Shown here: positions 1 to 50,918 of the stretch, one piece after another | Position numbering within the stretch: position 1 is the stretch's first letter | Layout of the letters: every line of letters starts with the position of its first letter | Assembly: GCA_028694925.1 (NCBI GenBank) | Contig: JAQVJW010000003.1 | Location: 1 to 50,918, forward strand | DNA length: 50,918 bases | Direction: 5' to 3' | Source of the DNA: Patescibacteria group bacterium | GTDB taxonomy: Bacteria > Patescibacteriota > CPR2 > UBA1875 | Notes under the pieces: generated by a model | What the model was told of the DNA's origin: nothing | Databases searched by the model: none | What the model saw: the letters and a program-made list of their open reading frames with translations, nothing else | Made by a program: the position numbers and the translations under genes

Positions 1-57
1 TAAGAGCCTAGCACTTTTATTTATGTAATTCTAAAACCAAATGTACTACTTTCATCT

Positions 58-81
58 AAAAACTTGTTGCTACAAGTTTTT
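58..81. terminator. Perfect 10-bp inverted repeat with A/T tails, probable bidirectional intrinsic terminator
   Basis: aaaaacttgt-tgct-acaagttttt. Confidence 0.6.
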
Positions 82-136
82 CGTGCTTAGTTGAGCACGG
101 ATTTACCCCGCTGAAAGTTAGAGAGCCTCAAAGGGG

Positions 137-165
137 TTGACATGGGGGTCATTTTGATATATAAT
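137..165 (+). promoter_or_regulatory. Consensus sigma70 promoter
   Basis: TTGACA (137-142), 17 nt, TATAAT (160-165). Confidence 0.85.
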
Positions 166-276
166 CGTGCTTGTGCCTTTGGTAATATCCGTAGCAACTA
201 CCCCGCCTGAAAGGAGGGGATACACTAGAAATCGCAGCTCATTCGCAGTAGTAATTCTACCAGGAAGGCAAGAACC

Positions 277-468
277 ATGAAAGCTATCATCGGGATCATT
301 CTTTTGGCATCCGCGGGGGCCTTGGTCGTTTTTGGCCACATCACCCTGGCGTCAGGAGAACTGAATTCTCTTGTGAGGCTCTGGGTGTATGCGGGTATGA
401 CCGCCTTTCCGGGCGGGCTACTCTATACAGCTCATCGTCTCTGGAGAAGTTCAGACCAAGCCGTCTAG
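277..468 (+). CDS. Orphan 63-aa membrane microprotein, two predicted TM helices
   Basis: SD AGGAAGG 262-268, ATG 277, two hydrophobic stretches; promoter upstream, terminator downstream. Confidence 0.65.
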   Translation: MKAIIGIILLASAGALVVFGHITLASGELNSLVRLWVYAGMTAFPGGLLYTAHRLWRSSDQAV

Positions 469-588
469 GTCTGGTCTCGAAAATCGAATAGCTCTAATAC
501 GTGAACAACTCCCCTTGGGAGTTACAAGTTGGTAGGCGACCCGCCCTCTCCTCCCCCCCTCAGGGGCGGATCCCGCCGCCAGCACTCG

Positions 589-627
589 AAGGGACGGCCG
601 AACCCCCACGGCCGTCCCTTTCTCTTT
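589..627 (+). terminator. Intrinsic terminator
   Basis: aagggacggccg-aaccccca-cggccgtccctt, 12-bp stem plus tctcttt. Confidence 0.8.
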
Positions 628-645
628 GTTATAATAAGCTTTGCC

Positions 646-674
646 TTGTTGTTTGAGCTAATTTAGGCTATAAT
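646..674 (+). promoter_or_regulatory. sigma70 promoter
   Basis: TTGTTG, 17 nt, TATAAT (669-674). Confidence 0.65.
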
Positions 675-716
675 ACTCGCACATTAGGGGATGGACCTTG
701 AAGGAGGCGAAACCAC

Positions 717-926
717 ATGTACGAATGGAAGGAAGAGCATGGAGGTGGCGTGGTTTCACATCGCCTCTATGTCGATCGTAAACGAACCCAGGTCTATATC
801 ATGCGCAAGCATGGAATAGAGGGTCCTTGGGTCATCCGAGATGGTACCAGGTACGTTCTCGAAAGGCGGGCCTTGCCTCATGCAAAGGCGGCTTACCTGA
901 AGCTACTCAAGATGATGGGGAGGTGA
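717..926 (+). CDS. Orphan 69-aa basic protein
   Basis: SD AAGGAGG 701-707 then ATG 717. Confidence 0.7.
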   Translation: MYEWKEEHGGGVVSHRLYVDRKRTQVYIMRKHGIEGPWVIRDGTRYVLERRALPHAKAAYLKLLKMMGR

Positions 927-932
927 TAAGAG

Positions 933-1298
933 ATGAAGCTGCTTCTTGTGCTTCTAGCTCTGATCATCACGATCTATTTCTTCAGGCAAGGTACTTCGCT
1001 TTTTTTGGAGAGACGAAGGATCTCCGGTGTCATCTTCGCCAAGGGAAGTATCGTGCTGCTCGGGACGTTCACCGTCTACGTCTTGTACGGCAGACCCGGG
1101 ATACAGATTCAAGTGGCGATAGCATACTGGGAAGCCGCTGGATTCTCCAGCTGGGCCTCATACATGGCCGCCAAGGCATACCTGGACAGTCGAAGCCGAG
1201 TTGCATTGGGGGGGTGGCTTCTAATGTTGCTGCTTTCGGGGTTCCTCGTCGGCTATGGAGTGCTAATCCTGCAAGGGATTATCCCGGTTACCGGCTAG
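933..1298 (+). CDS. Orphan 121-aa membrane protein (about 4 TM)
   Basis: SD GGAGGTGA overlapping upstream stop; several hydrophobic segments. Confidence 0.7.
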   Translation: MKLLLVLLALIITIYFFRQGTSLFLERRRISGVIFAKGSIVLLGTFTVYVLYGRPGIQIQVAIAYWEAAGFSSWASYMAAKAYLDSRSRVALGGWLLMLLLSGFLVGYGVLILQGIIPVTG

Positions 1299-1318
1299 TG
1301 AATGGGGAGGTGAACAGC

Positions 1319-1507
1319 ATGGATGTCGATAAGGATAAGGTCTACAAGAACTGGACCCCGGAGGAGATCCGTCAGTTTGTCAAGACGGATCCCGGAATCC
1401 GGGAATATATCGACGAGCGAGTTCGACAGGAACTCGCAGAGAGGTTCAATCTTCCCCGAGAACTGAGTGGGCTCGACAGAATCGGGACAGATTCAACCCA
1501 CGAGTGA
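1319..1507 (+). CDS. Orphan 62-aa charged protein (MDVDKDKVYKNW...)
   Basis: SD GGGGAGG then ATG 1319; this is the 3' part of track ORF 827..1507. Confidence 0.65.
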   Translation: MDVDKDKVYKNWTPEEIRQFVKTDPGIREYIDERVRQELAERFNLPRELSGLDRIGTDSTHE

Positions 1508-1540
1508 ATAACGCACCAATGGTAAAAGTATTACCCTGAT

Positions 1541-1565
1541 GGGCCGGCAGTAACCGGCCCTTTTG
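1541..1565 (+). terminator. Intrinsic terminator
   Basis: gggccgg-cagtaa-ccggccc-tttt. Confidence 0.8.
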
Positions 1566-1608
1566 TCTACTTGAATCTAGCCTTTCTTTCCTGTTTACTG
1601 TTATTAAG

Positions 1609-2940
1609 ATGGCTAAACTAAAGACAACCTATGTTTGTACCGAGTGTGGGGCTAGCTACCCTCGTTGGATGGGGAAGTGCGAGTCTTGCGGTAATTGGAA
1701 TACCTTGGCTGAGGAAGTGATCGAGACTAAGGGGTCAAGAGCACCTTCAAAGGCTACCCCAGCCAAAACAGGTAAGATAGGTGGTGATGGCTCAGCTATA
1801 TCCGAGCGTTTTTCAACTAAGATATCTGAAGTTGACCAGGTCTTAGGTGGCGGGATTGTCCCCGGTTCCCTTATATTACTTGGTGGGGACCCTGGGATCG
1901 GCAAATCAACCCTAGTCTTAGATATGGCTGCTTCGGTTGGTGATGTACTATATGCCTCAGGGGAAGAGTCGGAAAATCAAATACGACTGCGGGCCGAGAG
2001 GCTTGGGGTTAAGGATGGCATTGCGTTGCTTTCAGAGACAAATATCGAAACGATTATCGCCACCATCCTCTCCGAGAAGCCAAAACTTACGGTGATCGAT
2101 TCTATCCAAACGATGTATTCTGCCGATATTGACGGGGCACCGGGTAATGTCAGTCAGCTCTCTTTATGTGCCAGTAAGCTTATGAATGTGGCTAAAGAGA
2201 ATCATATTGCTATCGTAATCATTGGTCACGTCACAAAGCAAGGAAATATCGCCGGTCCCCGGGTTCTTGAACATTTGGTTGATGTTGTTCTATATATCGA
2301 AGGAGACCGATTTGGGTCTTTTCGGATTCTAAGAGGGGTTAAGAATCGTTTCGGCTCTACAAACGAAGTCGGGATCTTTGAGATGACCGCCAGTGGTATG
2401 AAAATTGTCAAGAATCCATCAGAACTTATGATCGCAGAAAGGGCGCAAGCGCCTGGCTCGGTTATCTTTCCAGCGATGGAGGGGACAAGACCCTTACTTA
2501 CCGAGATTCAGGCCCTAACTTCACCGAGCTCTTTTGGCTATCCAAAAAGAACGGCTAGTGGCTTTGATTTAAACAGGCTTAATCTTCTTGTTGCGGTTCT
2601 TCAGAAGAGATGTAACATCAATCTCTCTATTCTAGATGTCTATCTCAATATCGCCGGCGGGATCAAGGTCTCAGAGCCAGCGGCTGATTTGGCAGTTTGT
2701 CTTGCAATCGCCTCAGTTGCGAAAAACAAGAAAACCAAAGAGGGGGTCGTGATATTAGGGGAAGTTGGTCTTGCAGGAGAGGTCCGTTCGGTTAATAATA
2801 TAGAGAAGAGGCTTGCGGAAGCTGCAAAGCTCGGTTTTACGGAGGCAGTTATCCCAAAGTCTAAAGTAAAAGCCCCAGAGGGCATTCACATAATCGAGGC
2901 CAGGACTGTGCGCGAGGCTATCGATAAAACCGTATCTTAA
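1609..2940 (+). CDS. radA: DNA repair protein RadA/Sms
   Basis: N-terminal C4 Zn finger (CTECG...CESC), Walker A GDPGIGKST, KNRFG motif, Lon-like C-terminal domain. Confidence 0.97.
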   Translation: MAKLKTTYVCTECGASYPRWMGKCESCGNWNTLAEEVIETKGSRAPSKATPAKTGKIGGDGSAISERFSTKISEVDQVLGGGIVPGSLILLGGDPGIGKSTLVLDMAASVGDVLYASGEESENQIRLRAERLGVKDGIALLSETNIETIIATILSEKPKLTVIDSIQTMYSADIDGAPGNVSQLSLCASKLMNVAKENHIAIVIIGHVTKQGNIAGPRVLEHLVDVVLYIEGDRFGSFRILRGVKNRFGSTNEVGIFEMTASGMKIVKNPSELMIAERAQAPGSVIFPAMEGTRPLLTEIQALTSPSSFGYPKRTASGFDLNRLNLLVAVLQKRCNINLSILDVYLNIAGGIKVSEPAADLAVCLAIASVAKNKKTKEGVVILGEVGLAGEVRSVNNIEKRLAEAAKLGFTEAVIPKSKVKAPEGIHIIEARTVREAIDKTVS

Positions 2941-2969
2941 TAACTAGTAAGTTTGAAAGGATTTATCTT

Positions 2970-3920
2970 ATGGAGAGCACTTATCTTTATCTTGGACTTA
3001 TCACAATTGCAATCATCATTGGTATGATTGTTGTCGGCACAAAAGTATCAAAATTAAAGGCCAATACATTCTTTATTGGAGTTTTTGGGACGGTTGTTGG
3101 GCTTCTTGTTGGCTCGCTGGCTTATCTTCCCCTCTCAAAGCTACCAGGGATTTATGGTACCTGGGTCCCAGTAATCTTTTACGTTCTGATGGTAGTTGGC
3201 TTTATCTGGGTCTTTTTATCAAGAAGGCCGGTGATCGAACAGACTTTTGAGACGATTAGTAAGGTTGTGAATACGATTATTAGCCTTAGGCCGCAACTTC
3301 AAAGTACAACAAAAACAAAAGAACGGGATGTCTTGGTTGATACCTCAGTCTTAATTGATGGTCGAATTTCGGATATTGCTGAAACTGGTTTTATTCCTGG
3401 AAGGCTTGTTGTTCCTAAGTTTATCCTGGCCGAGCTTCAAAACATTGCCGATTCTGATGATGACCTTAGAAGGGTTAAGGGGAGGAGGGGGCTAGACTCA
3501 CTAGAAATCCTCAAAAAAGACCATCGACTTAAAGTCGAGCCAACCCCTGACTTCCTTGTGGGTAGTAAGGATCCAGTAGATGAAAAACTAGTAGCGATGG
3601 CTAAGGACCGGAAGGCTCTTGTTATAACGAACGACTTTAACCTTAACAAGGTAGCCAAGGTGGAGGGGGTTTCTGTCTTAAACATTAATGAACTTTCCCA
3701 GGCCCTAAGACCAGTACTCATTCCCGGGGAAGAGATGGAACTAAAGATCGTCCAAAAAGGGAAAGAAAAAGACCAGGGAGTGGCCTATCTGCCTGACGGG
3801 ACAATGATTGTGGTTGAGAAGGGGGATAAATTAGTTGGGAAAAAAGTAAGGGTAGAGATTAAGCGGGTTCTTCAGACCGCGGCTGGCAAAATGTTCTTCG
3901 CGACACTTAAAAATGAATAG
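2970..3920 (+). CDS. Membrane-anchored PIN/TRAM domain protein (YacL-like)
   Basis: N-terminal TMs, VDTSVLIDGRI PIN motif, TNDFNLNKVA, C-terminal TRAM (GVAYLPDGTMIVVE); radA-adjacent as in the known radA-yacL linkage. Confidence 0.9.
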   Translation: MESTYLYLGLITIAIIIGMIVVGTKVSKLKANTFFIGVFGTVVGLLVGSLAYLPLSKLPGIYGTWVPVIFYVLMVVGFIWVFLSRRPVIEQTFETISKVVNTIISLRPQLQSTTKTKERDVLVDTSVLIDGRISDIAETGFIPGRLVVPKFILAELQNIADSDDDLRRVKGRRGLDSLEILKKDHRLKVEPTPDFLVGSKDPVDEKLVAMAKDRKALVITNDFNLNKVAKVEGVSVLNINELSQALRPVLIPGEEMELKIVQKGKEKDQGVAYLPDGTMIVVEKGDKLVGKKVRVEIKRVLQTAAGKMFFATLKNE

Positions 3921-4521
3921 ACTTAACAAATCTTTCTATAATAGAAAGCCTGAATTTGTGGCGAAAGAACTTCTGGGTAAGCTATTGGTCCATAAGAAGG
4001 GTTCACAATTCTTTGTGGGGCGAATTGTCGAAACTGAGGCCTATCTGGCGAAGGGTGATACGGCCTGTCACGCTACACGTGGTAAGACAAAAAGAAACGC
4101 CGTGATGTTCGGTGAAGCAGGGCTTGCCTACACCTACCTTATATATGGAATGTATCATTGCCTTAATATCGTTACCGAGAGAGAAGGAAGACCTTCGGCT
4201 GTCCTTATTCGGGCGGTTGAACCAGTATTACCCGATCTCTCAGGGCTCACTCTTGATGAAAAAAGAAAAGAAGTAGCCGGACCCGGAAGACTCGCGAGAT
4301 ACTTAAAGATAGAGAAGAGTTTAAATGAGGAAGATATCACAAAATCAGAAAGACTATATATTACTGATAGTTTTTCTATAAAAGAGGATTGTTATATGAG
4401 CAAAAAGGTTAAACCAAAGGAGGTTAGTAGAGCCCCACGTATAGGGGTAGATTATTCCCAAGATTCAGATTTGCTCTTACGTTATTACATTAAAGATAAT
4501 CAGTTCGTATCGAAAAAATAG
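3913..4521 (+). CDS. mpg: 3-methyladenine DNA glycosylase (AAG/MPG family)
   Basis: GRIVETEAY, YTYLIYGMYHCLNIV, AVLIRAVEP, GPG, PRIGV motifs. Confidence 0.93.
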   Translation: MNRLNKSFYNRKPEFVAKELLGKLLVHKKGSQFFVGRIVETEAYLAKGDTACHATRGKTKRNAVMFGEAGLAYTYLIYGMYHCLNIVTEREGRPSAVLIRAVEPVLPDLSGLTLDEKRKEVAGPGRLARYLKIEKSLNEEDITKSERLYITDSFSIKEDCYMSKKVKPKEVSRAPRIGVDYSQDSDLLLRYYIKDNQFVSKK

Positions 4522-5214
4522 TTACTCTATAGGGTGCTTTTTACCAAACCTAGTGAGTAGGATAGTAAGCTTTCTCTCGTTTAAGAGCCCAATGATGCCG
4601 ATAAGGATGATAAGAGCCATTGGCAGGAGCATTCTTTCTAGATTACCAAACGATATTGCCTCCCCAAAGTATGCGATAATGAGATTCTGAGGGGCCCGAG
4701 CTACAATTGAGATTAAAAGAAGGGTGATGATTGGTACGTTAGTTAGTCCGGCAACGTATGTGATTAAATCATCTGGAAAGCCTGGGACAAGATAAGTTAG
4801 GAAGAAAAGAACTGGTCCTCGGCCCTCAAAGAACTTATCCCACTTTGCGAGAGTCTTTTTAGAGACAAACTTCTCAGCAAAAGGGCGGCCATATTTACGG
4901 GTAAGATAGAGGACGATAAATGTACCAATATTAATGCCAATTAGGCTATAGAGGAAGCCCAAAAGAAACCCATAAAGGTAGCTCCCAATAACAACTGGGA
5001 CATAGCCTGGAACGGGCCAAAGAACAACCTGAAAGGCCGAAAAAGCGATTAAAGCGATTGGACCCCAGATTCCAAAACCTTGAATAGTTTCACGAACCTT
5101 ATTGATATCAGAGAGAGAAAATCTTAAATCAGGCCAAAAAAAATAGAGGCCCAAGAGGGCCGTAAATAAAAGAAGTAAGATGATTCCGTTTTTTTTCGTG
5201 AATTTTATCTTCAT
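4522..5214 (-). CDS. TVP38/TMEM64 (DedA/SNARE-associated) family membrane protein
   Basis: FQVVLWPVPG, G..YG...G, LVPGFPDDLITYVAGLT motifs; multiple TMs. Confidence 0.88.
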   Translation of the reverse strand: MKIKFTKKNGIILLLLFTALLGLYFFWPDLRFSLSDINKVRETIQGFGIWGPIALIAFSAFQVVLWPVPGYVPVVIGSYLYGFLLGFLYSLIGINIGTFIVLYLTRKYGRPFAEKFVSKKTLAKWDKFFEGRGPVLFFLTYLVPGFPDDLITYVAGLTNVPIITLLLISIVARAPQNLIIAYFGEAISFGNLERMLLPMALIILIGIIGLLNERKLTILLTRFGKKHPIE

Positions 5215-5216
5215 TT

Positions 5217-7850
5217 TTAGGCGAAGCTAAAGATATTAAAGATGTTAAAGGCTTCCTCGCCACCACCAATTCCACCTGTGACATTCGTTTTGACGGTGTC
5301 TTCGGCAGTTTGATAAACATTATCCTTAACAATTACTTTGATGGTCTTTTCGCCAAGTGAAGTAAAGGTTACCTCCGCTTCATAAAAGGCACCATTAGCT
5401 GTTGGGGTGTAGGTTTTCCCATCTGCTTGGATCGTAATCGATTTTAACCCTTTAGGGGTCGAGGCCGAAATGACGACTGTAAATGGGGTATTTATCTCCT
5501 GACCTTCGGTTGGGGCCATAATCTCAACACTTGGGTGATTCTCATCGGTATGAAGATCACAAGTTTCAGTTGGGATTGAGCCCATATTTGTGTTGTACCC
5601 TTTCGACTTTGCCCAAGCTTGGACAGCCGCATTCCAGCGGGAGTAGGCAGGATCATTTGATGGAATTTCGGCGGTGATTGGGGAATAGATTTTAGTCTCG
5701 ATTAGTTCAGCCGGACACTTATCGGTCGCAAGCTTTCTAGAGAGTTTATCAATCTTAACTTCCTGGGCTTGGCCATTAACTTGGGGTGTCTTGTACCAAG
5801 AAGGGAAGATATCGGTTCTTTTACTTTTTGTAGCTGAGGTCACCGCTCTTCCGGTCACAGCATCGATTGTTACTGTCTTAATACCAGATGGCTTCGAGAA
5901 CGATTCCTTTTGAAATTTTGGAAGGACCGAAGTCATATAGTCGTCCCAAATTGGAGCCGCAACGGCATAACCACTTCCGTTTCTCATTGGGGTACTATCG
6001 TTATTGCCACCCCAGACAACTGTAACAAGGTTTGGAGTATAGCCGGCGGTCCAAGCATCCTTTGAATCATTAGTAGTACCAGTCTTTGCAGCCACAGTCC
6101 GACCAGGGACGGTCAGGTATTGACCGCCACCAAAGGTGTATGACCGAGACCTGGTATCAGAAAGGATGTTGTTTATAAGGTAGGCAACTTGCGGATCAAG
6201 AACTTGTTTCCCTTTACTTTCCTTGTATTCCTCAAGGACCTTACCGTCAGAGTCTTCAATCTTTAAAAACCAGGAGAGGTCATGTTTGACCCCACCATTT
6301 GCAAAGACGCCATAGGCCTGAGCCATCTCGATTGGCTTAACCTCACCAGCCCCAAGAACAAGAGAGAGCCCGTAACGGTCTTTATCTGTTAGGGTTGAAA
6401 TACCCATATCGGAAGCAGTCTTTAAAGTCTCATTCATGCCAGCAATGTATAAAGCTTTAACAGCCGGAATGTTTAAAGAGTTGCCGAGCGAGTAACGGAT
6501 CGATTGAGCTCCGTTATACCTGTAATTATAGTTATGGGGAACATAACCACCACCGAAGTCGGTCTTAACATCATAAACGGTACTACCGGGTCCCCAGTTT
6601 TCTTTCTTAAAGAGACTGGCATAGGCAAACGGTTTGAACGAAGATCCTGGTTGACGGAGTCTGGTGGTGACGTTTACATTCCCATCGATATCTTGGTTAA
6701 AGAAATCTTTTGAGCCAACCATCGATAATATCTGCCCAGTCTTTGGATCGGTCGAGACGAGAGCAGCGTTTTCGGCCCCATATCCTTTGAGCCTGCTTTC
6801 ATTGCCCTTGATGGCGGCCGTTGCTTCTTTGTATAAGTCATAATCGAGAGTAGTATAGACCTTAAGGCCACCCTCGTTGGCCATCTGCTCTCCATACTTA
6901 TTTACAAGCTCTTGTTTGACATACATTACAAAGTGAGGCGCTTCGATTGAGCCATAAGGATTATTTGAAAAAGCGATCTTTTTCTCCATTGCTTTATCGG
7001 CTTCTTCTTGGGAGATATAGCCCTGATCTGCCATTAGCTGAAGGACGGTATCTTTTCTTGCGAGTAGCGCATCTTTGTTATCACCATAAGGTGAGTAATA
7101 GGTTGGGGCCTGAGGGAGGGAGGCGAGAACAGCCGCCTCTTCAACGGTAAGGTCCGAAAGCTCTTTATCAAAATATGTTTTAGCGGCCACCTTAACTCCA
7201 TAGGCATTTGAGCCATATGGGATTTCATTAAGATACATCTTTAAGATGTCATCTTTTGAATACATCGCTTCGATTTCCATTGAGAGAATTAGCTCCTTAA
7301 TCTTTCGGCCGAAAGTTTGTTCTGGAGAAAGAAGGGCGTTTTTAACGAATTGCTGAGTAATCGTAGAGCCACCCTGGAGGTTCGCTCCCGTTGCTCGCTC
7401 AAAGACATTATAGACAGCAGAGCGAACGACTCTAAATGGGGCAAAACCAACGTGCTTGTAGAAGTTTTTATCCTCAACCGCGACGGTCGCCTGTTTAACA
7501 TTCTCCGGGATTTCGTCAAACTCAACTAAGATTCGATTTTTATCGCCATGCATCTCATAAAGCAACTTCCCATTTCGGTCAAAGATTTGAGTTGTTTGGG
7601 CGGCAAAGCGAGAGTTTATCTTGTTAGGGGTCGGAAGGTCTTTTGCGTACCAACCAAAAAGACCAATGATGATACCAAGGAGAATAACTGTAACGGTTCC
7701 AACCTTTTTGAGTCCTTCTTTGGTAGTAAAGAGATATTTAAGATAGTTTTTGATTGATTTTGGCGAAAACGAAGAGAGGGAAAGCTTAAAACCCTTGGCC
7801 TTCCTAGCTCTTCTAACCCTGCTTGTTCTTGAACTATATCTTAATGGCAT
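5217..7850 (-). CDS. Class A penicillin-binding protein (transglycosylase plus transpeptidase) with C-terminal Ig-like extension
   Basis: EDKNFYKH, GGSTITQQFVKN, RKIKE (GT51); SSFK, SLN, KTG (transpeptidase). Confidence 0.95.
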   Translation of the reverse strand: MPLRYSSRTSRVRRARKAKGFKLSLSSFSPKSIKNYLKYLFTTKEGLKKVGTVTVILLGIIIGLFGWYAKDLPTPNKINSRFAAQTTQIFDRNGKLLYEMHGDKNRILVEFDEIPENVKQATVAVEDKNFYKHVGFAPFRVVRSAVYNVFERATGANLQGGSTITQQFVKNALLSPEQTFGRKIKELILSMEIEAMYSKDDILKMYLNEIPYGSNAYGVKVAAKTYFDKELSDLTVEEAAVLASLPQAPTYYSPYGDNKDALLARKDTVLQLMADQGYISQEEADKAMEKKIAFSNNPYGSIEAPHFVMYVKQELVNKYGEQMANEGGLKVYTTLDYDLYKEATAAIKGNESRLKGYGAENAALVSTDPKTGQILSMVGSKDFFNQDIDGNVNVTTRLRQPGSSFKPFAYASLFKKENWGPGSTVYDVKTDFGGGYVPHNYNYRYNGAQSIRYSLGNSLNIPAVKALYIAGMNETLKTASDMGISTLTDKDRYGLSLVLGAGEVKPIEMAQAYGVFANGGVKHDLSWFLKIEDSDGKVLEEYKESKGKQVLDPQVAYLINNILSDTRSRSYTFGGGQYLTVPGRTVAAKTGTTNDSKDAWTAGYTPNLVTVVWGGNNDSTPMRNGSGYAVAAPIWDDYMTSVLPKFQKESFSKPSGIKTVTIDAVTGRAVTSATKSKRTDIFPSWYKTPQVNGQAQEVKIDKLSRKLATDKCPAELIETKIYSPITAEIPSNDPAYSRWNAAVQAWAKSKGYNTNMGSIPTETCDLHTDENHPSVEIMAPTEGQEINTPFTVVISASTPKGLKSITIQADGKTYTPTANGAFYEAEVTFTSLGEKTIKVIVKDNVYQTAEDTVKTNVTGGIGGGEEAFNIFNIFSFA

Positions 7851-7875
7851 TGCCTTAAATCCTAAATTAAGTCCA

Positions 7876-7903
7876 TTGAATTATACAGAAAACTTCATAT
7901 AAT
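7876..7903 (+). promoter_or_regulatory. tyrS promoter overlapping a divergent -10 for the PBP gene
   Basis: TTGAAT, 16 nt, TATAAT (7898-7903); minus-strand TATAAT at 7880-7885. Confidence 0.55.
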
Positions 7904-7918
7904 GTAAAGGTAATAGAT

Positions 7919-9112
7919 ATGCTAAAAAAGAAGGAATTATTTGTGAAGAAAGAAGAAATCATCAAGGATATTCTAACTCGAGGCGTGACGAATGTTATTG
8001 AAAAAAAGCATTTAGAAGAAGCCCTAAAATCAGGGAAAAAGCTTCGGATAAAGCTTGGGATCGATCCAACAGGGCCAAAAATCCACATCGGAAGGGCTTT
8101 TACGTTATGGAAGCTGAGACAGTTCCAGGAGCTGGGACATAAAGTCGTCCTCATAATCGGTGACTTTACCGGGCAGATAGGAGATGCGTCCGATAAAGAG
8201 GCTGAGAGACAGGCTTTGTCTCTTTCCGACATAAAAAGAAACATGAAGACATATGAAGATCAAATCGGAAAAATTCTCGATATGAAGAAGGTGGAGATTC
8301 GTTACAATTCCGAGTGGCTAGGAAAGCTCTCGGCGCAGGACTTAGTAGAGGAGGCGATGAATTTTACGGTGGCTCAAATGATCGAGCGCGACAATTATTG
8401 GGAACGATTTAAGAACGGTAAGCCAATTGGACTTCACGAAATTCTTTATCCGATATTTCAGGGATATGATTCCGTAGCCATAAAGTCCGACGTTGAGATC
8501 GGAGGGAACGATCAGCTATTTAATTTACTTGCCGGAAGGGTAGTCCAGAAAAAGCACGGGCAAAAAGAGCAAGACATTTTAACTTTTGAGATGCTCGAAG
8601 GGACAGATGGTCGCAAGATGAGTACTTCTTGGGGGAATTGCATCTATATAGAAGATGATCCCAGTGAAATGTATGGAAAGGTAATGTCTATTACTGACGA
8701 TTTAATCAAGAGATATTTTGTCCTTGGGACTTGGGTTTCAGAAAGAGAGACCAAGAAGATACTTAAAAAGGGCCCAAGAGAAGCCAAAGGGCAGCTAGCT
8801 TTTGAGATTGTAAAGCGGTATCACGGGGAAACGAAAGCAAAAAAAGCAGAAAAAAATTTCGAACAAAAGTTTGTTAAAAATGAAACACCGGAGGAAATGC
8901 CCGAGGTTAAACTCGTTTATGCTGCACAGCCATTAGCTGATATTCTTACCGACATAAGGCTTACCGCATCAAAATCAGAAGCTAGAAGAATGATTGAGCA
9001 AGGAGCGGTTAAGGTTGATGGAGCGACGATTGGCGATCGCGAAGCGGTTATTGATCCAATTTCGGGAATGGTTATTCAGGTTGGGAAAAGAAAGTTTGTA
9101 AGAGTAAAATGA
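7919..9112 (+). CDS. tyrS: Tyrosyl-tRNA synthetase
   Basis: LGIDPTG, IGDFTGQIGD, YP.FQGYD, GG.DQLFN, C-terminal S4 domain; variant HIGR/KMSTS signatures. Confidence 0.96.
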   Translation: MLKKKELFVKKEEIIKDILTRGVTNVIEKKHLEEALKSGKKLRIKLGIDPTGPKIHIGRAFTLWKLRQFQELGHKVVLIIGDFTGQIGDASDKEAERQALSLSDIKRNMKTYEDQIGKILDMKKVEIRYNSEWLGKLSAQDLVEEAMNFTVAQMIERDNYWERFKNGKPIGLHEILYPIFQGYDSVAIKSDVEIGGNDQLFNLLAGRVVQKKHGQKEQDILTFEMLEGTDGRKMSTSWGNCIYIEDDPSEMYGKVMSITDDLIKRYFVLGTWVSERETKKILKKGPREAKGQLAFEIVKRYHGETKAKKAEKNFEQKFVKNETPEEMPEVKLVYAAQPLADILTDIRLTASKSEARRMIEQGAVKVDGATIGDREAVIDPISGMVIQVGKRKFVRVK

Positions 9113-10158
9113 TCCAAGAAATTTCTGATAGAGAAGGGGAGGTTATAAAGAACTCCCTTAACAATTATATGTTAATAGCGGCAAGAGATTATGAGCTTTT
9201 AACGTTTACTAGCGCTACGGTTTTCACAGAGAAATTGAAAAACATGGGTGGCCCAATCCTATCATCTATCTTTATTGTCACATCCAAAGATCATGGTAAG
9301 CTGTACTGGGATTCGGAAAAATTTGAGGATATAATGGCCTTTATCGATAAGAAGTTTAAGGATACTGAATACTTGGATAGTGTGATGAATAGAATAATAA
9401 TTTTAACCGATTATCTGAATGATTTTACGGATAGATGTGGTACAAAAGAATTTTTAATAAATAACAAACATGAATTTCTGGAGAATTATAAAGAATTTAT
9501 GTTCTACAATATCTTTTACCAATTTCAAACCGAATACCTTGTTGATACAGAAGAAAAAATTAAGTTCAAAGACTTAGTTTTCAAATATCATGAGATGACA
9601 CCGATAAAGGTCGACAAAATGTTTAAGAAATTAGATATTGGTAAGTTTTGCATCCAAGAGTTAGAAGAATCCTTGAATTCAGAGAATCCTTTAGAGACAT
9701 CAATCAAGAAGTATCGCAATATTTTTTACTATGATAATAGTCTTTTCGAAGTTCCTGAGAGTGACGCAAGAGAATTTGAGAATGAAATCAATAAAAAAGC
9801 AAGACTAAGGAACGAGTCTGTAAATAAAGACGCAAAAGAGTTAAGGGGAGTTGGGGCCAGTCAAGGTCAATACAAGGGTAGGGCAAAAGTTATAACCAAT
9901 TTAAATGAGCTTCACGGGATAGAGAAAGGTGTAGTTTTGGTAACAACTTCTACAAGGCCAAACTTTAACAAAGAAATAAAAGAGGCCGGTGCCATTATAT
10001 CCGAAAATGGTGGCGCTCTTTGTCACGCAGCTGTTGTTTCTAGGGAATATAATATTCCATGCGTGGTCGCTGTTCCAGGAGTAACTAGCATAATAAAAGA
10101 TGGTGACATAGTAGAGCTGGACGGTAAGCTAGGTGAAATTAAGATTTTTCCCAATTAG
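9109..10158 (+). CDS. Protein with C-terminal PEP-utilising enzyme mobile (phospho-His swivel) domain and unknown N-terminal domain
   Basis: GGALCHAAVVSREYNIPCVV motif; ATGA overlap with tyrS stop; AT-rich (spot count 15/60 GC at 9421-9480). Confidence 0.8.
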   Translation: MIQEISDREGEVIKNSLNNYMLIAARDYELLTFTSATVFTEKLKNMGGPILSSIFIVTSKDHGKLYWDSEKFEDIMAFIDKKFKDTEYLDSVMNRIIILTDYLNDFTDRCGTKEFLINNKHEFLENYKEFMFYNIFYQFQTEYLVDTEEKIKFKDLVFKYHEMTPIKVDKMFKKLDIGKFCIQELEESLNSENPLETSIKKYRNIFYYDNSLFEVPESDAREFENEINKKARLRNESVNKDAKELRGVGASQGQYKGRAKVITNLNELHGIEKGVVLVTTSTRPNFNKEIKEAGAIISENGGALCHAAVVSREYNIPCVVAVPGVTSIIKDGDIVELDGKLGEIKIFPN

Positions 10159-10194
10159 TTGTTTAAATAATTTTAGTAAGAGTAAAATAAGGGT

Positions 10195-12255
10195 ATGCCC
10201 ATAACACTTGATTCCACGATAACTGATCTTCCAGGGGTAGGTGATTCCTATGCCCAAAAGCTTGAGAAGCTTGGCGTAAATACTGCCCGGGATTTACTTT
10301 TGTACTTCCCGCGGCGCTGGGAAGACTTTTCGCACGTTACAAAGATCAGTGATGTTAAGGCTGGGGAACAAGTCTCTGTTAAAGGAGTCATCTTTGATAT
10401 TGGTACAAAGCGGAGTAAGCGCGGTATGCCAGTTACCGAGGCCGTTATTACCGATGACTCGGGGAGTGCGAAGGCTGTTTGGTTTAATCAGCCATATCTT
10501 GAGGGCAGTCTAAAAAAGGGTGATGAAATATATCTTGCCGGGAAGATGGAGTGGGGTTTTGGCCAATTAAACTTTGTCTCTCCTGCCTATGAGAAGGCTA
10601 AAGAGGCCGAGGATGAGCTCCGTCATACCGGTCGGATTGTGCCAATCTACCCCGAGACAGCTGGGGTTACTTCTAAATGGATTCGAACTAAGGTAGGGGG
10701 GCTCACAAAACTAATATATAACCTAAAGGACCACCTACCAGATAATGTTAAAAAACGACATGATCTTCTGGATCTTTCGGCAGCGGTTCGGACGATGCAT
10801 TTTCCGGAAAGCATCGATGAGCTTAAAAAGGCCCAAAAGAGGTTCTTGTATGATGATCTCTTTTGTCTTCTTCTCTCGGTTCTTGCAAACAAAAAAGAAT
10901 TAGAGAAGAATAAGGCGATTACAATTAAGTACAACGAAGCGGTTGGCAAAAAGTTTGTCGATTCTTTGCCGTACGATCTAACCAACGCTCAGCGAAAGGC
11001 AGCTTGGGAGATCCTAAAGGATATCGCGCGACCCATTCCAGCTAATAGACTTCTTGAGGGAGACGTCGGGAGTGGGAAGACGGTTGTAGCGGCGATGGCC
11101 GCCCTTATGACCGCAAATGCTGGGTATCAGGTTGCAATTCTCGCCCCAACGGAGATCTTAGCAAGGCAACATTATGAGAGTTTTAAGAGTTTACTCTCGA
11201 GCTTTAAAGATATCGAAGTAGTATTACTTACTGGCTCAATGACCGGGAAAGAGAAAGAAGATGCCCTACTTAAGATTAAAAATGGTGATGTTCAAATAGT
11301 AGTTGGTACTCATGCTATTCTTTCTGAGAATGTTGAATTTTGGACCTTGGCTCTTGTAATCGTCGATGAACAGCACCGTTTTGGGGTCGCCCAAAGGATG
11401 AAGCTCAAGAAAGCTAATGGGGAAACTGATGCGATGCCTCATTTTCTCTCAATGAGCGCCACTCCAATTCCACGGACTCTGGCGATTACGGTTTTTGGAG
11501 ATTTAACTCTCTCTGTTCTCGATGAGATGCCGCCTGGACGCGAAAAAGTAGATACTCACATCGTGCCACCAGCCAAAAGAACAGAGGGTTATCGATTCAT
11601 AGACCAGAGAATAGAAGAGGGGAGACAGGTCTTTGTGATTTGTCCCCTAATCTCAGCTTCTGATAAGCTTGGAGTTAAGTCAGTCGTCGAAGAGGCCGAT
11701 AATCTAAAAAAAGTATTTTCAAAAAGAAAAGTCGGACTCTTACACGGGAAGCTAAAACCAGCCGAAAAAGAAAAAGTAATGAATGACTTTAAAGAAGGAA
11801 AACTTGATATCCTTGTCTCTACTTCGGTTATTGAGGTGGGGGTTGATGTTCCAAATGCTAGCATTATGGTTATTGAAGGAGCAGATCGGTTTGGACTCGC
11901 AAGCTTGCATCAGTTCCGAGGTAGAGTTGGAAGGGGGAAGCATAAGTCTTATTGCTTCCTCTTTACTGATTCAAAAAATGAGAAGACTCTAGAGAGGCTT
12001 AATGCTCTTTCCTTATTAAATAACGGATTTGAGCTTGCGGAAAAAGACCTTGAGCTTCGGGGACCAGGGGAGCTCTTAGGCGTTAAGCAATCTGGAAAGA
12101 TCGATAGCACGATGATGCGGGTTCTTTCAGACCCTCTGATCATTAAAGAGGTCAGGGAGACAGCCGAGAAGTTTATCGTGAAAGAGAACCTTGATGATTA
12201 CCCAAAACTTAAAGAGAAGGTAGCCGAGTTTGAGGTAGCGGCGAAATTGGAGTAA
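10195..12255 (+). CDS. recG: ATP-dependent DNA helicase RecG
   Basis: wedge OB domain, GDVGSGKT, DEQHRFG, SATPIPRT, LHQFRGRVGRG, DLELRGPG. Confidence 0.97.
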   Translation: MPITLDSTITDLPGVGDSYAQKLEKLGVNTARDLLLYFPRRWEDFSHVTKISDVKAGEQVSVKGVIFDIGTKRSKRGMPVTEAVITDDSGSAKAVWFNQPYLEGSLKKGDEIYLAGKMEWGFGQLNFVSPAYEKAKEAEDELRHTGRIVPIYPETAGVTSKWIRTKVGGLTKLIYNLKDHLPDNVKKRHDLLDLSAAVRTMHFPESIDELKKAQKRFLYDDLFCLLLSVLANKKELEKNKAITIKYNEAVGKKFVDSLPYDLTNAQRKAAWEILKDIARPIPANRLLEGDVGSGKTVVAAMAALMTANAGYQVAILAPTEILARQHYESFKSLLSSFKDIEVVLLTGSMTGKEKEDALLKIKNGDVQIVVGTHAILSENVEFWTLALVIVDEQHRFGVAQRMKLKKANGETDAMPHFLSMSATPIPRTLAITVFGDLTLSVLDEMPPGREKVDTHIVPPAKRTEGYRFIDQRIEEGRQVFVICPLISASDKLGVKSVVEEADNLKKVFSKRKVGLLHGKLKPAEKEKVMNDFKEGKLDILVSTSVIEVGVDVPNASIMVIEGADRFGLASLHQFRGRVGRGKHKSYCFLFTDSKNEKTLERLNALSLLNNGFELAEKDLELRGPGELLGVKQSGKIDSTMMRVLSDPLIIKEVRETAEKFIVKENLDDYPKLKEKVAEFEVAAKLE

Positions 12256-12297
12256 AAGTAAATTGTAAATCTAACTCCGCCTTGCTAAAATATTGTT

Positions 12298-12843
12298 ATG
12301 CATATCGGTACTGGACAATTTGAAGGGAAGAAACTCAAAGATTCCCATGATGGGGCACCGCTTTCAACTAGGATCCTTACGATGAAGGAATCTATCTTTG
12401 AAATTATTGGGGTTCGAATTCATGAATCGGCTGTCCTTGATATTAACGATCAAAACGGGATGTATGGGATAGAGGCAGTATCAAAGGGTGCCGCCGTAGT
12501 TCAGTTTATAAACCTCCATAAGGAGGAGAGAAGTCTCGTGTCTGATAACTTAAAGATTGTTGGGCTTGACCCTAATGAATTTGTAATCGACAAAGAACCG
12601 GAGGATTTCTTTAAGAAGGGTACCGATGCCCGGTTTGATATAATCTTTTTTAGAGCGGTTGATAAGCATTGCCTTTCGATGCTCGAGAGGGTTCTCGCAC
12701 TCCAAAACGAAAGTGGGATAACAGTAGTCTTTCATCCTCAAGATAATGATTGTGAGCTTCGCGAAGCACCAGAGGGATATCAAATTATTGATACCAGAGA
12801 TGTAGAGACGGACCGTGTTACGGTGATGCTTAGACAGAAATAA
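12298..12843 (+). CDS. RsmD-like methyltransferase homologue with degenerate SAM and catalytic motifs
   Basis: RsmD layout (M.I.TG...GKKL, KESIFEII, VLD...G..GIEAVSKGA, FDIIF) but FAGSG->NDQNG and DPPY->FRAV. Confidence 0.7.
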   Translation: MHIGTGQFEGKKLKDSHDGAPLSTRILTMKESIFEIIGVRIHESAVLDINDQNGMYGIEAVSKGAAVVQFINLHKEERSLVSDNLKIVGLDPNEFVIDKEPEDFFKKGTDARFDIIFFRAVDKHCLSMLERVLALQNESGITVVFHPQDNDCELREAPEGYQIIDTRDVETDRVTVMLRQK

Positions 12844-12888
12844 TTTACTGGAAAAAAGGTCCTTAGTTTGGTAATATATGCAAGCCTA

Positions 12889-12973
12889 GCCGGAGTGGCG
12901 GAACTGGTAGACGCGCTAGTCTTAGGAACTAGTGGGAATTCCCGTGGAGGTTCGAGTCCTCTCTCCGGCACCA
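12889..12973 (+). tRNA. tRNA-Leu (anticodon TAG)
   Basis: acceptor GCCGGAG/CTCCGGC, D-loop GGTA, anticodon stem CTAGT/ACTAG with loop CTTAGGA, long variable arm, TTCGAGT T-loop, encoded CCA. Confidence 0.97.
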
Positions 12974-12984
12974 AATAAGAACTA

Positions 12985-13011
12985 AAAAGCCGCTCTTTTG
13001 AGCGGTTTTTT
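12985..13011 (+). terminator. Intrinsic terminator after tRNA-Leu
   Basis: ccgctc-tttt-gagcgg-tttttt. Confidence 0.8.
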
Positions 13012-13025
13012 GATATAATGGCGCT

Positions 13026-13580
13026 ATGGTAATAAAGAAGCTACCCCAAATTGGGGACCCAATATTAAGGAAAAGGGCAAAGAACTTAACTTTTAGAGAC
13101 CTTCGTGATCCTCGGACCAAGAGAATAATCAAAGACCTTATAGATACGATGCGTGAACGAGGTCTGGTGGGTATCGCGGCACCACAGCTTGGTGAAAGTG
13201 TTCGAATTTTTGTTGTTGAGGTTAGGCCCACCAAAGTAAGGAAGCTGGAACTAGAGCCTTTAAGAATATTTATTAATCCTCGTATAAATTGGAAATCAAA
13301 ACAAACCGTTGTGGATTACGAGGGTTGTGGCAGTGTTCTTAATGGGAAGATCTTTGGACCCGTTAGAAGGCACAAAAGTATTGTAATTGAATATGATGAT
13401 ATTGAGGGAGGTCGTCATAAATTAAAAGCAACTGGCAATCTTTCTATCATTGTTCAACATGAGTATGATCACCTTAATGGCATTCTCTTTACTGATAAAT
13501 TGACCGACAACAAGAAAATATTAGATTATGATCATTATCTTAAGATGCGTAAGGATTACCATAAATCTCAAAGAAAATAA
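13026..13580 (+). CDS. def: Peptide deformylase
   Basis: GLVGIAAPQLG, EGCGS, QHEYDHLNG. Confidence 0.95.
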   Translation: MVIKKLPQIGDPILRKRAKNLTFRDLRDPRTKRIIKDLIDTMRERGLVGIAAPQLGESVRIFVVEVRPTKVRKLELEPLRIFINPRINWKSKQTVVDYEGCGSVLNGKIFGPVRRHKSIVIEYDDIEGGRHKLKATGNLSIIVQHEYDHLNGILFTDKLTDNKKILDYDHYLKMRKDYHKSQRK

Positions 13581-13587
13581 GGACTTA

Positions 13588-13613
13588 AAAACCACTCGTT
13601 AGAGTGGGGTTTG
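13588..13613 (-). terminator. Intrinsic terminator for the minus-strand insert (may also end def)
   Basis: minus strand ccactc-taac-gagtgg-ttttt. Confidence 0.6.
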
Positions 13614-13650
13614 ATAGAGAGCGGGGCCCCCGGCAACGCCGGGAGCCCCG

Positions 13651-14067
13651 TCAAGTAGAGCCAAAGCCACTACTGGTGCAACACCCTTGCATCTGGATGG
13701 CGCCCGAGCGTACTCGGACGACTTCGCATTTCCCTGCGCAGGGCGGGCGTCTGCCCGAGTTTGGCGCAAGAGCTACTTTTTTCACTCTCGGCCTGGGTCC
13801 CTTGACCCATAATCCCTTGGCCGATTGGCCTACCAATCGCCCGAAGGCAAATGGTTTCTTGAGCGATGCCCCTCTGGCATCGGGATTTCTGAGACTTCTA
13901 GGCCTCGGAGTTCTCACTCCACCTCTGTTCGGCGAGGAGCCGGACCACTCAAGGTCTAGGTTTGGGAACGGAGGATTGCTATGGTAGCCGTTTCTCCAGA
14001 ATTCCCCGTCACTCGAGGCGGAACGATACCCTCTCTCGAGGGACGAATCCGCTATACTCATCTTCAC
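13651..14067 (-). CDS. Possible 138-aa orphan, P/G/R/S-rich with C-terminal Cys residues; may be non-coding
   Basis: open frame ending just before the 13622-13650 hairpin; weak SD, composition typical of GC-rich chance ORFs. Confidence 0.25.
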   Translation of the reverse strand: MKMSIADSSLERGYRSASSDGEFWRNGYHSNPPFPNLDLEWSGSSPNRGGVRTPRPRSLRNPDARGASLKKPFAFGRLVGQSAKGLWVKGPRPRVKKVALAPNSGRRPPCAGKCEVVRVRSGAIQMQGCCTSSGFGST

Positions 14068-14103
14068 CGCAGTGTCCCATTAAGGACAGTGCGGGCGAAA
14101 CCG

Positions 14104-14235
14104 TCAAGCGAACCCCGCCGGATAGCCGCATGGACAGCGCTTGAGTCGGAACCCCGCCCAGCGCGGACGCCCGTCAGGCGTCGTAGTCGTCGCTATCGGC
14201 GGTCCGATACTCGGTGCTTCCGGAAACAGCATCAC
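14104..14235 (-). CDS. Possible 43-aa peptide (MMLFPEAPSIGPP...KRCPCGYPAGFA)
   Basis: SD GGGGAGGTGA upstream of GTG-ATG. Confidence 0.35.
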   Translation of the reverse strand: MMLFPEAPSIGPPIATTTTPDGRPRWAGFRLKRCPCGYPAGFA

Positions 14236-14420
14236 CGCGTTTCACCTCCCCCTGGTAGTTCGCCAAAAAAAGGTGCTGCTGGGGCTTTACCCGTCTCTTT
14301 CTACGGGCCTAGCCCCTGCGCCGGCTGACCGTCGTGGTCAGCTAGCGAGCTCGCCGTCGATCGCGACGATCGCGACGACGTCGATGATCATCGTGTGCGG
14401 ATGCGGAGTTTTGGTAGGCA

Positions 14421-14456
14421 CTAGCCTGTCGACCTCTTCACACCCATAGCGACCAT
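14421..14456 (-). CDS. Possible 11-aa leader peptide MVAMGVKRSTG
   Basis: strong SD GGAGGAAGGAG directly upstream; first start codon after the promoter. Confidence 0.35.
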   Translation of the reverse strand: MVAMGVKRSTG

Positions 14457-14526
14457 CTTCTCCTTCCTCCCCGAAGGGAACTGCGCCACCTGCACCTTGC
14501 CGGCAGGTAGCTAATGAAGAATAAAA

Positions 14527-14555
14527 AAAAGATAGCACAAACATAAGAACTTGTC
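14527..14555 (-). promoter_or_regulatory. sigma70 promoter driving the minus-strand insert
   Basis: minus strand TTGACA-agttcttatgtttgtgc (17 nt)-TATCTT. Confidence 0.7.
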
Positions 14556-14578
14556 AAATGTTTTGTGCAATTTGATGG

Positions 14579-14607
14579 TTGCCGAGTTAGAGGATTTTTG
14601 CTAAGAT
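14579..14607 (+). promoter_or_regulatory. trxA-tig promoter (extended -10)
   Basis: TTGCCG, 17 nt, TGc-TAAGAT. Confidence 0.6.
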
Positions 14608-14641
14608 AGCAAGGCATTAAAGATAATTATTGGGAGGAATT

Positions 14642-14956
14642 GTGAGCGTAGTAACCTTAAATGATTCAAATTTTAAGTCCGAAGTAGAAGAGGCTACCGG
14701 GGTAGTAGTCATTGATTTCTATGCTGATTGGTGTGGCCCTTGTAAGATGATGGCCCCAATCTTTGAAGAGACTGCTGGGGAAGTTAAGGATGCGAAGTTT
14801 GGGAAGCTTAATGTAGATGAGGCTCGAGAAACAGCAATGCGTTTTAATGTGATGAGTATCCCAACCTTAATTGTCTTTAAGGACGGTAAGGTGGTAAACC
14901 AGGTTGCGGGGGTTCAGGATAAAGAAGCACTTAAGCGAATGGTTTCGGAGGCTTAG
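14642..14956 (+). CDS. trxA: Thioredoxin
   Basis: WCGPC, MSIPTL; GTG start at 14642 behind SD GGAGG (track start 14630 is too early). Confidence 0.96.
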   Translation: MSVVTLNDSNFKSEVEEATGVVVIDFYADWCGPCKMMAPIFEETAGEVKDAKFGKLNVDEARETAMRFNVMSIPTLIVFKDGKVVNQVAGVQDKEALKRMVSEA

Positions 14957-16254
14957 TGAGCTACAAAGTTACAGAAAAAAAAAGTAGTGAGGTTGCTTTC
15001 GAGATTACAGTCGATAAAGAAAAACTAGAAGCAGTTACGAAGATTGTCTCGGAAGAGCTTGGCAAGAATGTTAAGATTGATGGCTTTCGGCCCGGTAAAG
15101 CACCTCAGTTTTTGATCGAAAAAGAAGTCGGGAAAGACCGCTTTTGGGCCGAAGTGATCGATAAGGTAGTCCCTGAGGCATATTATGAAGCTGTCGTGGC
15201 CGAAAAGATTCAGGCTATCGCAAACCCTGAGATCCAAGTTAAAGAGTTTGTTCCAGGTGAAAAGTTAGTCTTTACAGCAAAGACTGCTGTCTTACCTGAG
15301 ATAAAAGACTTTAAATACAAAGATTTTAAAATTAAGCACAGGTTTGAGGCGCCAACTGAAAAAGAAGAAAAGGGGGCTCTTACGGGACTTACTGAGAAAT
15401 ATGCCGAGTTTAAGGAAGTCAAAAGAGCCGCAGGTGAGGGTGATAGGGTAGAGATTGATTTTAAGGGAACGCTAAAAGGGCTCCCATTTGATGGTGGGGA
15501 ATCGAAGAATCACCCCCTTGTACTTGGTAGTGGGATGATGATCCCTGGCTTTGAGGAAAAGATAGAGGGTCATAAAGCAGGAGAAGAGTTTGATTTTGAG
15601 ATTACTTTTCCTAAGGATTATCAGGCCAAGAATCTAGCTGGCGAGAAGGTAAAGTTTGAGGTCAAGCTCCATAAAGTAGAGGAGAAAGAAATTCCAGAGC
15701 TTTCGGATGAATTTGCAAAGAAGTTTGGTCTTAAAGATCTTAATGATCTAAAGAAAAGTCTCTCGAAGGAGCTTGCGATGCAGAAGGAACTAGCCGCAAA
15801 GCGCGAAACCGAAGAGAAGATAATCGAAAAGATAATTGAGAAAAATAGGATAGAAGCTCCGGAGGTTCTTGTCACAGAAGAGATTCACCGAATGGTGCAT
15901 GAGGCAGAGCATAATCTCGGACATTCTGGGATGACACTTGATAAGTTTCTTGAGATGAGTCAAAAGACTTTAGAAGAACTTCATAAGGAGATGAAGCCTG
16001 AGGCCGAAAAGAGAGTCCAAGTGGGAGTCCTTTTGGGCGAAGTCTCAAAGCAAGAGAAGATCAAGGTGGAAGATAAAGATGTGGATGCGGAGATCGAAAA
16101 GATCATAGCGACCGCTCCACCAGAGCTTAAGAAAGAAGATATTAAGGCTTCTTATGATACGAAAGAGAGAAGAAGAGAGATCGCCAACAACCTTATTATT
16201 AGGAAAGCGGTTGATCGACTTTGGGAACTAAACGTCGAAAAAGCTAAAAAGTAA
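14956..16254 (+). CDS. tig: Trigger factor
   Basis: DGFRPGKAP ribosome-binding motif, FKBP domain (IDFKG...MIPGFEE...ITFPKDY), upstream of clpP. Confidence 0.96.
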   Translation: MSYKVTEKKSSEVAFEITVDKEKLEAVTKIVSEELGKNVKIDGFRPGKAPQFLIEKEVGKDRFWAEVIDKVVPEAYYEAVVAEKIQAIANPEIQVKEFVPGEKLVFTAKTAVLPEIKDFKYKDFKIKHRFEAPTEKEEKGALTGLTEKYAEFKEVKRAAGEGDRVEIDFKGTLKGLPFDGGESKNHPLVLGSGMMIPGFEEKIEGHKAGEEFDFEITFPKDYQAKNLAGEKVKFEVKLHKVEEKEIPELSDEFAKKFGLKDLNDLKKSLSKELAMQKELAAKRETEEKIIEKIIEKNRIEAPEVLVTEEIHRMVHEAEHNLGHSGMTLDKFLEMSQKTLEELHKEMKPEAEKRVQVGVLLGEVSKQEKIKVEDKDVDAEIEKIIATAPPELKKEDIKASYDTKERRREIANNLIIRKAVDRLWELNVEKAKK

Positions 16255-16300
16255 AAAACTTTTTAGAGTGATATAATAGAGGAGTAAGTAGAGGATTAAG

Positions 16301-16900
16301 ATGAAAATTAAGAATCAAATTCTTGTTCCAACGGTTATTGAGCAAACAAATATGGGGGAGCGGGCTTATGATATCTATTCTAGGCTCCTTAAAGACAGAA
16401 TTATATTTATAGGGGATGCGATCGATGACCATGTGGCCAATATTGTGATTGCGCAACTTTTGTTCCTTGAGGCCCAGGACGATAAAAAGGATATTAAGCT
16501 GTTTATAAACTCACCGGGAGGGATTGTCTATTCTACCCTTGCAATCTATGACACGATGCAGTTTATAAAACCCGATGTCCAGACGATCTGTGTAGGGATG
16601 GCGGCATCCGGAGCTTCTGTTTTACTTACAGCCGGTACTAAAGGCAAGCGTTACTCACTTCCAAACTCAAGAGTAATGATCCATCAGCCAATGGGTGGCG
16701 CCGAAGGTCAAGCAACCGATATCTCAATTCAGGCTAAAGAGATTCTCTACATTAAGGATAAAATGATTGATGTGATGAAAAAGCACACCGGACAGACAAA
16801 GGAGAAGCTCGAGCGGGATATGGAGCGAGATTTCTTTATGAGTGCAGAGGAAGCCAAAAAGTACGGAATAATAGACGAGATAATTACGTCAAGCAAATAA
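16301..16900 (+). CDS. clpP: ATP-dependent Clp protease proteolytic subunit
   Basis: [36 protein letters not shown] Ser-His-Asp triad. Confidence 0.97.
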
Positions 16901-16915
16901 TCTTTATAAAATCCC

Positions 16916-16944
16916 TTGACATTGTGGATAAAAGACGATATTAT
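16916..16944 (+). promoter_or_regulatory. rpoBC promoter with a perfect DnaA box (TGTGGATAA, 16923-16931) in the spacer
   Basis: TTGACA, 17 nt, TATTAT. Confidence 0.75.
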
Positions 16945-17051
16945 CATTCTTGCCTAATTTATTTGGATTTATTATACGCAAAATGGCAGGCCTCGGCCAA
17001 ATTACAAAGTAATAATTTAACCCTTACAAGGAAGAGAAAGGGCGTTTTTTA

Positions 17052-20000
17052 ATGGCACAATCTTCGAATGTGGCGACCTCGGTAAAGAGAAAATATTACC
17101 GGCCGCTAGAATCGGTTTTAGACCTCCCAAATTTAATTGAAATCCAAACTAATTCTTACGAATGGTTTATCCGAGAGGGTATTAAAGAAGTTCTCGATGA
17201 AGTCAGCCCGATTGTTGACTTCTCTGGGAATCAATACTCTCTTTCCTTCGGTAATTATTACCTCGATGAGCCTAAGTACTCCGAAAAAGATTCCCGTAAA
17301 AAGAAGATTAACTATGAAGCCCCACTCAAAGTAGAGGTTTCTTTAAAGAATCTTGAAACTGGGAAAGTAAAAAAGCAAGAAGTTTTCCTTTCTGACTTAC
17401 CACTTATGACCGAGCAAGGCACCTTTATCATAAACGGTGTCGAACGGGTTATTATCTCCCAGCTTGTTAGGAGTGCTGGGGTATTCTTTACTGCGGAAGA
17501 AGTGGGGGGAAATAAGTTCTTTGGAGCAAAGGTCATTCCTGGCCGGGGTGCTTGGCTTGAACTCGAAACAGCTACAAATGGAGCGATCTATGCCAAGATC
17601 GACAGAAGAAGAAAGATTCCAATCACAACTTTGGTTCGGGCCTTTGGAGCATCAACTGATGAAGAGATTAAAAAGCTTTTTCGTGATGTTAATACTGACC
17701 CCGATATGAACTACATAGAGGCTACTCTCGAGAAGGACGTTACTACAAACGCCGACGAAGCCTTTATTGAGATTTACAAAAAGATTCGCCCTGGTGATCT
17801 TGCGACAGCCGAGAATGCCCGTCAACTTATTGAAGGGATGTTCTTTGACTTTAAGAAGTATGACCTATCGAGGGTTGGTCGTTACAAGATGAATCGGATG
17901 CTTGGATTTGATGTCCCAAACAAAAAAGAGAATCGTATTCTCCGAAAAGAAGATTTTATCGCAATTGTTAAAGAAGTAATCAAACGGAACGTTACACAGG
18001 GTGAGGCAACCGATATCGACCACCTTGCAAACAGAAGAGTAAGAGCAGTTGGGGAGCTTCTACAGCAACGATTCCGAGTCGGGGTTCTAAGGGCTGAGAG
18101 GAATATCAAAGACAGGATGTCGACCGCCGATCCTAAAGTGGTTAGTCCCTCATCGCTTATAAATATCCGGCCAATCTCTTCTGTCATCAAAGAGTTTTTC
18201 GCCTCGTCTCAGCTTTCTCAATTCATGGATCAAACAAACCCACTCTCAGAGCTTGTAAACAAGCGGCGTCTTTCAGCTTTAGGGCCTGGTGGGCTCAGCA
18301 AAGAGCGGGCTGGTTTTGATGTCCGTGATGTACACCGGACTCACTATGGCCGTATTTGTCCAAATGAAACTCCAGAAGGTCCAAATATTGGGCTTGTAAA
18401 CTATCTTGCTTCATATGCCAGAGTTAATGAATATGGCTTCCTTGAGACCCCTTATAGGAAGGTTATCGGTCGGGTTGCAAATGATGGTAAAGCAGCCGAG
18501 GGTTACAAGATGGGAGAAACGATCACAGGAATCGGGAAAAAAGGCGAGAAGATCACAAAGACAATTGCGGGAAAAATCGCAAAAAAGAAAGACCTAAAAG
18601 AGATTAAAGTTATTCCAGTTGTGACTAAAGAGGTTGAATACTTAACCGCTGATGTAGAAGAGGCGGCTGTTATTGCGCAGGCTAATACTGAGATCACAAG
18701 TGATGGTCATTTTAAAAACGAATTAATTACCGTTCGTAAAAATGGTGAAGCTGCCGAAGCTTCGATAGATGAAGTAACCTATATGGATGTTGCTTCAGAG
18801 CAGATTGTTTCTGTCTCGACTGGGCTTGTGCCGTTTCTTGAACATGATGATGGTAAGAGAAACTTGATGGCTGCCAACATGCAACGTCAGGCAGTCCCCC
18901 TCCTTGCCCCAGAAGCCCCAATTGTCGGAACAGGTCTTGAAAAGAAAGTTGCCAAAGATTCTGGGCTAACAATCTTTGCCCCTGAGCCTGGTAAAGTCCT
19001 TTCAGTTACGGGGGCTACTCTTAAGGTAAGATTCGATAAGAGGGGTGAGGAGCTCATCGAGCTTAAAAAGTATCAAAGAACTAATGATGACACCTGTATT
19101 AACCAACGAGCGGTAGTCGAAGAAGGCCACAGATTCAAGAAGGGCGATGTCCTTATAGATGGTCCGGCGGCCGAGGGAGGAGAACTCGCGATTGGTCAAA
19201 ACCTCCTTGTCGCCTACATGGCCTTCTCTGGTTACAACTATGAAGACGCCATTATAATCTCAGAACGGTTGGTCAAAGAAGATACCTATAGTTCAGTTCA
19301 TCTTGAACTCTTTACGATTGACGTTCGGGACACAAAGCTTGGTGCCGAGATGGTGACGAGAGATATCCCAAATGTATCCGAGGAATCACTTCGAAACCTT
19401 GATGAAGACGGTATTATCAGAATTGGGGCTGAGGTAGAGCCAGGTGATATCCTGGTTGGTAAAATTACACCAAAAGGGGAGACAGAGCTTTCGGCCGAGG
19501 AGAGGCTCCTTCGGGCTATCTTTGGTGAAAAGGCTCGGGATGTTAAAGATACCTCACTTCGGGTTCAACCTGGAGTTCATGGTAAGGTCGTTGATGTTTC
19601 TGCAAGAGAAAGAGATAAAGGAGATGATCTTCCAGCCGGGGTTATAAAACAAATAGATGTTCTTGTCGCAAAATTAGTTAAAATTACGGTGGGAGATAAG
19701 ATGGCGAACCGTCACGGTAACAAAGGTGTTATCGCTCGGATTGCTCCAGTTGAAGATATGCCCTATCTTGCCGATGGTACCCCAGTTGATATGGTTCTAA
19801 ACCCACTTGGCGTCTCGGCTCGTATGAATGTTGGGCAGATTCTTGAAACTCATCTTGGTTGGGCGGCCCTTGCTCTTGGCATTAAGGTTGCCTCACCAGT
19901 ATTTATGGGACCTTCCCCAGAGATGATCAAAGAAGAACTTAGAAATGCCGGTCTCCCAGAAGATGGGAAAACCGTCCTTTATGACGGCCGAACTGGAGAT

Positions 20001-20555
20001 GCCTTCGAGGAGCGGGTAACGGTCGGCATAACCTATGTGCTTAAGCTACACCACATGGTGGAAGACAAGATCCACGCTCGGTCAATTGGTTCATATGCGA
20101 TGGTTACTCAGCAACCACTTGGTGGTAAGGCGCAATTCGGTGGACAACGTTTCGGTGAAATGGAAGTTTGGGCCCTTGAGGCCTATGGGGCAGCTCATAC
20201 CCTCCAAGAGGTTCTAACGATTAAATCAGATGATGTTCTTGGGCGTTCAAGAGCCTATGAAGCCATCATTAAAGGTGATGTTATCACCGAACCTCGAGTG
20301 CCAGAATCTTTCAATGTGCTTGTAAAAGAGCTTCAAGGGCTTGGTCTTGCGATTGACCTTCTCTCAGATGTCAAAAATGAAGAGGTTTCGGCTGACGAAG
20401 TGATTGAAGAAGGTTACGAAGAGGGGATTAAAGATTTAAAAGACTCGGGTCTTATTGAGGGAAGTGTAGCGGCTAATCTACCGAAGATAGATGTTGAAAA
20501 GGAGGCTCAGATAGATGAATTTGAGGCTATAAAGGAGGATAAAGATGCAAAATAG
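17052..20555 (+). CDS. rpoB: RNA polymerase beta subunit
   Basis: SQLSQFMDQ, ETPEGPNIGL, NYEDA, GDKMANRHGNKG, GGQRFGEMEVWALEAYGA. Confidence 0.99.
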   Translation: MAQSSNVATSVKRKYYRPLESVLDLPNLIEIQTNSYEWFIREGIKEVLDEVSPIVDFSGNQYSLSFGNYYLDEPKYSEKDSRKKKINYEAPLKVEVSLKNLETGKVKKQEVFLSDLPLMTEQGTFIINGVERVIISQLVRSAGVFFTAEEVGGNKFFGAKVIPGRGAWLELETATNGAIYAKIDRRRKIPITTLVRAFGASTDEEIKKLFRDVNTDPDMNYIEATLEKDVTTNADEAFIEIYKKIRPGDLATAENARQLIEGMFFDFKKYDLSRVGRYKMNRMLGFDVPNKKENRILRKEDFIAIVKEVIKRNVTQGEATDIDHLANRRVRAVGELLQQRFRVGVLRAERNIKDRMSTADPKVVSPSSLINIRPISSVIKEFFASSQLSQFMDQTNPLSELVNKRRLSALGPGGLSKERAGFDVRDVHRTHYGRICPNETPEGPNIGLVNYLASYARVNEYGFLETPYRKVIGRVANDGKAAEGYKMGETITGIGKKGEKITKTIAGKIAKKKDLKEIKVIPVVTKEVEYLTADVEEAAVIAQANTEITSDGHFKNELITVRKNGEAAEASIDEVTYMDVASEQIVSVSTGLVPFLEHDDGKRNLMAANMQRQAVPLLAPEAPIVGTGLEKKVAKDSGLTIFAPEPGKVLSVTGATLKVRFDKRGEELIELKKYQRTNDDTCINQRAVVEEGHRFKKGDVLIDGPAAEGGELAIGQNLLVAYMAFSGYNYEDAIIISERLVKEDTYSSVHLELFTIDVRDTKLGAEMVTRDIPNVSEESLRNLDEDGIIRIGAEVEPGDILVGKITPKGETELSAEERLLRAIFGEKARDVKDTSLRVQPGVHGKVVDVSARERDKGDDLPAGVIKQIDVLVAKLVKITVGDKMANRHGNKGVIARIAPVEDMPYLADGTPVDMVLNPLGVSARMNVGQILETHLGWAALALGIKVASPVFMGPSPEMIKEELRNAGLPEDGKTVLYDGRTGDAFEERVTVGITYVLKLHHMVEDKIHARSIGSYAMVTQQPLGGKAQFGGQRFGEMEVWALEAYGAAHTLQEVLTIKSDDVLGRSRAYEAIIKGDVITEPRVPESFNVLVKELQGLGLAIDLLSDVKNEEVSADEVIEEGYEEGIKDLKDSGLIEGSVAANLPKIDVEKEAQIDEFEAIKEDKDAK

Positions 20556-23500
20556 GGAAATGAAAGAAGAACACAGAGCCGAGGATTTTAGCGCTATTAG
20601 AATTTCGATTGCCTCACCAGAAGATATCTTAAAGTGGTCTCACGGCGAGGTCACCAAACCAGAGACAATCAATTATCGTACCCTAAAGCCAGAGAAAGAC
20701 GGTCTATTCTGCGAGCGAATTTTTGGTCCAGATAAAGACTGGGAGTGTTACTGTGGTAAATACAAGAAAATTAGACATAAAGGGGTCGTCTGCGACAAGT
20801 GTGGGGTTGAGGTTACAAGGAGTGTTGTCAGACGTGAACGAATGGGCCATATTGAGCTCGCTGTTCCGGTAACCCATATTTGGTTTCTTCGAGGTGTTCC
20901 ATCCTCAATTGGTCTTGTCCTTGGGATGAGCGTTCGTGACCTTGAAAGGGTAGTCTATTTTATCTCATATATCGTTACTGAGGTAGATGAAGCGGCCAGA
21001 GAAGAGATGAAGAAATCGCTTGATAGGGAATTTAAGGATAAAAAGAAAAAATATACCAAGGAAATAGAAGATGAAAAAGAGCTTAAAGAGAAGCTTGAAC
21101 ACCTAGACCAGAGTCTTAAAGATGCCCGAAGTGAACTTGTCGCGATTCAAAAATATTCGGTTCTCTCGGAACTTAAATATCGAGAGTACTCACTTAAGTA
21201 TGGTAACGTCTTTAAGGCCCAGATCGGGACCGAAGCCATCCTTGAGCTACTTCGCGAAATCGACCTAAAGAAACTAGAAGAGGAACTTGAAGCCGAGGTG
21301 GCAGAGTTTACTGGCCAAAAGAAAAAGAAATCCCTAAAGAGACTCAAGGTTATTCAGGGGCTACTCTCCGCCAATATCAGGCCGGAGTGGATGATCGTCA
21401 AGAACTTACCGGTTATTCCTCCAGGGCTTAGGCCAATGGTTCAGCTTGATGGTGGTCGTTTTGCAACCGCTGATCTTAACGACCTTTATCGAAGGGTTAT
21501 CAACCGCAATAATCGTCTTAAGAAGCTAATTGCTCAGGATGCCCCAGAAGTGATTATCAGAAACGAAAAGAGAATGCTTCAGGAAGCGGTTGACGCCTTA
21601 ATTGATAATAATGCGAGGAGAGATAAAGCCGCCAGTGGTCAAAATAGACGAAAGCTTCGTTCAATCGCTGACATGCTTAAAGGTAAACAAGGCCGTTTTC
21701 GACAGAACCTTCTAGGAAAGCGAGTTGACTACTCCGGTCGTTCTGTAATTGTGGCCGGACCAGAGCTTAAGATGGAGCAGTGTGGTCTTCCGAAGATGAT
21801 GGCTCTTGAGCTCTTTAAGCCATTTGTGATCTCAAAACTTGTTGGTAGCGGTATTGCTCATAATATTAAGAGCGCTTCAAGGATGATTGAAAGAGGTCAT
21901 AGTGAGGTTTGGGATGCCCTTGATGAAGTAATAGAGAATAAATACGTACTTCTAAACCGAGCGCCAACTCTTCACCGTTTGGGTATTCAGGCCTTCTTAC
22001 CAGTCCTAATTGAAGGTAAGGCTATTCAGCTTCATCCTTTAGTTTGTGAGGCCTATAACGCAGACTTTGACGGAGACCAGATGGCGGTTCATGTACCGTT
22101 ATCTCGGATGGCTCAAGCGGAAGCAGAGCAAATCATGATCTCAAGAAGAAACCTCCTAAAGCCAGCTGCTGGTGAACCGGTAGTAAATCCACGTCATGAG
22201 ATGACCCTTGGAATCTACTGGATGACCCAAGAAGAAGAGGGTGCTAAAGGAGAAGGGAAAATCTTCGGAACAGAGGAAGAGGCCATCACTTTCTATAATA
22301 TCGGGGCCGTCTCCCTTCGAGCTAAAGTTAAAATTCGAGTTAAGGGAAAAGTGCTTGATACAACAATCGGTCGGGTAGTCTTTAACCAAAAGCTTCCGGA
22401 AGATATGGAGTTTATAAACGAAGAGATTAGTAAGAAGAAAACGATGGAGATCATCAAAAAGCTCTATGATAATTATGGTTCAGAAGCAACCTCAGAATTC
22501 CTTGATGGAATTAAGGACCTTGGATTTAAGTTTGCTACCAGGTCCGGACTCTCATTCTCTATGGACGATGCCACGGTACCAGTAGAGAAGGAAAAGCTTC
22601 TTGATGAGGCTGAAAAGAAGGTAATCGAAATCAGAAACCAGTTTGATGAAGGGTTCATTACAGAAGAAGAGAAATATACGTTGGCCGTAAAAATTTGGGA
22701 AGAAGCCAAAGAAAAAATCCAAGCAACAATGGAAAAGTCCCAAGATCCTAATTCGTTCCTTACAATCGCAAAAGACTCAGGAGCAAGAGGTGATATTAAG
22801 CAGATTAACCAGATTGCTGGGATGAAGGGTAATGTGATTAATGCGGCCGGAAGAATTATTGAGCTTCCGATAAAATCAAACTATAAAGAAGGACTTTCGG
22901 CGCTTGAATTCTTCATCTCAACCCACGGTACCAGGAAAGGTTTCTCAGACACTGCTCTTCGAACTTCAGACTCCGGTTACCTTACAAGAAGGCTTGTTGA
23001 TGTTGCCCAAGAAGTGACTGTTACCGAAAAGGACTGTGGTACCAAGGACGGACTTTTGGTAACTCGAGAGGAGTCTGTAAAGATCGGGGAAGAATATTCA
23101 CAACGTTTGATCTCCCGCTACACATCTGAAAAAATAGTTGACCCTAAAACTGGCGAAGTAGTCGTCCCGCGGGGCACCCTAATTAATGAGGAAATCTATG
23201 AGTTGATTGAGAAGCATGAGATTAACGAAGTTGTGATCCGTTCAATCCTTGAATGCGATACTCACTGGGGCGTCTGCCAGAAATGTTACGGTGCAGACCT
23301 TGCTTCTGGTGAACCGGTGGCTCTTGGTACGGCGGTCGGAATCATTGCTGCCCAATCGATTGGTGAGCCGGGAACTCAGCTTACGATGCGGACCGTTAAC
23401 ACCGGTGGAATTGTCGGTGTTGACATTACTCAAGGTCTACCACGTGTTCAAGAGCTCTTTGAAGCCAGGAAGCCAAAAGGTGAGGCTGTGCTTGCTGAGA

Positions 23501-24357
23501 TCGATGGCATTGTAAAAGTAGAGGCCGAAGGGAAGATGAAAAAAATCTCGGTTATCTCCGATCTGGTTGAAACCGAAGATTACGATATCAAAGGCTTTAA
23601 ACCAGCGGTAAAAAACAATGCTTTTGTTGAGACCCGGGACATTATTGCAGAGCGTGAAGGTAAACGTCCAATCAGAGCTAAATCAACCGGAATAGTCAAA
23701 TTCCGGGGTGATAAGATGACCCTTACAAAAGAGGCCGAAATGAAAGAATATCTTGTCTCGTCTCAAGCTAAAGTCCTTATTCCAGATGGGGAGAAGGTTA
23801 CCCGAGGGACCCAAATAACTGAAGGCTCTTGGAATCTTCAAAAGGCCCTCGAGCTTTGCGGTGAAGAAGCCGTTCAGCGCTATATCACCCTTGAGATTCA
23901 AAGGATTTATGCGACTCAAGGACAGATTATCGATGATAAACATATTGAAATAATCATCAGACAAATGTTCTCTCGGGCCAGGATCGAAGACCCGGGTGAT
24001 TCTAAGTTTATCACCGGTGACATCGTCTCAAGAAAAAATCTACTTGATGAGAACGAAAGGGTAAAGAAAGCCAAAAAGAAACCGGCTGTATATGAGAACT
24101 TACTGCTTTCAATCTCAAAAGTTTCTCACTCTTCGGATAGCTGGCTTTCAGCCGCTTCTTTCCAGGAGACTAACCGAGTCCTAATTTCAGCTTCTATCGA
24201 AGGACGGGTTGATTACCTAAAAGGGCTTAAAGAAAACGTTATAATCGGTAAACTGATTCCAGTTGGTACGGGCTATGACCCAAGTATCGTTACCCCAGCA
24301 CCACTGCCGGAGAAAGAAGAGAGGATCGATACCACGGAGGAGGAAGAAGATAAATAA
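20545..24357 (+). CDS. rpoC: RNA polymerase beta' subunit
   Basis: Zn ribbon, LLGKRVDYSGR, NADFDGD, bridge helix, trigger-loop region, SAASFQET. Confidence 0.99.
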   Translation: MQNREMKEEHRAEDFSAIRISIASPEDILKWSHGEVTKPETINYRTLKPEKDGLFCERIFGPDKDWECYCGKYKKIRHKGVVCDKCGVEVTRSVVRRERMGHIELAVPVTHIWFLRGVPSSIGLVLGMSVRDLERVVYFISYIVTEVDEAAREEMKKSLDREFKDKKKKYTKEIEDEKELKEKLEHLDQSLKDARSELVAIQKYSVLSELKYREYSLKYGNVFKAQIGTEAILELLREIDLKKLEEELEAEVAEFTGQKKKKSLKRLKVIQGLLSANIRPEWMIVKNLPVIPPGLRPMVQLDGGRFATADLNDLYRRVINRNNRLKKLIAQDAPEVIIRNEKRMLQEAVDALIDNNARRDKAASGQNRRKLRSIADMLKGKQGRFRQNLLGKRVDYSGRSVIVAGPELKMEQCGLPKMMALELFKPFVISKLVGSGIAHNIKSASRMIERGHSEVWDALDEVIENKYVLLNRAPTLHRLGIQAFLPVLIEGKAIQLHPLVCEAYNADFDGDQMAVHVPLSRMAQAEAEQIMISRRNLLKPAAGEPVVNPRHEMTLGIYWMTQEEEGAKGEGKIFGTEEEAITFYNIGAVSLRAKVKIRVKGKVLDTTIGRVVFNQKLPEDMEFINEEISKKKTMEIIKKLYDNYGSEATSEFLDGIKDLGFKFATRSGLSFSMDDATVPVEKEKLLDEAEKKVIEIRNQFDEGFITEEEKYTLAVKIWEEAKEKIQATMEKSQDPNSFLTIAKDSGARGDIKQINQIAGMKGNVINAAGRIIELPIKSNYKEGLSALEFFISTHGTRKGFSDTALRTSDSGYLTRRLVDVAQEVTVTEKDCGTKDGLLVTREESVKIGEEYSQRLISRYTSEKIVDPKTGEVVVPRGTLINEEIYELIEKHEINEVVIRSILECDTHWGVCQKCYGADLASGEPVALGTAVGIIAAQSIGEPGTQLTMRTVNTGGIVGVDITQGLPRVQELFEARKPKGEAVLAEIDGIVKVEAEGKMKKISVISDLVETEDYDIKGFKPAVKNNAFVETRDIIAEREGKRPIRAKSTGIVKFRGDKMTLTKEAEMKEYLVSSQAKVLIPDGEKVTRGTQITEGSWNLQKALELCGEEAVQRYITLEIQRIYATQGQIIDDKHIEIIIRQMFSRARIEDPGDSKFITGDIVSRKNLLDENERVKKAKKKPAVYENLLLSISKVSHSSDSWLSAASFQETNRVLISASIEGRVDYLKGLKENVIIGKLIPVGTGYDPSIVTPAPLPEKEERIDTTEEEEDK

Positions 24358-24359
24358 GG

Positions 24360-24388
24360 TTGAAAAAAGCAGAAACCTTTGTTAAAAT
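24360..24388 (+). promoter_or_regulatory. str operon promoter (extended -10), very short leader
   Basis: TTGAAA, 17 nt, TGt-TAAAAT; ATG 10 nt downstream, no SD. Confidence 0.65.
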
Positions 24389-24398
24389 CTCATAGCGT

Positions 24399-24806
24399 AT
24401 GCCAACAATTAATCAATTAGTAAGAAAAGGAAGAAAGTCCAAAGGAAGAAAGTCGAAATCACCGGCTCTCGGACGAACTTTTAATACCCTAAAAGATCGT
24501 ACTCGCCCCACAAACTCTCCGTTTAAAAGAGGGGTTTGTGTTAAAGTTTCAACCGCGACACCGAAGAAGCCGAACTCTGCGCTTCGTAAGATTGCTCGTG
24601 TTCGTCTGACAAACGGCCAAGAAGTAACCGCATATATCCCAGGTATTGGTCACAACCTTCAGGAGCACAGCGTTGTTATGATCAGGGGCGGGAGAGTTAA
24701 AGACCTTCCTGGTGTTCGTTACCACATCGTTCGAGGTACCCTTGATACGGCCGGTGTTTCAGACAGAAAAAAAGGTCGCAGTAAATATGGAGCAAAGAAG
24801 GCATAA
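24399..24806 (+). CDS. rpsL: 30S ribosomal protein S12
   Basis: [28 protein letters not shown]. Confidence 0.99.
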
Positions 24807-25282
24807 TGGCTAGAGACCCGAGAAGAACCACAAGGAGAATACCAGCTCCAGACAAACGCTTTGGTAATGTAATGGTGGCTAAATTCATCAATAAGATGAT
24901 GCTGGACGGTAAAAAAGGAACCGCTGAGAATCTTTTTTACTCAGCAATGGATATCGTAGCCGAAAAGACCAAAAAAGACCCTCTTCAGATTTTTGAAACC
25001 GCACTAAAGAATGCCAGCCCAAGCGTTCAGACTCGCTCAAAAAGGGTTGGTGGTTCAAACTACCAAATCCCCGTTGAGGTAAAAGGGGATCGTAAAACTC
25101 ACTATGGTATCGTTTGGATTAGGGATGCGGCGCGGGCTCGTAAGGGAGCTTCGTTTGACAAGAACTTAGCCGCTGAGCTTATGGATGCCGCCGAAGGTCA
25201 AGGGGCAGCTGTAAAGAAAAGAGAAGATACCCATAAGATGGCCGAAGCCAACAAGGCTTTTGCTCACTTTGCTAGATTTTAG
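24806..25282 (+). CDS. rpsG: 30S ribosomal protein S7
   Basis: RVGGSNYQIP, THKMAEANKAFAHF. Confidence 0.99.
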   Translation: MARDPRRTTRRIPAPDKRFGNVMVAKFINKMMLDGKKGTAENLFYSAMDIVAEKTKKDPLQIFETALKNASPSVQTRSKRVGGSNYQIPVEVKGDRKTHYGIVWIRDAARARKGASFDKNLAAELMDAAEGQGAAVKKREDTHKMAEANKAFAHFARF

Positions 25283-25313
25283 AAATTAACGATAAAGGGG
25301 ACATGAGATAACC

Positions 25314-27413
25314 ATGGCTCGAGATTATAGCTTAGAAAAAACAAGAAATATCGGAATTATCGCTCACATTGATGCCGGAAAGACGACGGTCACCGAGGGT
25401 ATCCTTTATCTTACCGGGAAGACCCATAAGATCGGAGAGGTTCATGAAGGTGAGGCGACGATGGACTGGATGGAGCAAGAGCGAGAACGAGGGATTACGA
25501 TTACCTCGGCTGCGACGACTTGTTTTTGGCAAGATAACCGCATTAATATTATCGATACTCCGGGTCACGTCGACTTTACGGTTGAAGTGGAACGGTCTCT
25601 TAGAGTGCTTGATGGGGCGGTAACTGTTTTTGATGGCAAGATGGGGGTAGAGCCTCAATCCGAGACTGTTTGGCACCAAGCCGATAAATATCACGTCCCC
25701 AGGATGTGCTTTATAAACAAGATCAACCAGACCGGTGGTGATTTCTATAAATCCCTAGATTCAATTCGAGAACGGCTTTCGAAGAATGCTTATCCGATTC
25801 AGATTCCAGTTGGTGTTGAGCAAGGGATCAACGGAGTCGTTGACCTTGTTAAGATGAAAGCATATACCTACACCGAATATCATGACAAGAAATTAGTCGA
25901 GGAAGAGGTTCCGGCCGATCTTCGTGAGAAGGCCGAGAAATATCGAGAAGAACTGCTTGAGAAGGCTGTTGAAGCCGATGAAAAACTAATGGAGAAATAC
26001 CTTTCGGGCGAAGAACTTACGGAAGAAGAGTTTAAAACCGCTATCAGAAAGAGTGTTCTTGCAGGTGATTTCTATCCGGTTTTAGGTGGTGATGGTCGGG
26101 GTGTAATCGTTGAGACTGTGCTAGACGCGGTGATCGATTATCTCCCAAATCCAACCGAAGTCCCAGCCGTAAACGGGATTGATCCCAAAAGTGGCGAAGA
26201 GGTAGAACGGAAGTCTAGCGATAGCGAGCCTTTTGCTGCGCTGGCCTTTAAGATTGCGACTGACCCGTTTGTCGGAAAGTTGGCTTTCTTCCGCGTCTAT
26301 TCTGGTACGATTAAGGCTGGGTCTTATGTTTTAAATGCAACAACCGGAACGAAGGAAAGACTTGGTCGGATCGTAATGCTCCATGCAAACCACCGTGAAG
26401 ATGTTGACGAAGTTTACGCTGGGCAAATTGCTGCTGCAGTTGGGCTTAAGGGGACGACAACCGGTGATACCCTTTGTGATCCTGATAAACCGGCGATCCT
26501 TGAATCAATCACTTTCCCAGACCCTGTTATAACAATCGCAATTGAACCAAAAACTAAAGCTGACCAAGAAAAGATGGGAATTGCTCTTCAAAAGCTAGCC
26601 GAAGAGGACCCAACTTTTGTGGTGAAATCAGACGAAGAGACCGGCCAAACCGTTATCTCTGGAATGGGCGAGCTTCATCTTGAGATTATTGTCGATAGAA
26701 TGAAACGAGAATTCAAGGTAGAAGCGAATGTTGGTAAGCCCCAAGTTGCCTACAAAGAAACCATTAAAGAAAAAGTTCAAGTTGAAGGTAAGTATATCAA
26801 ACAGTCCGGAGGTCGGGGTCAGTATGGCCATGTTTGGCTTGAGCTTGAGCCACTAGAGCCAGGTTCTGGCTTTGAATTTGTTGATAAGATTGTCGGTGGA
26901 ACAGTTCCTAAAGAATACATTAACCCTACTCAGCAAGGTATCGTTGAGGCAATGGCGAATGGTGTTGTGGCCGGCTATCCTGTTGTCGATATGCGAGCCA
27001 CCCTTTACGATGGTTCATATCATGATGTTGACTCATCAGAGATGGCCTTTAAGATCGCAGGTTCAATGGCCCTACAAAGTGGGGTAAGAAAAGCCAAGCC
27101 AGTGATCCTTGAGCCGGTGATGAAGGTAGAAGTTGTAACTCCAGAAGAGTTCATGGGTGATGTGATGGGTGATATTAACGCTAAACGTGGTCGAATCCAA
27201 AATATGGACGACCGAGGCAATGCCAAAGTTATTGATGGCTTTGTACCCCTTTCGGAGATGTTTGGCTATGCCACCCAACTTCGCTCAATGACTCAGGGCA
27301 GGGCCGCTTATGTGATGGAATTCGACCATTATGAGGAAGTACCAGGGAATATCGCTGAGGATATTAAGGCCTCAAGAGGCAGTAAGACTGAGTCAGAGCC
27401 GGAAGAAGCTTAG
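25314..27413 (+). CDS. fusA: Elongation factor G with altered G4/G5 motifs
   Basis: [42 protein letters not shown]; str-operon position. Confidence 0.98.
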
Positions 27414-27441
27414 AGAAAAAGATTAGAGATTAAGTAAGATA

Positions 27442-27475
27442 GAGATAAGGGCAATGCATAAGCGTTGCCTTTATC
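27442..27475 (+). terminator. 15-bp hairpin after fusA, probable terminator
   Basis: agataagggcaatgc-ataa-gcgttgcctttatct (with G-U pairs). Confidence 0.5.
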
Positions 27476-27504
27476 TTGTGGATAAATAAATTACGCGATA
27501 TAAT
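27476..27504 (+). promoter_or_regulatory. Promoter of micro-ORF operon; -35 overlaps a DnaA box (27477-27485)
   Basis: TTGTGG, 17 nt, TATAAT (27499-27504). Confidence 0.6.
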
Positions 27505-27579
27505 ACGCCTACTAACGGTAATGGGTGTTTGGGGTAAGCCGCGCACCTTAACTTGCAAGTTCGGAAAGGGCTGGTGCAC

Positions 27580-27774
27580 ATGAGGAAAGCGTATCAGCTC
27601 CTTCTCTACGCGTCGTATCAGAGCGCCATATTCCTGGCCGTACTCTTCATAAGCCCAAAAGCTGCAAGACGGTTTTTGGGGATTTGGATCGCAACATTCG
27701 TTGGGTATCTTGCTTGTGACATGGGGCCCAAAGACCAGGAAGAGGGTGACCGAGATGCCAGAATGGGCAGTTGA
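27580..27774 (+). CDS. Orphan 64-aa membrane microprotein
   Basis: ATG 27580, two hydrophobic segments then acidic tail; overlaps next ORF. Confidence 0.5.
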   Translation: MRKAYQLLLYASYQSAIFLAVLFISPKAARRFLGIWIATFVGYLACDMGPKDQEEGDRDARMGS

Positions 27775-27928
27775 ATTCCTAACAAGCGAGTACGGGATCC
27801 CAGTTACCCTTGTGGTAACTGCTTTCGTGCTCGTTGGGGTATCGAGGGTGGCCATCCTGTTCATCAGGCCATTCTTCGGGCCTGCACCGAGGACGGGGAA
27901 CATGCCAGAGAACAAATCGAGAAAGTAA
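27755..27928 (+). CDS. Orphan 57-aa single-TM microprotein (MPEWAVEF...)
   Basis: SD GAGGGT then ATG 27755; TM IPVTLVVTAFVLVGVSRVAILFI. Confidence 0.6.
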   Translation: MPEWAVEFLTSEYGIPVTLVVTAFVLVGVSRVAILFIRPFFGPAPRTGNMPENKSRK

Positions 27929-27942
27929 CGGAGGGCGAACCC

Positions 27943-27984
27943 ATGAAGTATGTCAGCGTCGAACGAGAGGGGGTGTCGGCATGA
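27943..27984 (+). CDS. 13-aa peptide MKYVSVEREGVSA
   Basis: SD GGAGG then ATG; stop overlaps the next start (ATGA). Confidence 0.45.
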   Translation: MKYVSVEREGVSA

Positions 27985-28151
27985 CGGCATCTATCGTATC
28001 TTCACTAATCGCAGTAACAGGAGGCGACGGGCTCGGTATTGTGTTCATCTTCTTCGGGTTGCTCCTCACCACATCGTCAGTGGTGCTTGGGGTCTGGGCG
28101 CTTGTGGAACGTTGGTATGACAGGCCCCTAATAGACCCTGGCCCGCAGTAG
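27981..28151 (+). CDS. Orphan 56-aa single-TM microprotein
   Basis: ATGA coupling, SD GAGGGGGTG, TM LGIVFIFFGLLLTTSSVVLGVWALV. Confidence 0.6.
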   Translation: MTASIVSSLIAVTGGDGLGIVFIFFGLLLTTSSVVLGVWALVERWYDRPLIDPGPQ

Positions 28152-28164
28152 AAGGGGGTTTGAA

Positions 28165-28566
28165 GTGACAACGGAGGCGAGGCGCTACCTTGCTGTTCCA
28201 GTACGCATTCTCACGGTGCTGCTTGCTCTTGTGGCGAGTATCGTGGGTTTGCTGAACGGTCTTGGGCGGCTCCTCATAATCTTGGGGTGCTTCTTCTTCG
28301 AAGTCTGGCCGTACTGGATTAGGCAGTCGCTCGAGTATCGTCGAGCGCAACGTCAGGTGAGGCTTGAAGCGAAGCTTGCGACGCTATGTGAGAGCTGTAC
28401 CACGAGGGTAGACAACGACTACATCGGTAGTACACTGACGATCGAGTGCACTTGTCGCAAGTTACAAGCTCTCAAGGCCAGAATTGATCGGATCGATCAC
28501 AACCTGACACTATCTCCGGCATTGCCGGACGAAATGGCTCAGGCTGCGAGCCCAGGCGGGTTCTGA
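28165..28566 (+). CDS. Orphan 133-aa protein: N-terminal TM hairpin plus CxxC...CxC putative metal site
   Basis: GTG after AGGGG; CESC and CTC motifs. Confidence 0.6.
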   Translation: MTTEARRYLAVPVRILTVLLALVASIVGLLNGLGRLLIILGCFFFEVWPYWIRQSLEYRRAQRQVRLEAKLATLCESCTTRVDNDYIGSTLTIECTCRKLQALKARIDRIDHNLTLSPALPDEMAQAASPGGF

Positions 28567-28580
28567 GGGAGGAAGGAGCC

Positions 28581-28757
28581 ATGTATCAATCAGCTCATTC
28601 GACGAAGCCATCCCAGGCAGCCCACTTCGTTGCGTGCATCATCTGCATCGCAGAGGCGCTCAGGGAAGTGGTAGCCCGAGGCATCGACTGGGCGATTCCG
28701 AAGGAGGAAATGCCCGAGGAGCCGGAGGCGTTCGAGCCGAACCCACTCGCTTTGTAG
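28581..28757 (+). CDS. Orphan 58-aa protein (MYQSAHS...CIIC...acidic tail), not in ORF track
   Basis: very strong SD GGAGGAAGGAG then ATG 28581, TAG 28755-28757. Confidence 0.6.
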   Translation: MYQSAHSTKPSQAAHFVACIICIAEALREVVARGIDWAIPKEEMPEEPEAFEPNPLAL

Positions 28758-28817
28758 AGGTCCTCTGAACTTGCTTACCGAAAGGAGGCACACGGGAACA
28801 TGGAGGTTCTCAAGTGT

Positions 28818-28863
28818 CCTTGACGGGCCCGGATCGCAGTTGCGTGACGGGCCCGAAGGCTTT
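28818..28863 (+). terminator. GC hairpin built from two direct copies of TGACGGGCCCG (self-complementary core)
   Basis: copies at 28821-28831 and 28845-28855, flanked by cctt/aagg, followed by cttt. Confidence 0.45.
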
Positions 28864-28875
28864 ATGACAAAAGTC

Positions 28876-28904
28876 TTGCAAACTAGGGAAAAGTTAGGTA
28901 GAAT
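28876..28904 (+). promoter_or_regulatory. tuf promoter; DnaA box downstream at 28943-28951
   Basis: TTGCAA, 17 nt, TAGAAT. Confidence 0.75.
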
Positions 28905-29014
28905 ACGTGATGTAACTCAATAACATGAGTAAACCCACAATTTGTGGATAAGTTTTATTGTCTAAATGCGGAATTATACTAATAAGTCAAAAAAACCGAA
29001 AGGGAGGTAACTAA

Positions 29015-30193
29015 ATGACACAATTTGATCGTTCAAAGCCGCACGTAAATGTTGGTACTATTGGTCACGTTGACCATGGTAAGACAACTCTTACGGCCGC
29101 CATTACAAAAGTCCTATCAAAAGATGGTAAAGCCGAATTTACTGCTTTTGAAAACATCGACAAAGCTCCAGAAGAGAGAGAGCGTGGTATTACTATTGCT
29201 ACCGCTCATGTTGAATACGAGTCTGACAAGCGTCACTATGCACACGTAGACTGTCCAGGGCACGCTGACTATGTTAAAAACATGATTACTGGTGCTGCTC
29301 AGATGGATGGGGCAATTCTCGTTGTAGCTGCTACTGATGGTCCAATGCCTCAAACAAGAGAGCACTTACTGCTTGCAAAGCAGGTAAACGTACCAGCTGT
29401 TGTTGTCTTTATGAACAAAGTTGATATGGTCCAAGATGAAGAGATGCTTGACCTTGTAGAGATGGAGATCAGAGAGCTTCTTACAAAGTACGAATTTGAT
29501 GGTGATAATGCAAAGATTATCCGTGGTTCTGCTCTTAAGGCTCTTGAAGGTGATGCTAAATATGAAGAAGGTATTAAAGAGCTCATAACCGCTCTTGATG
29601 AAGCTATTCCAGAGCCAAAGCGTGATATCGACAAGCCTTTCAAGATGCCCGTCGAAGACGTTTTCTCGATTAAGGGCCGGGGTACAGTTGCTACTGGTAG
29701 AATCGAGCAAGGTGTTGTTAAGGTTAACGAAGAGATTGAGATCGTTGGTATTAAAGACACCAGAAAGACTGTTGTGACTGGAGTCGAAATGTTCAAGAAG
29801 ACTCTTGATCAGGGTCAAGCTGGTGATAATGCTGGTATCCTTCTTCGTGGTATTGAGAAAGATGACATTGAACGTGGTATGGTTCTTGCTAAGCCTGGTT
29901 CAATTACACCTCATACTGAGTTTGAAGCTAAGATCTATGTTCTAACTAAAGAAGAAGGTGGACGACATACTCCATTCTTTAAGGGTTACAAGCCCCAGTT
30001 CTACATCGGTACTACTGATGTAACTGGTGAGGTTATCCTCCCCGAAGGTACCGAGATGGTAATGCCGGGTGATAGCGTAGAAGTAACCGTTAAGCTGATG
30101 CAGCCAATTGCGATGGACGAAGGTACTAGATTCGCGATTCGTGAAGGTGGTAAAACAGTCGGAGCCGGTGCCGTATCAAAGATCAATAAGTAA
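29015..30193 (+). CDS. tuf: Elongation factor Tu
   Basis: [27 protein letters not shown]; SD GGGAGGT. Confidence 0.99.
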
Positions 30194-30227
30194 CGCGATA
30201 CGAAAGAAGAAAGAACCTTAAAAAGAG

Positions 30228-30551
30228 ATGACAGAAAAAAAAGAATCAAAGCAAAGAATCAGAATAAAGCTCAGAGCGTATGACCATAAGGTTATTGATG
30301 AGTCTGTAAAACAGATCATTGATACTGCTCAGCGCTCCGGAGCTAAGGTAGCCGGACCAATTCCACTACCAACTGAACGTTCACCAATCACCGTTCTTAA
30401 GTCTACTAATCAGCACAAGAACGCCCGGGAACAGTTCGAGATTCGGGTTCATAAACGCTTAATTGATATCTTAGAGCCAAACGCAAAGACAGTTGATTCT
30501 CTTATGAACATCTCTTTACCGGCTGGGGTAGATATCGAGATAAAGATGTAG
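30228..30551 (+). CDS. rpsJ: 30S ribosomal protein S10
   Basis: [33 protein letters not shown]. Confidence 0.98.
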
Positions 30552-30589
30552 AAGAAACTTCGACAATGATTCGGAGTAAGATAGCAAAG

Positions 30590-30624
30590 AACCGCTTCAA
30601 ATGAGGCGGTTTTTTGTGTATAAT
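30590..30624 (+). terminator. Terminator after rpsJ overlapping a promoter for the next insert
   Basis: aaccgc...gcggtt-ttttt; TTCAAA (30596-30601), 17 nt, TATAAT (30619-30624). Confidence 0.7.
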
Positions 30625-30666
30625 GCGTTCAACGTGAAAACGGTAGGAAGCTAGGGAGGTGACTCG

Positions 30667-30966
30667 ATGGGTCGCTCAATGGTAGAAGCCTGCATTTGTT
30701 TTCCTGGAACAACTCTGTATCAGCGTGATCCAGGACTCCGTGGCCTCTACACAAAGATACTTGAGCTTGTCTCTAGCCAGTTCGAAATCGACCCCAAGAA
30801 GGTAGAGTTTCGGAAGTGGGGAAGAGGGATCAAGGTTCGTTTCTGGGTAAAGGGTGACTGCATCGAGGTTGCCTTTTCTGCTAGGGTGATCAACCCAGAA
30901 ACCGGCGTCATTCGCTTTCGAGGAATGAAGTATGTCCTCGATGAAGAAGGGAGCGGGACGTTATGA
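30667..30966 (+). CDS. Orphan 99-aa soluble protein
   Basis: SD GGGAGGTGA then ATG. Confidence 0.7.
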   Translation: MGRSMVEACICFPGTTLYQRDPGLRGLYTKILELVSSQFEIDPKKVEFRKWGRGIKVRFWVKGDCIEVAFSARVINPETGVIRFRGMKYVLDEEGSGTL

Positions 30967-31088
30967 CTATCTGGGCGGCTATATCGCTTCTCCTCCTTGC
31001 GATTTTCGTTTTGGGGAAAACCAAGGTCCGGAGAGACACCTGGTACGATCGAGAAGAGAGGCGCAGGTTGAACGAGTATTTCCTGTGA
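30963..31088 (+). CDS. Orphan 41-aa single-TM microprotein MTIWAAISLLLLAIFVLGKTKVRRDTWYDREERRRLNEYFL, not in ORF track
   Basis: ATGA overlap with upstream stop; TM followed by basic positive-inside tail. Confidence 0.6.
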   Translation: MTIWAAISLLLLAIFVLGKTKVRRDTWYDREERRRLNEYFL

Positions 31089-31131
31089 CACTATTCTCTC
31101 TCGACATCCGATCAAGGGGTCAGTACTCATA

Positions 31132-31178
31132 GGGCGACACTAATCTGTAAGGATGAAGTGTCGCCCGTTCGCTTTCTA
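31132..31178 (+). terminator. Terminator-like hairpin
   Basis: gggcgacact (31132-31141) / agtgtcgccc (31157-31166), then gttcgctttct. Confidence 0.55.
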
Positions 31179-31295
31179 GACAAAAAGAGGCCCAAGACAT
31201 CTCTTGGGACACTCTTATTGGGTAACAATCCTACCGAACTATAAATAATATAGTCTATTTGTTACTATAATTCATTGTTAAAATGACAAAATTGT

Positions 31296-31324
31296 TTGAC
31301 TTAGTAATTGTAAAGTGTGATAAT
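31296..31324 (+). promoter_or_regulatory. Promoter for surface-protein trio
   Basis: TTGACT, 17 nt, GATAAT. Confidence 0.55.
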
Positions 31325-31355
31325 AGGGTCGCAAATATATAAGGGGGAGTGAACT

Positions 31356-32222
31356 ATGAATGTATTAAACAAAAAGCAGACGATTATTGCTTTTGTCATC
31401 CTCGGTCTTTTTACTATTCTTGTTGGTGTTGTTATGTGGTATTTTATCGATTCCAGCTTTAATACCGAAACTACAGAATCAACGGTAGGGGAAACTATTA
31501 CAGAGGATGTGCAATCTGATGAAGTCGAAATACCATCAGATTTTTCTAAGATTACTCTTAATGAGGTTGAAATCTTTTATCCAGAAGACTGGGGGACCCC
31601 TAAAACAGCGGAAACAAAAGAAAATTTATCGGATGACCTGGGCCCGGGCCGAACCTTTGAAGGCGAATACGCCGATTGGGATTTCCTTAATGGAACCGGA
31701 ACATATGTTCAAGTAAACGAGATGGCGAGCTTAAAAAACAAGCTCTCAGAAACACAAAAGGTAATTACAGCTCTCGAGAATACCTACGAAAACAAGAAAC
31801 TCGACGAAGAAGATTTGGCAGGTACTAACTTCGGATACATTCCAAGTCCTAATGCGGGGGTCGTTGCATACACAGCACGTTATGTTGAGAATTATAATAG
31901 TACCTGGCGAGGTTACTGGTATTTGGGGACGATTGGTCAGGACATTAATGCCAGCGTTCATTTTGTGAGTGTGATGTATAACAAAGACCTGGGTAAGGTG
32001 ATGACAGTTGATCAACTCATACCATCAACAATGTCGCGAGCCCTAACAGACAGAATAGCCTCGGTATATAGTGGTACGGGTACCGAGATAGAGCAGAACA
32101 AGTTACAAAATGATCTAACAACTTATATAGAAGGGGTTTACAAGGTTGATGCGGAGATAAAAGAAACTGTGGACAGCGAATTGCTAAATGTATGTAATTT
32201 GGTAGGCTATAAGGAGAACTAA
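31356..32222 (+). CDS. N-terminally anchored acidic extracytoplasmic protein
   Basis: basic N-terminus, TM ending WYF, acidic linker, IFYPEDW motif. Confidence 0.8.
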   Translation: MNVLNKKQTIIAFVILGLFTILVGVVMWYFIDSSFNTETTESTVGETITEDVQSDEVEIPSDFSKITLNEVEIFYPEDWGTPKTAETKENLSDDLGPGRTFEGEYADWDFLNGTGTYVQVNEMASLKNKLSETQKVITALENTYENKKLDEEDLAGTNFGYIPSPNAGVVAYTARYVENYNSTWRGYWYLGTIGQDINASVHFVSVMYNKDLGKVMTVDQLIPSTMSRALTDRIASVYSGTGTEIEQNKLQNDLTTYIEGVYKVDAEIKETVDSELLNVCNLVGYKEN

Positions 32223-32893
32223 TGGAAAAAGAAAAATTTAACTGGAAAAGGCTCGGTATCACAGTTGTTATTGTATTACTTGCAGTTGGAGCTACTGGTG
32301 GTACTACCTGGTACTTTATGGATAAATATGCTCAAGAGCAACAGAATGAACTTGAGGCACAGATTGAGGAACTTAGGAGTCAGGTTAATGAAGAAGAGGC
32401 AGGGGAGGAGGAAACAACAGAAGAAATCGGAGTTGATGAGACAGCAGACTGGAAGACATATACAAATAGTGAATATGGGTTTAGCTTTATGTATCCAACT
32501 GGTTGGGTAGTAGAAGACAATCTACAGGATAAGGGCGAAATTCCAAAATCAAGTGAATCCTTGGTTATAAAATTTAATAATAGTGTCGACACTCTAATAT
32601 CTCTGATGATTAACCCAGACGGCCTTGGGCCTATTTTTGCCGATCTAACATATGATTTTAAAATCATTAATAAGGAATTAGAACTAGCTGATCGAGATAT
32701 CGTTGAATATGAAGAGGGGGGTGGTCTAGTAGATCCGGCTAACGATGGAAGGACAATCATCTCTCCTGATAATTCAACTTCTAAGTTAGAGTATAGCGGC
32801 GATAATTATTTTTTCACTGCTATAATGGCTGACTCCCAAACAAATAAAGAAGAACTAATTGTTCAAATATTAGAAACATTTAAGTTTAACTAA
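32222..32893 (+). CDS. N-terminally anchored extracytoplasmic protein with PsbP-like domain
   Basis: TM ending WYF, coiled-coil/acidic linker, WKTYTNSEYGFSFMYPTGW and terminal QILETFKF typical of PsbP-related domains. Confidence 0.8.
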   Translation: MEKEKFNWKRLGITVVIVLLAVGATGGTTWYFMDKYAQEQQNELEAQIEELRSQVNEEEAGEEETTEEIGVDETADWKTYTNSEYGFSFMYPTGWVVEDNLQDKGEIPKSSESLVIKFNNSVDTLISLMINPDGLGPIFADLTYDFKIINKELELADRDIVEYEEGGGLVDPANDGRTIISPDNSTSKLEYSGDNYFFTAIMADSQTNKEELIVQILETFKFN

Positions 32894-32902
32894 GGAGGGT
32901 TT

Positions 32903-33481
32903 ATGGAAACATTAAAATCAAAAGAAGTGGATTGGAAAAAGATTGCGGTTGTAGCAGCACTAGTAGCTCTAACGGCGCTTGTAGTCGGTGTCCTTATCTG
33001 GTACTACAAAGGTCAAGAAGTCCTGACTCAAGCCGAATATTATGAGAAGGAACTATATAACAAAAACATTGAGTTATTAAAAAGTGGAAGTCAAACAGGA
33101 GAAGGCTGTGATACAGCCACAACACTTGAAGAGTGTGAAACCGTTATAGCCTACGAGCGAGCCGGACTTTTTGAAGGTAATGAGAAGACAGATATTGAAA
33201 CAAAGATAGTAGAACCATATATCTATTATGCCAATAATGTCGAGAGCTCAAGTAGGGTGGTGGCGGTAGTAGTCGATAAGTATCCAGCCGATGAGAGACC
33301 ATCAAATTACTGGTTCTCGATAACCGCCGTCCATCAGAATGGTGGGACGACCGGTTGGCTTGTCGGAGAAAACGGTACAATAAGCTACTGGGCTCCGGAA
33401 TGTATGGATACCTGTACTTTAACTCAAGCCTTTGTTGATAAATATCCGAATAACTTACCGACTGATTACGAGGTAAAATAG
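32903..33481 (+). CDS. N-terminally anchored extracytoplasmic protein with two Cys pairs
   Basis: TM ending WYY; C...C and CMDTC; SD AAGGAGG. Confidence 0.8.
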   Translation: METLKSKEVDWKKIAVVAALVALTALVVGVLIWYYKGQEVLTQAEYYEKELYNKNIELLKSGSQTGEGCDTATTLEECETVIAYERAGLFEGNEKTDIETKIVEPYIYYANNVESSSRVVAVVVDKYPADERPSNYWFSITAVHQNGGTTGWLVGENGTISYWAPECMDTCTLTQAFVDKYPNNLPTDYEVK

Positions 33482-33493
33482 CCAGGAGCTATA

Positions 33494-34270
33494 ATCTATA
33501 TCGCTAAAGCAAGTCTACACATGCATTCAATCGCTAGCGACGGCATCAATACGGCGCTGGCGATTGTTACTTATGCAAAATTATCAAAGATAGATATTAT
33601 CTCTATTACGGACCACAATGAGATAACAGCTACATTAAGAGGGGAGAAGATTGCCGAAAGGCTTGGAATTATCTATTTTCCTGGTATTGAACTCATGTTT
33701 CGGGTGGGTGGTAAAGTGTATGAACTTTTAGGGTATTTCTATACCGGAGAAGAACTTAAGGCCTTCTATAAATCATACCGTTTTACTAACGGATTCATGC
33801 CCCATTTTAAGAGTGTTCAAGAAGTGGTCAAAATGATCAGGGGTCACGGTGGGGCAGTTGTTTCACCTCACCCATTTGGTCGTAAGGGGATATACCGTAA
33901 ATTACGAAATGCTGAGGTGATGGTTGATGGCATCGAGGTAATAAATGGTTTTACGGGTGAAAAACGAAATGGGAAAGCAGCGATTCTAAAGACCAGAAAT
34001 GAAGACGCTCGAAAGCTAGGAGCTTCTGATATGCATTTTTTCCTCTCGGATATGAAAAAAGTATATACCAGACTTGAGAGTAAAAAGGAGATTACAAAAG
34101 AGCTTTTTTGGGATGCCCTCAAGGGAAGGAATAACGACATATTCTTTAAACCGGTTGGGAAATCATTCGTAAAAAGAAAAATTTTCTTTCAAAAGCCATT
34201 ATGCGTAGCGGTATATACTATTAATTGGCCTTGGCTATATGCAAAATATAGGTATCGTAAAAACCGTTGA
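33494..34270 (+). CDS. PHP-domain metal-dependent phosphoesterase; start probably a non-AUG codon upstream of the first ATG (33521)
   Basis: LHMHSIASDG, ISITDHN, GIE, SPHPF, IEVING, GASDMH; first His of HxH lies at 33518-33520. Confidence 0.8.
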   Translation: MYIAKASLHMHSIASDGINTALAIVTYAKLSKIDIISITDHNEITATLRGEKIAERLGIIYFPGIELMFRVGGKVYELLGYFYTGEELKAFYKSYRFTNGFMPHFKSVQEVVKMIRGHGGAVVSPHPFGRKGIYRKLRNAEVMVDGIEVINGFTGEKRNGKAAILKTRNEDARKLGASDMHFFLSDMKKVYTRLESKKEITKELFWDALKGRNNDIFFKPVGKSFVKRKIFFQKPLCVAVYTINWPWLYAKYRYRKNR

Positions 34271-34295
34271 CTTTCCCCATATATTTAGATATAAT
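34267..34295 (+). promoter_or_regulatory. Promoter of the rplC-led ribosomal protein operon
   Basis: TTGACT, 17 nt, TATAAT. Confidence 0.85.
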
Positions 34296-34335
34296 TTTTG
34301 GGCAACTAAATAGCTTAACCCATTTTTTCGAGAGT

Positions 34336-34370
34336 GAGGGAGGTCCGCCAGCGCGGAAACCACCGGCCTC
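34336..34370 (+). promoter_or_regulatory. Structured element in rplC 5' leader (candidate r-protein autoregulatory site)
   Basis: gagg..gg-tccgc-cagc-gcgga-aa-cc..cctc nested GC hairpin in an otherwise AT-rich leader. Confidence 0.4.
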
Positions 34371-34408
34371 GGAATTTAAATTGCTATAAAGTCGCAAAAG
34401 GAGAAAGA

Positions 34409-35047
34409 TTGAGAGCCATACTTGCCGAAAAAAAGGAGATGACACACATCTTTGACGAGAAGGGTCACTATACCCCAGTGACTATCCTTTTAGCGACTCC
34501 AAATACCGTCACTCAAGTAAAGAGTAAAGATAAAGATGGATATGCCGCTATTCAGGTTGGTTACGGCGAGAAAAGAAAGCACAAAAAGCCAGTAGCCGGG
34601 CACCTTTCAAAAGCTAAAGCAAGCTCAAAGAAGCTTCTTGAGGTTGCTTTAGGAGATGAACAGGAGTACAAGCTAGGCGATAAGATCAGCCTTGATATCT
34701 TTGCCGAGGGTGAAACAGTCACCGTTCAGGGCGTCTCTAAGGGTAAAGGTTTTGCCGGCACTATAAAAAGACACAACTTTCACCGGGGACCAATGACTCA
34801 TGGCTCAAGAAATCACCGTGCTCCAGGCTCAATCGGGGCCGGTTATCCACAACATGTCATGAAGGGTCAAAAGCTTCCTGGTCGGATGGGAGCCGAGAAG
34901 GTAACTGTTAAGAATCTAAAGATTGCCAGAATTATCCCAGAAGAGAATCTACTCCTTGTAAAGGGAGCCGTTCCGGGACCTAAGAAAGGTATCGTCCTCG
35001 TGTATTCGAAGCTTGAAAAGAAAGCAGAAAAGGAAGAGGCAAAATAG
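34409..35047 (+). CDS. rplC: 50S ribosomal protein L3
   Basis: TTG start 34409 behind AGGAG (MRAILAEKKEMTHIF), SKGKGFAG, HGSRNHRAPGSIG, LPGRMG. Confidence 0.98.
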   Translation: MRAILAEKKEMTHIFDEKGHYTPVTILLATPNTVTQVKSKDKDGYAAIQVGYGEKRKHKKPVAGHLSKAKASSKKLLEVALGDEQEYKLGDKISLDIFAEGETVTVQGVSKGKGFAGTIKRHNFHRGPMTHGSRNHRAPGSIGAGYPQHVMKGQKLPGRMGAEKVTVKNLKIARIIPEENLLLVKGAVPGPKKGIVLVYSKLEKKAEKEEAK

Positions 35048-35629
35048 ATGGCAGAGACTAAGGTAAAAAAGAATACCAAAGAAAAAGTATCTAAGGATAC
35101 CGATATTTTGGTCTCAAAAGCCGTTCGAACTGTACTGGCTGGCAAGCGTCAAACACCTGCAAAGGTAAAGACGAGAGCCGAAGTAAGTGGAGGTGGTAAG
35201 AAACCTTGGCGTCAAAAAGGTACCGGAAGAGCTAGAGCTGGTTCTAATCGTTCCCCGATTTGGAGAGGTGGTGGTGTTACCTTTGGACCAACCGGAAACG
35301 AGAATCACAAGCTTGGGATTAATAAGAAAGAGATGAAGGCCGCCCGTGAAGCTGCTTTTAATGATATGAAAAAGAATACTATCTCAGTTAACTCTCCTGG
35401 GGTCAAAAAGACCCAAGAGGCTGTAAAAATTTTAAAAGATAATAAGGTAGAGGGAAAAACTTTAGTAGTAATAGCAGCAAAAGGTGATAAGGCCAAAGAG
35501 GCCTACAAGGCATTTAGGAATATTCGGGATATTAAGGTCGCGCAAGCCGGTAATGAGAATATTCATGATATCCTCTCTGTCCGAAAGATTCTTGAAGTTA
35601 AGATCACAAGTCAGAAAGGGGCGAAATAA
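35048..35629 (+). CDS. rplD: 50S ribosomal protein L4
   Basis: [36 protein letters not shown]. Confidence 0.98.
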
Positions 35630-35904
35630 TGAATAAACAAGTTATCACTCGTCCTGTTATCTCCGAAAAGTCTTTTGCGGCTGAGGAGAAGGGCAAATAT
35701 ATTTTTAGAATCTCACCTGACGCTAACAAGAACCTTGTCAAAAAGAATGTGGAGGCGATGTTTAAAGTTAAGGTAGATAAGGTAAATATCGTTAGTATCC
35801 CTGGTAAGAAGAAGCGAGTTGGTCGGATTTATGGCAAGAGGAATGATATTAAAAAGGCAATCGTGACCCTTAAAAAGGGTGAGAAGATTAAGGAGTTCAA
35901 GTAA
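35629..35904 (+). CDS. rplW: 50S ribosomal protein L23
   Basis: PVISEKS, FKVKVDKVN, KKAIVTL. Confidence 0.97.
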   Translation: MNKQVITRPVISEKSFAAEEKGKYIFRISPDANKNLVKKNVEAMFKVKVDKVNIVSIPGKKKRVGRIYGKRNDIKKAIVTLKKGEKIKEFK

Positions 35905-36740
35905 TGGCTGTACGATTACGAAAACCAGTTACAAATGCCCAGCGTGGCCTCTCGGTCGACGACTTTTCTGATGTCACCAAAAAGACTCCTGAAAAATCAC
36001 TCCTTACAAAAAAGAAGAAACGATCAGGACGTAACAATCAAGGGAAAATAACGGTCAGACATCAGGGCGGTGGTGTTAAACAAAAGTATCGAATTATAGA
36101 TTTTAAGATGCTTTCTGGTGAATACACGGTCGAGGCGATAGAGTACGACCCTAATCGAAGTGCCCGAATTGCTCTTCTTTCTGCTACTGATGGCAAAAAG
36201 TCATATATCCTATCGCCATTAGGCCTTAAGGTCGGGAAGAAAATCCGTTTTGGGGAAGAGGCCAACGTTGCTACCGGACATCGCAGGAAATTAGCTGACT
36301 TACCGGTTGGAACCCTCATATATAATATTGAGCTTAATCCTGGTCAGGGCGGGAAGCTAGTTCGTTCTGCCGGAGCTTCGGCTCAGCTCATGGCCAAGGA
36401 AGGGGAGCTTGTTCAAATCAAGCTACCATCAAGCGAAATCAGAAAAGTGTCAGCTGATTGTATGGCTTCAGTTGGAACAGTCTCAAACCCAGAATATCAG
36501 AACATTAAGCTTGGGAAGGCTGGTCGAGTTCGAAAGATGGGTAAGCGACCAACCGTTCGTGGTAGTGCGATGAACCCAGTCGATCACCCCCACGGTGGTG
36601 GTGAAGGGAACCAGCCAATTGGTCTTAAGCACCCAAAGACACCTTGGGGTGCCCCTGCGCTTGGTGTAATCACCAGGAAAAAGAAGAAACCTTCAACGAA
36701 ATTTATCGTAAGAAAAAGAAAGAAAAGGAGAGGTAAATAA
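35904..36740 (+). CDS. rplB: 50S ribosomal protein L2
   Basis: [34 protein letters not shown]. Confidence 0.99.
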
Positions 36741-37018
36741 TGTCACGATCACTTAAAAAGGGTCCCTACGTTGACGAGCGACTTCTTGCGAAGATCGCCG
36801 CAAGTGATGGGAAGAAGATAATTAAGACCTGGGCTAGAAACTCTACTATTTCTCCCGAGATGGTCGGGAATAATATCGCGGTCCATAACGGTCGAGAACA
36901 TATTACTGTCTTTGTAACTGAAGATATGGTTGGTCATAAGCTGGGCGAATTTGCTCCAACCAGGAAATTCAGAAGCCACGGTGGGAAAATGGCCAAAGAA
37001 CAGGCAGCAGGAAAATAA
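36740..37018 (+). CDS. rpsS: 30S ribosomal protein S19
   Basis: [24 protein letters not shown]. Confidence 0.98.
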
Positions 37019-37030
37019 TAGTGAGGAAAG

Positions 37031-37522
37031 ATGGAAGTAATAGCTAAAGGAAAATACATCAGGATTTCACCCAAGAAGGCAAGGCCGATTGCCGACCTTC
37101 TACGTGGTAAAAATGCTCGGGAGGCCCGCGTGATGCTCGAGGCTATGCCCCAAAAAGGCGCGAAACTGATTGGGAAGGTTCTTGCGAGTGCGATGGCAAA
37201 CGCCGAGAATAATTTTAGTCTCGAGAAGGATCAGCTCACTATTAAGGGAGTTACCATCGATGGCGGCCCAGTTCTTAAGCGCTATATGCCAAGAGCCCAA
37301 GGTCGAGCCTCAGAGATCAGAAAGCGAACTTCCCATATTGAGATCGTAGTCGCAGGTGACGTAAAGACAAAGAAAGAGAAAAAGCAAACAGAAATTAAGG
37401 CCAAGGAAGCTAAAGAAGACCAAAAGGTAGAAAGCAGGCCAGAAGTTGCAGGAAATGAAAAGTTAAACCCTAAAGAGAGTATCGGAAAAGGACCAAAAAT
37501 ATTTAGGAGAAAGACGGGTTAG
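37031..37522 (+). CDS. rplV: 50S ribosomal protein L22 with C-terminal extension
   Basis: ISPKKAR, ANAENN, PRAQGRA, KRTSHI. Confidence 0.98.
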   Translation: MEVIAKGKYIRISPKKARPIADLLRGKNAREARVMLEAMPQKGAKLIGKVLASAMANAENNFSLEKDQLTIKGVTIDGGPVLKRYMPRAQGRASEIRKRTSHIEIVVAGDVKTKKEKKQTEIKAKEAKEDQKVESRPEVAGNEKLNPKESIGKGPKIFRRKTG

Positions 37523-37523
37523 C

Positions 37524-38186
37524 ATGGGACAAAAAGTAAATCCAAACAGTTTTAGACTTCAGGTAACCAAGGATTGGAAATCGCGATGGTTTGCAGGCAA
37601 GTCTGATTATGCGAAACTTTTGCATGAAGATATTAAGATTCGTGACTATATCCTTACTAATTTAGGCCCTCGGGCTGGAATATCCAGAGTCGATATTGAA
37701 CGGGATGCGAACCTTGTTAATGTTATTATTCACACTTCCCGCCCCGGGGTTGTTATCGGGCGAGGTGGAGCCGGAGCAGTTGAGCTTAAGAATAAGCTTA
37801 CAAGCCTAGTTGAATCAAAGATTAAGGATATCTCGATCGAAGAGATCAGAAAGCCGGAACTTGATGCTAAGATTATGGCCGATAGCATCAAGGAACAGCT
37901 CGAAAAAAGGATTGCCTTTAAGAGAGCGGCAAAGCAAGCACTCGATAAGATTAAAAGAGCCGGAGCGGAAGGTGTTAAAGTGATGATTGCCGGTCGTTTG
38001 AACGGGGCCGATATCGCAAGGACACAGTTCTTCCAAGAAGGGAAGATCCCAATGTCCACTTTACGCGCCGACGTTGACTATGGTTTTTCAGAAGCGTGGA
38101 CAACCTACGGAATCCTAGGGATCAAGGTTTGGATTTATCGGGGAGAAAGAAAAAAGGAAGAGGAAAAGAAAAATGTTAATGCCTAA
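37524..38186 (+). CDS. rpsC: 30S ribosomal protein S3
   Basis: [35 protein letters not shown]. Confidence 0.99.
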
Positions 38187-38607
38187 AAAGACAAAATACC
38201 GAAAATCGCACAAGAACATCCGGAATGGCAACGCAAAGCGCGGGTCAGAACTTATCTTTGGGAATTATGGCATTAAGGCCGTAACAGCAAGTTGGGTTGA
38301 TTCAAGGCAGATTGAAGCGGCAAGAAGGGCAATGACCCGGTACATCAAACGTGGCGGTAAGGTCTGGATTAGAATTTTTCCTGACCAACCCGTAACCAAG
38401 AAGCCTAATGAAGTCGGAATGGGTAAAGGAAAGGGTTCGCCGGATCATTTTATCTTTCAGGTTCGCCCTGGTCGGATTATCTTTGAGATGGGTGGGGTAA
38501 CAGAAGAGCTTGCCCGCGAAGCGTTAAGGCTTGGAGCCCATAAACTTCCTGTAAAGGTTAAGTTCATCGCCAAAGAATCCGAAGGAGAGAATAAAGATGA
38601 AAGTTAA
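38173..38607 (+). CDS. rplP: 50S ribosomal protein L16
   Basis: [26 protein letters not shown]. Confidence 0.98.
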
Positions 38608-38818
38608 AGATATTGTAGCGAAAAAAGACCAAGACCTTGTAAAGAAACTTTCAGATCTTGAAGAAGAGCTTGTTAAGTTGCGATTTCAAATAGCGACGAA
38701 AGAATCAGATAAATCAGCCAGTATCGTAAGTACAAAGAAAGATATCGCGAGAATAAAAACTATTTTGCGTGAAAGAGAAATCGGAAGAGAGGAGGAAGTA
38801 GATGAAAAGAAAGCTTAA
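38597..38818 (+). CDS. rpmC: 50S ribosomal protein L29
   Basis: [17 protein letters not shown]; operon position. Confidence 0.95.
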
Positions 38819-39047
38819 AGGAACAGTCGTTTCTACGGGAAGTGAGAAGACCGTTTCGGTTAGAGTTGAGCGAAGTAAGATTCACCCTCTTTACCGAAAA
38901 AGATTCGTGAGCTCAAAGAAATTTCTTGCTCATGATGAGCTTGGGGTCGAAAAAGATGATGTAGTCGTAGTCGAAGAGGTAAGACCAATCTCCAAAAAAA
39001 AGAAATGGAAAGTGATACAAATAGTAGAGGGGAAAGGTAAAAAGTAA
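38802..39047 (+). CDS. rpsQ: 30S ribosomal protein S17
   Basis: GTVVS, HPLYRK, AHDE, RPISKKK.W. Confidence 0.97.
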
Positions 39048-39415
39048 TGATACAAGCAGAGACAAGACTTAGAGTAGCCGACAATACTGGTGCCAAAGAA
39101 ATTATGTGCATCAAGGTTTTGGGTGGCTCAAGAAGGCGCTATGCAGGAATTGGTGATACCATTATTGCCTCTGTTAAGCTTGCTGTTCCTGGTGGTCAAG
39201 CTAAAAAGAAAGAGGTGGTTCGAGCAGTTGTTGTTAGAACCAGAAAAGAGACCAAGAGAAAAGATGGCTCTACAATAAGGTTTGACGATAATGCAGCCGT
39301 TCTTGTCGGTACTGACGGGCAACCTCGTGGTACTCGTATCTTTGGTCCAGTTGGCCGAGAATTAAGAGAAAAGGGTTTCTCAAGAATCCTTTCTCAAGCC
39401 CCGGAGGTGCTCTAA
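39047..39415 (+). CDS. rplN: 50S ribosomal protein L14
   Basis: [28 protein letters not shown]. Confidence 0.99.
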
Positions 39416-39759
39416 TGAATAAGTTAAAGATAAAAAAAGGTGATAAAGTGGTTATCCTTTCTGGTAGAGACAAAGGAAAGACCGGGATTGTCGAACGGGT
39501 CTTTACAAAGAATCGAGCCGTTCTTGTTCCTAAAGTGAATGTTGTTAAAAAGGCTGTTAAGGTTTCAAAAGATAATCCAGCTGGAGGGATAATCGACAGT
39601 GAGAGGCCACTTCCGGTCTCACGGGTGCAATTAATTTGTTCTAGTTGTGAAAAGAAAACCAGAATTAAGCTCGAAAAGAAGGGCGATAAGAAGCAGAGAG
39701 TTTGCACAAAATGCGGTAAAGTGATCGAGGCTCGCAAGGAAGAGAAGAAGGAGAAATAA
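39415..39759 (+). CDS. rplX: 50S ribosomal protein L24
   Basis: KKGDKVVILSGRDKGKTG KOW motif, GGII. Confidence 0.97.
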   Translation: MNKLKIKKGDKVVILSGRDKGKTGIVERVFTKNRAVLVPKVNVVKKAVKVSKDNPAGGIIDSERPLPVSRVQLICSSCEKKTRIKLEKKGDKKQRVCTKCGKVIEARKEEKKEK

Positions 39760-40307
39760 TGGCTCGTTTAAAAGAACTATATGACAAAAAGCTCAAAAAA
39801 GAACTAGGAGAAAAACTTGTTATTGAAAATACAATGGCTCTTCCTAGAGTCGAGAAAGTCGTAGTTAATGCCGGAATTGGTAAGGCAACCCAGGACTCAA
39901 AATATCTCACCGAAGCCGAAGAGGCTCTTCTCGCGATAACAGGCCAAAAACCAATCCCCACTAAGGCTAAAAAGTCTATCGCTGGCTTTAAATTACGAGA
40001 GGGTAACCCAGTTGGTGTCTCGGTAACCTTACGGGGCGTGGTGATGTATGAATTTTTAGATAGACTCATAAACGTTGCACTACCTCGTATCCGTGACTTT
40101 CGGGGTATTAAAAGTACTGCGTTCGACCCTAAAGGCAACTATTCTATTGGTATCAAGGAACATACTGTTTTCCCTGAACTAATCGGAAAAGAAGTCGAAC
40201 CAATATCCTTACAGGTAAATATTAAAGTGGCAGCTAAAAACAAAGAGGAATCTCAGGCGCTCCTTCAGGCGCTCGGGTTTCCGTTTGTAAAAGAGGACAA
40301 CGCTTAA
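39759..40307 (+). CDS. rplE: 50S ribosomal protein L5
   Basis: KVVVNAGIG, ITGQKP, GFKLREG, LPRIRDFRG. Confidence 0.99.
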   Translation: MARLKELYDKKLKKELGEKLVIENTMALPRVEKVVVNAGIGKATQDSKYLTEAEEALLAITGQKPIPTKAKKSIAGFKLREGNPVGVSVTLRGVVMYEFLDRLINVALPRIRDFRGIKSTAFDPKGNYSIGIKEHTVFPELIGKEVEPISLQVNIKVAAKNKEESQALLQALGFPFVKEDNA

Positions 40308-40316
40308 GGAGTTTTT

Positions 40317-40502
40317 ATGGCAAGAAAAGCATTAATAGAAAAAGCACAAAGAAAACCAAAGTATTCTACGAGGAAACAAACTAGATGTCGTATTTGTGGT
40401 CGATCAAAAGGTTATCTTAAGAAATTCGAGATGTGCAGAATTTGTTTTCGGGAAAGAGCAAGTAAGGGCGAGGTCCCTGGCGTAAGAAAGGCTAGTTGGT
40501 AG
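40317..40502 (+). CDS. rpsN: 30S ribosomal protein S14, Zn-binding type
   Basis: CRICGR...[15 protein letters not shown]. Confidence 0.98.
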
Positions 40503-40513
40503 AAAGGAAAAAT

Positions 40514-40897
40514 ATGGTAGTTACAGATCCAATATCAGATATGTTGACAAGAATAAGGAATGCCTATGCTGTAGGTAAGGAATCGACCGAGGTCGGAACC
40601 TCCAAAGTAAAGGTAGCGATCCTTTCGATATTAAAAGAAAAGGGTTACATCAAGGACTATAAAGAAGCGGATGGTAACATCACAGTTACCTTAAGTTATG
40701 ATAATGATAAGCCGAAAGCCTCTTCTCTGGTAAGGGTTTCAAAACCGGGCCGTCGGGTTTATGTTAAAAGTGATGAGATTCCAACCGTCCTTTCGGGTGA
40801 GGGGATTACGATAGTTTCAACCTCAAAAGGAATCATAACTGGAGAAGAAGCAAAGAAGAATAAGTTGGGCGGCGAATTAATCGCGAAAGTCTATTAA
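40514..40897 (+). CDS. rpsH: 30S ribosomal protein S8
   Basis: DPISDMLTRIRNA, SKPGRRVY, STSKG, GGELI; ATG 40514 behind AAGGA. Confidence 0.98.
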   Translation: MVVTDPISDMLTRIRNAYAVGKESTEVGTSKVKVAILSILKEKGYIKDYKEADGNITVTLSYDNDKPKASSLVRVSKPGRRVYVKSDEIPTVLSGEGITIVSTSKGIITGEEAKKNKLGGELIAKVY

Positions 40898-40905
40898 GGA
40901 GCAGT

Positions 40906-41448
40906 ATGTCAAGAGTAGGAAACAAGCCAATTGAGATAAAAGAAGGGGTTACAGTTACCGTAAATGGCCAAGACGTCATCGTTAAGGGTCCTCGTGGTGA
41001 ACTTTCACTTACCCTAAGGAAGGGCATTACCGCCAAGGCTGATGACGGAAAGATTGTTCTTAAGACTGCAAACGAGACCGTAGAGCTCGCAAAGCTTCAC
41101 GGGCTCTCAAGGACCCTGATTTCAAATATGGTTGAAGGAGTTTCGGATGGTTTTCTGAAGAGGCTTGAGTTTAATGGGGTTGGTTATCGGGCCAATGTTG
41201 AGGGGAGTGACCTTATCTTAAATCTTGGGTATTCACATCCGATAAAATATACCCCAAGAGAAGGGATAGAGATTAAGGTTGAAAAGAATGTTATAACCAT
41301 CTCTGGGATCGATAAGCAGCTTGTCGGCCAAACAGCCGCCGAGATCAGAGAATTCCGAAAGCCAGAGCCATACAAAGGAAAAGGGATTAAGTACGAGGAT
41401 GAGCATATAAGAAGAAAAGCGGGTAAAGCCGCTGTTAAGGGTGAATAG
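40906..41448 (+). CDS. rplF: 50S ribosomal protein L6
   Basis: MSRVGNKPI, GVGYRA, LGYSHP, PEPYKGKGI. Confidence 0.99.
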   Translation: MSRVGNKPIEIKEGVTVTVNGQDVIVKGPRGELSLTLRKGITAKADDGKIVLKTANETVELAKLHGLSRTLISNMVEGVSDGFLKRLEFNGVGYRANVEGSDLILNLGYSHPIKYTPREGIEIKVEKNVITISGIDKQLVGQTAAEIREFRKPEPYKGKGIKYEDEHIRRKAGKAAVKGE

Positions 41449-41457
41449 CGAGGTATT

Positions 41458-41799
41458 ATGAAGAAAAATAATAATAGAGAATTAAGAAGAAAAAGAGTTA
41501 GGGCAAAGGTAACTGGGAATGAAAAAACCCCAAGGCTTACTGTTGCAACTTCGCTTTCCCATATTCGGGCCCAAATTATCGATGATATCAAGGGAGAAAC
41601 CCTGGTATATGCGGATGACTTTTCGATTAAAGAAAAAAAGACTAAGACTGAAAAAGCGAAGATGGTTGGGGAGGCAATTGCGTTGAAAGCGAAAGAAAAG
41701 AAGATAACAACCGTTGTTTTCGATAGAAACCGGCGACTATATCATGGCCGAGTAAAGGAACTAGCTGAAGCGGCTCGAAAAGCCGGATTAAAGTTTTAA
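41458..41799 (+). CDS. rplR: 50S ribosomal protein L18
   Basis: PRLTV, AQIIDD, VVFDR...YHGRVK, AR.AGL.F. Confidence 0.97.
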   Translation: MKKNNNRELRRKRVRAKVTGNEKTPRLTVATSLSHIRAQIIDDIKGETLVYADDFSIKEKKTKTEKAKMVGEAIALKAKEKKITTVVFDRNRRLYHGRVKELAEAARKAGLKF

Positions 41800-41808
41800 G
41801 GAGATTAA

Positions 41809-42384
41809 ATGGCAGATTTTGTGAAAAGAGAAGAAAAGGACGATATCGAAGAAAGAGTGATTCAGATTGACCGAATTACGAGAGTAGTTAAGGGTGGCCG
41901 GAGACTTCGCTTTAGGGCTATTGTTGTCGTCGGAGACGGAAAAGGCCGTGTTGGTCTTGCGGTTGATAAGAGTAGTGAGGTTGTTGGGGCGATTGAAAAA
42001 GCTACCCGAAAAGCTCGAAAGAGTATGTTCACCGTTAATCTTACCGAAAATACCATCCCACACGAAATTACCGCAAAGCATGCGGGAGCTCAAGTCTTCT
42101 TAAAGCCCGCGAAACCAGGTACCGGTGTTATAGCGGGTGGTGCAGTTAGGCCAATTTTAGAAGTCTTAGGAGTTCGTGACGTTCTCTCAAAAATTCAAGG
42201 CTCTGGGTCAAAACTAAACAATGCTTACGCGACCATAGTTGCTCTTAGGTCACTTAGAAAAATAGATAAGAAAGAAGAGAAAAAACCAGTCCAAAAGACA
42301 GTTAAGAAGGAGATTAAAGAAATAAAAGCGACACCAAAGAAAGCTCCCAAAAAGCCAACTACTGTAAAGAAGGAGAAAAAGTAA
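41809..42384 (+). CDS. rpsE: 30S ribosomal protein S5
   Basis: RVVKGGRR, VVVGDGKG, GTGVIAGG; followed directly by rplO (no rpmD). Confidence 0.99.
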   Translation: MADFVKREEKDDIEERVIQIDRITRVVKGGRRLRFRAIVVVGDGKGRVGLAVDKSSEVVGAIEKATRKARKSMFTVNLTENTIPHEITAKHAGAQVFLKPAKPGTGVIAGGAVRPILEVLGVRDVLSKIQGSGSKLNNAYATIVALRSLRKIDKKEEKKPVQKTVKKEIKEIKATPKKAPKKPTTVKKEKK

Positions 42385-42803
42385 TGGAACTTTCAAATTT
42401 AAAGAAATTAACCAAAAATAAAACCCGCAAGGGGAGAGGAATCTCGGCCGGGAAGGGTAAAACAGCTGGACGAGGGACCAAGGGTCAAAAGTCACGTACT
42501 GGGGGGAATATAAAGCCGGGATTTGAGGGTGGTCAAATGCCCTTAAAGCAGAGGATCCCCAAAAAGAGAGGCTTTAAATCACGAAACGAAAAACCAGTCA
42601 CCGTCACCCTCGGACGACTTAATAGATTTAAGGATGGCTCAGTAGTTACGGAAAAAAAGCTTAAAGAAGAGGGGATAATCTCCCGCGATTCTGCTAAAAT
42701 TGTTGATGGGGGAGAACTCACAAAAAAACTTACTATCGCCCTACCGATTTCAAAAGGAGCAGCTGAGAAGGTAAAAAAAGCCGGCGGTAAAATAGAAAGG
42801 TAG
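42384..42803 (+). CDS. rplO: 50S ribosomal protein L15
   Basis: GRGISAGKGKTAGRG.KGQKSR, FEGGQMPL. Confidence 0.98.
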   Translation: MELSNLKKLTKNKTRKGRGISAGKGKTAGRGTKGQKSRTGGNIKPGFEGGQMPLKQRIPKKRGFKSRNEKPVTVTLGRLNRFKDGSVVTEKKLKEEGIISRDSAKIVDGGELTKKLTIALPISKGAAEKVKKAGGKIER

Positions 42804-42804
42804 A

Positions 42805-44115
42805 ATGAAAAAGTTCTTGGAAATAATCTCAGACAAAAATCTCTTAAAGAAGATTTTATTTATCTTTTTTATCCTTTTATTGTTTCGAGTAGCTGCTCAT
42901 GTTCCGATCCCAGGCCCAGATCCTGAAAATGTTCGAAACTTTCTCGCTGAAGCCTTTAAAGGTAATTCTTTATTATCATTTTTGGATATCTTTTCTGGTG
43001 GTGGTATCTCTCGATTTTCGGTTGTGATGATGGGTCTTGGACCATATATCACGGCCTCGATTATGATCCAACTACTGACGATGATTTCGCCAAAGCTTGA
43101 GGCCCTCTCTAAAGAGGGTGAGGAAGGACATCGGAAGATGAACCAGTATTCCCGTCTTCTAACCTTACCCCTTGCCTTTGTTGAAGGTTATGCTGGAATC
43201 AGGTTCCTTCAGTACTCAGGCTCTCAGGCTGGGACCGACTTTTTAGGGAACATTACGTTAGCTGATTGGGGGCTGATGCTCCTTTCAATTGCAGCTGGGA
43301 CGATGTTTTTGATGTGGCTTGGAGAGCTCATTACTGATAAGGGGCTTGGGAACGGAGTGTCGATAATCATCTTTGCTGGGATTATAGCAGGTCTTCCTCA
43401 GTCGGTTGGTCAGGCTGTTCAAAAAATCATTATCTCAGAATACGATCCAACTCAAATCATGACCCAAGCAGGCATTTTAGTCGCGATAGTAATAGCTATC
43501 ATCGCCATTATATTTGTTACCGAGGGCCAGCGTAGATTACCGATTTCTTACGCTAAGAAAGTTCGAGGGGCCAAGCTTTATGGTGGGATTGAAAGTTTCC
43601 TCCCGATAAAGCTTAATATGTCTGGAGTTATCCCAATTATCTTTGCCGGAGCTTTTATGAACCTACCGACAATGATTGGATTCTTCTCACAAGTCAAAAA
43701 TCAAACAATTGCAAATGCCGCAACCTGGATCCAGGAGACTTTTAATCCCCAGGGGCTCCCGTATGCCGTAATGTTCTTCGTCCTTGTCTTTGCCTTTACT
43801 TTTTTTTCAACCTTCCTTTATTTTAAGCCTAAGGATGTAGCCGAGAACCTTCAAAAGCATGGCGGCTTTATCCCAGGGATTAGGCCGGGGACTCAAACTG
43901 AGAAGTATCTTTCCTGGCTTATAAACCGAGTGACCTTATGGGGGGCAATCTTCCTTTCAGCGATAGCTGTCCTCCCGTTTATTATTCAAATATATGCTAA
44001 TGTTGGAAATATCATCATCGGTGGTACCGGGCTTCTGATCGTAGTCGGAGTTGCGATTGAGATTAAAAACCAGATTGATGCGCAGATTGTGACGAAGTCT
44101 TATGAGGGGATCTAG
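42805..44115 (+). CDS. secY: Preprotein translocase subunit SecY
   Basis: [47 protein letters not shown]. Confidence 0.98.
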
Positions 44116-44645
44116 TGATTACCTTTATTACAGGCAATCAAAACAAACTTAGAGAAGCTAGGGAGATTTTGGGTGACGTAGAGGGACACGAGATTGACTT
44201 ACCAGAGATTCAAGAGGTTGATCCTCATATAATAATTAAGGCAAAGATGGATGAGGCAAAGAAGCAAGGTCTTAAGAACTTTATTGTTGAAGACACCTCA
44301 CTATATTTTGATGGCCTTAATGGTTTACCAGGACCTCTGATTAAATGGTTCTTGGACAAACTCGGTAATGATGGACTTTATGATTTAGTTAAAGACAAGG
44401 ACCCGAAGGCTCAAGCTAAAACTATTATTGGTTACTCCGATAAAGAAGGTAAAATTAGCTATCACGAAGGAATAATAGAGGGAGAAATAGTGGCTCCAAA
44501 AGGAGACACTAATTTTGGTTGGGACCCGATATTTAAGCCGGATGGACACGACAAAACCTTTGCCGAAATGGGCCCAGAAGAGAAGAACACGGTTAGTATG
44601 CGGAAAATGGCTTTAGAAGAGTTAAAAAAATACCTAACCGAATAA
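44115..44645 (+). CDS. Ham1/RdgB-family non-canonical purine NTP pyrophosphatase (ITP/XTP/dITP)
   Basis: TGNQNK, EDTSL, GLPGP, FGWDPIF; terminal SHR motif is SMR; GTG overlaps secY stop. Confidence 0.9.
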
Positions 44646-44651
44646 TAACTA

Positions 44652-44680
44652 TTTACAGATAATGATTATTGTGTTATTAT
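44652..44680 (+). promoter_or_regulatory. Promoter (extended -10) for the insert orphan
   Basis: TTTACA, 17 nt, TGt-TATTAT. Confidence 0.6.
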
Positions 44681-44804
44681 GACTATCTTATAGTACCTTA
44701 AAATCCTTCTTAGGGACTGGTAATTTGGAATTAAAAAGTTAATTCTAGTTTGCCGTTCCCTACGAAGGGCGGAAACCGAAGACCCCTACGAGGGTCGAAA
44801 GGAA

Positions 44805-45572
44805 GTGGTTGTGTTGATCAAGAATAATATCTACCTTCAGATGGGGGATGTTCCTCCGGAGCTACGCACTGCACTGACCGACAAGATACGTGTGCTCGAA
44901 AGTGAGAATCGCTGGGAGAGCACTTTCGAGGGCCCGACCAACTCAATTACTCCAGTTCTCAACATGGCTCTCGACGACGGAGCTCAAGTCACGAGCTTCA
45001 TCGAGTGCCTCATCAAGAAGCGTCACAACCCCCCACTAGTAGACGGGGAAATCCGCGAACAACTCTTTGAGCTCGTGGGACTACACCCGTATCTCTACAA
45101 CATCCCCAGGCTTCGTCAGTGGTCCGAGCTGTTGGGCTGGGAGAAGGTCCTTGACGCTGAGTTCGTCACGGCGTATCGGGCCTGCAAGCTGATCACTACC
45201 GAGGGACACGGTGATGGTTTCGAGTACCATTTCACCGTCGACGTGGAGGGATACAAGTTGGGTCTAGATGTTATCACTAATAGGGCTAGGCTCAACACCG
45301 CGGATATGCGTGAAGGCGGAAGAGATACGAGAAAGTCTTGGGGTTACCCCCTGGCTCAAGCTCGAATCTTGAATGACCCACAAAGTCTCACTCAGCTGAA
45401 GGAGGATATGGCCGAGTACCGCTATTGGACACGTCTTGCCAAGCGCCTGATCATCAAGGCTGGTCACGCCGACTACGCTGGGCTACCCTTCGGCCAGACG
45501 ATGGCCTCAATCGAGGTGGCCGATCATCCCTTCTTCCAGGACCGCGACGAATGGGAGATGGTCTGGGTCTAG
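44805..45572 (+). CDS. Orphan 255-aa soluble protein in GC-rich insert
   Basis: long open frame, SD AAGGA upstream of GTG/GTG/TTG candidates, terminator downstream; no family recognised. Confidence 0.75.
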   Translation: MVVLIKNNIYLQMGDVPPELRTALTDKIRVLESENRWESTFEGPTNSITPVLNMALDDGAQVTSFIECLIKKRHNPPLVDGEIREQLFELVGLHPYLYNIPRLRQWSELLGWEKVLDAEFVTAYRACKLITTEGHGDGFEYHFTVDVEGYKLGLDVITNRARLNTADMREGGRDTRKSWGYPLAQARILNDPQSLTQLKEDMAEYRYWTRLAKRLIIKAGHADYAGLPFGQTMASIEVADHPFFQDRDEWEMVWV

Positions 45573-45591
45573 CCACCCAGGTTTCCGCAGG

Positions 45592-45621
45592 GCCCCGGCG
45601 CGCAATGCGCCGGGGCTTTCT
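45592..45621 (+). terminator. Intrinsic terminator
   Basis: gccccggcgc-gcaat-gcgccggggc-tttct. Confidence 0.75.
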
Positions 45622-45634
45622 GTTAAAAAAAGTC

Positions 45635-45663
45635 TTGCACAAATCATAAAACTATCGTACAAT
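45635..45663 (+). promoter_or_regulatory. Promoter of infA-rpmJ-alpha operon
   Basis: TTGCAC, 17 nt, TACAAT; preceded by an A-tract. Confidence 0.75.
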
Positions 45664-45678
45664 CATTAGGCACTTAAT

Positions 45679-45930
45679 ATGACAGATAACACAAAGGAAG
45701 TAATCGAGATTGAAGGGACCGTTCAGGAATCTCTCCCAAACGCAATGTTTAGGGTAGAGCTCGAGAACGGCCACGTTATTTTAGCGCATATTTCCGGGAG
45801 AATGCGAAAGCATTACATCAAAATATTACCCGGAGATAAGGTTAAGCTTGAAATGACCCCTTATGATCTTACTAAAGGAAGAATCATCTACCGAGTAGAT
45901 GATAGGAAAAAAGACCCAAATGAAAGTTAG
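45679..45930 (+). CDS. infA: Translation initiation factor IF-1
   Basis: [26 protein letters not shown]-like [10 protein letters not shown]. Confidence 0.98.
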
Positions 45931-46033
45931 ACCATCAGTCAAGAAAATGTGTGATAAGTGTAAAATCATTCGTCGTCATGGACGAGTGCTTGTAATTTGT
46001 GATAATCCGCGACATAAGCAGAGGCAGGGATAA
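45920..46033 (+). CDS. rpmJ: 50S ribosomal protein L36 (below ORF-track size cutoff)
   Basis: [37 protein letters not shown]. Confidence 0.99.
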
Positions 46034-46419
46034 TGGCAAGGATATCCGGTGTAAATCTACCGAGTGATAAAAGGGTTGAGGTTGGCCTTACATATATTTA
46101 TGGTATTGGCCTCTCAACCGCTCAGAAAATCCTTAAAACTACCGGAGTAAATCCAGATACACGGGTCAAAGACCTTTCGGATGGTGAAGTAGGGAAGATA
46201 AGGGAAGCGATTGAGGGAAAAATTAAGGTTGAAGGAGACGTCAGGAGAGAAGTCACTCAAGATATTAAGCGACTAAAGGAGATTGGATCATATCGGGGCG
46301 CTCGTCACAGTGCCGGACTTCCTGCGCGGGGACAGCGGACCAAAACAAACGCTAGAACCAAAAGAGGGAAGAAGGTAACCGTTGGTTCCGGCAAAAAGAA
46401 AGCAATCGAGAAAACCTAA
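46033..46419 (+). CDS. rpsM: 30S ribosomal protein S13
   Basis: [33 protein letters not shown]. Confidence 0.99.
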
Positions 46420-46437
46420 GGCAGTTAAAAGGTAAAT

Positions 46438-46830
46438 ATGGCAGAAGCAAAAAAGACAACAAGGAAAAAGAAGTCCAAGAAGAATATCGCCGAAGGTAAG
46501 GCATATATTAAGTCTACTTTTAATAATACGATTATTACCTTTACTGATGATGATGGTAACGTAATTGCATCATCCTCATCTGGTAAGCTTGGCTTCAAGG
46601 GTACCAGAAAATCTACTCCCTATGCGGCTCAGATGGCCGCTGAAGCGGCTTGCGAAGAGGCTAAATCACATGGGATTACAAAAGTTGATGTATTTGTAAA
46701 AGGGATTGGCTCTGGTAGGGAATCTGCGCTTCGGGCAATTTCTGCAAATGATATATATGTTGCGTCAATTAAAGATATTACCCCAGTACCACATAACGGG
46801 TGTCGGCCACCTAAACCAAAGAGGAATTAA
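46438..46830 (+). CDS. rpsK: 30S ribosomal protein S11
   Basis: [29 protein letters not shown]. Confidence 0.99.
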
Positions 46831-46835
46831 GAGAA

Positions 46836-47453
46836 ATGGCAACTGATCCAAAATGCAGAAAATGTAGAAGAGAGCAAGAGAAACTCTTTCTTAAGGGCGA
46901 TAAGTGCTATACAAAATGCACCCTTGTTAAACGTAACTACGCTCCAGGGCAACACGGGCTTTCCCGTCGGGGCAAACCATCTGATTATTCGGTCATGCTT
47001 CGTGAAAAGCAAAAGGTAAAACGGATATATGGCCTTAGGGAGAGTCAATTTAAAAGCTACTTCGAGAAAGCCGCTCGAAAACAAGGCATTACTGGTGAAC
47101 TTCTGCTTTCAATCCTTGAATCACGGCTCGATAACACAGTATTTAGAATGGGCTTTGCTACATCAAGAGCCCAAGCAAGACAACTCGTAAGCCACGGTAT
47201 CTTTGCTGTTAATGGACGGAAGGTAGATATACCTTCAATCATCTTAAAGCCTGGTGATAAAGTAGCGGTCATTCCTGGGAAAAAGAAAAAGAAATACTTT
47301 GAAGATTTACTTGCCGCAAAGCCACGTGAGGATAATTCTTGGGTAAAGGTTGATCGCAAGAATCTCGCTGGGGAATTTGTTTCCGCTCCAATTAGAGAGC
47401 AGCTAGACCCAAGTATCAACGAACAGTTAATTGTAGAGTTCTACTCGAAATAA
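46836..47453 (+). CDS. rpsD: 30S ribosomal protein S4 (Zn-ribbon type)
   Basis: CRKCRRE...KC...C, LREKQKVK, LESRLDN, ARQLVSHG, IVEFYSK. Confidence 0.99.
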   Translation: MATDPKCRKCRREQEKLFLKGDKCYTKCTLVKRNYAPGQHGLSRRGKPSDYSVMLREKQKVKRIYGLRESQFKSYFEKAARKQGITGELLLSILESRLDNTVFRMGFATSRAQARQLVSHGIFAVNGRKVDIPSIILKPGDKVAVIPGKKKKKYFEDLLAAKPREDNSWVKVDRKNLAGEFVSAPIREQLDPSINEQLIVEFYSK

Positions 47454-47494
47454 TAAATAATAGCTTCGGAGGGATCCGAAGAAAAGGAGCCAAA

Positions 47495-48439
47495 GTGTTA
47501 CACGACATACATCTACCGGAACTAAAAAAAGTTAAAGAAGAGGGTAATAAAGGAACTTTTGAAATAGCTCCACTTTATCCTGGATATGGGATGACGTTAG
47601 GTAACTCGCTTCGAAGAGTTATTTTATCTTCTCTTCCTGGTGCGGCTGTTACCGCTGTTAAGATTACTGGTGCCCCTCATGAATTTTCAACCCTTCCAAA
47701 TGTTAAAGAAGATGTTATCGAAATTATCTTAAACTTGAAGCAACTTCGAGTAAAACTTCACTCAGACGAAGAGTTTATAAGCCTTTCGGCAAGTGGTAAG
47801 GGAAAGGTAACCGCTAAAGACATAAAAGGGAACCAAAATGTAGAGATTACAAACAAAGACTTACATATCGCAACCCTTGATAATGCTAAGGCCAAGCTTG
47901 ATATTGAAATCAAGGTCGAGAAGGGCCGAGGTTTTGTCCCAATCGAGAAAAGAGAAGGTGAGAAGCTCGGCGTTGGGATGATTGCCGTTGATGCTCTTTA
48001 TGCCCCAATCAAGAGGGTACGCTACAATGTCGAAAAGACTCGTGTTGGGCAAATGACCGACCTCGACAAACTAGTACTTGAGGTTGAGACCGATGGGACT
48101 GTTTCGGCTGAGGCTGCTATAAAGCAGGCCGCCGAGATCCTAGTTGATCACTTCCTTGTGATAACCGATAAAGAGACCGCAATCCGTAAAGAGAAGGTAG
48201 TTGAAGAGGAGATCGGTGATAATGCAGCAGCCGCGATCCTGATCGAGGAAGTTAATCTTTCACCTAGGACCACAAACGCCCTCCTTAATAATGAACTAAA
48301 GACGATCGATGATATCATCAAGCTTAATCTTACTGAGCTTAAGAACTTGAAAGGTTTTGGGGCTAAGGCTTTTGAAGAGATTCAAGATAAGATCAAAGAG
48401 CTTGGTTACGAGATAAAGGCAGGAGACGAAGAGGAATAA
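47495..48439 (+). CDS. rpoA: RNA polymerase alpha subunit
   Basis: PLYPGYGMTLGNSLRR, HEFST, alpha-CTD LSPRT...GFGAKA; GTG behind AAGGAG. Confidence 0.98.
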   Translation: MLHDIHLPELKKVKEEGNKGTFEIAPLYPGYGMTLGNSLRRVILSSLPGAAVTAVKITGAPHEFSTLPNVKEDVIEIILNLKQLRVKLHSDEEFISLSASGKGKVTAKDIKGNQNVEITNKDLHIATLDNAKAKLDIEIKVEKGRGFVPIEKREGEKLGVGMIAVDALYAPIKRVRYNVEKTRVGQMTDLDKLVLEVETDGTVSAEAAIKQAAEILVDHFLVITDKETAIRKEKVVEEEIGDNAAAAILIEEVNLSPRTTNALLNNELKTIDDIIKLNLTELKNLKGFGAKAFEEIQDKIKELGYEIKAGDEEE

Positions 48440-48942
48440 TGCACCGCAGGAGTTACAAAGGTCGAAAACTGAGTCGCAAGGCTCACTTAAGAAAATCTGC
48501 AATGCGTAGTCTTACTTCGCAGATTATTCTCTATGAGAAGGTCACAACGACCATTACAAAGGCCAAAGAGGTCCGGCCAATAATTGAGAAGTTCGTAACA
48601 AAAGCAAAGGTTGATTCTGTGGCAAGAAGAAGAGACGTGGCCAAATTCTTATCGGCAAACGACAAGGCCCTTGAAAAGCTTTTTGTTGAACTTGGGCCAC
48701 TCTATAAAGAGAGAAAAGGTGGTTATACCAGAATCACAAGAATAGGAGCCAGGCCTGGTGATAATACTGAAATGGCCGTTATCTCCCTTCTTGATACCGA
48801 AAAGCTAACGAAAAAAGAGATCACGAAGGAAAAAGAAAAGAAGGCCGAGAAGAAGGAGAAAAAAGAGACCAAAGCTCCTAAAAAGGGAGCAAAGACAGAT
48901 ACGAAGACTAAGAAAGAGACTAAAGCTAAGGGGAAAAAGTAG
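48439..48942 (+). CDS. rplQ: 50S ribosomal protein L17 with Lys-rich tail
   Basis: GRKLSR, TTITKAKE, R.GGYTRI, RPGD. Confidence 0.98.
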   Translation: MHRRSYKGRKLSRKAHLRKSAMRSLTSQIILYEKVTTTITKAKEVRPIIEKFVTKAKVDSVARRRDVAKFLSANDKALEKLFVELGPLYKERKGGYTRITRIGARPGDNTEMAVISLLDTEKLTKKEITKEKEKKAEKKEKKETKAPKKGAKTDTKTKKETKAKGKK

Positions 48943-48947
48943 GGAAG

Positions 48948-49382
48948 ATGGCAACAAATACTTACCAAATGAAGGATAGTGATAGAAAATGGCTCCTTAT
49001 AGACGCGAGTGGTCTTGTTTTGGGGCGGCTAGCGACCGAGGTAGCCAATCTCTTGAGAGGGAAGAATAAGGCGACCTATTCACCGAACGTAGATGGGGGA
49101 GAGAATATAGTTATTATAAACGCTCGTGAAGTAGCCCTATCAAAAGAAGAGAAGAAACTGCAAAAGACCTATTACCGGCATTCTGGGTATCCGGGAGGCA
49201 TCAAGAGCGAAACCTTCGAGGAAGCAATCGAGAAGCACCCAGAGCGGGTAATTGAGAAGGCTGTTCTTGGGATGCTCCCAAAGAACAAGCTAGCGAAAGA
49301 ACAGATGAAAAGGCTTCGGGTCTATGCCGGGAGCGAACATCCCCATACGCAAGAGTTAACTAAATACGAGGTAGGTAAGTAA
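48948..49382 (+). CDS. rplM: 50S ribosomal protein L13
   Basis: LGRLATEVA, YYRHSGYPGG, GMLPKN, YAGSEHPH. Confidence 0.98.
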   Translation: MATNTYQMKDSDRKWLLIDASGLVLGRLATEVANLLRGKNKATYSPNVDGGENIVIINAREVALSKEEKKLQKTYYRHSGYPGGIKSETFEEAIEKHPERVIEKAVLGMLPKNKLAKEQMKRLRVYAGSEHPHTQELTKYEVGK

Positions 49383-49774
49383 TGGCAGATAAATACTTTA
49401 ATGCAGTCGGTAGAAGGAAAGAGGCTTCAGCCAGGGTTAAGATAGTTCCTGGTAAGGGTCAATATACAATAAATGATAAATCCGATAAAGAATATTTTGG
49501 TGATGCTCGTCTTGAGGCAAGAATTAGAGAATCCTTAAAAATCCTCTCACTTGATACGAAATATGACGTTTTCGTAAAGGTTATTGGGGGTGGTAAGAGC
49601 GGTCAAGCCGATGCTATTAGGCACGGGATTGCAAGAGCCTTAGTATCAGAAGATGAGACCAGGAAACCAACCCTAAGAAAAGCCGGATATATTACAAGAG
49701 ACCCAAGAGCGAAAGAAAGAATGAAACCAGGATTAAAGCGCGCTCGTAAAGCGCCACAGTTCAGCAAGAGGTAA
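49382..49774 (+). CDS. rpsI: 30S ribosomal protein S9
   Basis: GRRKEA, GGGKSGQA.AIRHGIARAL, RKAPQFSKR. Confidence 0.99.
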   Translation: MADKYFNAVGRRKEASARVKIVPGKGQYTINDKSDKEYFGDARLEARIRESLKILSLDTKYDVFVKVIGGGKSGQADAIRHGIARALVSEDETRKPTLRKAGYITRDPRAKERMKPGLKRARKAPQFSKR

Positions 49775-49776
49775 GG

Positions 49777-49801
49777 AAAAGGTGCCATCTGGCACCTTTT
49801 T
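49777..49801 (+). terminator. Intrinsic terminator of the r-protein operon
   Basis: aaaaggtgcc-atct-ggcacc-ttttt. Confidence 0.85.
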
Positions 49802-49837
49802 GTTTTCTCGAGCTAGCTATTAAGGTATAATGCCTAT

Positions 49838-50918
49838 ATGGTTGAAAGCATTTTTATTGAACTTGGTCTTATTACAGTTGTTGCTCTAATAATTACTAGT
49901 ATTACCGTCAAGTTAAAACAGCCATTGATAATCGGCTATATTGTCTCTGGAATCATCTTAGGACCTAATCTCCTAAATATTACTCGTTCTAATGACGCTG
50001 TCTCTGCTTTTGCCCAAATGGGGGTTATTTTTCTGTTGTTTTTGGTTGGAATGAGCCTTAACCCCAAAATTATTAAAGATGTTGGGAAGGTCTCGCTAGT
50101 TACTGGTTTGGGCCAGATAATTTTTACTTCATTATTTGGTTTTGCCATTTCTATGGCCTTAGGCTTTTCAATGGTGGTCTCACTATACTTAGCTATTGCT
50201 CTAACATTTAGTAGTACCATTGTTATTATGAAAATCTTAACCGATAAAGAGGATGTAGATTCGGTTTATGGGAAGATTGCCATTGGTTTTCTGATCGTAC
50301 AAGATATTGTAGCTATGATTCTGCTTCTTGTTACCTCAGCACTGGGGACAGATTTTGAGTCTATTGGGTTATTGTCTCTAACCGTTGCCCTAAAATTGCT
50401 CTTGGCGATAATCATCTTGGGTTTTTTGGGATATTATCTTTTACCAAGAATGATGAAGCTTGCCGCAAGGTCACAAGAGTACTTACTTTTAGCCTCTATC
50501 GGTTGGGCTCTCATTGTAGCAATTGTCTTTCATCAGCTTGATTTTAGTATGGAGATTGGGGCACTTTTAGCAGGAATCGCTCTAGCCACTTCACCTTATC
50601 GTTTTGAGATCTCATCGAAATTAAAACCACTCCGGGACTTCTTTATCTTCATGTTTTTCATCCTTTTGGGGTCCCAGATGGTCTTTACCAATATCTCAGA
50701 AATTATTTTACCGGTTATTATCTTCTCTGCCTTTATCCTAATTGGTAACCCAATTATTGTGATGATTATTATGGGTATGCTTGGCTATACGAAGAAAAAC
50801 AGCTTTTTGGCGGGACTGACGGTGGCTCAGATAAGCGAATTCTCACTAATCTATATTGCGCTTGGAATATCGGTCGGTCATATAGGGGAAGAGGTATTGC
50901 CACTCGTTACAATTATCG
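49838..50918 (+). CDS. CPA2-family cation:proton antiporter (KefB/KefC-like), runs off the window end
   Basis: read manually: MVESIFIELG...KQPLIIGYIVSGIILGP...GVIFLLFLVGMSL...FSSTIVIMKIL...GFLIVQDIVA...LRDFFIFMFF...QISEFS; no stop before 50918. Confidence 0.9.
   Translation, partial: MVESIFIELGLITVVALIITSITVKLKQPLIIGYIVSGIILGPNLLNITRSNDAVSAFAQMGVIFLLFLVGMSLNPKIIKDVGKVSLVTGLGQIIFTSLFGFAISMALGFSMVVSLYLAIALTFSSTIVIMKILTDKEDVDSVYGKIAIGFLIVQDIVAMILLLVTSALGTDFESIGLLSLTVALKLLLAIIILGFLGYYLLPRMMKLAARSQEYLLLASIGWALIVAIVFHQLDFSMEIGALLAGIALATSPYRFEISSKLKPLRDFFIFMFFILLGSQMVFTNISEIILPVIIFSAFILIGNPIIVMIIMGMLGYTKKNSFLAGLTVAQISEFSLIYIALGISVGHIGEEVLPLVTII

Follow-up and report, generated by a model that had tools for sequence, protein, structure and literature searches.

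Five GC-rich inserts (I1–I5) in the stretch of Patescibacteria (CPR) DNA analysed here, a window of 50,918 nt, are probably accessory cassettes, independent of one another and specific to this lineage, that derive from a GC-rich pool of genes passed between Patescibacteria, a reading to which we give a probability of about 0.6. The host is uncultured and has a genome of ~0.7 Mb, and each insert lies between the terminator of a host gene and the next host promoter.

Composition and layout of the islands

The first-pass annotation had reported GC-richer inserts at five places, and a scan of 200-nt windows bore this out. Against a window mean of 0.439, and with 200-nt windows of GC at least 0.52 called as islands, we located I1 at 188–1584 (GC 0.53), I2 at 13535–14558 (0.57, with a core of 0.59–0.63), I3 at 27506–28923 (0.55), I4 at 30721–31173 (0.51, the weakest of the five) and I5 at 44737–45694 (0.53), a range of 51–60% GC versus 44% for the window. 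GC islands are not peculiar to this window, as the genome holds 55 of at least 400 bp, amounting to ~7% of its length, a count that still includes any rRNA and GC-rich core genes.

The ‘one design’ previously claimed for the inserts holds for their layout, but not for their sequence. No sequence is common to I1–I5 and no repeats are shared between islands, in either the window or the genome comparison; all five are single-copy in the genome, and protein cassettes are mixed with one candidate RNA gene. The inserts are a heterogeneous set. Their description as self-contained expression modules is supported by their own predicted signals, with near-consensus sigma-70 promoters at all five (the −35 of I3 is weak) and terminator-like hairpins mapped for I1 (two), I2, I3 and I5, and a structured 3′ region for I4. 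For all five, the promoters, transcripts, start sites and translation described here are predictions from the DNA sequence. No island ORF has a significant match in Pfam, NCBIfam or PADLOC, and relatives of I1–I4 were found in none of the sequence sets searched.

We propose that each cassette landed in the short spacer that runs from a housekeeping terminator to the next housekeeping promoter. Transcription would start at the cassette's own AT-rich, host-type sigma-70 promoter and end at its own GC-rich hairpin, so that it would neither need nor disturb the flanking operon. Four cassettes would carry orphan protein genes, and one (I2) a stable, highly folded RNA of ~930 nt.

The insertion sites in related genomes

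Comparison of empty and occupied sites with close CPR genomes showed that the inserts are not conserved at these sites, in keeping with the suggestion that they are lineage-specific. Three of the five sites are empty in family relatives, with spacers of 45–98 bp: the secY–infA site of I5 (51 bp in G003 and 59 bp in G004), the def–trxA site of I2 (98 bp in G004) and the clpC–radA site (45 bp in G003). At the fusA–tuf and rpsJ–rplC sites, relatives hold different, non-homologous fillers. In each of the four family genomes, the fusA–tuf gap (835–1601 bp) has a core of raised GC; compared with G003, the fillers can be aligned only at the tuf promoter/leader and at a hairpin whose pairing is kept by compensatory changes. 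Flanking core proteins are 60–97% identical between the family genomes. Across G002, G003 and G004 the sites are empty or differently filled, and none of the 27 other genomes of the order has the I5 gene.

Genomic islets are small, integrase-less islands of accessory genes with atypical G+C that occupy core-gene hot spots. The inserts resemble them in their atypical composition, empty sites in relatives, orphan cargo and use of hot spots such as fusA–tuf. They differ in being very small (0.5–1.4 kb), in forming complete promoter–leader–cargo–terminator units, in carrying cargo that is GC-richer than the host every time, and in lying within the str and S10-spc ribosomal gene clusters, among other places; I5 differs further in keeping the same intermediate GC across very divergent copies.

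I5 is a promoter–leader–gene unit with distant relatives

The I5 cassette (44631–45631, plus strand) was thought to hold micro-ORFs, but instead carries one gene of 243–255 aa, from 44805 (or an ATG at 44841) to 45572. It is preceded by a promoter at 44652–44680 (TTTACA-17-TGnTATTAT) and a leader at 44693–44804, and followed by a terminator hairpin at 45590–45616. I5 is a real gene for a cytoplasmic protein without an assigned fold: none of 300 shuffles exceeded its stop-free run, the period-3 signal reaches 36.6, its GC1/2/3 is 0.60/0.38/0.66 versus a genome GC3 of 0.41 ± 0.05, and its homologues are full-length with conserved motifs.

Two homologues (L024/L031 and L032) are 24–32% identical to I5 and reside in islands of GC 0.56 in hosts of ~35% GC, at other chromosomal sites, each behind a homologous promoter and ~120-nt leader; the taxonomy of L024 and L032 was assigned by composition, and for L024 also by a shared tRNA flank, rather than by marker genes. 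The leader has 77% column identity over the three low-GC loci and 29 predicted pairs, of which, in this small sample of three loci, three show double changes and several show single changes that G–U pairing tolerates. In the predicted fold, the 5′ ACCUU pairs with the Shine–Dalgarno (SD) sequence AAGG and encloses two hairpins, and this CCUU–SD pairing is preserved at all three loci. The I5 leader thus shows what is expected of a cis-regulatory leader RNA, a structure conserved with compensatory changes ahead of orthologous genes. No Rfam 15 family matches 44690–44810 at E ≤ 5. As in ribosomal-protein leaders, RNA thermometers and riboswitch platforms that sequester the SD, the site lies in a covarying helix closed by the 5′ end; unlike them, the I5 leader belongs to no Rfam family and is attached to one rare orphan gene family.

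Folded 5′ leaders had been ascribed to every insert. That of I5 is conserved and covarying, but those of I1a (the first unit of I1) and I3 fold no better than shuffles. For I1a, I1b (the second unit) and I5, folding predictions place the putative transcript 5′ end (..GCCUU or ACCUU) in a helix with the SD that encloses one or several hairpins, so translation of these three would probably be held off until the leader is opened.

The earlier suggestion that the inserts had spread by some route stands for I5, as a promoter–leader–gene unit, and horizontal spread is shown for I5 only. Islands of horizontally transferred genes in Patescibacteria have been surveyed (PMC12455944). The cargo probably stems from a pool of GC-rich genes in circulation within the Patescibacteria; for I5 this is shown by the presence of its unit in two other low-GC contigs.

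More distant members of the I5 family (L023 and L025–L028), with GC3 of 0.82–0.96, are found on 73%-GC Actinomycetota contigs; the high-GC members come from four Actinomycetota species genomes and one 66%-GC contig, in native surroundings of 69–74% GC, and the sequences point to a distant common ancestry with genes of high-GC Actinomycetota. These native loci, and the fact that every island is GC-richer than its host, would fit recent direct import from a high-GC host or neighbour, with the composition still declining towards that of the recipient. We consider this unlikely. Identity of I5 to the actinobacterial proteins is just 21–27%, and the three low-GC members are about as distant from one another; these three share the AT-rich promoter and leader, which are missing at the actinobacterial loci, and no actinobacterial relative is known for I1–I4. 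Furthermore, the three have the same intermediate GC3 (0.66–0.71) in hosts of 35–44% GC, a sign that they have long resided in a pool within the Patescibacteria; simple decay to host GC after recent import fails to explain I5, because copies only 24–32% identical all keep this value.

Exchange of cassettes among Patescibacteria remains our preferred reading. A broader form of it, possible but doubtful, is a phylum-wide pool of ‘compositionally insulated’ mini-cassettes that move without a recombinase and hold GC3 near 0.66–0.71 over the long term. If so, each would combine an AT-rich host-type promoter, an SD-locking leader, GC-rich cargo and a GC-rich terminator, and would move by DNA uptake and recombination into core-gene spacers with the flanks as homology arms, while GC-biased gene conversion or selection on RNA structure would maintain GC3 in the 35–44% GC hosts.

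Route of insertion

A Pfam scan of the window found no integrase, transposase or phage gene, every other ORF scanned being housekeeping, and together with the repeat comparison this agrees with the first-pass statement that integrase, transposase, att and attC are all lacking. Neither a recombinase nor inverted repeats nor an att site was found as a trace of insertion, and the one direct repeat is the 10-nt GTTAAAAAAA that flanks I5 (44621–44630 and 45622–45631). The most likely route would be DNA uptake followed by recombination through microhomology or conserved core-gene flanks. Features of IS elements and MITEs are lacking, as the islands are single-copy and share no terminal repeat.

Site-specific capture, integron-like or tRNA-targeting, with an integrase acting in trans or since lost, is quite unlikely, though I5 offers some evidence for it: the motif of its direct repeat occurs only six times in the genome, and the homologue in L024/L031 is part of a GC-rich two-island array, both islands being headed by a duplicated, att-like module that starts with a tRNA 3′ end. 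Contig C28 of genome G000 carries the same L024 tRNA flank twice. In the window, however, none of the five sites is at a tRNA end and no island has tRNA-end repeats; the sole tRNA (Leu, 12889–12973) is separated from I2 by def. Nor do the islands share a border motif, an inverted repeat or a family of attC-like hairpins, the hairpins at the cassette 3′ ends being unrelated, ordinary terminators. CALIN arrays consist of clustered attC sites that lack an integrase. The inserts are like integron cassettes and CALIN arrays in being small, mostly orphan and swappable, with a fusA–tuf filler that varies by lineage, and unlike them in having no attC or IntI and in occurring as single units rather than arrays. 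The window has no IntI/attI/Pc platform serving promoterless cassettes; a platform promoter is absent because every unit has its own.

I1, I3 and I4 encode putative small proteins

I1 comprises two units on the plus strand. I1a (137–621) starts with a promoter that matches the consensus at 12 of 12 positions (137–165, TTGACA-17-TATAAT), followed by a leader of ~105 nt, predicted to fold with its 5′ UGCCUU against the SD AAGGCA, a 63-aa ORF with one transmembrane segment (277–468), and a GC-rich structured 3′ region (500–621) that ends in a 13-bp terminator hairpin (588–621). Directly after this terminator, I1b (622–1560) has an extended −10 element at about 627–635 (TGTTATAAT) and a leader at 640–716, whose 5′ UUUGCCUU is predicted to pair with the SD GGAGG. 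Its ORFs encode 69 aa (717–926), 121 aa with three transmembrane segments (933–1298) and 62 aa (1319–1507); the repeat ATGGGGAGGTGA precedes both of the latter, and the terminator lies at 1541–1560. The period-3 signal of I1b is 10.3 over 717–1507. I1 begins only 136 nt from the contig's start at position 1, which limits what can be said of its left edge.

I3 (27442–28857, plus strand) follows the fusA terminator hairpin (27442–27477) with a promoter read by eye at 27476–27504 (TTGTGG-17-TATAAT). Five same-strand ORFs of 64, 57, 56, 133 and 58 aa (27580–27774, 27755–27928, 27981–28151, 28165–28566 and 28581–28757) follow, most with one or two transmembrane segments, and then a GC-rich terminator hairpin (28826–28857) and the native tuf promoter (28876–28904). 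For the 133-aa ORF, a set of 5.8 billion proteins held no relative, which makes it an orphan.

In I4 (30584–31240, plus strand), the rpsJ terminator hairpin (30584–30617) precedes the ORFs, with an extended −10 promoter at 30596–30624 (TTCAAA-17-TATAAT, with TGTG ahead of the −10). A 99-aa ORF (30667–30966), an orphan for which we found no relative, overlaps at an ATGA (30963) with a 41-aa transmembrane ORF (30963–31088), and the structured 3′ region covers about 31085–31240.

The small orphan ORFs in the first-pass annotation are thus present in I1, I3 and I4, with SD sites and many with a single transmembrane segment, but I2 has no significant ORF. We regard the I1, I3 and I4 products as plausible but putative small proteins, mostly of membrane type. 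The ORFs of I1 and I3 have well-spaced SD sites upstream and GC3 greater than GC2. I3 and I4 lack an overall period-3 signal, their small ORFs having weak periodicity or none, and some may be non-coding, given also that they have no homologues.

I2 is a candidate structured RNA gene

I2 (13592–14557, minus strand; ~930 nt, 59–63% GC) has a promoter at 14557–14529 (TTGACA-17-TGnTATCTT) and a terminator at 13607–13592 that it shares back-to-back with def. Shuffled sequences give stop-free runs as long as its own longest (p = 0.36), and it has no period-3 signal. The minimum free energy is −442 kcal/mol (z = −8.2 versus shuffles), and local folding on the minus strand reaches z = −5.2. Lack of an ORF and of periodicity, excess folding and its own predicted transcription signals are generic properties of structured non-coding RNAs, and make I2 an orphan structured-RNA candidate. 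No Rfam 15 family matches 13590–14560 at E ≤ 5, RNase P RNA is encoded elsewhere in the genome (contig C25), and searches of 41 relatives and of 400 genomes from the phylum gave no homologue.

The GC-IGR approach, which looks for long intergenic regions of high GC, has uncovered large orphan structured RNAs in bacteria. I2 resembles those found in this way (OLE, GOLLD, ROOL, HEARO and raiA) in being long, GC-rich, intergenic and densely folded with its own promoter and terminator, but it matches none of their Rfam families even at E ≤ 5 and has no homologues. The lineage-specific layer of small proteins and sRNAs that had been proposed is lineage-specific and includes an RNA candidate; its small proteins are putative.

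That all five inserts are non-coding RNA genes or leaders, their ORFs arising by chance from high GC, is very unlikely. Chance ORFs are longer at high GC, I2 clearly has no coding signal, and the missing overall period-3 signal of I3 and I4 would agree; but the I5 protein has full-length homologues and GC-enriched third codon positions, the SD sites and GC3 of the I1 and I3 ORFs argue for coding, and I2 is alone in folding much more stably than its shuffles over the entire length.

Phage origin and assembly

The first-pass comparison with phage morons was not supported, and an origin as morons, decayed-prophage remnants or other phage-borne accessory genes is highly improbable. The inserts do have the defining traits of morons, with one or a few genes, an autonomous promoter and terminator and foreign base composition, and the 69-aa I1 ORF has a marginal PHROG match (E = 8e-4, 19 residues). 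However, there is no further PHROG match, and no structural, replication or integrase phage gene in or beside the islands, and the IMG/VR viral contigs contain nothing related to four of the island proteins or to the I5 family profile. The islands stand singly among core genes, outside any prophage, and all neighbours scanned or synteny-mapped are housekeeping.

Chimeric assembly or a GC-richer contaminant is barely credible even for a metagenome-assembled genome in 32 contigs in which I1 abuts a contig end: each island is within one contig with syntenic core genes on both sides, extends exactly from host terminator to host promoter and bears a host-type AT-rich promoter, and islands of the same kind occur in independent genomes (G002–G004, L024/L031). 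The best reading is that the inserts are not chimeras, as independent Logan contigs reproduce rpsJ contiguous with the 99-aa ORF of I4 (30212–31237) at 100% identity and match the interior of I3 (27464–28819) exactly.

GC-rich islands in the core gene clusters

The genome carrying the window (G000) comprises 665 kb in 32 contigs at ~43% GC, the window being contig C4, and belongs to a small order of 28 species genomes. Gene order and family searches recognise in the window radA, a class A penicillin-binding protein, tyrS, recG, tRNA-Leu, def, trxA, tig and clpP, along with rpoB, rpoC, rpsL, rpsG, fusA, tuf and rpsJ, as well as the ribosomal genes of the S10-spc block, secY, infA and more ribosomal genes. 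Profiling GC at 400 nt and scanning it at 200 nt, we found the five GC-rich inserts that the first-pass annotation had placed here, against a window mean of 0.439: I1 (188–1584, GC 0.53), I2 (13535–14558, GC 0.57 with a core of 0.59–0.63), I3 (27506–28923, GC 0.55), I4 (30721–31173, GC 0.51) and I5 (44737–45694, GC 0.53). The str and S10-spc ribosomal clusters are both split by inserts.

Genome-wide, G000 has 55 GC-rich stretches of at least 400 bp, totalling ~45.5 kb or 7% of the genome, a count that still includes rRNA and GC-rich core genes. With 55 such stretches across G000, the five islands of the window are samples of a feature spread over the whole genome. The idea of a repeat or paralogue family was dropped: I1–I5 have no common sequence, the 55 stretches have essentially no mutual similarity at the DNA or ORF level, and neither the window nor the genome gave shared sequence, repeats or paralogues.

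That the islands are assembly artefacts is unlikely, judging from the contigs compared. Chimeric joining, raised in the first-pass annotation as a possible refutation, was not seen in the I3 interior or at rpsJ–I4, where Logan contigs of run SRR22315504 match 27464–28819 and 30212–31237 exactly, the second holding rpsJ and the I4 ORF on one piece, and islands of like kind are present in other genomes. I1 adjoins the start of its contig. On contig C14, where the clpC ortholog is found, GC-rich sequence continues from that gene to the contig end (7885–8517), so that the clpC–radA insert is larger than I1; given the C14 and window ends (window 1–136) and the end that C14 shares with contig C2 (126 bp in common, 99% identical), it therefore spans at least one assembly break.

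Empty and occupied sites in relatives

The syntenic regions were compared with those of three genomes from the family: G002, G004 and G003 (EF-Tu identity 97%). In these, the flanking core proteins are all present at 60–97% identity and none of the island ORFs is found. The sites of I1, I2 and I5 are short spacers in relatives: clpC–radA is 45 bp in G003, def–trxA is 98 bp at 19% GC in G004, and secY–infA, which holds ham1 and I5 in G000, is 51 bp in G003 and 59 bp in G004. None of the four genomes leaves the fusA–tuf gap empty: it measures 1601 bp with I3 in G000 and 835–1409 bp in the relatives, and GC in its core is raised to 0.47–0.57. Alignment of its fillers is limited to the tuf promoter, the tuf leader and one terminator hairpin, whose pairing is kept through compensatory changes. 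Between rpsJ and rplC, where G000 has I4 plus other genes, the relatives are variable and a PHP-like gene is the only conserved content. G003 has GC-rich islands of its own, different and unrelated to anything in G000. The sites are thus empty or differently filled, and the lineage-specific character that a synteny comparison was proposed to check is upheld.

Four AT-typical ORFs (288, 223, 192 and 249 aa) lie at 31356–34270, between rpsJ/I4 and rplC. Of these, only the 249-aa PHP-like ORF is conserved at this site in G003 and G004; the 223-aa ORF has a weak PsbP-like match and a G004 counterpart at 25% identity. A Ham1/ITPase gene of host-like GC (44115–44645) directly follows secY and is absent from the secY–infA spacer of G003 and G004, and this gap has therefore also taken an insert of ordinary composition. 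The G003 islands (region L017, 250–2000 and 17400–18400) include one between recG and an rsmD-like gene, with a 310-aa ORF.

Island anatomy and coding signal

Every island is placed between an upstream housekeeping terminator and a downstream housekeeping promoter. Ahead of I3, a 16-bp hairpin after fusA (27442–27477) runs directly into TTGTGG-17-TATAAT, a promoter read by eye, and ahead of I4 a 15-bp terminator hairpin after rpsJ is followed by TGTGTATAAT. The I5 promoter, after ham1, is TTTACA-17-TGnTATTAT. I1 has a perfect TTGACA-17-TATAAT (137–165), an internal terminator (588–621) after which TGTTATAAT comes next, and a final terminator (1541–1560), while I2 runs on the minus strand, its promoter TTGACA-17-TGnTATCTT lying at 14557–14529 and its terminator at 13607–13592. 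The native tuf and infA promoters, both conserved in G003, come directly after I3 and I5, respectively. With promoters and terminators of their own, the inserts are the self-contained modules first described, but they have layout, not sequence, in common, and no single design. Upstream, both native promoters (tuf, 28870–28885; infA, 45626–45640) carry AAAAGTCTTGCA, which combines an A-tract with a TTGCA −35 and is likewise conserved in G003.

Taking ORFs with SD sites at proper spacing as candidates, I1 encodes proteins of 63 aa (transmembrane), 69 aa, 121 aa (three transmembrane segments) and 62 aa; I3 encodes 64, 57, 56, 133 and 58 aa, most with transmembrane segments; I4 has a 99-aa ORF and a 41-aa transmembrane ORF, ATGA-overlapped; and I5 has one ORF of 255 aa, or 243 aa if begun at the ATG that lines up with the homologues. 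An exact 12-mer, ATGGGGAGGTGA, consisting of a stop overlap plus a strong SD, occurs before two consecutive I1 ORFs (914–926 and 1301–1313, 387 bp apart).

I5 is coding: its stop-free run was exceeded by none of 300 dinucleotide shuffles, its GC1/2/3 is 0.60/0.38/0.66 and its period-3 signal of 36.6 is tuf-like. A coding signal is also present in I1 (stop-free run p = 0.003; period-3 signal 10.3 over 717–1507). The stop-free runs of I3 and I4 are weak (p = 0.013 and 0.037) and overall periodicity is absent, leaving their small ORFs as plausible but unproven coding genes; I2 has no coding signal (p = 0.36, periodicity within shuffles). GC3 across 304 long G000 ORFs is 0.41 ± 0.05 and reaches 0.60 or more in only two, and the island ORFs are therefore compositional outliers.

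Searches of up to 10 island ORFs against Pfam, PHROGs, PADLOC and NCBIfam gave no significant match and one marginal PHROG match. A word-indexed search of 5.8 billion proteins with the I5, I4 (99 aa) and I3 (133 aa) ORFs returned only the queries themselves, and viral contigs searched with an I5 profile and three other ORFs gave no match. The suggested phage link thus found no backing, there being no relatives in viral contigs and that one marginal PHROG match.

The I5 family and its leader

For I5, two full-length relatives emerged from a full HMMER scan. The relative P0003 is encoded on L024, a contig of ~35% GC that coincides exactly with a portion of the 47-kb L031, within an island of 52–63% GC. 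A pattern scan of species genomes identified the gene in four Actinomycetota MAGs, where it is native in composition (~73% GC surroundings, GC3 0.82–0.96); the relative P0002 groups with these. A third low-GC locus, L032, came from an exact-pattern metagenome scan with the leader core and has the same promoter–leader–gene order as I5. Identity is 24–32% among the three low-GC members, 21–27% between these and the actinobacterial members, and 67–88% among the latter. The low-GC members are alike in composition (GC 0.56–0.57, GC3 0.66–0.71), and none of the order's 27 other genomes has the gene. An AlphaFold2 model of the I5 protein (pLDDT 67, pTM 0.60) gave no meaningful match to the PDB by Foldseek, nor did a profile search of PDB sequences, and the protein matched no family, structure or fold.

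The L024 gene is preceded by a promoter spacing and ~120 nt of leader that match those of I5. Identity of this leader across the three low-GC loci is 77%, and the actinobacterial loci lack it. In its consensus fold, a 5′ CCUU pairs with the SD AAGG, enclosing two hairpins, one of them long. In the long one, the 3′ arm (UUGCCGUUCCC) does not vary and the 5′ arm changes only in G-U-compatible ways; compensatory changes occur in the other (GACCC/GGGUC, GAACCC/GGGUUC, GGAUCC/GGAUCC). At least one unit, I5, moves between genomes along with a conserved SD-sequestering leader. The first-pass reading of the inserts as moron-like modules or a lineage-specific layer was partly right: they are self-contained, lineage-specific and, for I5 at least, horizontally spread, but the phage route and the single design fall away.

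Leaders were folded from the inferred transcript start to the start codon. A helix closing the 5′ end on the SD was predicted in I5, in the second L024 island and in both units of I1, pairing UGCCUU with AAGGCA in I1a and UUUGCCUU with GAGGCGAA in I1b; the I3 and I4 leaders have no such helix. Folding beats the shuffles in the leaders of I5 and L024 alone (z = −4.2 and −6.0), and a leader logic common to the islands is therefore suggestive, not established. A covariance model of the I5 leader, run over 400 phylum genomes, matched only weakly and at the level of architecture, in G029, G045 and G140. Those in the two distant Patescibacteria G029 (L034, 1501–1609) and G045 (L035, 1501–1621) have a 5′ ACCUU, a long GGCAA...UUGCC hairpin and then the SD, as in the I5 leader, and differ in the rest. 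GTACCTT was dropped as a shared transcript-start motif, being not enriched genome-wide (67 sites against 87 expected).

I2 as a candidate structured RNA

The minus strand of I2 (950 nt) folds at −442 kcal/mol (z = −8.2) and the plus strand at −405 (z = −8.1), with hairpins nearly wall-to-wall. In a sampled scan of 150-nt local windows, the minus strand had a mean z of −3.2, compared with −0.3 for 88 control windows. No Rfam family matched I2, and on the window, at the gathering threshold and at E ≤ 5, Rfam gave tRNA-Leu only; identification as RNase P RNA was rejected, the true gene sitting on contig C25. Its DNA has no homologue in 41 relatives and 400 phylum genomes, where matches were short and of low complexity only. 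The islands offer two new RNA candidates, a ~930-nt folded RNA (I2) and the ~120-nt I5 leader.

Borders and possible mode of arrival

No mobility gene was found in the window, in agreement with the earlier statement that no integrase or transposase was seen. The sole border trace is a direct repeat, GTTAAAAAAA, at 44621–44630 and 45622–45631, 1001 bp apart and bracketing I5; this 10-mer has six copies in the 665-kb genome. Its left copy lies in the last ham1 codons and its right copy adjoins the infA promoter. With no mobility gene and a single border repeat at the window sites, we infer that the islands probably arrived by DNA uptake followed by recombination, for which the conserved core-gene flanks may have provided homology arms. 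I1–I5 would represent a new variant of small integrase-less genomic islets, and in the literature we found neither such mini-cassettes described, nor their leaders, nor the GC excess that persists in them.

The genomes of Patescibacteria are tiny and streamlined, and the organisms live attached to other cells; the best candidates for a part in host interaction are genes that differ from one close lineage to the next. Here ~7% of the genome lies in GC-rich stretches of 400 bp or more, the five studied inserts are orphan, and in close relatives the corresponding gaps hold unrelated sequence. How genes are gained in genomes without visible mobile-element machinery, and why the cargo keeps a foreign base composition, are now testable.

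Both L024/L031 islands are headed by a duplicated module starting with a tRNA 3′ end (L024, 60–330 and 2040–2300), and contig C28 of G000 has two copies of this tRNA flank (19048–19146 and 19975–20049), 89–92% identical over 73 nt. This suggests att-type integration at the L024 islands, but not at the five window sites. The L024 module consists of the tRNA 3′ end (GGGTCCACCA) and a terminator hairpin, followed by a promoter, TTGACT-17-TGTAAGAT, and one of the two C28 copies is attached to a whole tRNA gene.

What the first reader, a model, noticed from the sequence alone, without database searches (positions are those of the whole stretch)
13620..14520. Candidate ~900-nt novel structured RNA antisense between def and trxA
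It is bounded by a TTGACA-17-TATCTT promoter and a U-tailed terminator on the minus strand, and is nearly wall-to-wall stem-loops. Plus-strand coordinates: 13622-13650 (13 bp), 13677-13691, 13701-13720 (UACG loop), 13732-13743, 13744-13757, 13794-13809, 13822-13839, 13839-13848 (UUCG), 13864-13882, closing helix 13811-13816/13882-13887 forming a multibranch junction, 13891-13906, 13907-13920 (GAGA), 14018-14052 (GAGA-capped), 14067-14094, 14166-14182, 14194-14209, 14324-14342, 14351-14384 and 14470-14481 (UUCG). Three stem mismatches (13628/13644, 13703/13718, 13894/13903) are A-C on plus but G-U on minus, matching the promoter strand. ORFs in it are weak. I found no RNase P, tmRNA, group I or hammerhead core, so it may be a new large ncRNA in the size class of GOLLD/ROOL/OLE.
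Basis: partly seen in the sequence, partly recalled or inferred. Interest (0 to 1): 0.8.

Follow-up and report, generated by a model that had tools for sequence, protein, structure and literature searches.

The report
Structured RNA gene hiding small protein
The GC-rich, heavily folded ~930-base unit between def and trxA in this ultra-small (CPR-type) bacterium is real and belongs to a tiny, uncatalogued RNA family, but its conserved middle encodes a 43-residue protein, so it is a structured small-protein or dual-function RNA and not a purely non-coding giant RNA.

Summary
Window 13590-14530 is a 60% GC, ORF-poor island in a 42.7% GC, 665-kb genome. A minus-strand promoter (TTGACA-17-TGnTATCTT) and a U-tailed terminator bracket it. 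It folds far better than shuffles (z -10.3 minus, -7.9 plus) and matches no Rfam family.

Four related lineages, all metagenome contigs, carry a homologous transcript at the same place and on the same strand. Their 5' ~340 nt share covarying helices (consensus-fold z -7.7).

The centre of the window RNA is a 43-codon ORF (14235-14104, minus). Its GTG start lies 6 nt after a perfect Shine-Dalgarno (SD) sequence, GGAGGUGA. The closest relative keeps this ORF at identical length: 17/44 residues are identical, against 4-6 in the other frames and at most 16 in 5000 column shuffles. Similarity stops at the stop codon.

My best reading (0.5) is a strongly structured small-protein or dual-function RNA with a sequestered SD and start, and a fast-evolving, hyper-stable 3' tail. 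It is not GOLLD, ROOL, OLE, RNase P or tmRNA. No transcript data could be obtained.

The parts
14529..14557 (-). Sigma-70-type promoter of the unit: -35 TTGACA (14557-14552), 17-nt spacer, TG-extended -10 TATCTT (14534-14529). The transcription start near 14522 is inferred.
   Evidence: 10/12 match, TG present. Homologous promoters sit at the same place in L163 (TTGAAA-17-TATCAT, 13/17 spacer bases identical), L206 (TTGACA-17-TATCCT) and L207 (TTGACC-17-TATCTT), read.
14485..14511 (-). P1 hairpin, 9 bp, with the conserved 9-nt loop CGGCAAGGU (14502-14494).
   Evidence: Pair probability 0.99. In window/L206/L207 all pairs are kept and 5-6 positions covary. CM-based count: 87% of cells paired, against 38-56% when the partner is slid.
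14467..14480 (-). P2 hairpin UUCCC-UUCG-GGGAG.
   Evidence: CG/GC and CG/UG changes among the three lineages.
14457..14472 (-). First purine run, GGGGAGGAAGGAGAAG (SD-like). It is predicted to pair with the pyrimidine run 13613-13620 near the 3' end.
   Evidence: Helices 65-72/911-918. Equivalent 5'-purine/3'-pyrimidine pairings appear in the separately folded L206 and L165 transcripts. The block is conserved in all four lineages.
14421..14456 (-). Possible micro-ORF (AUG...UAG, MVAMGVKRSTG). It contains the conserved block UGAAGAGG (14440-14433).
   Evidence: Read. All four lineages have NUG-AAG-ARR followed by an in-frame UAG 6-9 codons later. SD spacing is inconsistent, so translation is unproven.
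14281..14316 (-). Conserved stacked hairpin (GGGGCU/AGCCCC enclosing GCCCGU/ACGGGU).
   Evidence: Pair probability 0.97-0.99. It is kept in L206 with several double changes.
14242..14249 (-). Second SD, GGAGGUGA, inside the invariant block GGGGAGG(U)GAA. It is predicted to be base-paired.
   Evidence: The block is present in all four lineages. P(unpaired) is 0.01-0.17 for AGGUGA. The helix GGUG/CACC shows U-A, C-G, G-C and U-A across the four lineages.
14104..14235 (-). Small ORF of 43 codons plus stop, with a GTG start 6 nt after the SD: (M)MLFPEAPSIGPPIATTTTPDGRPRWAGFRLKRCPCGYPAGFA.
   Evidence: Listed. L165:1077-1208 holds an ORF of identical length, VCIIPEAP...RCPCGYPSGEA (tblastn E 1.7e-7). 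17/44 residues are identical, against 4 and 6 in the other frames, with 0/5000 column shuffles reaching 17. Differences by codon position are 18/19/34. Identity falls to 16/60 right after the stop.
13621..14103 (-). Lineage-specific, hyper-structured GC-rich 3' tail. It includes the three-way junction 13811-13887 with a UUCG-capped arm, next to a GAGA-capped hairpin (13907-13920), and the 13-bp hairpin 13622-13650.
   Evidence: structure. The 500-nt 3' half has z -6.0. No homologue by BLAST or by covariance models R1/R2. The 138-aa ORF inside it has no relative among 1.84 billion representative proteins and no Pfam match.
13587..13607 (-). Intrinsic terminator CCACUC-UAAC-GAGUGG followed by UUUUU, 7 nt after the def stop codon.
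   Evidence: pair probability 0.99. L206, L165 and L163 also end in a hairpin plus a U run next to def.

Best explanation
The island is one minus-strand gene for a ~930-nt, very stable, highly folded RNA with both a structural and a coding part.

A strong promoter that is conserved by descent starts transcription near 14522. The first ~290 nt form a conserved structured leader: P1 with an invariant loop, P2, purine-rich blocks, and several hairpins kept by compensatory changes. Next comes a perfect Shine-Dalgarno sequence and a 43-codon ORF for a fast-evolving, non-hydrophobic small protein. Its conserved ends are PEAP and RCPCGYPxGxA.

In the predicted fold both the SD and the GTG start are base-paired. 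The CACCG that encodes Ala-Pro of PEAP can pair either with the GGUG of the SD or with the CGGUG that holds the start codon. The 5' purine run pairs with a pyrimidine run near the 3' end. Translation is therefore probably gated by RNA structure. This step is inferred.

The last ~500 nt are a GC-rich, hairpin-dense tail that differs completely between lineages. It most likely acts as a stabilising or scaffolding 3' domain. This step is also inferred.

Two related lineages keep the structured RNA but only a 6- or 13-codon remnant of the ORF. The RNA part therefore probably has a function of its own, which makes this a dual-function RNA.
For: Shown:
- Unit boundaries and strand.
- Exceptional folding, well above the same genome's RNase P RNA and tmRNA.
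- The insert sits between genes that are adjacent in relatives. The def-trxA gap is 78 nt in L168 and about 100 nt in G004.
- An independent assembly (L162) reproduces the locus at 100% identity.
- Homologous transcripts lie at the same site in L206/L164, L207/L208 and L165.
- Covariance model R3, built from three lineages, scores 68-90 bits on its own members (these match by construction, since R3 was built from them) and at most 26 bits elsewhere.
- The anchored four-sequence alignment gives a consensus fold of -13.55 kcal/mol, against -1.62+-1.56 for column shuffles (z -7.7, 0/300).
- P1, P2, the 14281-14316 hairpin and the SD helix all show compensatory changes.
- ORF conservation: identical length, same start and stop positions, 17/44 identical residues against 4/43 and 6/43 in the other frames, 0/5000 shuffles as high, a third-position excess of 18/19/34, and homology that ends at the stop codon.
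- SD and start are paired in the ensemble.
Against:
- The ORF is supported by only two lineages and has no relative in protein databases or in 400 genomes of the phylum.
- L206 and L207 lack an intact ORF, so the protein may be dispensable or recent.
- The peptide is low in complexity (rich in P, G and T).
- The structure of the 3' tail is purely predicted.
- The tail's GC content (about 60%) is far above that of the organism's housekeeping RNAs (45-47%). This could instead point to foreign DNA.
- The gating mechanism is inferred from minimum-free-energy and ensemble folds only.
Confidence: 0.5

Rival explanations
1. It is a purely non-coding large structured RNA. The 43-codon frame is then a by-product of constraints on RNA sequence and structure, and the molecule acts as a scaffold, RNP core or self-assembling RNA.
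For: The 5' core with covarying helices is kept in L206 and L207, where the ORF is reduced to 13 and 6 codons. About 85% of the transcript is non-coding. z is -10.3. The stable UUCG (x2), UACG and GAGA loops all read on the minus strand. The ORF's conserved blocks overlap predicted helices.
Against: Frame-specific amino-acid conservation is significant (17 against 4-6; 0/5000 shuffles). The ORFs have identical length with start and stop at the same positions. The SD is perfect and at ideal spacing. Similarity ends exactly at the stop codon. The consensus fold of window and L165 over this block is weak (z -0.9 to -2.2), and model R2 does not find L165.
Confidence: 0.25
2. It is a piece of horizontally acquired or mobile GC-rich DNA, such as the remnant of a small-gene cassette. 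It happens to be transcribed from an older promoter and has no function of its own as a whole; its hairpins reflect its origin.
For: GC content is about 60%, against 45-47% for the genome's own stable RNAs. The 3' tail is unrelated between lineages, and transcript length varies from about 150 nt (L163) to about 650 nt (L206) to about 930 nt. The same genome has other GC-rich islands. One is a 1.9-kb promoter-to-terminator unit on C29 with small SD-preceded ORFs. Relatives carry a GC-rich 308-310-aa ORF inserted nearby.
Against: No repeats, target duplications or mobility genes are present. There is no match in phage, plasmid or viral collections. The element is single copy. The 5' core, promoter, terminator position and ORF are conserved across lineages whose def proteins are only 72-75% identical. 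GC content shows no codon periodicity typical of high-GC coding DNA.
Confidence: 0.12
3. It is a cis-acting antisense or transcriptional-interference element. The strong minus-strand transcript converges on def, which lacks a good plus-strand terminator, and controls def read-through or insulates def from the trxA-tig-clpP operon.
For: The geometry is convergent. The only terminator-like hairpin after def carries its U run on the minus strand.
Against: The minus-strand terminator stops the RNA 7 nt short of def. This reading explains neither the conserved 5' core nor the ORF. Relatives without def at this site still keep the trxA promoter region.
Confidence: 0.05

Closest known systems
Dual-function (coding plus regulatory) bacterial RNAs, for example Staphylococcus aureus RNAIII/hld, and SgrS/SgrT or SR1/SR1P (from established knowledge).
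   Same: It is a stand-alone, strongly promoted, terminator-ended, multi-hairpin RNA of several hundred nt. It embeds a short ORF (here 43 codons) whose SD is occluded by structure. RNA parts outside the ORF are conserved.
   Different: There is no sequence or Rfam relation. It is about twice the size of RNAIII. No target-pairing function is known. The 3' domain is not conserved between lineages. It occurs only in a small clade of Patescibacteria.
Type I toxin mRNAs with fold-back inhibition (hok/sok-like) (from established knowledge).
   Same: It has predicted long-range 5'-3' end pairing, a sequestered SD, a small ORF, a possible upstream leader micro-ORF, and a very stable structured mRNA.
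   Different: The peptide is not hydrophobic (GRAVY -0.10, no membrane-spanning segment). No antisense promoter was found inside the island. The RNA is 2-3 times longer than hok-type mRNAs.
Large ornate bacterial ncRNAs: OLE (RF01071), GOLLD (RF01998), ROOL (RF03087). Cryo-EM structures are reported in PMC12286853.
   Same: It shares their size class, GC-rich island appearance in an AT-rich genome, density of helices and unknown function. It would be found by the same 'long GC-rich intergenic region' logic (PMC8723152, PMC11109978).
   Different: No covariance-model match even at E<=10. It contains a conserved ORF. Only the 5' third is conserved, in four lineages. There is no evidence of conserved tertiary motifs or of oligomerisation.

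Membership tests
GOLLD / ROOL / OLE / other Rfam large ncRNAs | Match to the family covariance model (sequence plus structure). | tested here: not met
   cmscan over the whole window at gathering level finds only a tRNA. Over 13400-14750 at E<=10 it finds only a chance miRNA hit at 17 bits.
RNase P RNA / tmRNA | The element is the genome's copy of these housekeeping RNAs. | tested here: not met
   RNase P RNA is at C25:52748-53112 (208 bits) and tmRNA at C25:72313-72699.
Structured ncRNA family (generic criterion) | Homologues keep helices through compensatory base changes. | tested here: met
   This holds for the 5' ~340 nt only. P1 has 9 bp with 0 broken and 5-6 covarying positions. The SD helix shows U-A/C-G/G-C/U-A. 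The alignment fold has z -7.7. The tool count gives 87% paired against 38-56% when slid. Only 3-4 lineages are available.
Structured ncRNA family (generic criterion) | No conserved reading frame. | tested here: not met
   The 43-codon frame is conserved between the window and L165.
Dual-function RNA (operational class) | A small ORF under coding selection inside an RNA whose non-coding parts are also conserved. | tested here: met
   ORF statistics and 5' core covariation. The RNA is retained with only a truncated ORF in L206 and L207.
Dual-function RNA (operational class) | A demonstrated regulatory or other RNA-level activity, and a translated product. | not testable with these tools
Type I toxin-antitoxin mRNA | A small hydrophobic membrane-active peptide. 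| tested here: not met
   GRAVY is -0.10 (window) and -0.11 (L165). The peptides are rich in Pro, Gly and Thr, and no hydrophobic stretch is visible in them.
Type I toxin-antitoxin mRNA | A cis- or trans-encoded antisense antitoxin RNA. | tested here: inconclusive
   No plus-strand promoter-like site lies inside the island. def read-through could supply an antisense RNA, but this is untested.
Riboswitch / leader / attenuator | Lies upstream of, and on the same strand as, a regulated gene. | tested here: not met
   The next gene downstream on the minus strand is def, in convergent orientation, and a terminator lies between them. The only same-strand ORF is the internal 43-codon one.

The most novel reading that the evidence does not exclude
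The unit may found a CPR-specific class of large modular RNAs. In this reading a conserved 5' 'adaptor' carries a hyper-stable GC-rich 3' domain that can be exchanged. The adaptor comprises the promoter, P1 with its invariant loop, the purine blocks, and the SD gate with an optional small protein. The 3' domain would have its own RNA-level function, such as a scaffold, an RNA-only assembly, or a decoy for host or phage nucleases. Lineages would swap or regrow this tail quickly, as in an arms race. The other GC-rich, strongly folding promoter-to-terminator units in the same genome (C29, C23) would be further members of the phenomenon.
Probability: 0.15. Interest if true: 0.75.

Novelty: new variant of a known kind. 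Interest (0 to 1): 0.5.

Why it matters
Candidate-phyla-radiation bacteria have tiny genomes and almost no described regulatory RNAs or small proteins. This locus devotes nearly 1 kb (0.14% of the genome) and a near-consensus promoter to an RNA more strongly folded than the cell's RNase P RNA or tmRNA.

The unit combines a covariation-supported RNA core with a small ORF that gene callers miss. That matters in two ways:
- It adds an uncatalogued RNA family and a new small protein to CPR biology.
- It is a caution for 'GC-rich island = giant ncRNA' screens, because part of the conservation here is coding.

The rapidly replaced, hyper-stable 3' tail is unexplained. If it is functional, it would point to a new kind of modular RNA.

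Tried and rejected
**Known families.** Rfam at gathering and permissive thresholds gave nothing. RNase P RNA and tmRNA were ruled out because they lie elsewhere in the genome.

**Homologue searches with the whole island or its 3' domains.**
- BLAST of the 941 nt against the own genome, 60 relatives and the whole order (28 genomes) found only itself.
- Phages gave only 47-nt GC-rich chance hits in Gordonia phages; plasmids gave nothing.
- Exact 22-28-mers in JGI metagenomes, GTDB genome contigs and IMG/VR gave 0 matches.
- The single-sequence covariance models R1 (13794-13920) and R2 (14046-14202) found nothing in 400 genomes of the phylum (R1 only) or in the relatives' loci.

**Searches with the conserved 5' module.**
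- The pattern TGCCGGCAAKGTGCA-N16-24-GGAGGA gave 23 and 24 hits. All are chance: they score only over the pattern itself.
- Model R3 over 400 genomes of the phylum scored at most 25.8, 24.2 and 20.8 bits. Two of the top four hits lie inside 366-368-aa ORFs, and the hits examined (top four) have no GC-rich body or promoter. I rejected them as members.

**Coding tests on other ORFs.**
- The 138-aa minus ORF and five other ORFs have no credible Pfam match. The 138-aa ORF has no relative among 1.84 billion proteins.
- GC content shows no codon periodicity.

**Small-protein searches.** The word-based search and a six-frame search of 400 genomes gave noise only.

**L163.** Its 150-nt transcript shares the promoter but no detectable body similarity.

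Full report
**1. The observation**

Window 13590-14530 is a sharp GC-rich island. Its 200-nt windows are 0.56-0.63 GC, against about 0.42 in the flanks. The genome is 665 kb and 42.7% GC, in 32 contigs.

The island lies between def (13026-13580, +) and trxA (14630-14956, +). trxA is followed by tig and clpP.

The three A-C/G-U positions make the minus-strand versions more stable. In the full-length minus-strand fold most helices have pair probabilities of 0.9-1.0. This includes the three-way junction closed by 13811-13816/13882-13887.

The minus strand carries the best promoter-like site of the region: TTGACA-17-TATCTT with an extended -10 TG, scoring 10/12. It also carries a hairpin plus U5 terminator at 13607-13592.

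Folding energies:
- Minus strand: -446.9 kcal/mol, against -371.1+-7.3 for dinucleotide shuffles (z -10.3).
- Plus strand: -408.4 (z -7.9).
- Threading the minus structure onto plus costs 49.6 kcal/mol; the reverse costs only 15.

For scale, the same genome's RNase P RNA has z -3.8 and its tmRNA has z -4.4. Both are only 45-47% GC.

Rfam 15 gives nothing. RNase P RNA and tmRNA are encoded elsewhere.

**2. The island is real genomic sequence**

An independently assembled 2-kb Logan contig (L162) is 100% identical across def-island-trxA.

In relatives def and trxA are neighbours. The gap is 78 nt in L168 and about 100 nt in G004. The island is therefore an insertion into a conserved gene order and not a chimeric join.

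It is single copy. It has no internal or flanking repeats. It has no match in phage, plasmid, viral, JGI metagenome or GTDB collections.

**3. Finding relatives**

BLAST and two single-sequence covariance models from the 3' two-thirds (R1, R2) found nothing (R1 in 400 genomes of the phylum; both in the relatives' loci).

Relatives came instead from walking out from the neighbouring proteins:
- L165 (def 75% identical) has a GC-rich stretch of at least 470 nt after def. It ends in a minus-strand terminator.
- L206, from the same sample as L164 (def 72%), has a promoter TTGACA-17-TATCCT upstream of trxA on the minus strand. A GC-rich transcript of about 650 nt and a terminator follow.
- L207/L208 have TTGACC-17-TATCTT and at least 560 nt.
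- L163 keeps the homologous promoter (13 of 17 spacer bases identical) but only an unrelated transcript of about 150 nt.
- Other relatives have AT-rich gaps containing a tRNA (L170, L174) or a similar short gap (L256) and no such RNA.

**4. A conserved, covarying 5' core**

Window, L206, L207 and, where its contig allows, L165 share collinear blocks:
- P1, whose loop is CGGCAAGGU / CGGCAAUGU / CGAAAGGU.
- P2.
- A purine run, GGGGAGGAAGGAGAAG.
- UGAAGAG.
- GAUGAUCA.
- CACGACGG.
- An invariant GGGGAGG(U)GAA.

P1 keeps all its pairs in three lineages, with 5-6 covarying positions. A hairpin at 14281-14316 and the helix GGUG/CACC next to the invariant block also change on both sides. The latter shows U-A, C-G, G-C and U-A in the four lineages.

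The block-anchored four-sequence alignment has a consensus folding energy of -13.55. Alignments whose columns were shuffled within conservation classes give -1.62+-1.56, so z is -7.7 and 0 of 300 shuffles reach it.

On a model-derived alignment of P1/P2, 87% of cells pair, against 38-56% with slid partners. The covariation score is 0.49 against 0.05-0.13. One base-pair register shift in the window copy lowers these numbers.

Model R3, built from three lineages, scores 68-90 bits on those same lineages (by construction) and at most 26 bits in 400 genomes of the phylum. The top outside hits sit inside long ORFs or lack any island. The family is real but, as far as these collections show, confined to a handful of metagenomic lineages.

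**5. The centre is a small gene**

Window and L165 are collinear without indels over more than 200 nt: 87/200 matches, against at most 83 in 200 shuffles. Yet their common fold over that stretch is weak (z -0.9 to -2.2).

The explanation is a reading frame. Six nucleotides after GGAGGUGA, a GTG opens a 43-codon ORF at 14235-14104: (M)MLFPEAPSIGPPIATTTTPDGRPRWAGFRLKRCPCGYPAGFA. GGAGGUGA is the exact complement of the canonical anti-SD core at the 16S rRNA 3' end.

L165 has an ORF of exactly the same length five nucleotides after the same motif: (M)CIIPEAPTFFVRLDTTARIVELIQPTDDPRDRCPCGYPSGEA.

The evidence for coding selection:
- In frame, 17 of 44 positions are identical. The other two frames give 4 and 6.
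- Column shuffles of the same alignment give 8.8+-2.1, with a maximum of 16 in 5000.
- Nucleotide differences fall 18/19/34 on codon positions 1/2/3.
- 11 of the 17 conserved residues use different codons.
- Identity drops to 16/60, the chance level, immediately after the shared TGA.

This is coding selection. The protein is not hydrophobic (GRAVY -0.1). It has no relative in the word-indexed protein collection or in six-frame searches of 400 genomes.

In L206 and L207 the same SD block is followed by only 13 and 6 codons. The RNA therefore outlives the ORF.

A second, tiny frame may exist in the leader: NUG-AAG-ARR, then 3-7 codons, then UAG. It is present in all four lineages, but SD spacing is inconsistent. 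I leave it open.

**6. The tail**

From the stop codon to the terminator (14103-13608) the window has about 500 nt of dense helices. They include two C(UUCG)G loops, a UACG loop, GAGA loops, the three-way junction and a 13-bp hairpin. The 500-nt 3' half has z -6.0.

Nothing similar exists in L165 (about 160 nt there), in L206 or anywhere else searched. Its longest ORF (138 aa) has no Pfam match and no relative among 1.84 billion representative proteins. GC content shows no codon periodicity.

The tail's structure therefore rests on thermodynamics and strand asymmetry alone.

**7. How it probably works**

Shown: one promoter, one terminator, a conserved structured leader, and a conserved SD plus ORF.

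Inferred: translation is gated by structure.
- In the ensemble the SD (P(unpaired) 0.01-0.17) and the GTG (0.04-0.05) are paired.
- CACCG, within the PEAP codons, can pair with either the GGUG of the SD or the CGGUG that contains the start.
- The 5' purine run pairs with a pyrimidine run just before the terminator in the window, L206 and L165 folds.

This resembles the fold-back architecture of stable small-ORF mRNAs and dual-function RNAs.

The tail may stabilise the RNA or have its own role. Its rapid turnover, and a GC content far above that of the cell's housekeeping RNAs, are unexplained. They keep a foreign-DNA origin possible.

**8. Comparison and verdict**

It is not a member of GOLLD, ROOL, OLE, RNase P or tmRNA. 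It is not a leader of a downstream gene, because the next gene is convergent. It is not a typical type I toxin mRNA, because the peptide is not hydrophobic.

It works most like a dual-function RNA of the RNAIII type, but it is larger, unrelated in sequence and CPR-specific.

The 'pure giant ncRNA' reading is only partly supported.

My probabilities:
- Structured small-protein or dual-function RNA: 0.5
- Pure ncRNA: 0.25
- Functionless foreign remnant: 0.12
- Antisense or interference element: 0.05

Noticed in passing
own genome C29:~145-2120 (locus L184), minus strand: This is a second and larger GC-rich unit (about 0.56-0.58 GC). It has a promoter TTGACT-17-TATATT with an extended -10 and a 15-bp terminator at 186-149. 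Pieces fold with z -11.6 and -6.3. Unlike the finding, it visibly contains several small SD-preceded ORFs, some of them membrane-like. It has no Rfam or Pfam match.
   Followed up: partly
own genome C23:4180-4620 (L182) and C23:37660-38000 (L183): These are two more GC-rich (0.58-0.61), ORF-poor islands that fold strongly (z -6.9 and -7.3/-7.5). The second follows two odd tRNAs. ARAGORN calls one with anticodon UUA ('Stop') at 37463-37557 and one undetermined at 37588-37661. Rfam finds only the tRNAs.
   Followed up: partly
window 27500-28900: This is a GC-rich (0.55-0.56) stretch between fusA and tuf with no frame longer than about 143 codons. It folds only mildly (z -1.3 to -2.7). That fits the other first-stage note of an array of microproteins better than a structured RNA.
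   Followed up: partly
L203 (G003:C1) 1420-2352 and L204 (G002:C30), same family: Relatives carry a GC-rich (0.5-0.6) 308-310-aa ORF without any Pfam match, inserted between recG and the rsmD-like gene. In the window these two genes are adjacent. GC-rich insertions therefore recur in this neighbourhood across the family.
   Followed up: partly
window 14557-14619; L163, L170, L169, L168: The trxA promoter/leader (TTTTGTGCAAnTTG...GGTTG...TAAGATAGCAAGGCA) is the only part of the def-trxA gap that is conserved across all relatives. The island's -35 box abuts it, so the two promoters are back-to-back and divergent.
   Followed up: yes
window 13581-13650: def has no canonical plus-strand terminator. 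The hairpin right after its stop codon has its U run on the minus strand, with A5 before it on plus. def transcription may therefore read antisense into the island's 3' tail.
   Followed up: no
L164 end / L206 start: Both contigs from sample SRR15719361 break at the same perfect palindrome, TCGTTTGGATGCGATCGCATCCAAACGA, between def and the RNA's terminator. This shows they are adjacent, and that such hairpins fragment assemblies at this locus.
   Followed up: partly
L261 (G009:C49:11774-11873), same order: This is the best same-order hit of model R3 (20.8 bits). It has the exact P1 loop CGGCAAGGU, a purine run AGAGGAGAAGGAGAG and GGAAGAGAG. However, the GC-rich part is only about 100 nt long and overlaps a 79-codon frame on the other strand. 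It may be chance or a distant, reduced relative.
   Followed up: partly

What the first reader, a model, noticed from the sequence alone, without database searches (positions are those of the whole stretch)
23386..23409. RNA polymerase trigger loop lacks the near-universal catalytic His
The trigger loop reads QLTMRTVNTGG instead of QLTMRTFHxGG: Phe->Val and His->Asn (E. coli beta' F935/H936, yeast Rpb1 H1085; here V951/N952, AAC at 23398-23400). This His contacts the incoming NTP and contributes to catalysis, fidelity and intrinsic cleavage. Two adjacent multi-nucleotide codon changes argue against a read error. The bridge-helix L->F could compensate for F->V. It implies a natural bacterial RNAP with a remodelled active centre.
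Basis: partly seen in the sequence, partly recalled or inferred. Interest (0 to 1): 0.75.

Follow-up and report, generated by a model that had tools for sequence, protein, structure and literature searches.

The report
RNA polymerase lacking its trigger-loop histidine
The only RNA polymerase of this tiny-genome bacterium has Val-Asn where almost all life has Phe-His in the catalytic trigger loop; the change is real and conserved, but it is one of many independent natural losses of a histidine that textbooks call universal.

Summary
rpoC (20545-24357, +) reads GEPGTQLTMRTVNTGG; V951 (GTT, 23395-23397) and N952 (AAC, 23398-23400) align to E. coli beta' F935 and H936. It is the genome's only rpoC and is under strong purifying selection. 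V-N is shared by three genera of its family and by 12 further metagenomic 90%-identity clusters, so it is not an error.

It arose in two steps. First Phe->Thr, together with bridge-helix A779T/L783F and beta-link A679T/N. Later His->Asn, with Thr->Val/Ile/Met.

It is not unique. In the same 28-species order, a sister family carries Gln, Lys or Arg at the His position. Most hits were small-genome gut Bacilli; cultured Actinomycetospora and Pseudonocardia also appeared. Parsimony on my enriched sample gives at least 15 independent losses.

My reading is that Asn serves as a weaker polar positional contact to the NTP beta-phosphate in a co-adapted active site, with GreA supplying RNA cleavage. 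This is inferred, not measured.

Papers from 2024-2026 still call this His universally conserved, and I found no report of these exceptions.

The parts
20545..24357 (+). rpoC, RNA polymerase beta' subunit, 1270 aa; the only copy in the 665-kb genome
   Evidence: ORF and translation; Pfam Rpb1 domains 1-5; single match in the own genome; pN 0.09-0.13 against saturated pS of about 0.8 versus the sister genera
23347..23469 (+). Trigger loop without an SI3 insertion: AAQSIGEPGTQLTMRTVNTGGIVGVDITQGLPRVQELFEAR. Every canonical position is kept (the Gln, M932 and R933 equivalents, and the GG hinge) except the 935/936 pair.
23395..23397 (+). V951 (GTT), equivalent to E. coli beta' F935 and yeast Rpb1 F1084. 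Thr in the basal members of the family; Val, Ile or Met in the Asn-bearing members.
23398..23400 (+). N952 (AAC), equivalent to E. coli beta' H936 and yeast Rpb1 H1085, the residue that hydrogen-bonds the NTP beta-phosphate in the closed trigger loop
   Evidence: role of the His from PMC13198411
22918..23010 (+). Bridge helix STHGTRKGFSDTALRTSDSGYLTRRLVDVAQ. T796 (22930-22932) = A779 and F800 (22942-22944) = L783, in the N-terminal hinge, which is the salinamide-resistance region. These changes are shared by every family member that lost TL Phe935.
   Evidence: hinge and resistance sites from PMC4029172
22057..22077 (+). Catalytic Mg-binding motif NADFDGD, intact
17052..20555 (+). rpoB, RNA polymerase beta subunit, 1167 aa; its end overlaps the rpoC start by 11 nt
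18840..18890 (+). Beta 'link region' EHDDGKRNLMAANMQRQ. The NTP-contacting Arg (R678 equivalent, 18858-18860) is kept. The A679 equivalent is Asn (18861-18863). Thr or Asn at this position occurs in all five family-f1 genomes and independently in family f4, and never in genomes that keep TL Phe935.

Best explanation
This is the organism's working housekeeping RNA polymerase. Asn952 has replaced the trigger-loop His as the side chain that positions the NTP triphosphate. The rest of the trigger loop is canonical, so it most likely still folds onto the substrate. Asn, being polar and shorter than His, probably reaches the beta-phosphate directly or through a water, giving a somewhat slower enzyme with weaker intrinsic RNA cleavage.

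The change was reached in two steps:
1. Phe935->Thr, together with a repacking of the bridge-helix cap: beta' A779T and L783F, beta A679T/N.
2. His->Asn, together with Thr->Val/Ile/Met.

A canonical GreA with an intact acidic tip supplies factor-dependent cleavage. The variant is tolerated, and perhaps nearly neutral, in this slow-growing small-genome lineage. It is one case of a recurrent phenomenon.

Shown here: sequence state, single copy, purifying selection, order of events, and recurrence. Inferred: the phosphate contact, the kinetic cost, the compensation, and the slow growth of the lineage (not measured).
For: - V-N is at the F935/H936 positions, and the rest of the trigger loop, the NADFDGD motif and the beta R678 equivalent are intact.
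- Single rpoC.
- pN 0.09-0.13 against saturated pS across the three V-N genera.
- The tree gives (T-H,(V-N,(V-N,V-N))) with 96-100% support. Metagenomic relatives add I-N, M-N and T-H forms, all with bridge helix GTRKGF.
- Bridge-helix Phe783 and beta Thr/Asn679 occur only where TL 935 is not Phe.
- G000 has a GreA with a GDLSENSEY tip. All 18 other His-less genomes tested have a Gre factor.
- The sister family has Q, K or R at the same position in genomes and in 8 of 11 metagenomic clusters. All are polar or basic side chains that could reach a phosphate.
- Literature: the His acts as a positional catalyst, not an acid-base one, and E. coli H936Q is nearly wild type (PMC13198411). Yeast F1084 lies close to the Rpb2 link domain in the closed trigger loop (PMC12391331).
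Against: - No biochemistry exists for any of these enzymes.
- In yeast Pol II, H1085N is lethal (PMC5127505), so tolerance here must depend on context that I have not identified for the His->Asn step itself.
- The residues that co-vary track loss of Phe935, not loss of His.
- The coupling rests on 3-4 independent origins and fails a sign test for lack of contrasts.
- I could not measure distances in a structure.
- Gre factors are nearly ubiquitous in bacteria, so their presence is a weak argument.
Confidence: 0.68

Rival explanations
1. Adaptive escape. The changes were selected because they block a natural inhibitor or factor that binds the trigger loop, the bridge-helix cap or the secondary channel. 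Candidates are salinamide-like, streptolydigin-like or lasso-peptide compounds, or a host or phage protein. The precedent is alpha-amanitin, which contacts the same His in Pol II. The cap changes came first and the His change followed.
For: - Beta' 779 and 783 are salinamide-resistance sites, and a larger side chain at 779 is predicted to clash with the drug (PMC4029172).
- The His position changed at least 4 times within 28 species while flanking trigger-loop residues stayed invariant. Sister family f5 shows H, Q, K and R on branches of about 0.1 substitutions per site.
- H->N recurs in about 8 separate places in the listing of one gut Bacilli order.
- Cultured, large-genome Actinomycetospora and Pseudonocardia carry Lys, so genome reduction alone does not explain every case.
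Against: No inhibitor is known for these organisms. No resistance phenotype was tested. Recurrent change at one site also fits a site whose constraint is simply weaker than assumed. Most His-less lineages have small genomes, where drift is strong.
Confidence: 0.15
2. Pol IV-like degraded mode. The trigger loop no longer contacts the substrate usefully, so the enzyme is a slow polymerase prone to backtracking that depends on Gre factors. The changes are slightly deleterious and were fixed by drift.
For: Plant Pol IV has Ser at this position, its trigger loop does not touch the NTP, and it is several-fold less efficient (PMC11343019). The genome is 665 kb. Family f1 carries a second Gre-like gene.
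Against: Unlike Pol IV, every other substrate-contacting trigger-loop residue and both hinges are conserved. The V/I/M-N pair itself is held constant across saturated synonymous divergence. This is also the cell's only RNAP.
Confidence: 0.12
3. Sequencing or assembly error, or a decaying gene copy.
For: Each codon is one nucleotide from TTT or CAC. The genome is a 32-contig assembly. Reads could not be inspected.
Against: The same two residues occur in two other genera with different codon usage (GTA AAC), in 12 further protein clusters from four data sources, and on 8 independent contigs for the sister species. The 1270-aa frame is intact and under purifying selection.
Confidence: 0.01

Closest known systems
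Engineered E. coli beta' H936 and yeast Rpb1 H1085 substitutions (positional-catalyst work of the Landick and Kaplan laboratories)
   Same: The same residue is replaced in an otherwise canonical trigger loop. Gln is nearly wild type in E. coli and mildly defective in yeast. Leu is healthy in yeast. This shows that the His positions the substrate rather than acting as an acid.
   Different: Those are laboratory mutants in a wild-type context. Here the replacement is natural, fixed and ancient. Asn, the residue found here, is lethal in yeast Pol II, so the natural context must differ.
Plant RNA polymerase IV (NRPD1 S898 at the His position)
   Same: A natural multisubunit RNAP that lacks the trigger-loop His.
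   Different: Pol IV is a specialised accessory enzyme. Its whole trigger loop has lost the substrate-contacting residues and does not touch the NTP. The RNAP here is the sole housekeeping enzyme and keeps all the other trigger-loop residues.
Salinamide-resistant bridge-helix-cap mutants of E. coli RNAP (beta' 779, 782, 783; beta 675, 677)
   Same: Substitutions at beta' A779 and L783 and in the adjacent beta link region.
   Different: Those were selected by a drug in the laboratory. Here they are lineage-wide, they accompany loss of TL Phe935, and no drug phenotype is known.
Yeast Rpb1 F1084I gain-of-function allele
   Same: An aliphatic residue at the Phe next to the His. The allele shows strong context dependence (sign epistasis) with H1085 alleles.
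   Different: In yeast, F1084I combined with H1085Y is lethal. In nature, Val, Ile or Met next to Asn is a stable combination in at least three lineages.

Membership tests
Bacterial RNA polymerase beta' subunit (RpoC) | Rpb1 domains 1-5 in order | tested here: met
   Pfam hits PF04997, PF00623, PF04983, PF05000 and PF04998, all above their cut-offs
Bacterial RNA polymerase beta' subunit (RpoC) | Catalytic NADFDGD motif | tested here: met
   Residues 505-511, window 22057-22077
Bacterial RNA polymerase beta' subunit (RpoC) | rpoB-rpoC operon context and single copy | tested here: met
   rpoB lies directly upstream and overlaps rpoC. The sister species shows rpoB-rpoC followed by S12, S7 and EF-G genes. 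One match in the own genome.
Bacterial RNA polymerase beta' subunit (RpoC) | Trigger loop with the 'universally conserved' His that contacts the NTP beta-phosphate | tested here: not met
   Asn at the aligned position. The rest of the loop is canonical. Membership in RpoC is not in doubt; what fails is the claim of universality.
Pol IV-type RNAP with a non-contacting trigger loop | Loss of the His together with the other substrate-contacting trigger-loop residues | tested here: not met
   Only the 935/936 pair differs. The Gln, M932 and R933 equivalents and the hinges are kept. Pol IV features come from PMC11343019.
Pol IV-type RNAP with a non-contacting trigger loop | Accessory enzyme that exists beside a canonical polymerase | tested here: not met
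   Only one rpoC in a genome that is 92% complete
Salinamide-resistant bridge-helix-cap variants | Larger side chain at beta' A779 and/or a substitution at L783 | tested here: met
   T796 and F800; resistance sites listed in PMC4029172
Salinamide-resistant bridge-helix-cap variants | Measured resistance of the enzyme or the cell to the drug | not testable with these tools

The most novel reading that the evidence does not exclude
The trigger-loop His codon is a recurrent target of selection, not merely a tolerated loss. In this order (H, N, Q, K, R within 28 species, with invariant flanks) and in gut Bacilli (repeated H->N), the changes would be natural resistance alleles against an unknown inhibitor or factor that uses the His as its handle, as alpha-amanitin does in Pol II. 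The linked swap, in which TL Phe935 is lost and bridge-helix Phe783 is gained, would be a second, mechanically coupled adaptation of the same pocket.
Probability: 0.12. Interest if true: 0.85.

Novelty: new variant of a known kind. Interest (0 to 1): 0.6.

Why it matters
Structural papers from 2024-2026 treat beta' H936 / Rpb1 H1085 as universally conserved and build the catalytic model around its contact with the NTP. This window, and the survey it led to, show that nature has replaced the His many times in sole housekeeping RNAPs: with Asn, Gln, Lys, Arg, Tyr or Trp.

These replacements occur in abundant human and animal gut Bacilli and in cultured actinomycetes that could be studied directly. 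They are ready-made tests of the positional-catalyst model and of context dependence, since Asn is lethal in yeast. The repeated pairing of trigger-loop Phe loss with bridge-helix Phe gain is a candidate structural coupling between the trigger loop and the bridge-helix cap, which is an antibiotic target site.

Tried and rejected
- **Read support:** I used independent assemblies instead.
- **Second rpoC copy:** none was found in the own genome, nor in five other His-less genomes.
- **Taxon name:** the cluster look-up gave no names. The only hint is that a sister-family protein is labelled 'candidate division WS5'.
- **Phylogeny-aware test of the TL935 / bridge-helix 783 coupling:** only 4 contrasts exist, so it is not significant. 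I therefore do not rely on the raw Fisher P of 4e-27.
- **His loss linked to Phe935 loss in general:** rejected. In 12 contrasts, Phe935 almost never changes along with the His.
The family-specific changes are A676G, A679T/N and G682A.
- **E969Q in the second trigger helix:** considered as a partner of H->N. It is specific to the V-N clade here, but Gln at that position looked common in the Bacillota sequences I collected, so I left it open.
- **Papers:** Mishanina 2017 and Palo 2021 were not held. No supplements were held for Mueller 2026.
- **Gap in the global scan:** it did not cover Gln or CGN-Arg codons.

Full report
**What is there.** The window carries rpoB (17052-20555) and rpoC (20545-24357) on the + strand. 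RpoC is 1270 aa, has the five Rpb1 Pfam domains and the NADFDGD motif (22057-22077). Its trigger loop has no SI3 insertion and reads AAQSIGEPGTQLTMRTVNTGGIVGVDITQGLPRVQELFEAR (23347-23469). GTT at 23395-23397 is V951 and AAC at 23398-23400 is N952. The phmmer alignment to E. coli beta' chains (query 201-965 to chain 154-949) places these at F935 and H936. In the bridge helix, T796 = A779 and F800 = L783.

**Is it real?** The assembly is 665 kb in 32 contigs and 92% complete, and it holds one rpoC.
- Two other genera of the same family carry V-N with different codons (GTA AAC).
- In the 5.8-billion-protein collection, 12 further 90%-identity clusters from NCBI, JGI, ENA and Logan carry V-N, on contigs up to 582 kb.
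- The sister species' exact protein occurs on 8 contigs, including two JGI samples and an NCBI assembly.
- Between the V-N genera, synonymous sites are saturated (pS about 0.8) while pN is 0.09-0.13. The gene is under strong purifying selection, and the pair has been kept over long divergence.

The conclusion that this is not an error does hold.

**How it arose.** A DNA pattern for the trigger loop read out the pair in every genome of the order (28 species) and the class (32 species).
- Own family f1: V-N in three genomes, T-H in two.
- Family f4: T-H.
- Family f5: F-R twice, F-Q twice, F-K once, F-H once.
- Families f2, f3, f6, f7 and f8: F-H.

So 8 of the 25 order genomes with a readable loop lack the His. 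An RpoC tree gives (T-H,(V-N,(V-N,V-N))) with 96-100% support. It also places f4 (T-H) as sister to f6 (F-H) with 100% support. Phe935 was therefore probably lost twice in this order, and the His position needs at least four changes. Metagenomic relatives of f1 add I-N, M-N and more T-H forms. Relatives of f5 are F-R (4), F-Q (3), F-K (1) and F-H (3). The order of events in f1 is Phe->Thr first, then His->Asn together with Thr->Val/Ile/Met.

**Co-varying residues.**
- Every RpoC of f1 and f4 that lost Phe935 has bridge helix HG[T/V]RK[G/I]F instead of HGARKGL, that is A779T/V and L783F.
- Across all RpoCs I collected, bridge-helix Phe783 occurs in 0 of 200 with TL Phe935 and in 35 of 61 without it, always with a non-Ala residue at 779.
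- A third origin lies in gut Bacilli: IRKGF occurs in 10 of 35 I-N genomes and in 0 of 56 F-N genomes.
- In the beta subunit, the link region reads EHDDGKR[N/T]L in all five f1 genomes and EHDESKRTL in f4, against R-A-L in every genome that keeps Phe935. The same A679T appears in two I-N Bacilli and in none of 22 F-N Bacilli.
[quoted passage not shown] The closed trigger loop abuts that pocket (PMC4029172). In yeast, F1084 lies close to the Rpb2 link domain in the closed state (PMC12391331).

There are only four independent contrasts: the bridge helix follows in 2-3 of them and never goes the opposite way, and the sign test cannot reach significance. One V-N Clostridia genome keeps Leu783. I could not measure distances in a structure. 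These changes precede the loss of His, and I found no convincing partner for the His->Asn step itself.

**It is not unique.** Translated:

| Pair at 935/936 | Loci | Where |
|---|---|---|
| F-N | 58 | almost all small-genome gut Bacilli / 'Tenericutes' MAGs |
| I-N | 37 | almost all small-genome gut Bacilli / 'Tenericutes' MAGs |
| F-K | 9 | cultured Actinomycetospora and Pseudonocardia, Saccharibacteria, one Clostridia MAG |
| F-Y | 6 | WWE3, Hepatoplasma, Gammaproteobacteria MAGs, Anaerolineaceae |
| F-R | 4 | three Oscillospiraceae MAGs and one further MAG |
| V-N | 2 | rabbit-gut Clostridia MAGs (convergent) |
| F-W | 2 | one WWE3 MAG and one Patescibacteria-group MAG |
| K-W | 2 | Woesearchaeota (archaea) |

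Gln and CGN-Arg were not covered by that pattern. The five genomes I checked each have a single rpoC. In the gut Bacilli order, 14 of 125 evenly sampled species carry Asn, at about eight separate places in the listing. Parsimony on a FastTree of 317 fragments gives at least 15 losses of the His. That sample is enriched for non-His sequences, so it gives a count of events, not a frequency. In a 401-genome sample of the window's phylum, every listed match outside its own order was F-H. That list was truncated, and 104 genomes did not match the pattern; at least some RpoCs with other loop-tip sequences would escape it.

**Mechanism.** The His hydrogen-bonds the NTP beta-phosphate in the closed loop and is now regarded as a positional catalyst, not an acid-base one. 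E. coli H936Q is almost wild type (PMC13198411). H936A slows cleavage of misincorporated ends more than 30-fold (PMC8421135). In yeast, Q is mild, L is healthy, K/R/Y/W are severe, and N is lethal (PMC5127505).

Because the rest of this trigger loop is canonical, the most likely reading is that it still closes on the substrate. Asn952 would then contact the phosphate directly or through a water, at some kinetic cost, in a co-adapted pocket. The genome encodes a GreA with the GDLSENSEY acidic tip on another contig. It also encodes a second short Gre-like protein without that tip, found in four of the five f1 genomes, the fifth being a fragmented assembly. Factor-dependent cleavage is therefore available. 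All 18 other His-less genomes tested have a Gre factor, but Gre is nearly ubiquitous, so this is only consistent. Every kinetic and structural statement in this section is inference.

**Rivals.**
- Escape from an inhibitor fits the salinamide-site changes and the rapid turnover at one codon, but it has no direct support.
- A Pol IV-like degraded mode (PMC11343019) is unlikely. All other contact residues are kept, and this is the only polymerase.
- An artefact is excluded.

**Novelty.** Papers from 2024-2026 call the His universally conserved or invariant. Searches combining 'trigger loop' with Patescibacteria, candidate phyla radiation, or natural replacement of the His found no report of bacterial exceptions. 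The held library is incomplete, so this is not proof of absence. I rate it a new variant of a known kind: interesting less for this one genome than for the pattern it exposes.

Noticed in passing
other genomes of the window's order (G008, G013, G015, G017, G021); loci L005, L006, L008, L010, L025: Sister family f5 has Gln, Lys or Arg (two different Arg codons) at the trigger-loop His position on branches of about 0.1 substitutions per site, with invariant flanking residues. In the beta subunit it also has GGKAQ-N-GGQRF where the other families have Phe, Met or Arg.
   Followed up: partly
G000 contig C7:28259-28801 (minus strand), outside the window: A second Gre-family gene with a short N-terminal coiled coil and no acidic DxxE tip (Rnk/Gfh-like). 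It is present in four of the five family-f1 genomes; most other genomes of the order have a single Gre gene.
   Followed up: partly
about 20 genomes of one other family (f24) in the phylum sample, e.g. G047, G074: The trigger loop reads QMTMQTFHKGG, so the Arg933 equivalent, another phosphate-contacting residue, is Gln throughout that family.
   Followed up: no
G013 contig C19:1027-7035 (minus strand): A single 2862-aa open frame matches both RpoB (30% identity) and RpoC (31-34% identity). It is a second, highly divergent, fused beta-beta'-like gene beside the normal rpoBC; it could belong to a mobile element or be contamination.
   Followed up: no
L050, L054, L105, L116, L143 (Actinomycetospora soli, A. 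termitidis, Pseudonocardia sp.): Cultured actinomycetes with 6.5-8 Mb genomes and a single rpoC carry MRTFKQGG, with Lys at the His position. They are experimentally accessible His-less RNAPs.
   Followed up: partly
L104, L121 (Woesearchaeota): An archaeal largest-subunit fragment reads MRTKWLGG at the aligned positions. I did not examine whether the alignment is in register.
   Followed up: no
window 22054-22056: The residue before NADFDGD is Tyr in the V-N clade, as in E. coli, but Phe in nearly all other members of the class, including the T-H relative.
   Followed up: no

Follow-up and report, generated by a model that had tools for sequence, protein, structure and literature searches.

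Rewritten base-recognition motifs in elongation factor G of Patescibacteria: a putative relocation of the guanine-reading aspartate from G4 to G5

Introduction

The Asp of the G4 motif NKxD is among the most conserved functional residues in biology and is the textbook basis of the guanine specificity of translational GTPases. It is the hydrogen-bond acceptor for guanine N1-H and N2-H2, and the canonical Ser/Thr of the G5 motif adjoins it and is hydrogen-bonded to it. In the 50,918-nucleotide stretch analysed here (the window), the gene for elongation factor G (EF-G) codes for Asn in place of this Asp and for an altered G5 loop, raising the question of which nucleotide drives translocation in this ultra-small bacterium and its relatives. 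The original prediction, made from the DNA letters, had proposed ATP, XTP/ITP or any NTP. A survey of the EF-G family found both G4 (NKxD) and G5 (gSAx) conserved in EFG I and EFG II (PMC3150367), and no description turned up in the literature searched for NKIN/NKxD EF-G variants, the G4 motif of CPR EF-G or cryo-EM of Patescibacteria ribosomes.

Results

The fusA gene and its product

The fusA gene encodes the ribosomal translocase EF-G, here as the housekeeping copy of a Patescibacteria (CPR) bacterium. The protein scored 1125.8 bits against the TIGR00484 profile (cut-off 659.4), with residues 1–688 lying on profile positions 1–689 of 691, and the Pfam domains GTP_EFTU, EF-G_D2, EFG_III, EFG_IV and EFG_C were found in the expected G(+G′)-II-III-IV-V architecture. 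The Thermus thermophilus EF-G aligns with it end to end, having NKMD and GSALKNKG at the corresponding G4 and G5 positions. The catalytic motifs G1–G3 are intact, as is the tip of domain IV (SYHDVDSSE), and an AF2 model (pLDDT 82, about 80–88 in the G4 and G5 regions) matched solved EF-G structures with TM up to 0.85–0.92 and 55–62% identity by Foldseek, the closest PDB relatives by sequence scoring about 940 bits. The gene stands in the order rpsL-rpsG-fusA-[1.6 kb]-tuf, bearing out its assignment to the str operon (Table 1); Rfam and tRNA scans of the window gave nothing relevant.

A whole-genome search of the host assembly (665 kb, 92% complete) retrieved this one EF-G and no second, canonical fusA. 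Among the 401 genomes of the phylum that were sampled, those with Asn at G4 likewise had one fusA only, in some cases broken into pieces by a fragmented assembly. This refutes the possibility, raised at the outset, that translocation is taken care of by a canonical EF-G encoded elsewhere. Assignment to an EFG II or Tet(M)-type paralogue was rejected as the scores fell below the cut-offs (NF009377, 546.5 < 890; NF058620, 528.5 < 1000; tet_protect, 390.3 < 775). YchF/OLA1 was rejected too, since G4 reads NKIN, with Asn and Lys kept, and not NxxE, and no YchF family occurred among the NCBIfam matches.

Table 1. Positions of the genes and EF-G motifs considered in this work (window numbering).
Feature	Position	Strand	Remarks
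rpsL	24399–24806	+	TIGR00981, 215.9 bits
rpsG	24806–25282	+	TIGR01029, 184 bits
fusA	25314–27413	+	Sole EF-G, 699 aa, five-domain; from ORF, TIGR00484 and Pfam
G1, P-loop AHIDAGKT	25362–25385	+	Canonical
G2, switch I RGITI	25488–25502	+	Canonical
G3, switch II DTPGH	25554–25568	+	Canonical, includes the catalytic His
M110	25641–25643	+	Second-shell, just after strand β4; Met in 100% of variants, 1% of canonical EF-Gs
G4 region	25716–25745	+	N138 in place of the guanine-reading Asp; I137, Q139 and G142 also variant-specific
G′ insert, residues 149–254	25758–26075	+	Between G4 and G5, one cassette with them
G5 loop GGDGRG	26085–26102	+	One residue shorter than canonical G[ST]A[LFY]KNKG
tuf (EF-Tu)	29015–30193	+	Canonical; NKVD 29414–29425, GSAL 29525–29536; internal control for GTP use in the cell
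RdgB/HAM1-like XTP/ITP (non-canonical purine NTP) pyrophosphatase	44115–44645	+	PF01725, 150 bits

The G4 and G5 motifs

The G4 motif, encoded by AAC AAG ATC AAC (nt 25716–25727), reads N135-K-I-N138, and the G5 motif, encoded by GGT GGT GAT GGT CGG GGT, reads G258-G-D-G-R-G263. The joint rewriting of G4 and G5 beside intact G1–G3, as originally predicted, was thus confirmed at the codon level, as was the retention of NKVD and GSAL in EF-Tu; the span first assigned to the altered G5 fits GGDGRG only, the preceding Leu being encoded at nt 26082–26084. The canonical NKxD, whose Asp is present in 86/86 canonical EF-Gs, is absent from G4, and in place of the canonical G-[ST]-[AS]-x the G5 loop has G-D-G-R (nt 26088–26099). 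Column by column, residue 258 is G, S, A or C in the variants (C, T, A or V in canonical EF-Gs), G259 is invariant, and residue 261 is G, S or A (canonical A or S). Asp260 (nt 26091–26093) aligns to the canonical Ser/Thr position of G5, with G261 at that of the canonical Ala/Ser.

In an alignment of 48 sequences, with homologues 70–88% identical, N135, K136, I137, N138, Q139, G259, D260, G261, R262 (nt 26097–26099) and G263 were all invariant, as was M110, a position mostly occupied by Gly or Ala in canonical EF-G. About 15 positions co-vary with the variant, including the second-shell M110 and, in the G′ insert, D191 (Gly in 99% of canonical sequences); L194 in the same insert is also variant-specific. 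Position 168 is Phe in 93% of variants and Val in the window's EF-G.

Compared with canonical bacterial EF-G (FusA, EFG I, TIGR00484; PDB 1DAR/2BM0, 2XEX and 7N2C, the T. thermophilus, S. aureus and E. coli factors, respectively), the protein is alike in length, domain order, operon position, G1–G3, catalytic His, domain IV tip and predicted fold. It differs in having NKIN instead of NK[MLI]D at G4, G-D-G-R-G instead of G-[ST]-[AS]-x-[KR]-N-K-G at G5, and in M110, Q139, G142 and D191.

Distribution, selection and origin

The two changes are strictly coupled, well beyond what chance would give. Among 240 unique EF-Gs, Asn occupied the G4 Asp position in 154, all of which (154/154) had G-D in G5, whereas none of the 86 with Asp at G4 did; the independent events behind these counts are few, namely a single gain and a single reversal by cassette for EF-G, beside two changes in EF-Tu (see below). 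All of the best 120 database homologues had NKIN together with GDGRG. The pattern NKINQ[TI]GG was found in 107 of 401 Patescibacteria genomes and gave no control matches, so that the variant accounts for at least 27% of the sampled genomes, roughly a quarter to a third.

A scan of 185,579 species with the pattern Y-x-VPR-xx-F-x-NK[LF]N gave 69 matches, and one more was obtained with NKMN at the end. By record title these were mostly Patescibacteria (Dojkabacteria/WS6, Saccharibacteria, WWE3), the remainder being unclassified 'bacterium' MAGs and a few Gammaproteobacteria or Woesearchaeota; a GGD-type G5 was present in every match with a readable G5 region. For NKIN itself only the matches listed by the species scan were considered, and rare outsiders are possible. 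In all, the motifs are shared by more than 150 species whose genomes were assembled independently, and Ca. Minimicrobia vallesae has them too.

Synonymous variation was seen at each of the four NKIN codons over the 107 genomes. Since the codons change while the residues stay invariant, this pattern shows that the NKIN residues are maintained by selection.

Mapping of NKxN/GDGRG on an EF-G tree built with the trait columns removed placed the variants in one clade (support 93), which includes Saccharibacteria, Dojkabacteria, WWE3, Berkelbacteria, CPR2 and others; judging from this topology, the origin of the variant is single and old. A whole-protein search for related loci returned mostly distant canonical EF-Gs, which served as outgroup only.

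Four canonical EF-Gs of one family (f3; L026, L027, L029 and L030) were nested inside the variant clade. Their residues ~136–280 group with canonical CPR EF-Gs in a G′-only tree (support 87), and the rest of each protein groups with its variant sisters (support 97). By the evidence of these trees, this nested group regained canonical motifs through a swap of the G4-G′-G5 cassette, and the redesign of the base-reading pocket is ancient, strictly maintained and inherited cassette-wise. The recombinants provide natural matched controls.

A parallel change in Dojkabacteria EF-Tu

A similar trade was detected in a second translational GTPase of the phylum. The EF-Tu of Dojkabacteria (WS6), whose genomes also carry the variant-type EF-G, has NKFG or NTFG at G4 with GDAL or GDAK at G5, the Ser-to-Asp change being gapless and unambiguous. 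The two cases differ in paralogue, in the G4 residue (Gly in EF-Tu, not Asn) and in the G5 loop, which has no indel in EF-Tu, yet in both the G4 acid is lost and an Asp gained at the G5 Ser position. Across 110 EF-Tu sequences, the acid was at G4 only in 82, at G5 only in 23, at neither position in 5 and at both in none. Loss of the G4 acid and gain of the G5 acid have, on this comparison, occurred independently in Dojkabacteria EF-Tu, although an independent-pairs test comprised too few events for significance. The five sequences with the acid at neither position are from Dojkabacteria and show that a carboxylate is not strictly required in this paralogue. The Lys of NKxD is often gone too in this group (NTFG, NVFD, NIFD).

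Other GTPases and guanine metabolism

In the host genome NKxD is kept in EF-Tu, IF-2, LepA, Der (both domains) and Obg, and the cell therefore needs GTP anyway. Guanylate kinase (PF00625) was absent from this genome; in family f3 it was present in 4/4 genomes with canonical EF-G and in 0/5 of the variant genomes searched. Over the 401 genomes this split was not upheld (38/107 against 130/294; Fisher p = 0.14, with no phylogenetic correction), and a guanylate-kinase link was dropped as a general explanation of the variant. The idea that nucleotide scavenging made a change of fuel plausible is unsupported, with five other GTPases keeping NKxD and the presence of guanylate kinase not tracking the variant.

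Discussion

An essential, single-copy EF-G without the NKxD Asp is thus found across a large and ancient bacterial radiation that includes the human-associated Saccharibacteria. The reading that we favour, with moderate confidence, is that the carboxylate that reads guanine now sits at the G5 Ser position instead of in G4 and that the factor still uses GTP. With the G4 Asp replaced by Asn138 and the G5 Ser/Thr by Asp260, the carboxylate would be supplied from the G5 loop, with Asn138 as its new partner, and the backbone amide following Asp260 would still read O6. The next residue is kept small (Gly261), the loop is one residue shorter with an invariant Arg262, and the second-shell residues M110, I137, Q139, G142 and D191 changed along with them. 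With the carboxylate moved, Asn138 paired to it and O6 still read, we propose that EF-G remains a ribosome-stimulated GTPase whose translocation is driven by GTP, even if it may bind purines with a changed affinity or discriminate among them differently.

The independent occurrence of the same trade in Dojkabacteria EF-Tu suggests that guanine reading was compensated for and not lost. Precedents for such reading exist, as about 20% of guanine-binding proteins (20.5% of 298 PDB complexes) do without NKxD and contact N1/N2 through an Asp or Glu located elsewhere (PMC11594714). These 'D/E plus' binders resemble the variant in this respect but belong mostly to other folds or families, and no translational GTPase of the kind turned up in the literature searched. 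If GTP is indeed kept, the variant would represent a natural, compensated second solution for guanine reading in the Ras-like fold, which would help both to understand nucleotide specificity and to engineer it. Being 55–62% identical to structurally characterised EF-Gs, the factor may work on standard laboratory ribosomes, and the variant can be tested directly, in cultivable relatives too.

Some features of the pocket sit less easily with a relocated Asp. Adenine could be bound just as well by these residues, with Asp260 taking a hydrogen bond from N6-H2 and Asn138 giving one to N1, a pairing that would fit an ATP pocket too, and the Gly-rich GGDGRG loop could flip its peptide planes. In addition, the engineered Asp-to-Asn mutant Ypt1 D124N loses GTP/GDP binding (PMC2120555). 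The five Dojkabacteria EF-Tu sequences that do without either acid, and the small number of coupled events, also count against the model.

The main rival explanation, possible although rather unlikely, is that with its pocket rebuilt EF-G can run translocation on ATP or on any purine NTP. The rewriting of both base-reading motifs with invariant new residues, together with the co-variation of some 15 positions that include M110 and D191, is more change than a purely neutral relocation would lead one to expect; engineered GTPases lose GTP/GDP binding on the Asp-to-Asn change (PMC2120555), and N1 and N6 are the positions typically used in adenine recognition (PMC11594714). However, a carboxylate is retained beside the Watson-Crick edge, as in guanine readers, and in the parallel EF-Tu variant the G-D-A-L sequence leaves in place the canonical Ala-Leu backbone that reads O6. 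No tie to guanine-nucleotide metabolism was found when guanylate kinase was followed over the 401 genomes, and the canonical cassette was swapped into a variant backbone without other changes, suggesting that the two EF-G types are interchangeable.

Natural ATP use is known within the TRAFAC GTPase fold from YchF/OLA1, a precedent for a G4 change accompanying a change of nucleotide, but there G4 is NxxE within a domain architecture of its own, whereas EF-G keeps the Asn and Lys of NKxD. The broader claim that a large, ancient branch of Patescibacteria has given up the strict GTP dependence of translocation, with EF-G accepting ATP or any purine NTP and Dojkabacteria EF-Tu behaving likewise, is put forward only tentatively and we rather doubt it. 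If true, it would be the first case in nature of a translational 'GTPase' of the elongation cycle running on a different fuel, and use of another nucleotide would call for a new look at how minimal, host-dependent cells power translation.

Improbable in our judgement is that base binding was weakened or retuned while GTP is still used, so that the swap would not be a neutral, compensated one. The effect might be quicker release of GDP, weaker binding of (p)ppGpp or of another guanine-nucleotide regulator, or adjustment to low GTP pools. Lineage-wide fixation and the additional co-varying residues suggest an adaptive change, and the frequent loss of the NKxD Lys in Dojkabacteria EF-Tu is consistent with loosened base pockets in these lineages. 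Nucleotide exchange on EF-G needs no GEF, however, so that faster release would bring no obvious benefit, and no link between the variant and guanine metabolism emerged from the genomes examined.

Very unlikely is an XTP/ITP-specific EF-G, an analogy drawn from the engineered switch mutants (EF-Tu D138N, Ras D119N, Ypt1 D124N), in which the G4 change is exactly the Asp-to-Asn seen here at N138. Each of those mutants was engineered at one site only, with G5 left intact, and they need XTP and have lost GTP/GDP binding (PMC2120555), whereas the natural variant adds the G5 Asp, a shorter loop and second-shell changes and is the sole EF-G of viable organisms. For this reason the step from Asp-to-Asn to XTP/ITP or 'any NTP' fuel, taken in the original prediction, is not supported as it stands: with the G5 Ser/Thr replaced by an invariant Asp, a carboxylate is kept in the pocket and should repel the xanthine O2 or anion. 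Both XTP and ITP are trace, damage-derived nucleotides, and Dojkabacteria EF-Tu has Gly, not Asn, at G4. XTP-dependent activity is also indirectly disfavoured by an RdgB/HAM1-like XTP/ITP pyrophosphatase encoded in the window itself, which scored 134.9 bits against TIGR00042, just under the cut-off of 145.35.

A sequencing or assembly error, contamination or a decaying, non-functional EF-G has a negligible probability, given motifs shared by so many independently assembled species with synonymous codon variation, and a full-length frame with intact catalytic motifs that is the only fusA of its genome and lies in a canonical operon.

EF-G of the window

The fusA gene follows rpoC, rpsL and rpsG, and tuf lies downstream beyond a 1.6-kb insert. 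Its product scored 1125.8 bits against the NCBIfam model for EF-G (TIGR00484, cut-off 659.4), remained under the cut-offs set for EF-G2 and Tet(M)-like proteins, contained the full set of Pfam EF-G domains and aligned end to end with Thermus thermophilus EF-G (940 bits). As proposed in the original prediction, G1 (AHIDAGKT), G2 (RGITI) and G3 (DTPGH) are intact and both guanine-specificity motifs are rewritten, with NKIN and GGDGRG at the two sites where T. thermophilus has NKMD and GSALKNKG. The domain IV tip (SYHDVDSSE) is canonical as well. An AlphaFold2 model showed an ordinary EF-G fold (mean pLDDT 82; 80-88 in the blocks covering G4 and G5). EF-Gs with NKxN and G-D are hereafter referred to as variant, those with NKxD and G-[ST]-[AS] as canonical.

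Features of the window, with coordinates
Feature	Position (nt)	Strand	Remarks
rpoC, beta' trigger loop	23386-23409		QLTMRTVNTGG; Val-Asn in place of usual Phe-His
rpsL	24399-24806		S12, 135 aa vs 124-position model; surplus in Lys/Arg-rich N-terminal stretch (13 residues, not shown)
rpsG	24806-25282
fusA ORF	25314-27413	+	699 aa
G4	25716-25727	+	N135-K-I-N138, by translation
G5	26085-26102	+	G258-G-D-G-R-G263, by translation
fusA-tuf insert	27414-29014		small ORFs
Insert ORF	27834-28151		105 aa; predicted membrane helices, no Pfam match
Insert ORF	28165-28566		133 aa; predicted membrane helices, no Pfam match
tuf	29015-30193
RdgB/HAM1-like non-canonical purine NTP pyrophosphatase	44115-44645	+	Pfam 150 bits; TIGR00042 134.9 bits, just below cut-off

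The fusA-tuf spacing is about 100-150 nt in relatives outside family f1, and inserts of about 0.7-1.5 kb occur in members of that family.

A second, canonical fusA, which the original prediction suggested looking for, was not found in the window's genome (665 kb, 32 contigs, 92% complete), where the EF-G query retrieved a single EF-G and otherwise only LepA and EF-Tu. Since EF-Tu (NKVD, with G5 GSAL, as had been stated), LepA, IF-2 and Obg (all NKID) and Der (NKID and NKWD), identified by NCBIfam, all keep the G4 Asp, the motif change is confined to EF-G, and GTP clearly remains indispensable to the cell.

Distribution of the variant

A single EF-G was present in each of 40 relatives, and 23 of 30 fetched EF-G sequences carried NKIN with GGDG-RGV. 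All 120 best matches among 5.8 billion proteins had NKIN and GDGRG, their named sources including CPR2, WS5, Howlettbacteria and Patescibacteria. The back-translated pattern NKINQ[TI]GG[DN]F matched at least 117 species among 185,579; the matches listed were, by record title, mostly Saccharibacteria/Saccharimonadales, with Nanosyncoccus, WWE3, Berkelbacteria, Doudnabacteria and the complete genome of Ca. Minimicrobia vallesae among the others. In 401 evenly chosen Patescibacteria genomes (320 genera), NKINQ[TI]GG was found in 107 genomes and 87 genera, a lower bound as NKLN and NKINL variants are uncounted, always once per positive genome and within fusA; the reversed control pattern gave no match in the 401 genomes. 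NK[LF]N, in the context Y-x-VPR-xx-F-x, added 69 further species (Dojkabacteria/WS6, some Saccharibacteria, WWE3), with GGD[SGA]R at G5 wherever the region was readable, and NKMN occurred once in the 185,579-species collection, also with GGDSR.

The matched DNA of the 107 genomes uses synonymous codons at all four positions of NKIN (AAT/AAC, AAA/AAG, ATC/ATT/ATA, AAT/AAC), which shows purifying selection on the amino acids, beyond mere inheritance. An artefact or a pseudogene is excluded by the conservation of the variant. The EF-G of a Ca. Nanosyncoccus sp. (L134) combines NKIN/GGDGRG with a P-loop reading AHIHAGKT instead of AHIDAGKT.

Coupling of G4 and G5

Among 240 unique full-length EF-Gs, Asn replaced the G4 Asp in 154, all with G-D at G5, and none of the 86 retaining Asp had G-D. 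The variant G5 loop is one residue shorter than the canonical one; N138, G259, D260 and R262 are constant over all variants, apart from Lys for R262 in one sequence (GGDSK).

Positions separating variant from canonical EF-G
Position	Variant	Canonical
110	M	G/A
137	I	mostly M
138	N	D (100%)
139	Q	R/I/K
142	G	A
146	K	R/N/M/H
168	F in 93% (V in window protein)	A/S/Q/K
191	D	G (99%)
194	L	I/Y/F/V
258	G	C
260	D	S/T
261	G	A/S
263-265	G-V-I	N-K-G

The one-residue gap falls in different places in the HMMER and MAFFT alignments, so that D260 can be aligned to either Ser or Ala of G-S-A. The Ser position is favoured, because residues 258 (G/S/A/C) and 261 (G/S/A) resemble canonical C/T/A/V and A/S, respectively, G259 never varies, as is the case for the canonical Gly, and EF-Tu offers a parallel without indel (see below).

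In a tree built without the G4 and G5 columns, every variant fell inside one 158-tip clade (support 93), whose only canonical members were L026, L027, L029 and L030 (genomes G020, G006, G018 and G022), all from family f3, giving two changes of EF-G type. These four sequences grouped with canonical CPR EF-Gs in a tree of the G' insert only (residues 149-254; support 87) and as sister to the f3 variants in that of the rest of the protein (support 97), their domains III-V grouping with the NKIN-type EF-Gs of f3; sliding identity delimited a canonical-like tract at about residues 136-280. They are thus recombinants in which G4, G' and G5, being contiguous in sequence, have moved as one cassette, the canonical cassette evidently being functional within a variant backbone. 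They provide natural cassette-swap controls for biochemistry.

A parallel in EF-Tu

When the phylum was searched for NKFG with a G-D-A behind it at the spacing of EF-Tu, families f24 and f139 yielded EF-Tu genes that read FINKFG[ED]AD ... VGDALKA; the window's EF-Tu reads FMNKVDMV ... RGSALKA. In 110 unique EF-Tu sequences from fetched loci, the acid stood at G4 only in 82, at the G5 Ser position only in 23, at neither site in 5 and at both in none, counts tracing to only about two events. The acid trade between G4 and G5 is nonetheless the same one, made independently in a different paralogue. Degenerate G4 motifs (NKFG, NTFG, NQFG), some lacking Lys (NVFD, NIFD, NMFD, NIFE), were seen in the Dojkabacteria/WS6 EF-Tus L251-L256 and many of L260-L328, with GDAL, GDAK or IDAF at G5, the five sequences with acid at neither site being among them.

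Guanylate kinase

Neither the window's genome nor its family has a detectable guanylate kinase (PF00625). In f3, the enzyme was found in 4/4 genomes with canonical EF-G and in 0/5 variant genomes searched; this perfect link to EF-G type vanished across the phylum (38/107 variant against 130/294 other genomes, p = 0.14).

Reading of the base

In Ras-like GTPases, as seen in structures of Ras, EF-Tu and EF-G, guanine N1-H and N2-H2 donate hydrogen bonds to the G4 Asp, which is contacted by the G5 Ser hydroxyl, and O6 is read by the backbone NH of the residue after that Ser. The energetics of these contacts have been described (PMC11594714). When Asp is exchanged for Asn with no other change, GTP/GDP binding is lost and the protein becomes dependent on XTP (Ypt1 D124N, PMC2120555). 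In the natural variant, a carboxylate reappears on the adjacent pocket residue. On the simplest reading, which we somewhat favour, the variant would still be a GTPase; we infer a geometry in which Asp260 would accept from N1-H/N2-H2, Asn138 would pair with Asp260 and the amide of residue 261 would continue to read O6.

We regard the variant as an EF-G with a second base-pocket architecture. A computational survey of the EF-G family described G4 (NKxD) and G5 (gSAx) as conserved in both subfamilies (PMC3150367), and full-text literature searches found no account of an NKIN/GDGRG EF-G, nor of G4/G5 changes in CPR translation factors. New here are the tree that gives a single origin with Dojkabacteria included, the canonical cassette acquired by recombination and the negative outcome of the test on guanylate kinase. 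Specialists in translation and GTPases should find it of interest that an essential factor in a major bacterial radiation lacks a specificity residue held to be 'invariant'.

The original prediction had envisaged ATP, XTP/ITP or any NTP as substrate. Use of ATP, or relaxed purine use, is conceivable though rather doubtful: N138 and D260 could also read adenine, N1 receiving a hydrogen bond from Asn and N6-H2 giving one to Asp, and the glycine-rich G5 loop could adapt to it. A retuning of affinity, with GTP kept as the substrate, seems to us improbable. Specificity for XTP/ITP is very unlikely, since the adjoining carboxylate should disfavour xanthine, both nucleotides are trace species and the genome has a gene for an RdgB/HAM1-like XTP/ITP pyrophosphatase. 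Of 26 close relatives, just 10 share this enzyme.

What the first reader, a model, noticed from the sequence alone, without database searches (positions are those of the whole stretch)
27511..28823. Translationally coupled array of six or seven microproteins between fusA and tuf
One promoter leads through a leader hairpin (GCACC/GGTGC enclosing the RBS) to ORFs of 64, 57, 13, 56, 133 and 58 aa, plus a possible 7-aa MEVLKCP (28800-28823). Most have strong SDs or overlapping stop/start. Four are TM proteins, and two carry CxxC motifs (CESC+CTC; CIIC). Most true starts, and two ORFs entirely, are missed by the ORF track. A dense membrane-peptide operon could form a small membrane complex (host contact, pore, phage exclusion) or be a nursery of new genes.
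Basis: partly seen in the sequence, partly recalled or inferred. Interest (0 to 1): 0.6.

Follow-up and report, generated by a model that had tools for sequence, protein, structure and literature searches.

The report
Orphan small-membrane-protein operon between fusA and tuf
Between the genes for elongation factors G and Tu, this ultra-small bacterium carries a separate, G+C-rich mini-operon for five tiny proteins with no known relatives (four of them membrane proteins); the genes look real, but this gap holds variable extra genes in related genomes too, so it is a new example of a known pattern.

Summary
Window 27,580-28,757 (+) carries five tightly packed ORFs of 64, 57, 56, 133 and 58 aa, plus a plausible 13-aa ORF. 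All have strong Shine-Dalgarno pairing. Four have transmembrane segments. Codon-position G+C switches frame exactly at the ORF borders. Shuffled sequence never reproduces this (0 of 500).

Two details fail. The leader hairpin is no better than chance. The start of the 7-aa MEVLKCP ORF is buried in a 3' hairpin.

The unit has its own predicted promoter and terminal hairpins, and lies between a strong fusA terminator hairpin and the tuf promoter. Its third-position G+C is 0.63, against 0.42 for the genome.

No protein has a detectable homologue, and no RNA family matches.

All three other family members with data have the same layout at this site (terminator, promoter, small membrane and Cys-rich ORFs, terminator, tuf promoter). 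So do about half the order, each with different, G+C-rich cargo.

Best reading: a moron-like accessory small-membrane-protein operon in a variable fusA-tuf slot. Its function is unknown; envelope modulation or phage exclusion is a guess.

This scan has reported similar cassettes at this slot in other Patescibacteria genomes. Verdict: new member of a known kind, moderate interest.

The parts
27442..27477 (+). fusA terminator-like hairpin (16-bp stem, U-rich 3' arm)
   Evidence: -23.6 kcal/mol, z -6.7. Relatives have clear intrinsic terminators at the aligned position.
27476..27504 (+). Predicted cassette promoter: TTGTGG (-35), 17-nt spacer, TATAAT (-10)
   Evidence: Read. TATAAT is invariant in the alignment with G002, G003 and G004. 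Not flagged by the scan tool because the -35 matches only 3 of 6 bases.
27511..27579 (+). About 70-nt leader; the proposed RBS-enclosing hairpin is not significant
   Evidence: z +0.6; 143 of 200 shuffles fold at least as well.
27580..27774 (+). o64: 64-aa protein with one or two hydrophobic segments and an acidic C-terminus
   Evidence: SD -7.8; GC123 0.54/0.45/0.55; maximum KD19 1.83. Not in the protein collection.
27755..27928 (+). o57: 57-aa single-pass membrane protein (acidic N-terminus, basic C-terminus); overlaps o64 by 20 nt
   Evidence: SD -8.4; KD19 2.55. Singleton cluster. No homologue.
27943..27984 (+). o13: 13-aa mini-ORF whose stop overlaps the o56 start (ATGA); possibly a coupling ORF
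   Evidence: SD GGAGG, -10.0; sequence.
27981..28151 (+). o56: 56-aa membrane protein with one long or two TM segments, ending in a Pro-rich tail
   Evidence: SD -14.2; KD19 2.40. Singleton. No related locus.
28165..28566 (+). o133: 133-aa protein. N-terminal TM helical hairpin, a basic helix, then a beta-hairpin flanked by Cys75/78 and Cys95/97 (candidate Cys4 metal site), then a helix
   Evidence: SD -11.3. AF2 pLDDT 71.6 for the whole protein, and 72-89 for the hairpin when folded alone. No homologue.
28581..28757 (+). o58: 58-aa protein with a short hydrophobic/amphipathic helix holding CIIC and an acidic tail; not clearly TM
   Evidence: SD -10.7; GC3 0.73; KD19 1.68. No homologue.
28800..28823 (+). 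o7 (MEVLKCP): doubtful ORF
   Evidence: The SD is strong (-10.9), but the SD and ATG are paired inside hairpin 28785-28821. G003 has a similar SD plus a 6-codon ORF ending Pro-stop just before its terminator, so only two examples exist.
28785..28855 (+). Two 3' hairpins. The second (28824-28855) pairs two copies of CGGGCCCG. Likely terminator or 3' stabiliser, with a weak U-tract
   Evidence: -41.3 kcal/mol for 28785-28875, z -4.2. Relatives have GC-rich terminators here.
28876..28904 (+). tuf promoter: TTGCAA, 17 nt, TAGAAT
   Evidence: Flagged. Conserved in G002, G003 and G004.
28935..28965 (+). Conserved tuf leader element: hairpin (CCAC..GTGG) followed by a U-rich tract
   Evidence: Conserved in family f1 and, with a varied stem sequence, in family f3.

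Best explanation
The 1.36-kb G+C-rich island (about 27,510-28,870) is a self-contained accessory transcription unit placed in the fusA-tuf spacer.

Proposed path of expression:
- Transcription starts at its own sigma-70-type promoter, just behind the fusA terminator hairpin.
- One mRNA carries five SD-led, tightly coupled small genes, and probably a 13-codon coupling ORF.
- The mRNA ends in GC-rich hairpins, just before the separate tuf promoter.

Products: four small integral membrane proteins (o64, o57, o56, o133) and one small acidic protein (o58). o133 has a TM hairpin that would hold a Cys4 beta-hairpin domain on the cytoplasmic face; this is probably a metal-binding clasp.

The unit works like a phage 'moron' placed in a chromosome: its own promoter, its own terminator, foreign composition, small membrane cargo. 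It sits in a slot that holds different cargo in related genomes.

Shown: the coding and expression signals, the foreign composition, the orphan status, and the conserved slot and layout in relatives.

Inferred: that the cargo entered or was replaced by horizontal exchange; that the proteins act together in the membrane; and that their job is an accessory envelope function such as modulating a membrane machine or excluding phage. I give any specific function no more than about 0.2-0.3.
For: - Coding: SD energies, codon-position G+C and frame switching, shuffle test, no SD on the antisense strand.
- Transcription-unit borders: hairpins, tuf promoter, borders aligned with relatives.
- Foreign composition: island GC 0.53-0.66 against about 0.44 in the flanks; GC3 0.63 against 0.415 +/- 0.059.
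- Slot and layout: the fusA-tuf gap is 835-1600 bp in 4 of 4 family members with data, and 800 bp or more in 5 of 10 f3 genomes and 1 of 1 f4. It is 100-185 bp in 5 of 5 f5 genomes and 280 bp in the one f2 genome.
- Cargo in relatives: their gaps hold SD-led small TM and Cys-rich ORFs, with GC3 above their own fusA and tuf by 0.15-0.40.
- Moron criteria and the example of a small inner-membrane exclusion protein (HK97 gp15): PMC3594210.
- The ORFs also occur on an independent 1356-bp Logan contig.
Against: - There is no expression or protein evidence.
- No homologue exists, so purifying selection cannot be measured.
- The promoter -35 is weak and the tool did not flag the promoter.
- The 3' hairpin has only a weak U-tract.
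- No mobility gene, repeat or att-like site marks an insertion.
- The AT-rich promoter and terminator frame aligns with relatives, which would also fit in-place divergence rather than import.
- No phage, plasmid or viral-contig match supports a mobile donor.
Confidence: 0.7

Rival explanations
1. Vertical descent with very fast divergence. The cassette is the ancestral one of the family, and o133 is the diverged orthologue of the TM plus CxxC...CxxC protein kept at this site in G002, G003 and G004. The G+C excess is then maintained rather than imported.
For: The layout and gene order are similar in the closest relative G003: TM, TM, Cys protein, then a further small ORF. The borders align. The Cys proteins of G002, G003 and G004 are homologous (z 7.4-9.5), yet each keeps GC3 of 0.49-0.56 in hosts whose GC3 is 0.15-0.36. 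That argues for a maintained rather than transient G+C excess.
Against: There is no significant similarity between any own protein and any cassette protein of a relative. The best z is 4.05 among 70 pairs, and hhalign gives probability 0.3%. The own cassette has the highest GC3 in family f1, though not in the order (the f3 cassettes reach 0.69-0.72).
Confidence: 0.3
2. De novo gene nursery. The ORFs are young and arose in place from non-coding spacer. They are translated but have little or no function.
For: All five are orphans. They are short and rich in TM segments, as is often described for young genes (my background knowledge).
Against: GC3 of 0.63 and a regular GC3>GC1>GC2 pattern do not match the local AT-rich spacer. 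All starts have strong SDs, and the packing is operon-like. Relatives keep coding cassettes in the same slot.
Confidence: 0.1
3. A toxic small-peptide module: type I toxin-like or holin-like peptides.
For: Several hydrophobic peptides under 65 aa with charged tails.
Against: No antisense promoter was found. The leader does not hide the first SD better than chance. There is no endolysin or any other lysis or phage gene, and no PHROG or PADLOC hit. Five genes in series is not the type I layout.
Confidence: 0.07
4. Not protein-coding: a structured RNA, or chance ORFs in G+C-rich DNA.
For: Long ORFs also occur on the antisense strand (186 and 94 aa). The + strand folds slightly better than shuffles (z -2.45, 20 shuffles).
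Against: Shuffle test; SDs only on the sense strand; frame-switching GC3; four in-frame TM segments; no Rfam match even at E<=1.
Confidence: 0.04
5. Assembly chimera: foreign DNA joined into the contig.
For: The composition jumps sharply. An independent Logan contig of 1356 bp carries four of the island ORFs. Its length is close to the island's, so it may span little beyond the island.
Against: The island lies in the middle of a 50.9-kb contig. The island's borders align with native regulatory elements of three relatives that have cassettes at the same place. The short Logan contig fits strain variation at a hot spot equally well.
Confidence: 0.03

Closest known systems
Phage 'morons' (for example HK97 gene 15; Cumby, Davidson and Maxwell 2012, PMC3594210)
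   Same: An independent promoter-to-terminator unit, with G+C content unlike its neighbours, inserted between conserved genes of a fixed gene order. The cargo can be a small inner-membrane protein (gp15, superinfection exclusion).
   Different: This unit sits in a bacterial chromosome between fusA and tuf, not in a phage or prophage. It carries five genes, not one. There is no sequence relation to any phage protein.
Core-gene-flanked hot spots and flexible islets of horizontally acquired genes. HGT in Patescibacteria is surveyed in PMC12455944 (abstract only read).
   Same: The same two core genes bracket different accessory cargo in related genomes, and the composition is foreign.
   Different: The unit is very small (1.4 kb). 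It has no integrase, transposase or tRNA. The cargo is only microproteins. The G+C excess recurs in every relative, whatever the host's G+C content.
Bacterial small membrane proteins that modulate larger membrane machines (AcrZ, KdpF, MgtS, CydX; my background knowledge)
   Same: Size (about 50-65 aa), one or two TM helices, and routinely missed by annotation.
   Different: Those are usually single genes beside their partner or under a specific regulon. Here five orphans form their own operon, with no partner gene nearby.
TM plus CxxC-x6-7-CxxC-x5-H proteins encoded at the same slot in G002, G003 and G004 (alignment A3; uncharacterised)
   Same: An N-terminal hydrophobic segment followed by four Cys, second to last in the cassette, as for o133.
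   Different: o133 has CxxC-x16-CxC spacing and an extra helix. Homology is not detectable.

Membership tests
Phage moron | Own promoter and own terminator (autonomous transcription unit) | tested here: met
   Predicted promoter 27476-27504, 3' hairpins 28785-28855, upstream fusA terminator hairpin. This is a sequence prediction only.
Phage moron | [quoted passage not shown] | tested here: met
   island 0.53-0.66 against about 0.44; GC3 0.63 against 0.415.
Phage moron | Located within a phage or prophage genome | tested here: not met
   The flanks are fusA and tuf within the rpoBC-str-S10 array. The island's ORFs have no PHROG hit. The rest of the window was not scanned for phage genes.
Core-flanked HGT hot spot / flexible islet | Different gene content between the same two core genes in related genomes | tested here: met
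Core-flanked HGT hot spot / flexible islet | Identifiable donor or mobility genes | tested here: not met
   No integrase or transposase domain and no repeats at the borders. No match in phage, plasmid or viral collections.
Type I toxin-antitoxin | Overlapping or adjacent antisense RNA gene, and a leader that occludes the toxin SD | tested here: inconclusive
   No minus-strand promoter by consensus scan. Leader fold z +0.6. The consensus scan is weak evidence.
Integron gene cassette | attC-type imperfect inverted repeat at the cassette end, a promoterless cassette, and an integrase nearby | tested here: not met
   The unit has its own promoter. No repeated attC-like element or integrase was found in the window.
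Holin / lysis cassette | Adjacent endolysin (and spanin) genes | tested here: not met
   No Pfam or PHROG hit for any ORF in the island.
SecE or other known small Sec/translocon subunits | Match to the family profile | tested here: not met
   No Pfam or NCBIfam hit. The genome's SecE is at C22:876-1037.
Zinc-ribbon / ZAS-type Cys-rich domains | Profile or fold match; HxxxCxxC for ZAS | tested here: inconclusive
   No Pfam hit. Foldseek and VIA-align gave only generic long-helix matches. AF2 places the two Cys pairs at the two ends of a beta-hairpin. Metal binding was not tested.

The most novel reading that the evidence does not exclude
The fusA-tuf slot of this order may hold one selectively maintained, extremely fast-evolving module: small TM peptides plus a membrane-anchored Cys4 protein. 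On this reading the versions in different genera are orthologous although their sequence similarity is gone. The persistent GC3 excess (0.15-0.40 above the host's fusA and tuf in each of the seven genomes where the flanking genes were measured) would be kept by selection or by a dedicated gene pool. That would make these cassettes a new class of arms-race genes, acting at the host interface or in phage exclusion, and parked beside the translation-factor genes of ultra-small bacteria.
Probability: 0.2. Interest if true: 0.65.

Novelty: new member of a known kind. Interest (0 to 1): 0.4.

Why it matters
- Annotation gap: five real-looking genes, four for membrane proteins, lie inside one of the most conserved gene arrays in bacteria. 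The public annotation called only two of them.
- What the comparison adds: in this order the fusA-tuf spacer is a regular parking place for self-contained cassettes of tiny membrane and Cys-rich proteins. Their third-codon-position G+C stays far above the host's, even where the host GC3 is only 0.15.
- If the proteins are made, they are candidates for the fast-changing envelope or anti-phage repertoire of ultra-small symbiotic bacteria, about which little is known.
- The maintained G+C excess is an unexplained compositional rule that population data could test.

Tried and rejected
- Rfam at gathering score and at E<=1: nothing in the island.
- Pfam, NCBIfam, PADLOC and PHROGs on all five proteins: nothing above noise. 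o57 against DUF7722 scored 17 bits against a cut-off of 26.
- phmmer of o133 against 1.84 billion representatives: only two tandem-repeat artefacts.
- Word-index searches for o58, o57 and the relatives' Cys-protein profile: only self matches.
- Locus scans of metagenome, genome and viral collections for o133, o58 and o56: none.
- blastn of the island against phages and plasmids: none.
- DNA and six-frame protein searches in 60 relatives and in the whole class (32 genomes): none.
- No paralogue or second copy in the own genome.
- ESM Atlas: best score 0.76, not informative.
- Fold searches: only generic coiled-coil matches.
- Structured-RNA reading: z -2.45 (+) and -1.4 (-) on 996 nt; rejected.
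- Antisense 186-aa and 94-aa ORFs: shadow frames without SD; rejected.
- DnaA-box reading of TGTGGATAA at 27477 and 28943: in f3 relatives the tuf-leader element is a hairpin plus U-tract with a different stem sequence, so the hairpin reading is preferred.
Full report
CONTEXT
The window is the whole 50.9-kb contig C4 of a 665-kb, 92%-complete genome with 42.7% G+C. Its relatives have genomes of 0.5-1.2 Mb. Earlier scan notes call it Patescibacteria; I could not name the taxon myself. The local gene order is rpoB, rpoC, rpsL, rpsG, fusA (25314-27413), the island, tuf (29015-30193), rpsJ. G+C rises from about 0.44 to 0.53-0.66 between about 27,510 and 28,870, then falls to 0.30-0.39 before tuf.

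The ORFs are at the stated coordinates.

SD pairing. All seven proposed starts follow a purine-rich SD. Duplex energies with a canonical anti-SD are -7.8 to -14.2 kcal/mol. All ATG/GTG/TTG triplets in the island average -3.5. None of 20,000 random draws of seven matched the observed mean. The 16S 3' end is not in the assembly, so the anti-SD sequence is assumed.

Packing. The ORFs are packed as in an operon: a 20-nt overlap, an ATGA overlap, and gaps of 13-14 nt that each hold the next SD.

Codon-position G+C. It follows the coding pattern GC3>GC1>GC2 in o57, o56, o133 and o58, and marginally in o64. A 120-nt frame plot switches the high-GC and low-GC positions exactly at the ORF borders.

Antisense ORFs. 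G+C-rich DNA also gives long antisense ORFs (186 and 94 aa). These are shadow frames and have no SD (+0.6 to -4.0 kcal/mol).

Shuffle test. In 500 dinucleotide-preserving shuffles the best strand had on average 0.85 SD-led ORFs of 50 aa or more (maximum 3) and 0.006 with a hydrophobic 19-mer (maximum 1). The real + strand has 6 and 4; the real - strand has 0.

Verdict on the ORFs. Five ORFs are robust and the 13-codon ORF is plausible.

Two details fail:
- The leader hairpin is not better than shuffles (z +0.6).
- The 7-codon ORF has its SD and ATG paired inside a stable hairpin (28785-28821).

THE TRANSCRIPTION UNIT
fusA is followed by a 16-bp-stem hairpin (27442-27477, z -6.7). Next comes TTGTGG, 17 nt, TATAAT (27476-27504). 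I read this by eye; the scan tool needs 4 of 6 bases in the -35 and did not list it.

The 3' end has two strong hairpins (28785-28855; z -4.2 for 28785-28875). It is followed by a tool-flagged tuf promoter (TTGCAA, 17 nt, TAGAAT; 28876-28904) and a hairpin plus U-tract in the tuf leader.

THE PROTEINS
- o64, o57, o56 and o133 have clear hydrophobic segments.
- o58 has only a short amphipathic stretch holding CIIC, plus an acidic tail.
- AF2 on single sequences models o133 as a long N-terminal helix (the two hydrophobic segments), then a beta-hairpin with Cys75/78 at one end and Cys95/97 at the other, then a helix. The pLDDT is 71.6 for the whole protein, and 72-89 for the hairpin when residues 70-133 are folded alone.
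- By the positive-inside rule (my inference), both ends of the TM hairpin and the Cys4 domain face the cytoplasm, so a metal clasp is plausible.

WHAT THE SEARCHES FOUND
Nothing related was found in any of these:
- Pfam, NCBIfam, PADLOC, PHROGs;
- 1.84 billion representative proteins, where the only hits were repeat artefacts;
- the 5.8-billion-protein index for o57 and o58;
- metagenome, genome and viral contig scans;
- phage and plasmid DNA;
- the own genome;
- all 31 other genomes of the class, by six-frame search;
- the ESM Atlas;
- PDB fold searches;
- Rfam.

In the exact look-up, four ORFs are singleton clusters. They were seen on this contig (NCBI called only the 57- and 58-aa genes) and on an independent Logan contig of 1356 bp.

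COMPARATIVE EVIDENCE
The order holds 28 sampled genomes. Approximate fusA-tuf spacer lengths:

Family | Genomes and spacer length (bp)
f1 (own family) | G000 1600, G002 1400, G003 1040, G004 835
f3, long | G010 2530, G020 1930, G016 1280, G022 1230, G018 910
f3, short | five other genomes, 190-250
f4 | G007 990
f5 | all five with data, 100-185
f2 | 280

Layout in the family. Read base by base, G002, G003 and G004 have the same layout as the window: fusA stop, intrinsic terminator, a promoter with a perfect TATAAT, a leader, two to five SD-led same-strand small ORFs, a terminator, TTGCAW-17-TAGAAT, and the conserved tuf leader. The border regions align, with TATAAT and the tuf promoter and leader invariant; the interiors do not align.

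Cargo in relatives. Their cargo is again small TM peptides plus a Cys-rich protein.
- The Cys proteins of G002, G003 and G004 are mutually homologous (CxxC-x6-7-CxxC-x5-H; z 7.4-9.5).
- A TM peptide is shared between G004 (f1) and G018 (f3) (z 9.7).
- None of the window's five proteins is significantly similar to any of them. The best z is 4.05 among 70 pairs, and hhalign gives 0.3%.

COMPOSITION
The cassette's GC3 is 0.63. The genome's long ORFs average 0.415 +/- 0.059, and only 3% exceed 0.55. The same excess holds in every relative where the flanks were measured:

Genome | Cassette GC3 | fusA/tuf GC3
G002 | 0.51 | 0.31-0.36
G003 | 0.48 | 0.30
G004 | 0.56 | 0.15-0.18
G016 | 0.72 | 0.44
G010 | 0.69 | 0.40
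G020 | 0.69 | 0.45

The homologous Cys-protein genes stay at 0.49-0.56 in three hosts. This fits a shared G+C-rich gene pool or a maintained bias better than a single recent import.

The own genome has about 97 windows of 52% G+C or more. Several hold strings of small SD-led ORFs, and the four island ORFs I scanned on this contig have no Pfam family.

INTERPRETATION
The island is a real, autonomous, compositionally foreign operon for orphan microproteins, sitting in a slot that is variable across the order. It works like a phage moron: its own promoter and terminator, atypical G+C, and small membrane cargo such as HK97 gp15 (PMC3594210). It is not in a phage, so it is not a member of that class. 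It also fits the idea of core-gene-flanked hot spots, but it has no mobility genes.

Whether the cargo was replaced by exchange or diverged in place from the family's ancestral cassette is open; I put replacement at about 0.6 and in-place divergence at about 0.3. Function is unknown. My preferred guess is that the proteins act together as an accessory envelope module, in membrane-complex modulation or phage exclusion. That is inference only.

EARLIER SCAN NOTES
Other agents reported G+C-rich self-contained cassettes in the fusA-tuf spacer and other ribosomal-operon gaps of other Patescibacteria genomes. I took the moron comparison from those notes and checked it in the paper. I established the hot-spot and GC3 claims independently here, for this order. 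This finding is therefore another instance of a pattern the scan has already seen. It is unusual in carrying five coupled microprotein genes.

LIMITS
- There are no expression data.
- All structure models are single-sequence.
- The promoter and terminators are predictions.
- The relatives are one genome per species, and many are incomplete.
- Two literature searches found no paper on this specific pattern. That does not show that none exists.

Noticed in passing
Relatives' fusA-tuf spacers: L032, L033, L034, L035, L036, L037: Cassette ORFs in the fusA-tuf slot have GC3 0.15-0.40 above the flanking fusA and tuf in each of the seven genomes where flanks were measured (host GC3 0.15-0.47). The excess persists in homologous genes across three genera.
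   Followed up: partly
L033:3882-4202 (+), L034:4280-4597 (-), L032:2828-3061 (-): An uncharacterised small protein family with the motif CxxC-x6-7-CxxC-x5-H, mostly with an N-terminal hydrophobic segment, is conserved at the fusA-tuf slot in three genera of the family (alignment A3). In G002 and G003 it is followed by an overlapping gene for a GGGxY-TM peptide with a basic tail. It has no Pfam or PHROG hit, and only the G002 member is in the protein index.
   Followed up: partly
window 28935-28965; L004, L006, L015, L018, L022, L008: The tuf 5' leader carries a conserved hairpin (CCAC..GTGG) followed by a U-rich tract, like an attenuator. It is present in family f1 and, with a varied stem, in f3. 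In this genome its 3' arm spells TGTGGATAA, the DnaA-box consensus, and the same 10-mer forms the -35 region of the cassette promoter (27476) and lies in the rpoB promoter (16922). No Rfam match.
   Followed up: partly
window 30552-32221: The rpsJ-rplC spacer is also interrupted. It holds a 99-aa ORF (30667-30966, locally G+C-rich) and a 288-aa ORF with an N-terminal TM segment (31356-32222). Neither has a Pfam family.
   Followed up: partly
window 201-1550 and 44751-45750; genome contigs C29:101-2000, C3:1201-2450: The genome has about 97 windows of 52% G+C or more. Several hold strings of small SD-led ORFs; for example, six in series on C29 and three at window 717-1507. The four ORFs scanned on this contig have no Pfam family. 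The fusA-tuf island is one of a genome-wide class.
   Followed up: partly
window 27701-28757 (Logan contig): An independent public assembly holds four of the island ORFs on a contig of only 1356 bp, about the length of the island. This could mean the island is a separate branch of the assembly graph (strain variation at the slot). The contig could not be fetched.
   Followed up: no
L035, L036, L037 (G010, G020, G016 spacers): Genus g11 of family f3 keeps a different conserved cargo in the same slot: an approximately 86-aa soluble protein (56% identity between G016 and G010) preceded by a 43-aa TM peptide.
   Followed up: no
window 28800-28823; L004 about 1295-1316: Both this genome and its closest relative G003 have a strong SD and a 6-7-codon ORF ending Pro-stop immediately before the cassette's terminator hairpin. 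With only two examples this may be chance, or a remnant of a translation-sensitive terminator.
   Followed up: partly
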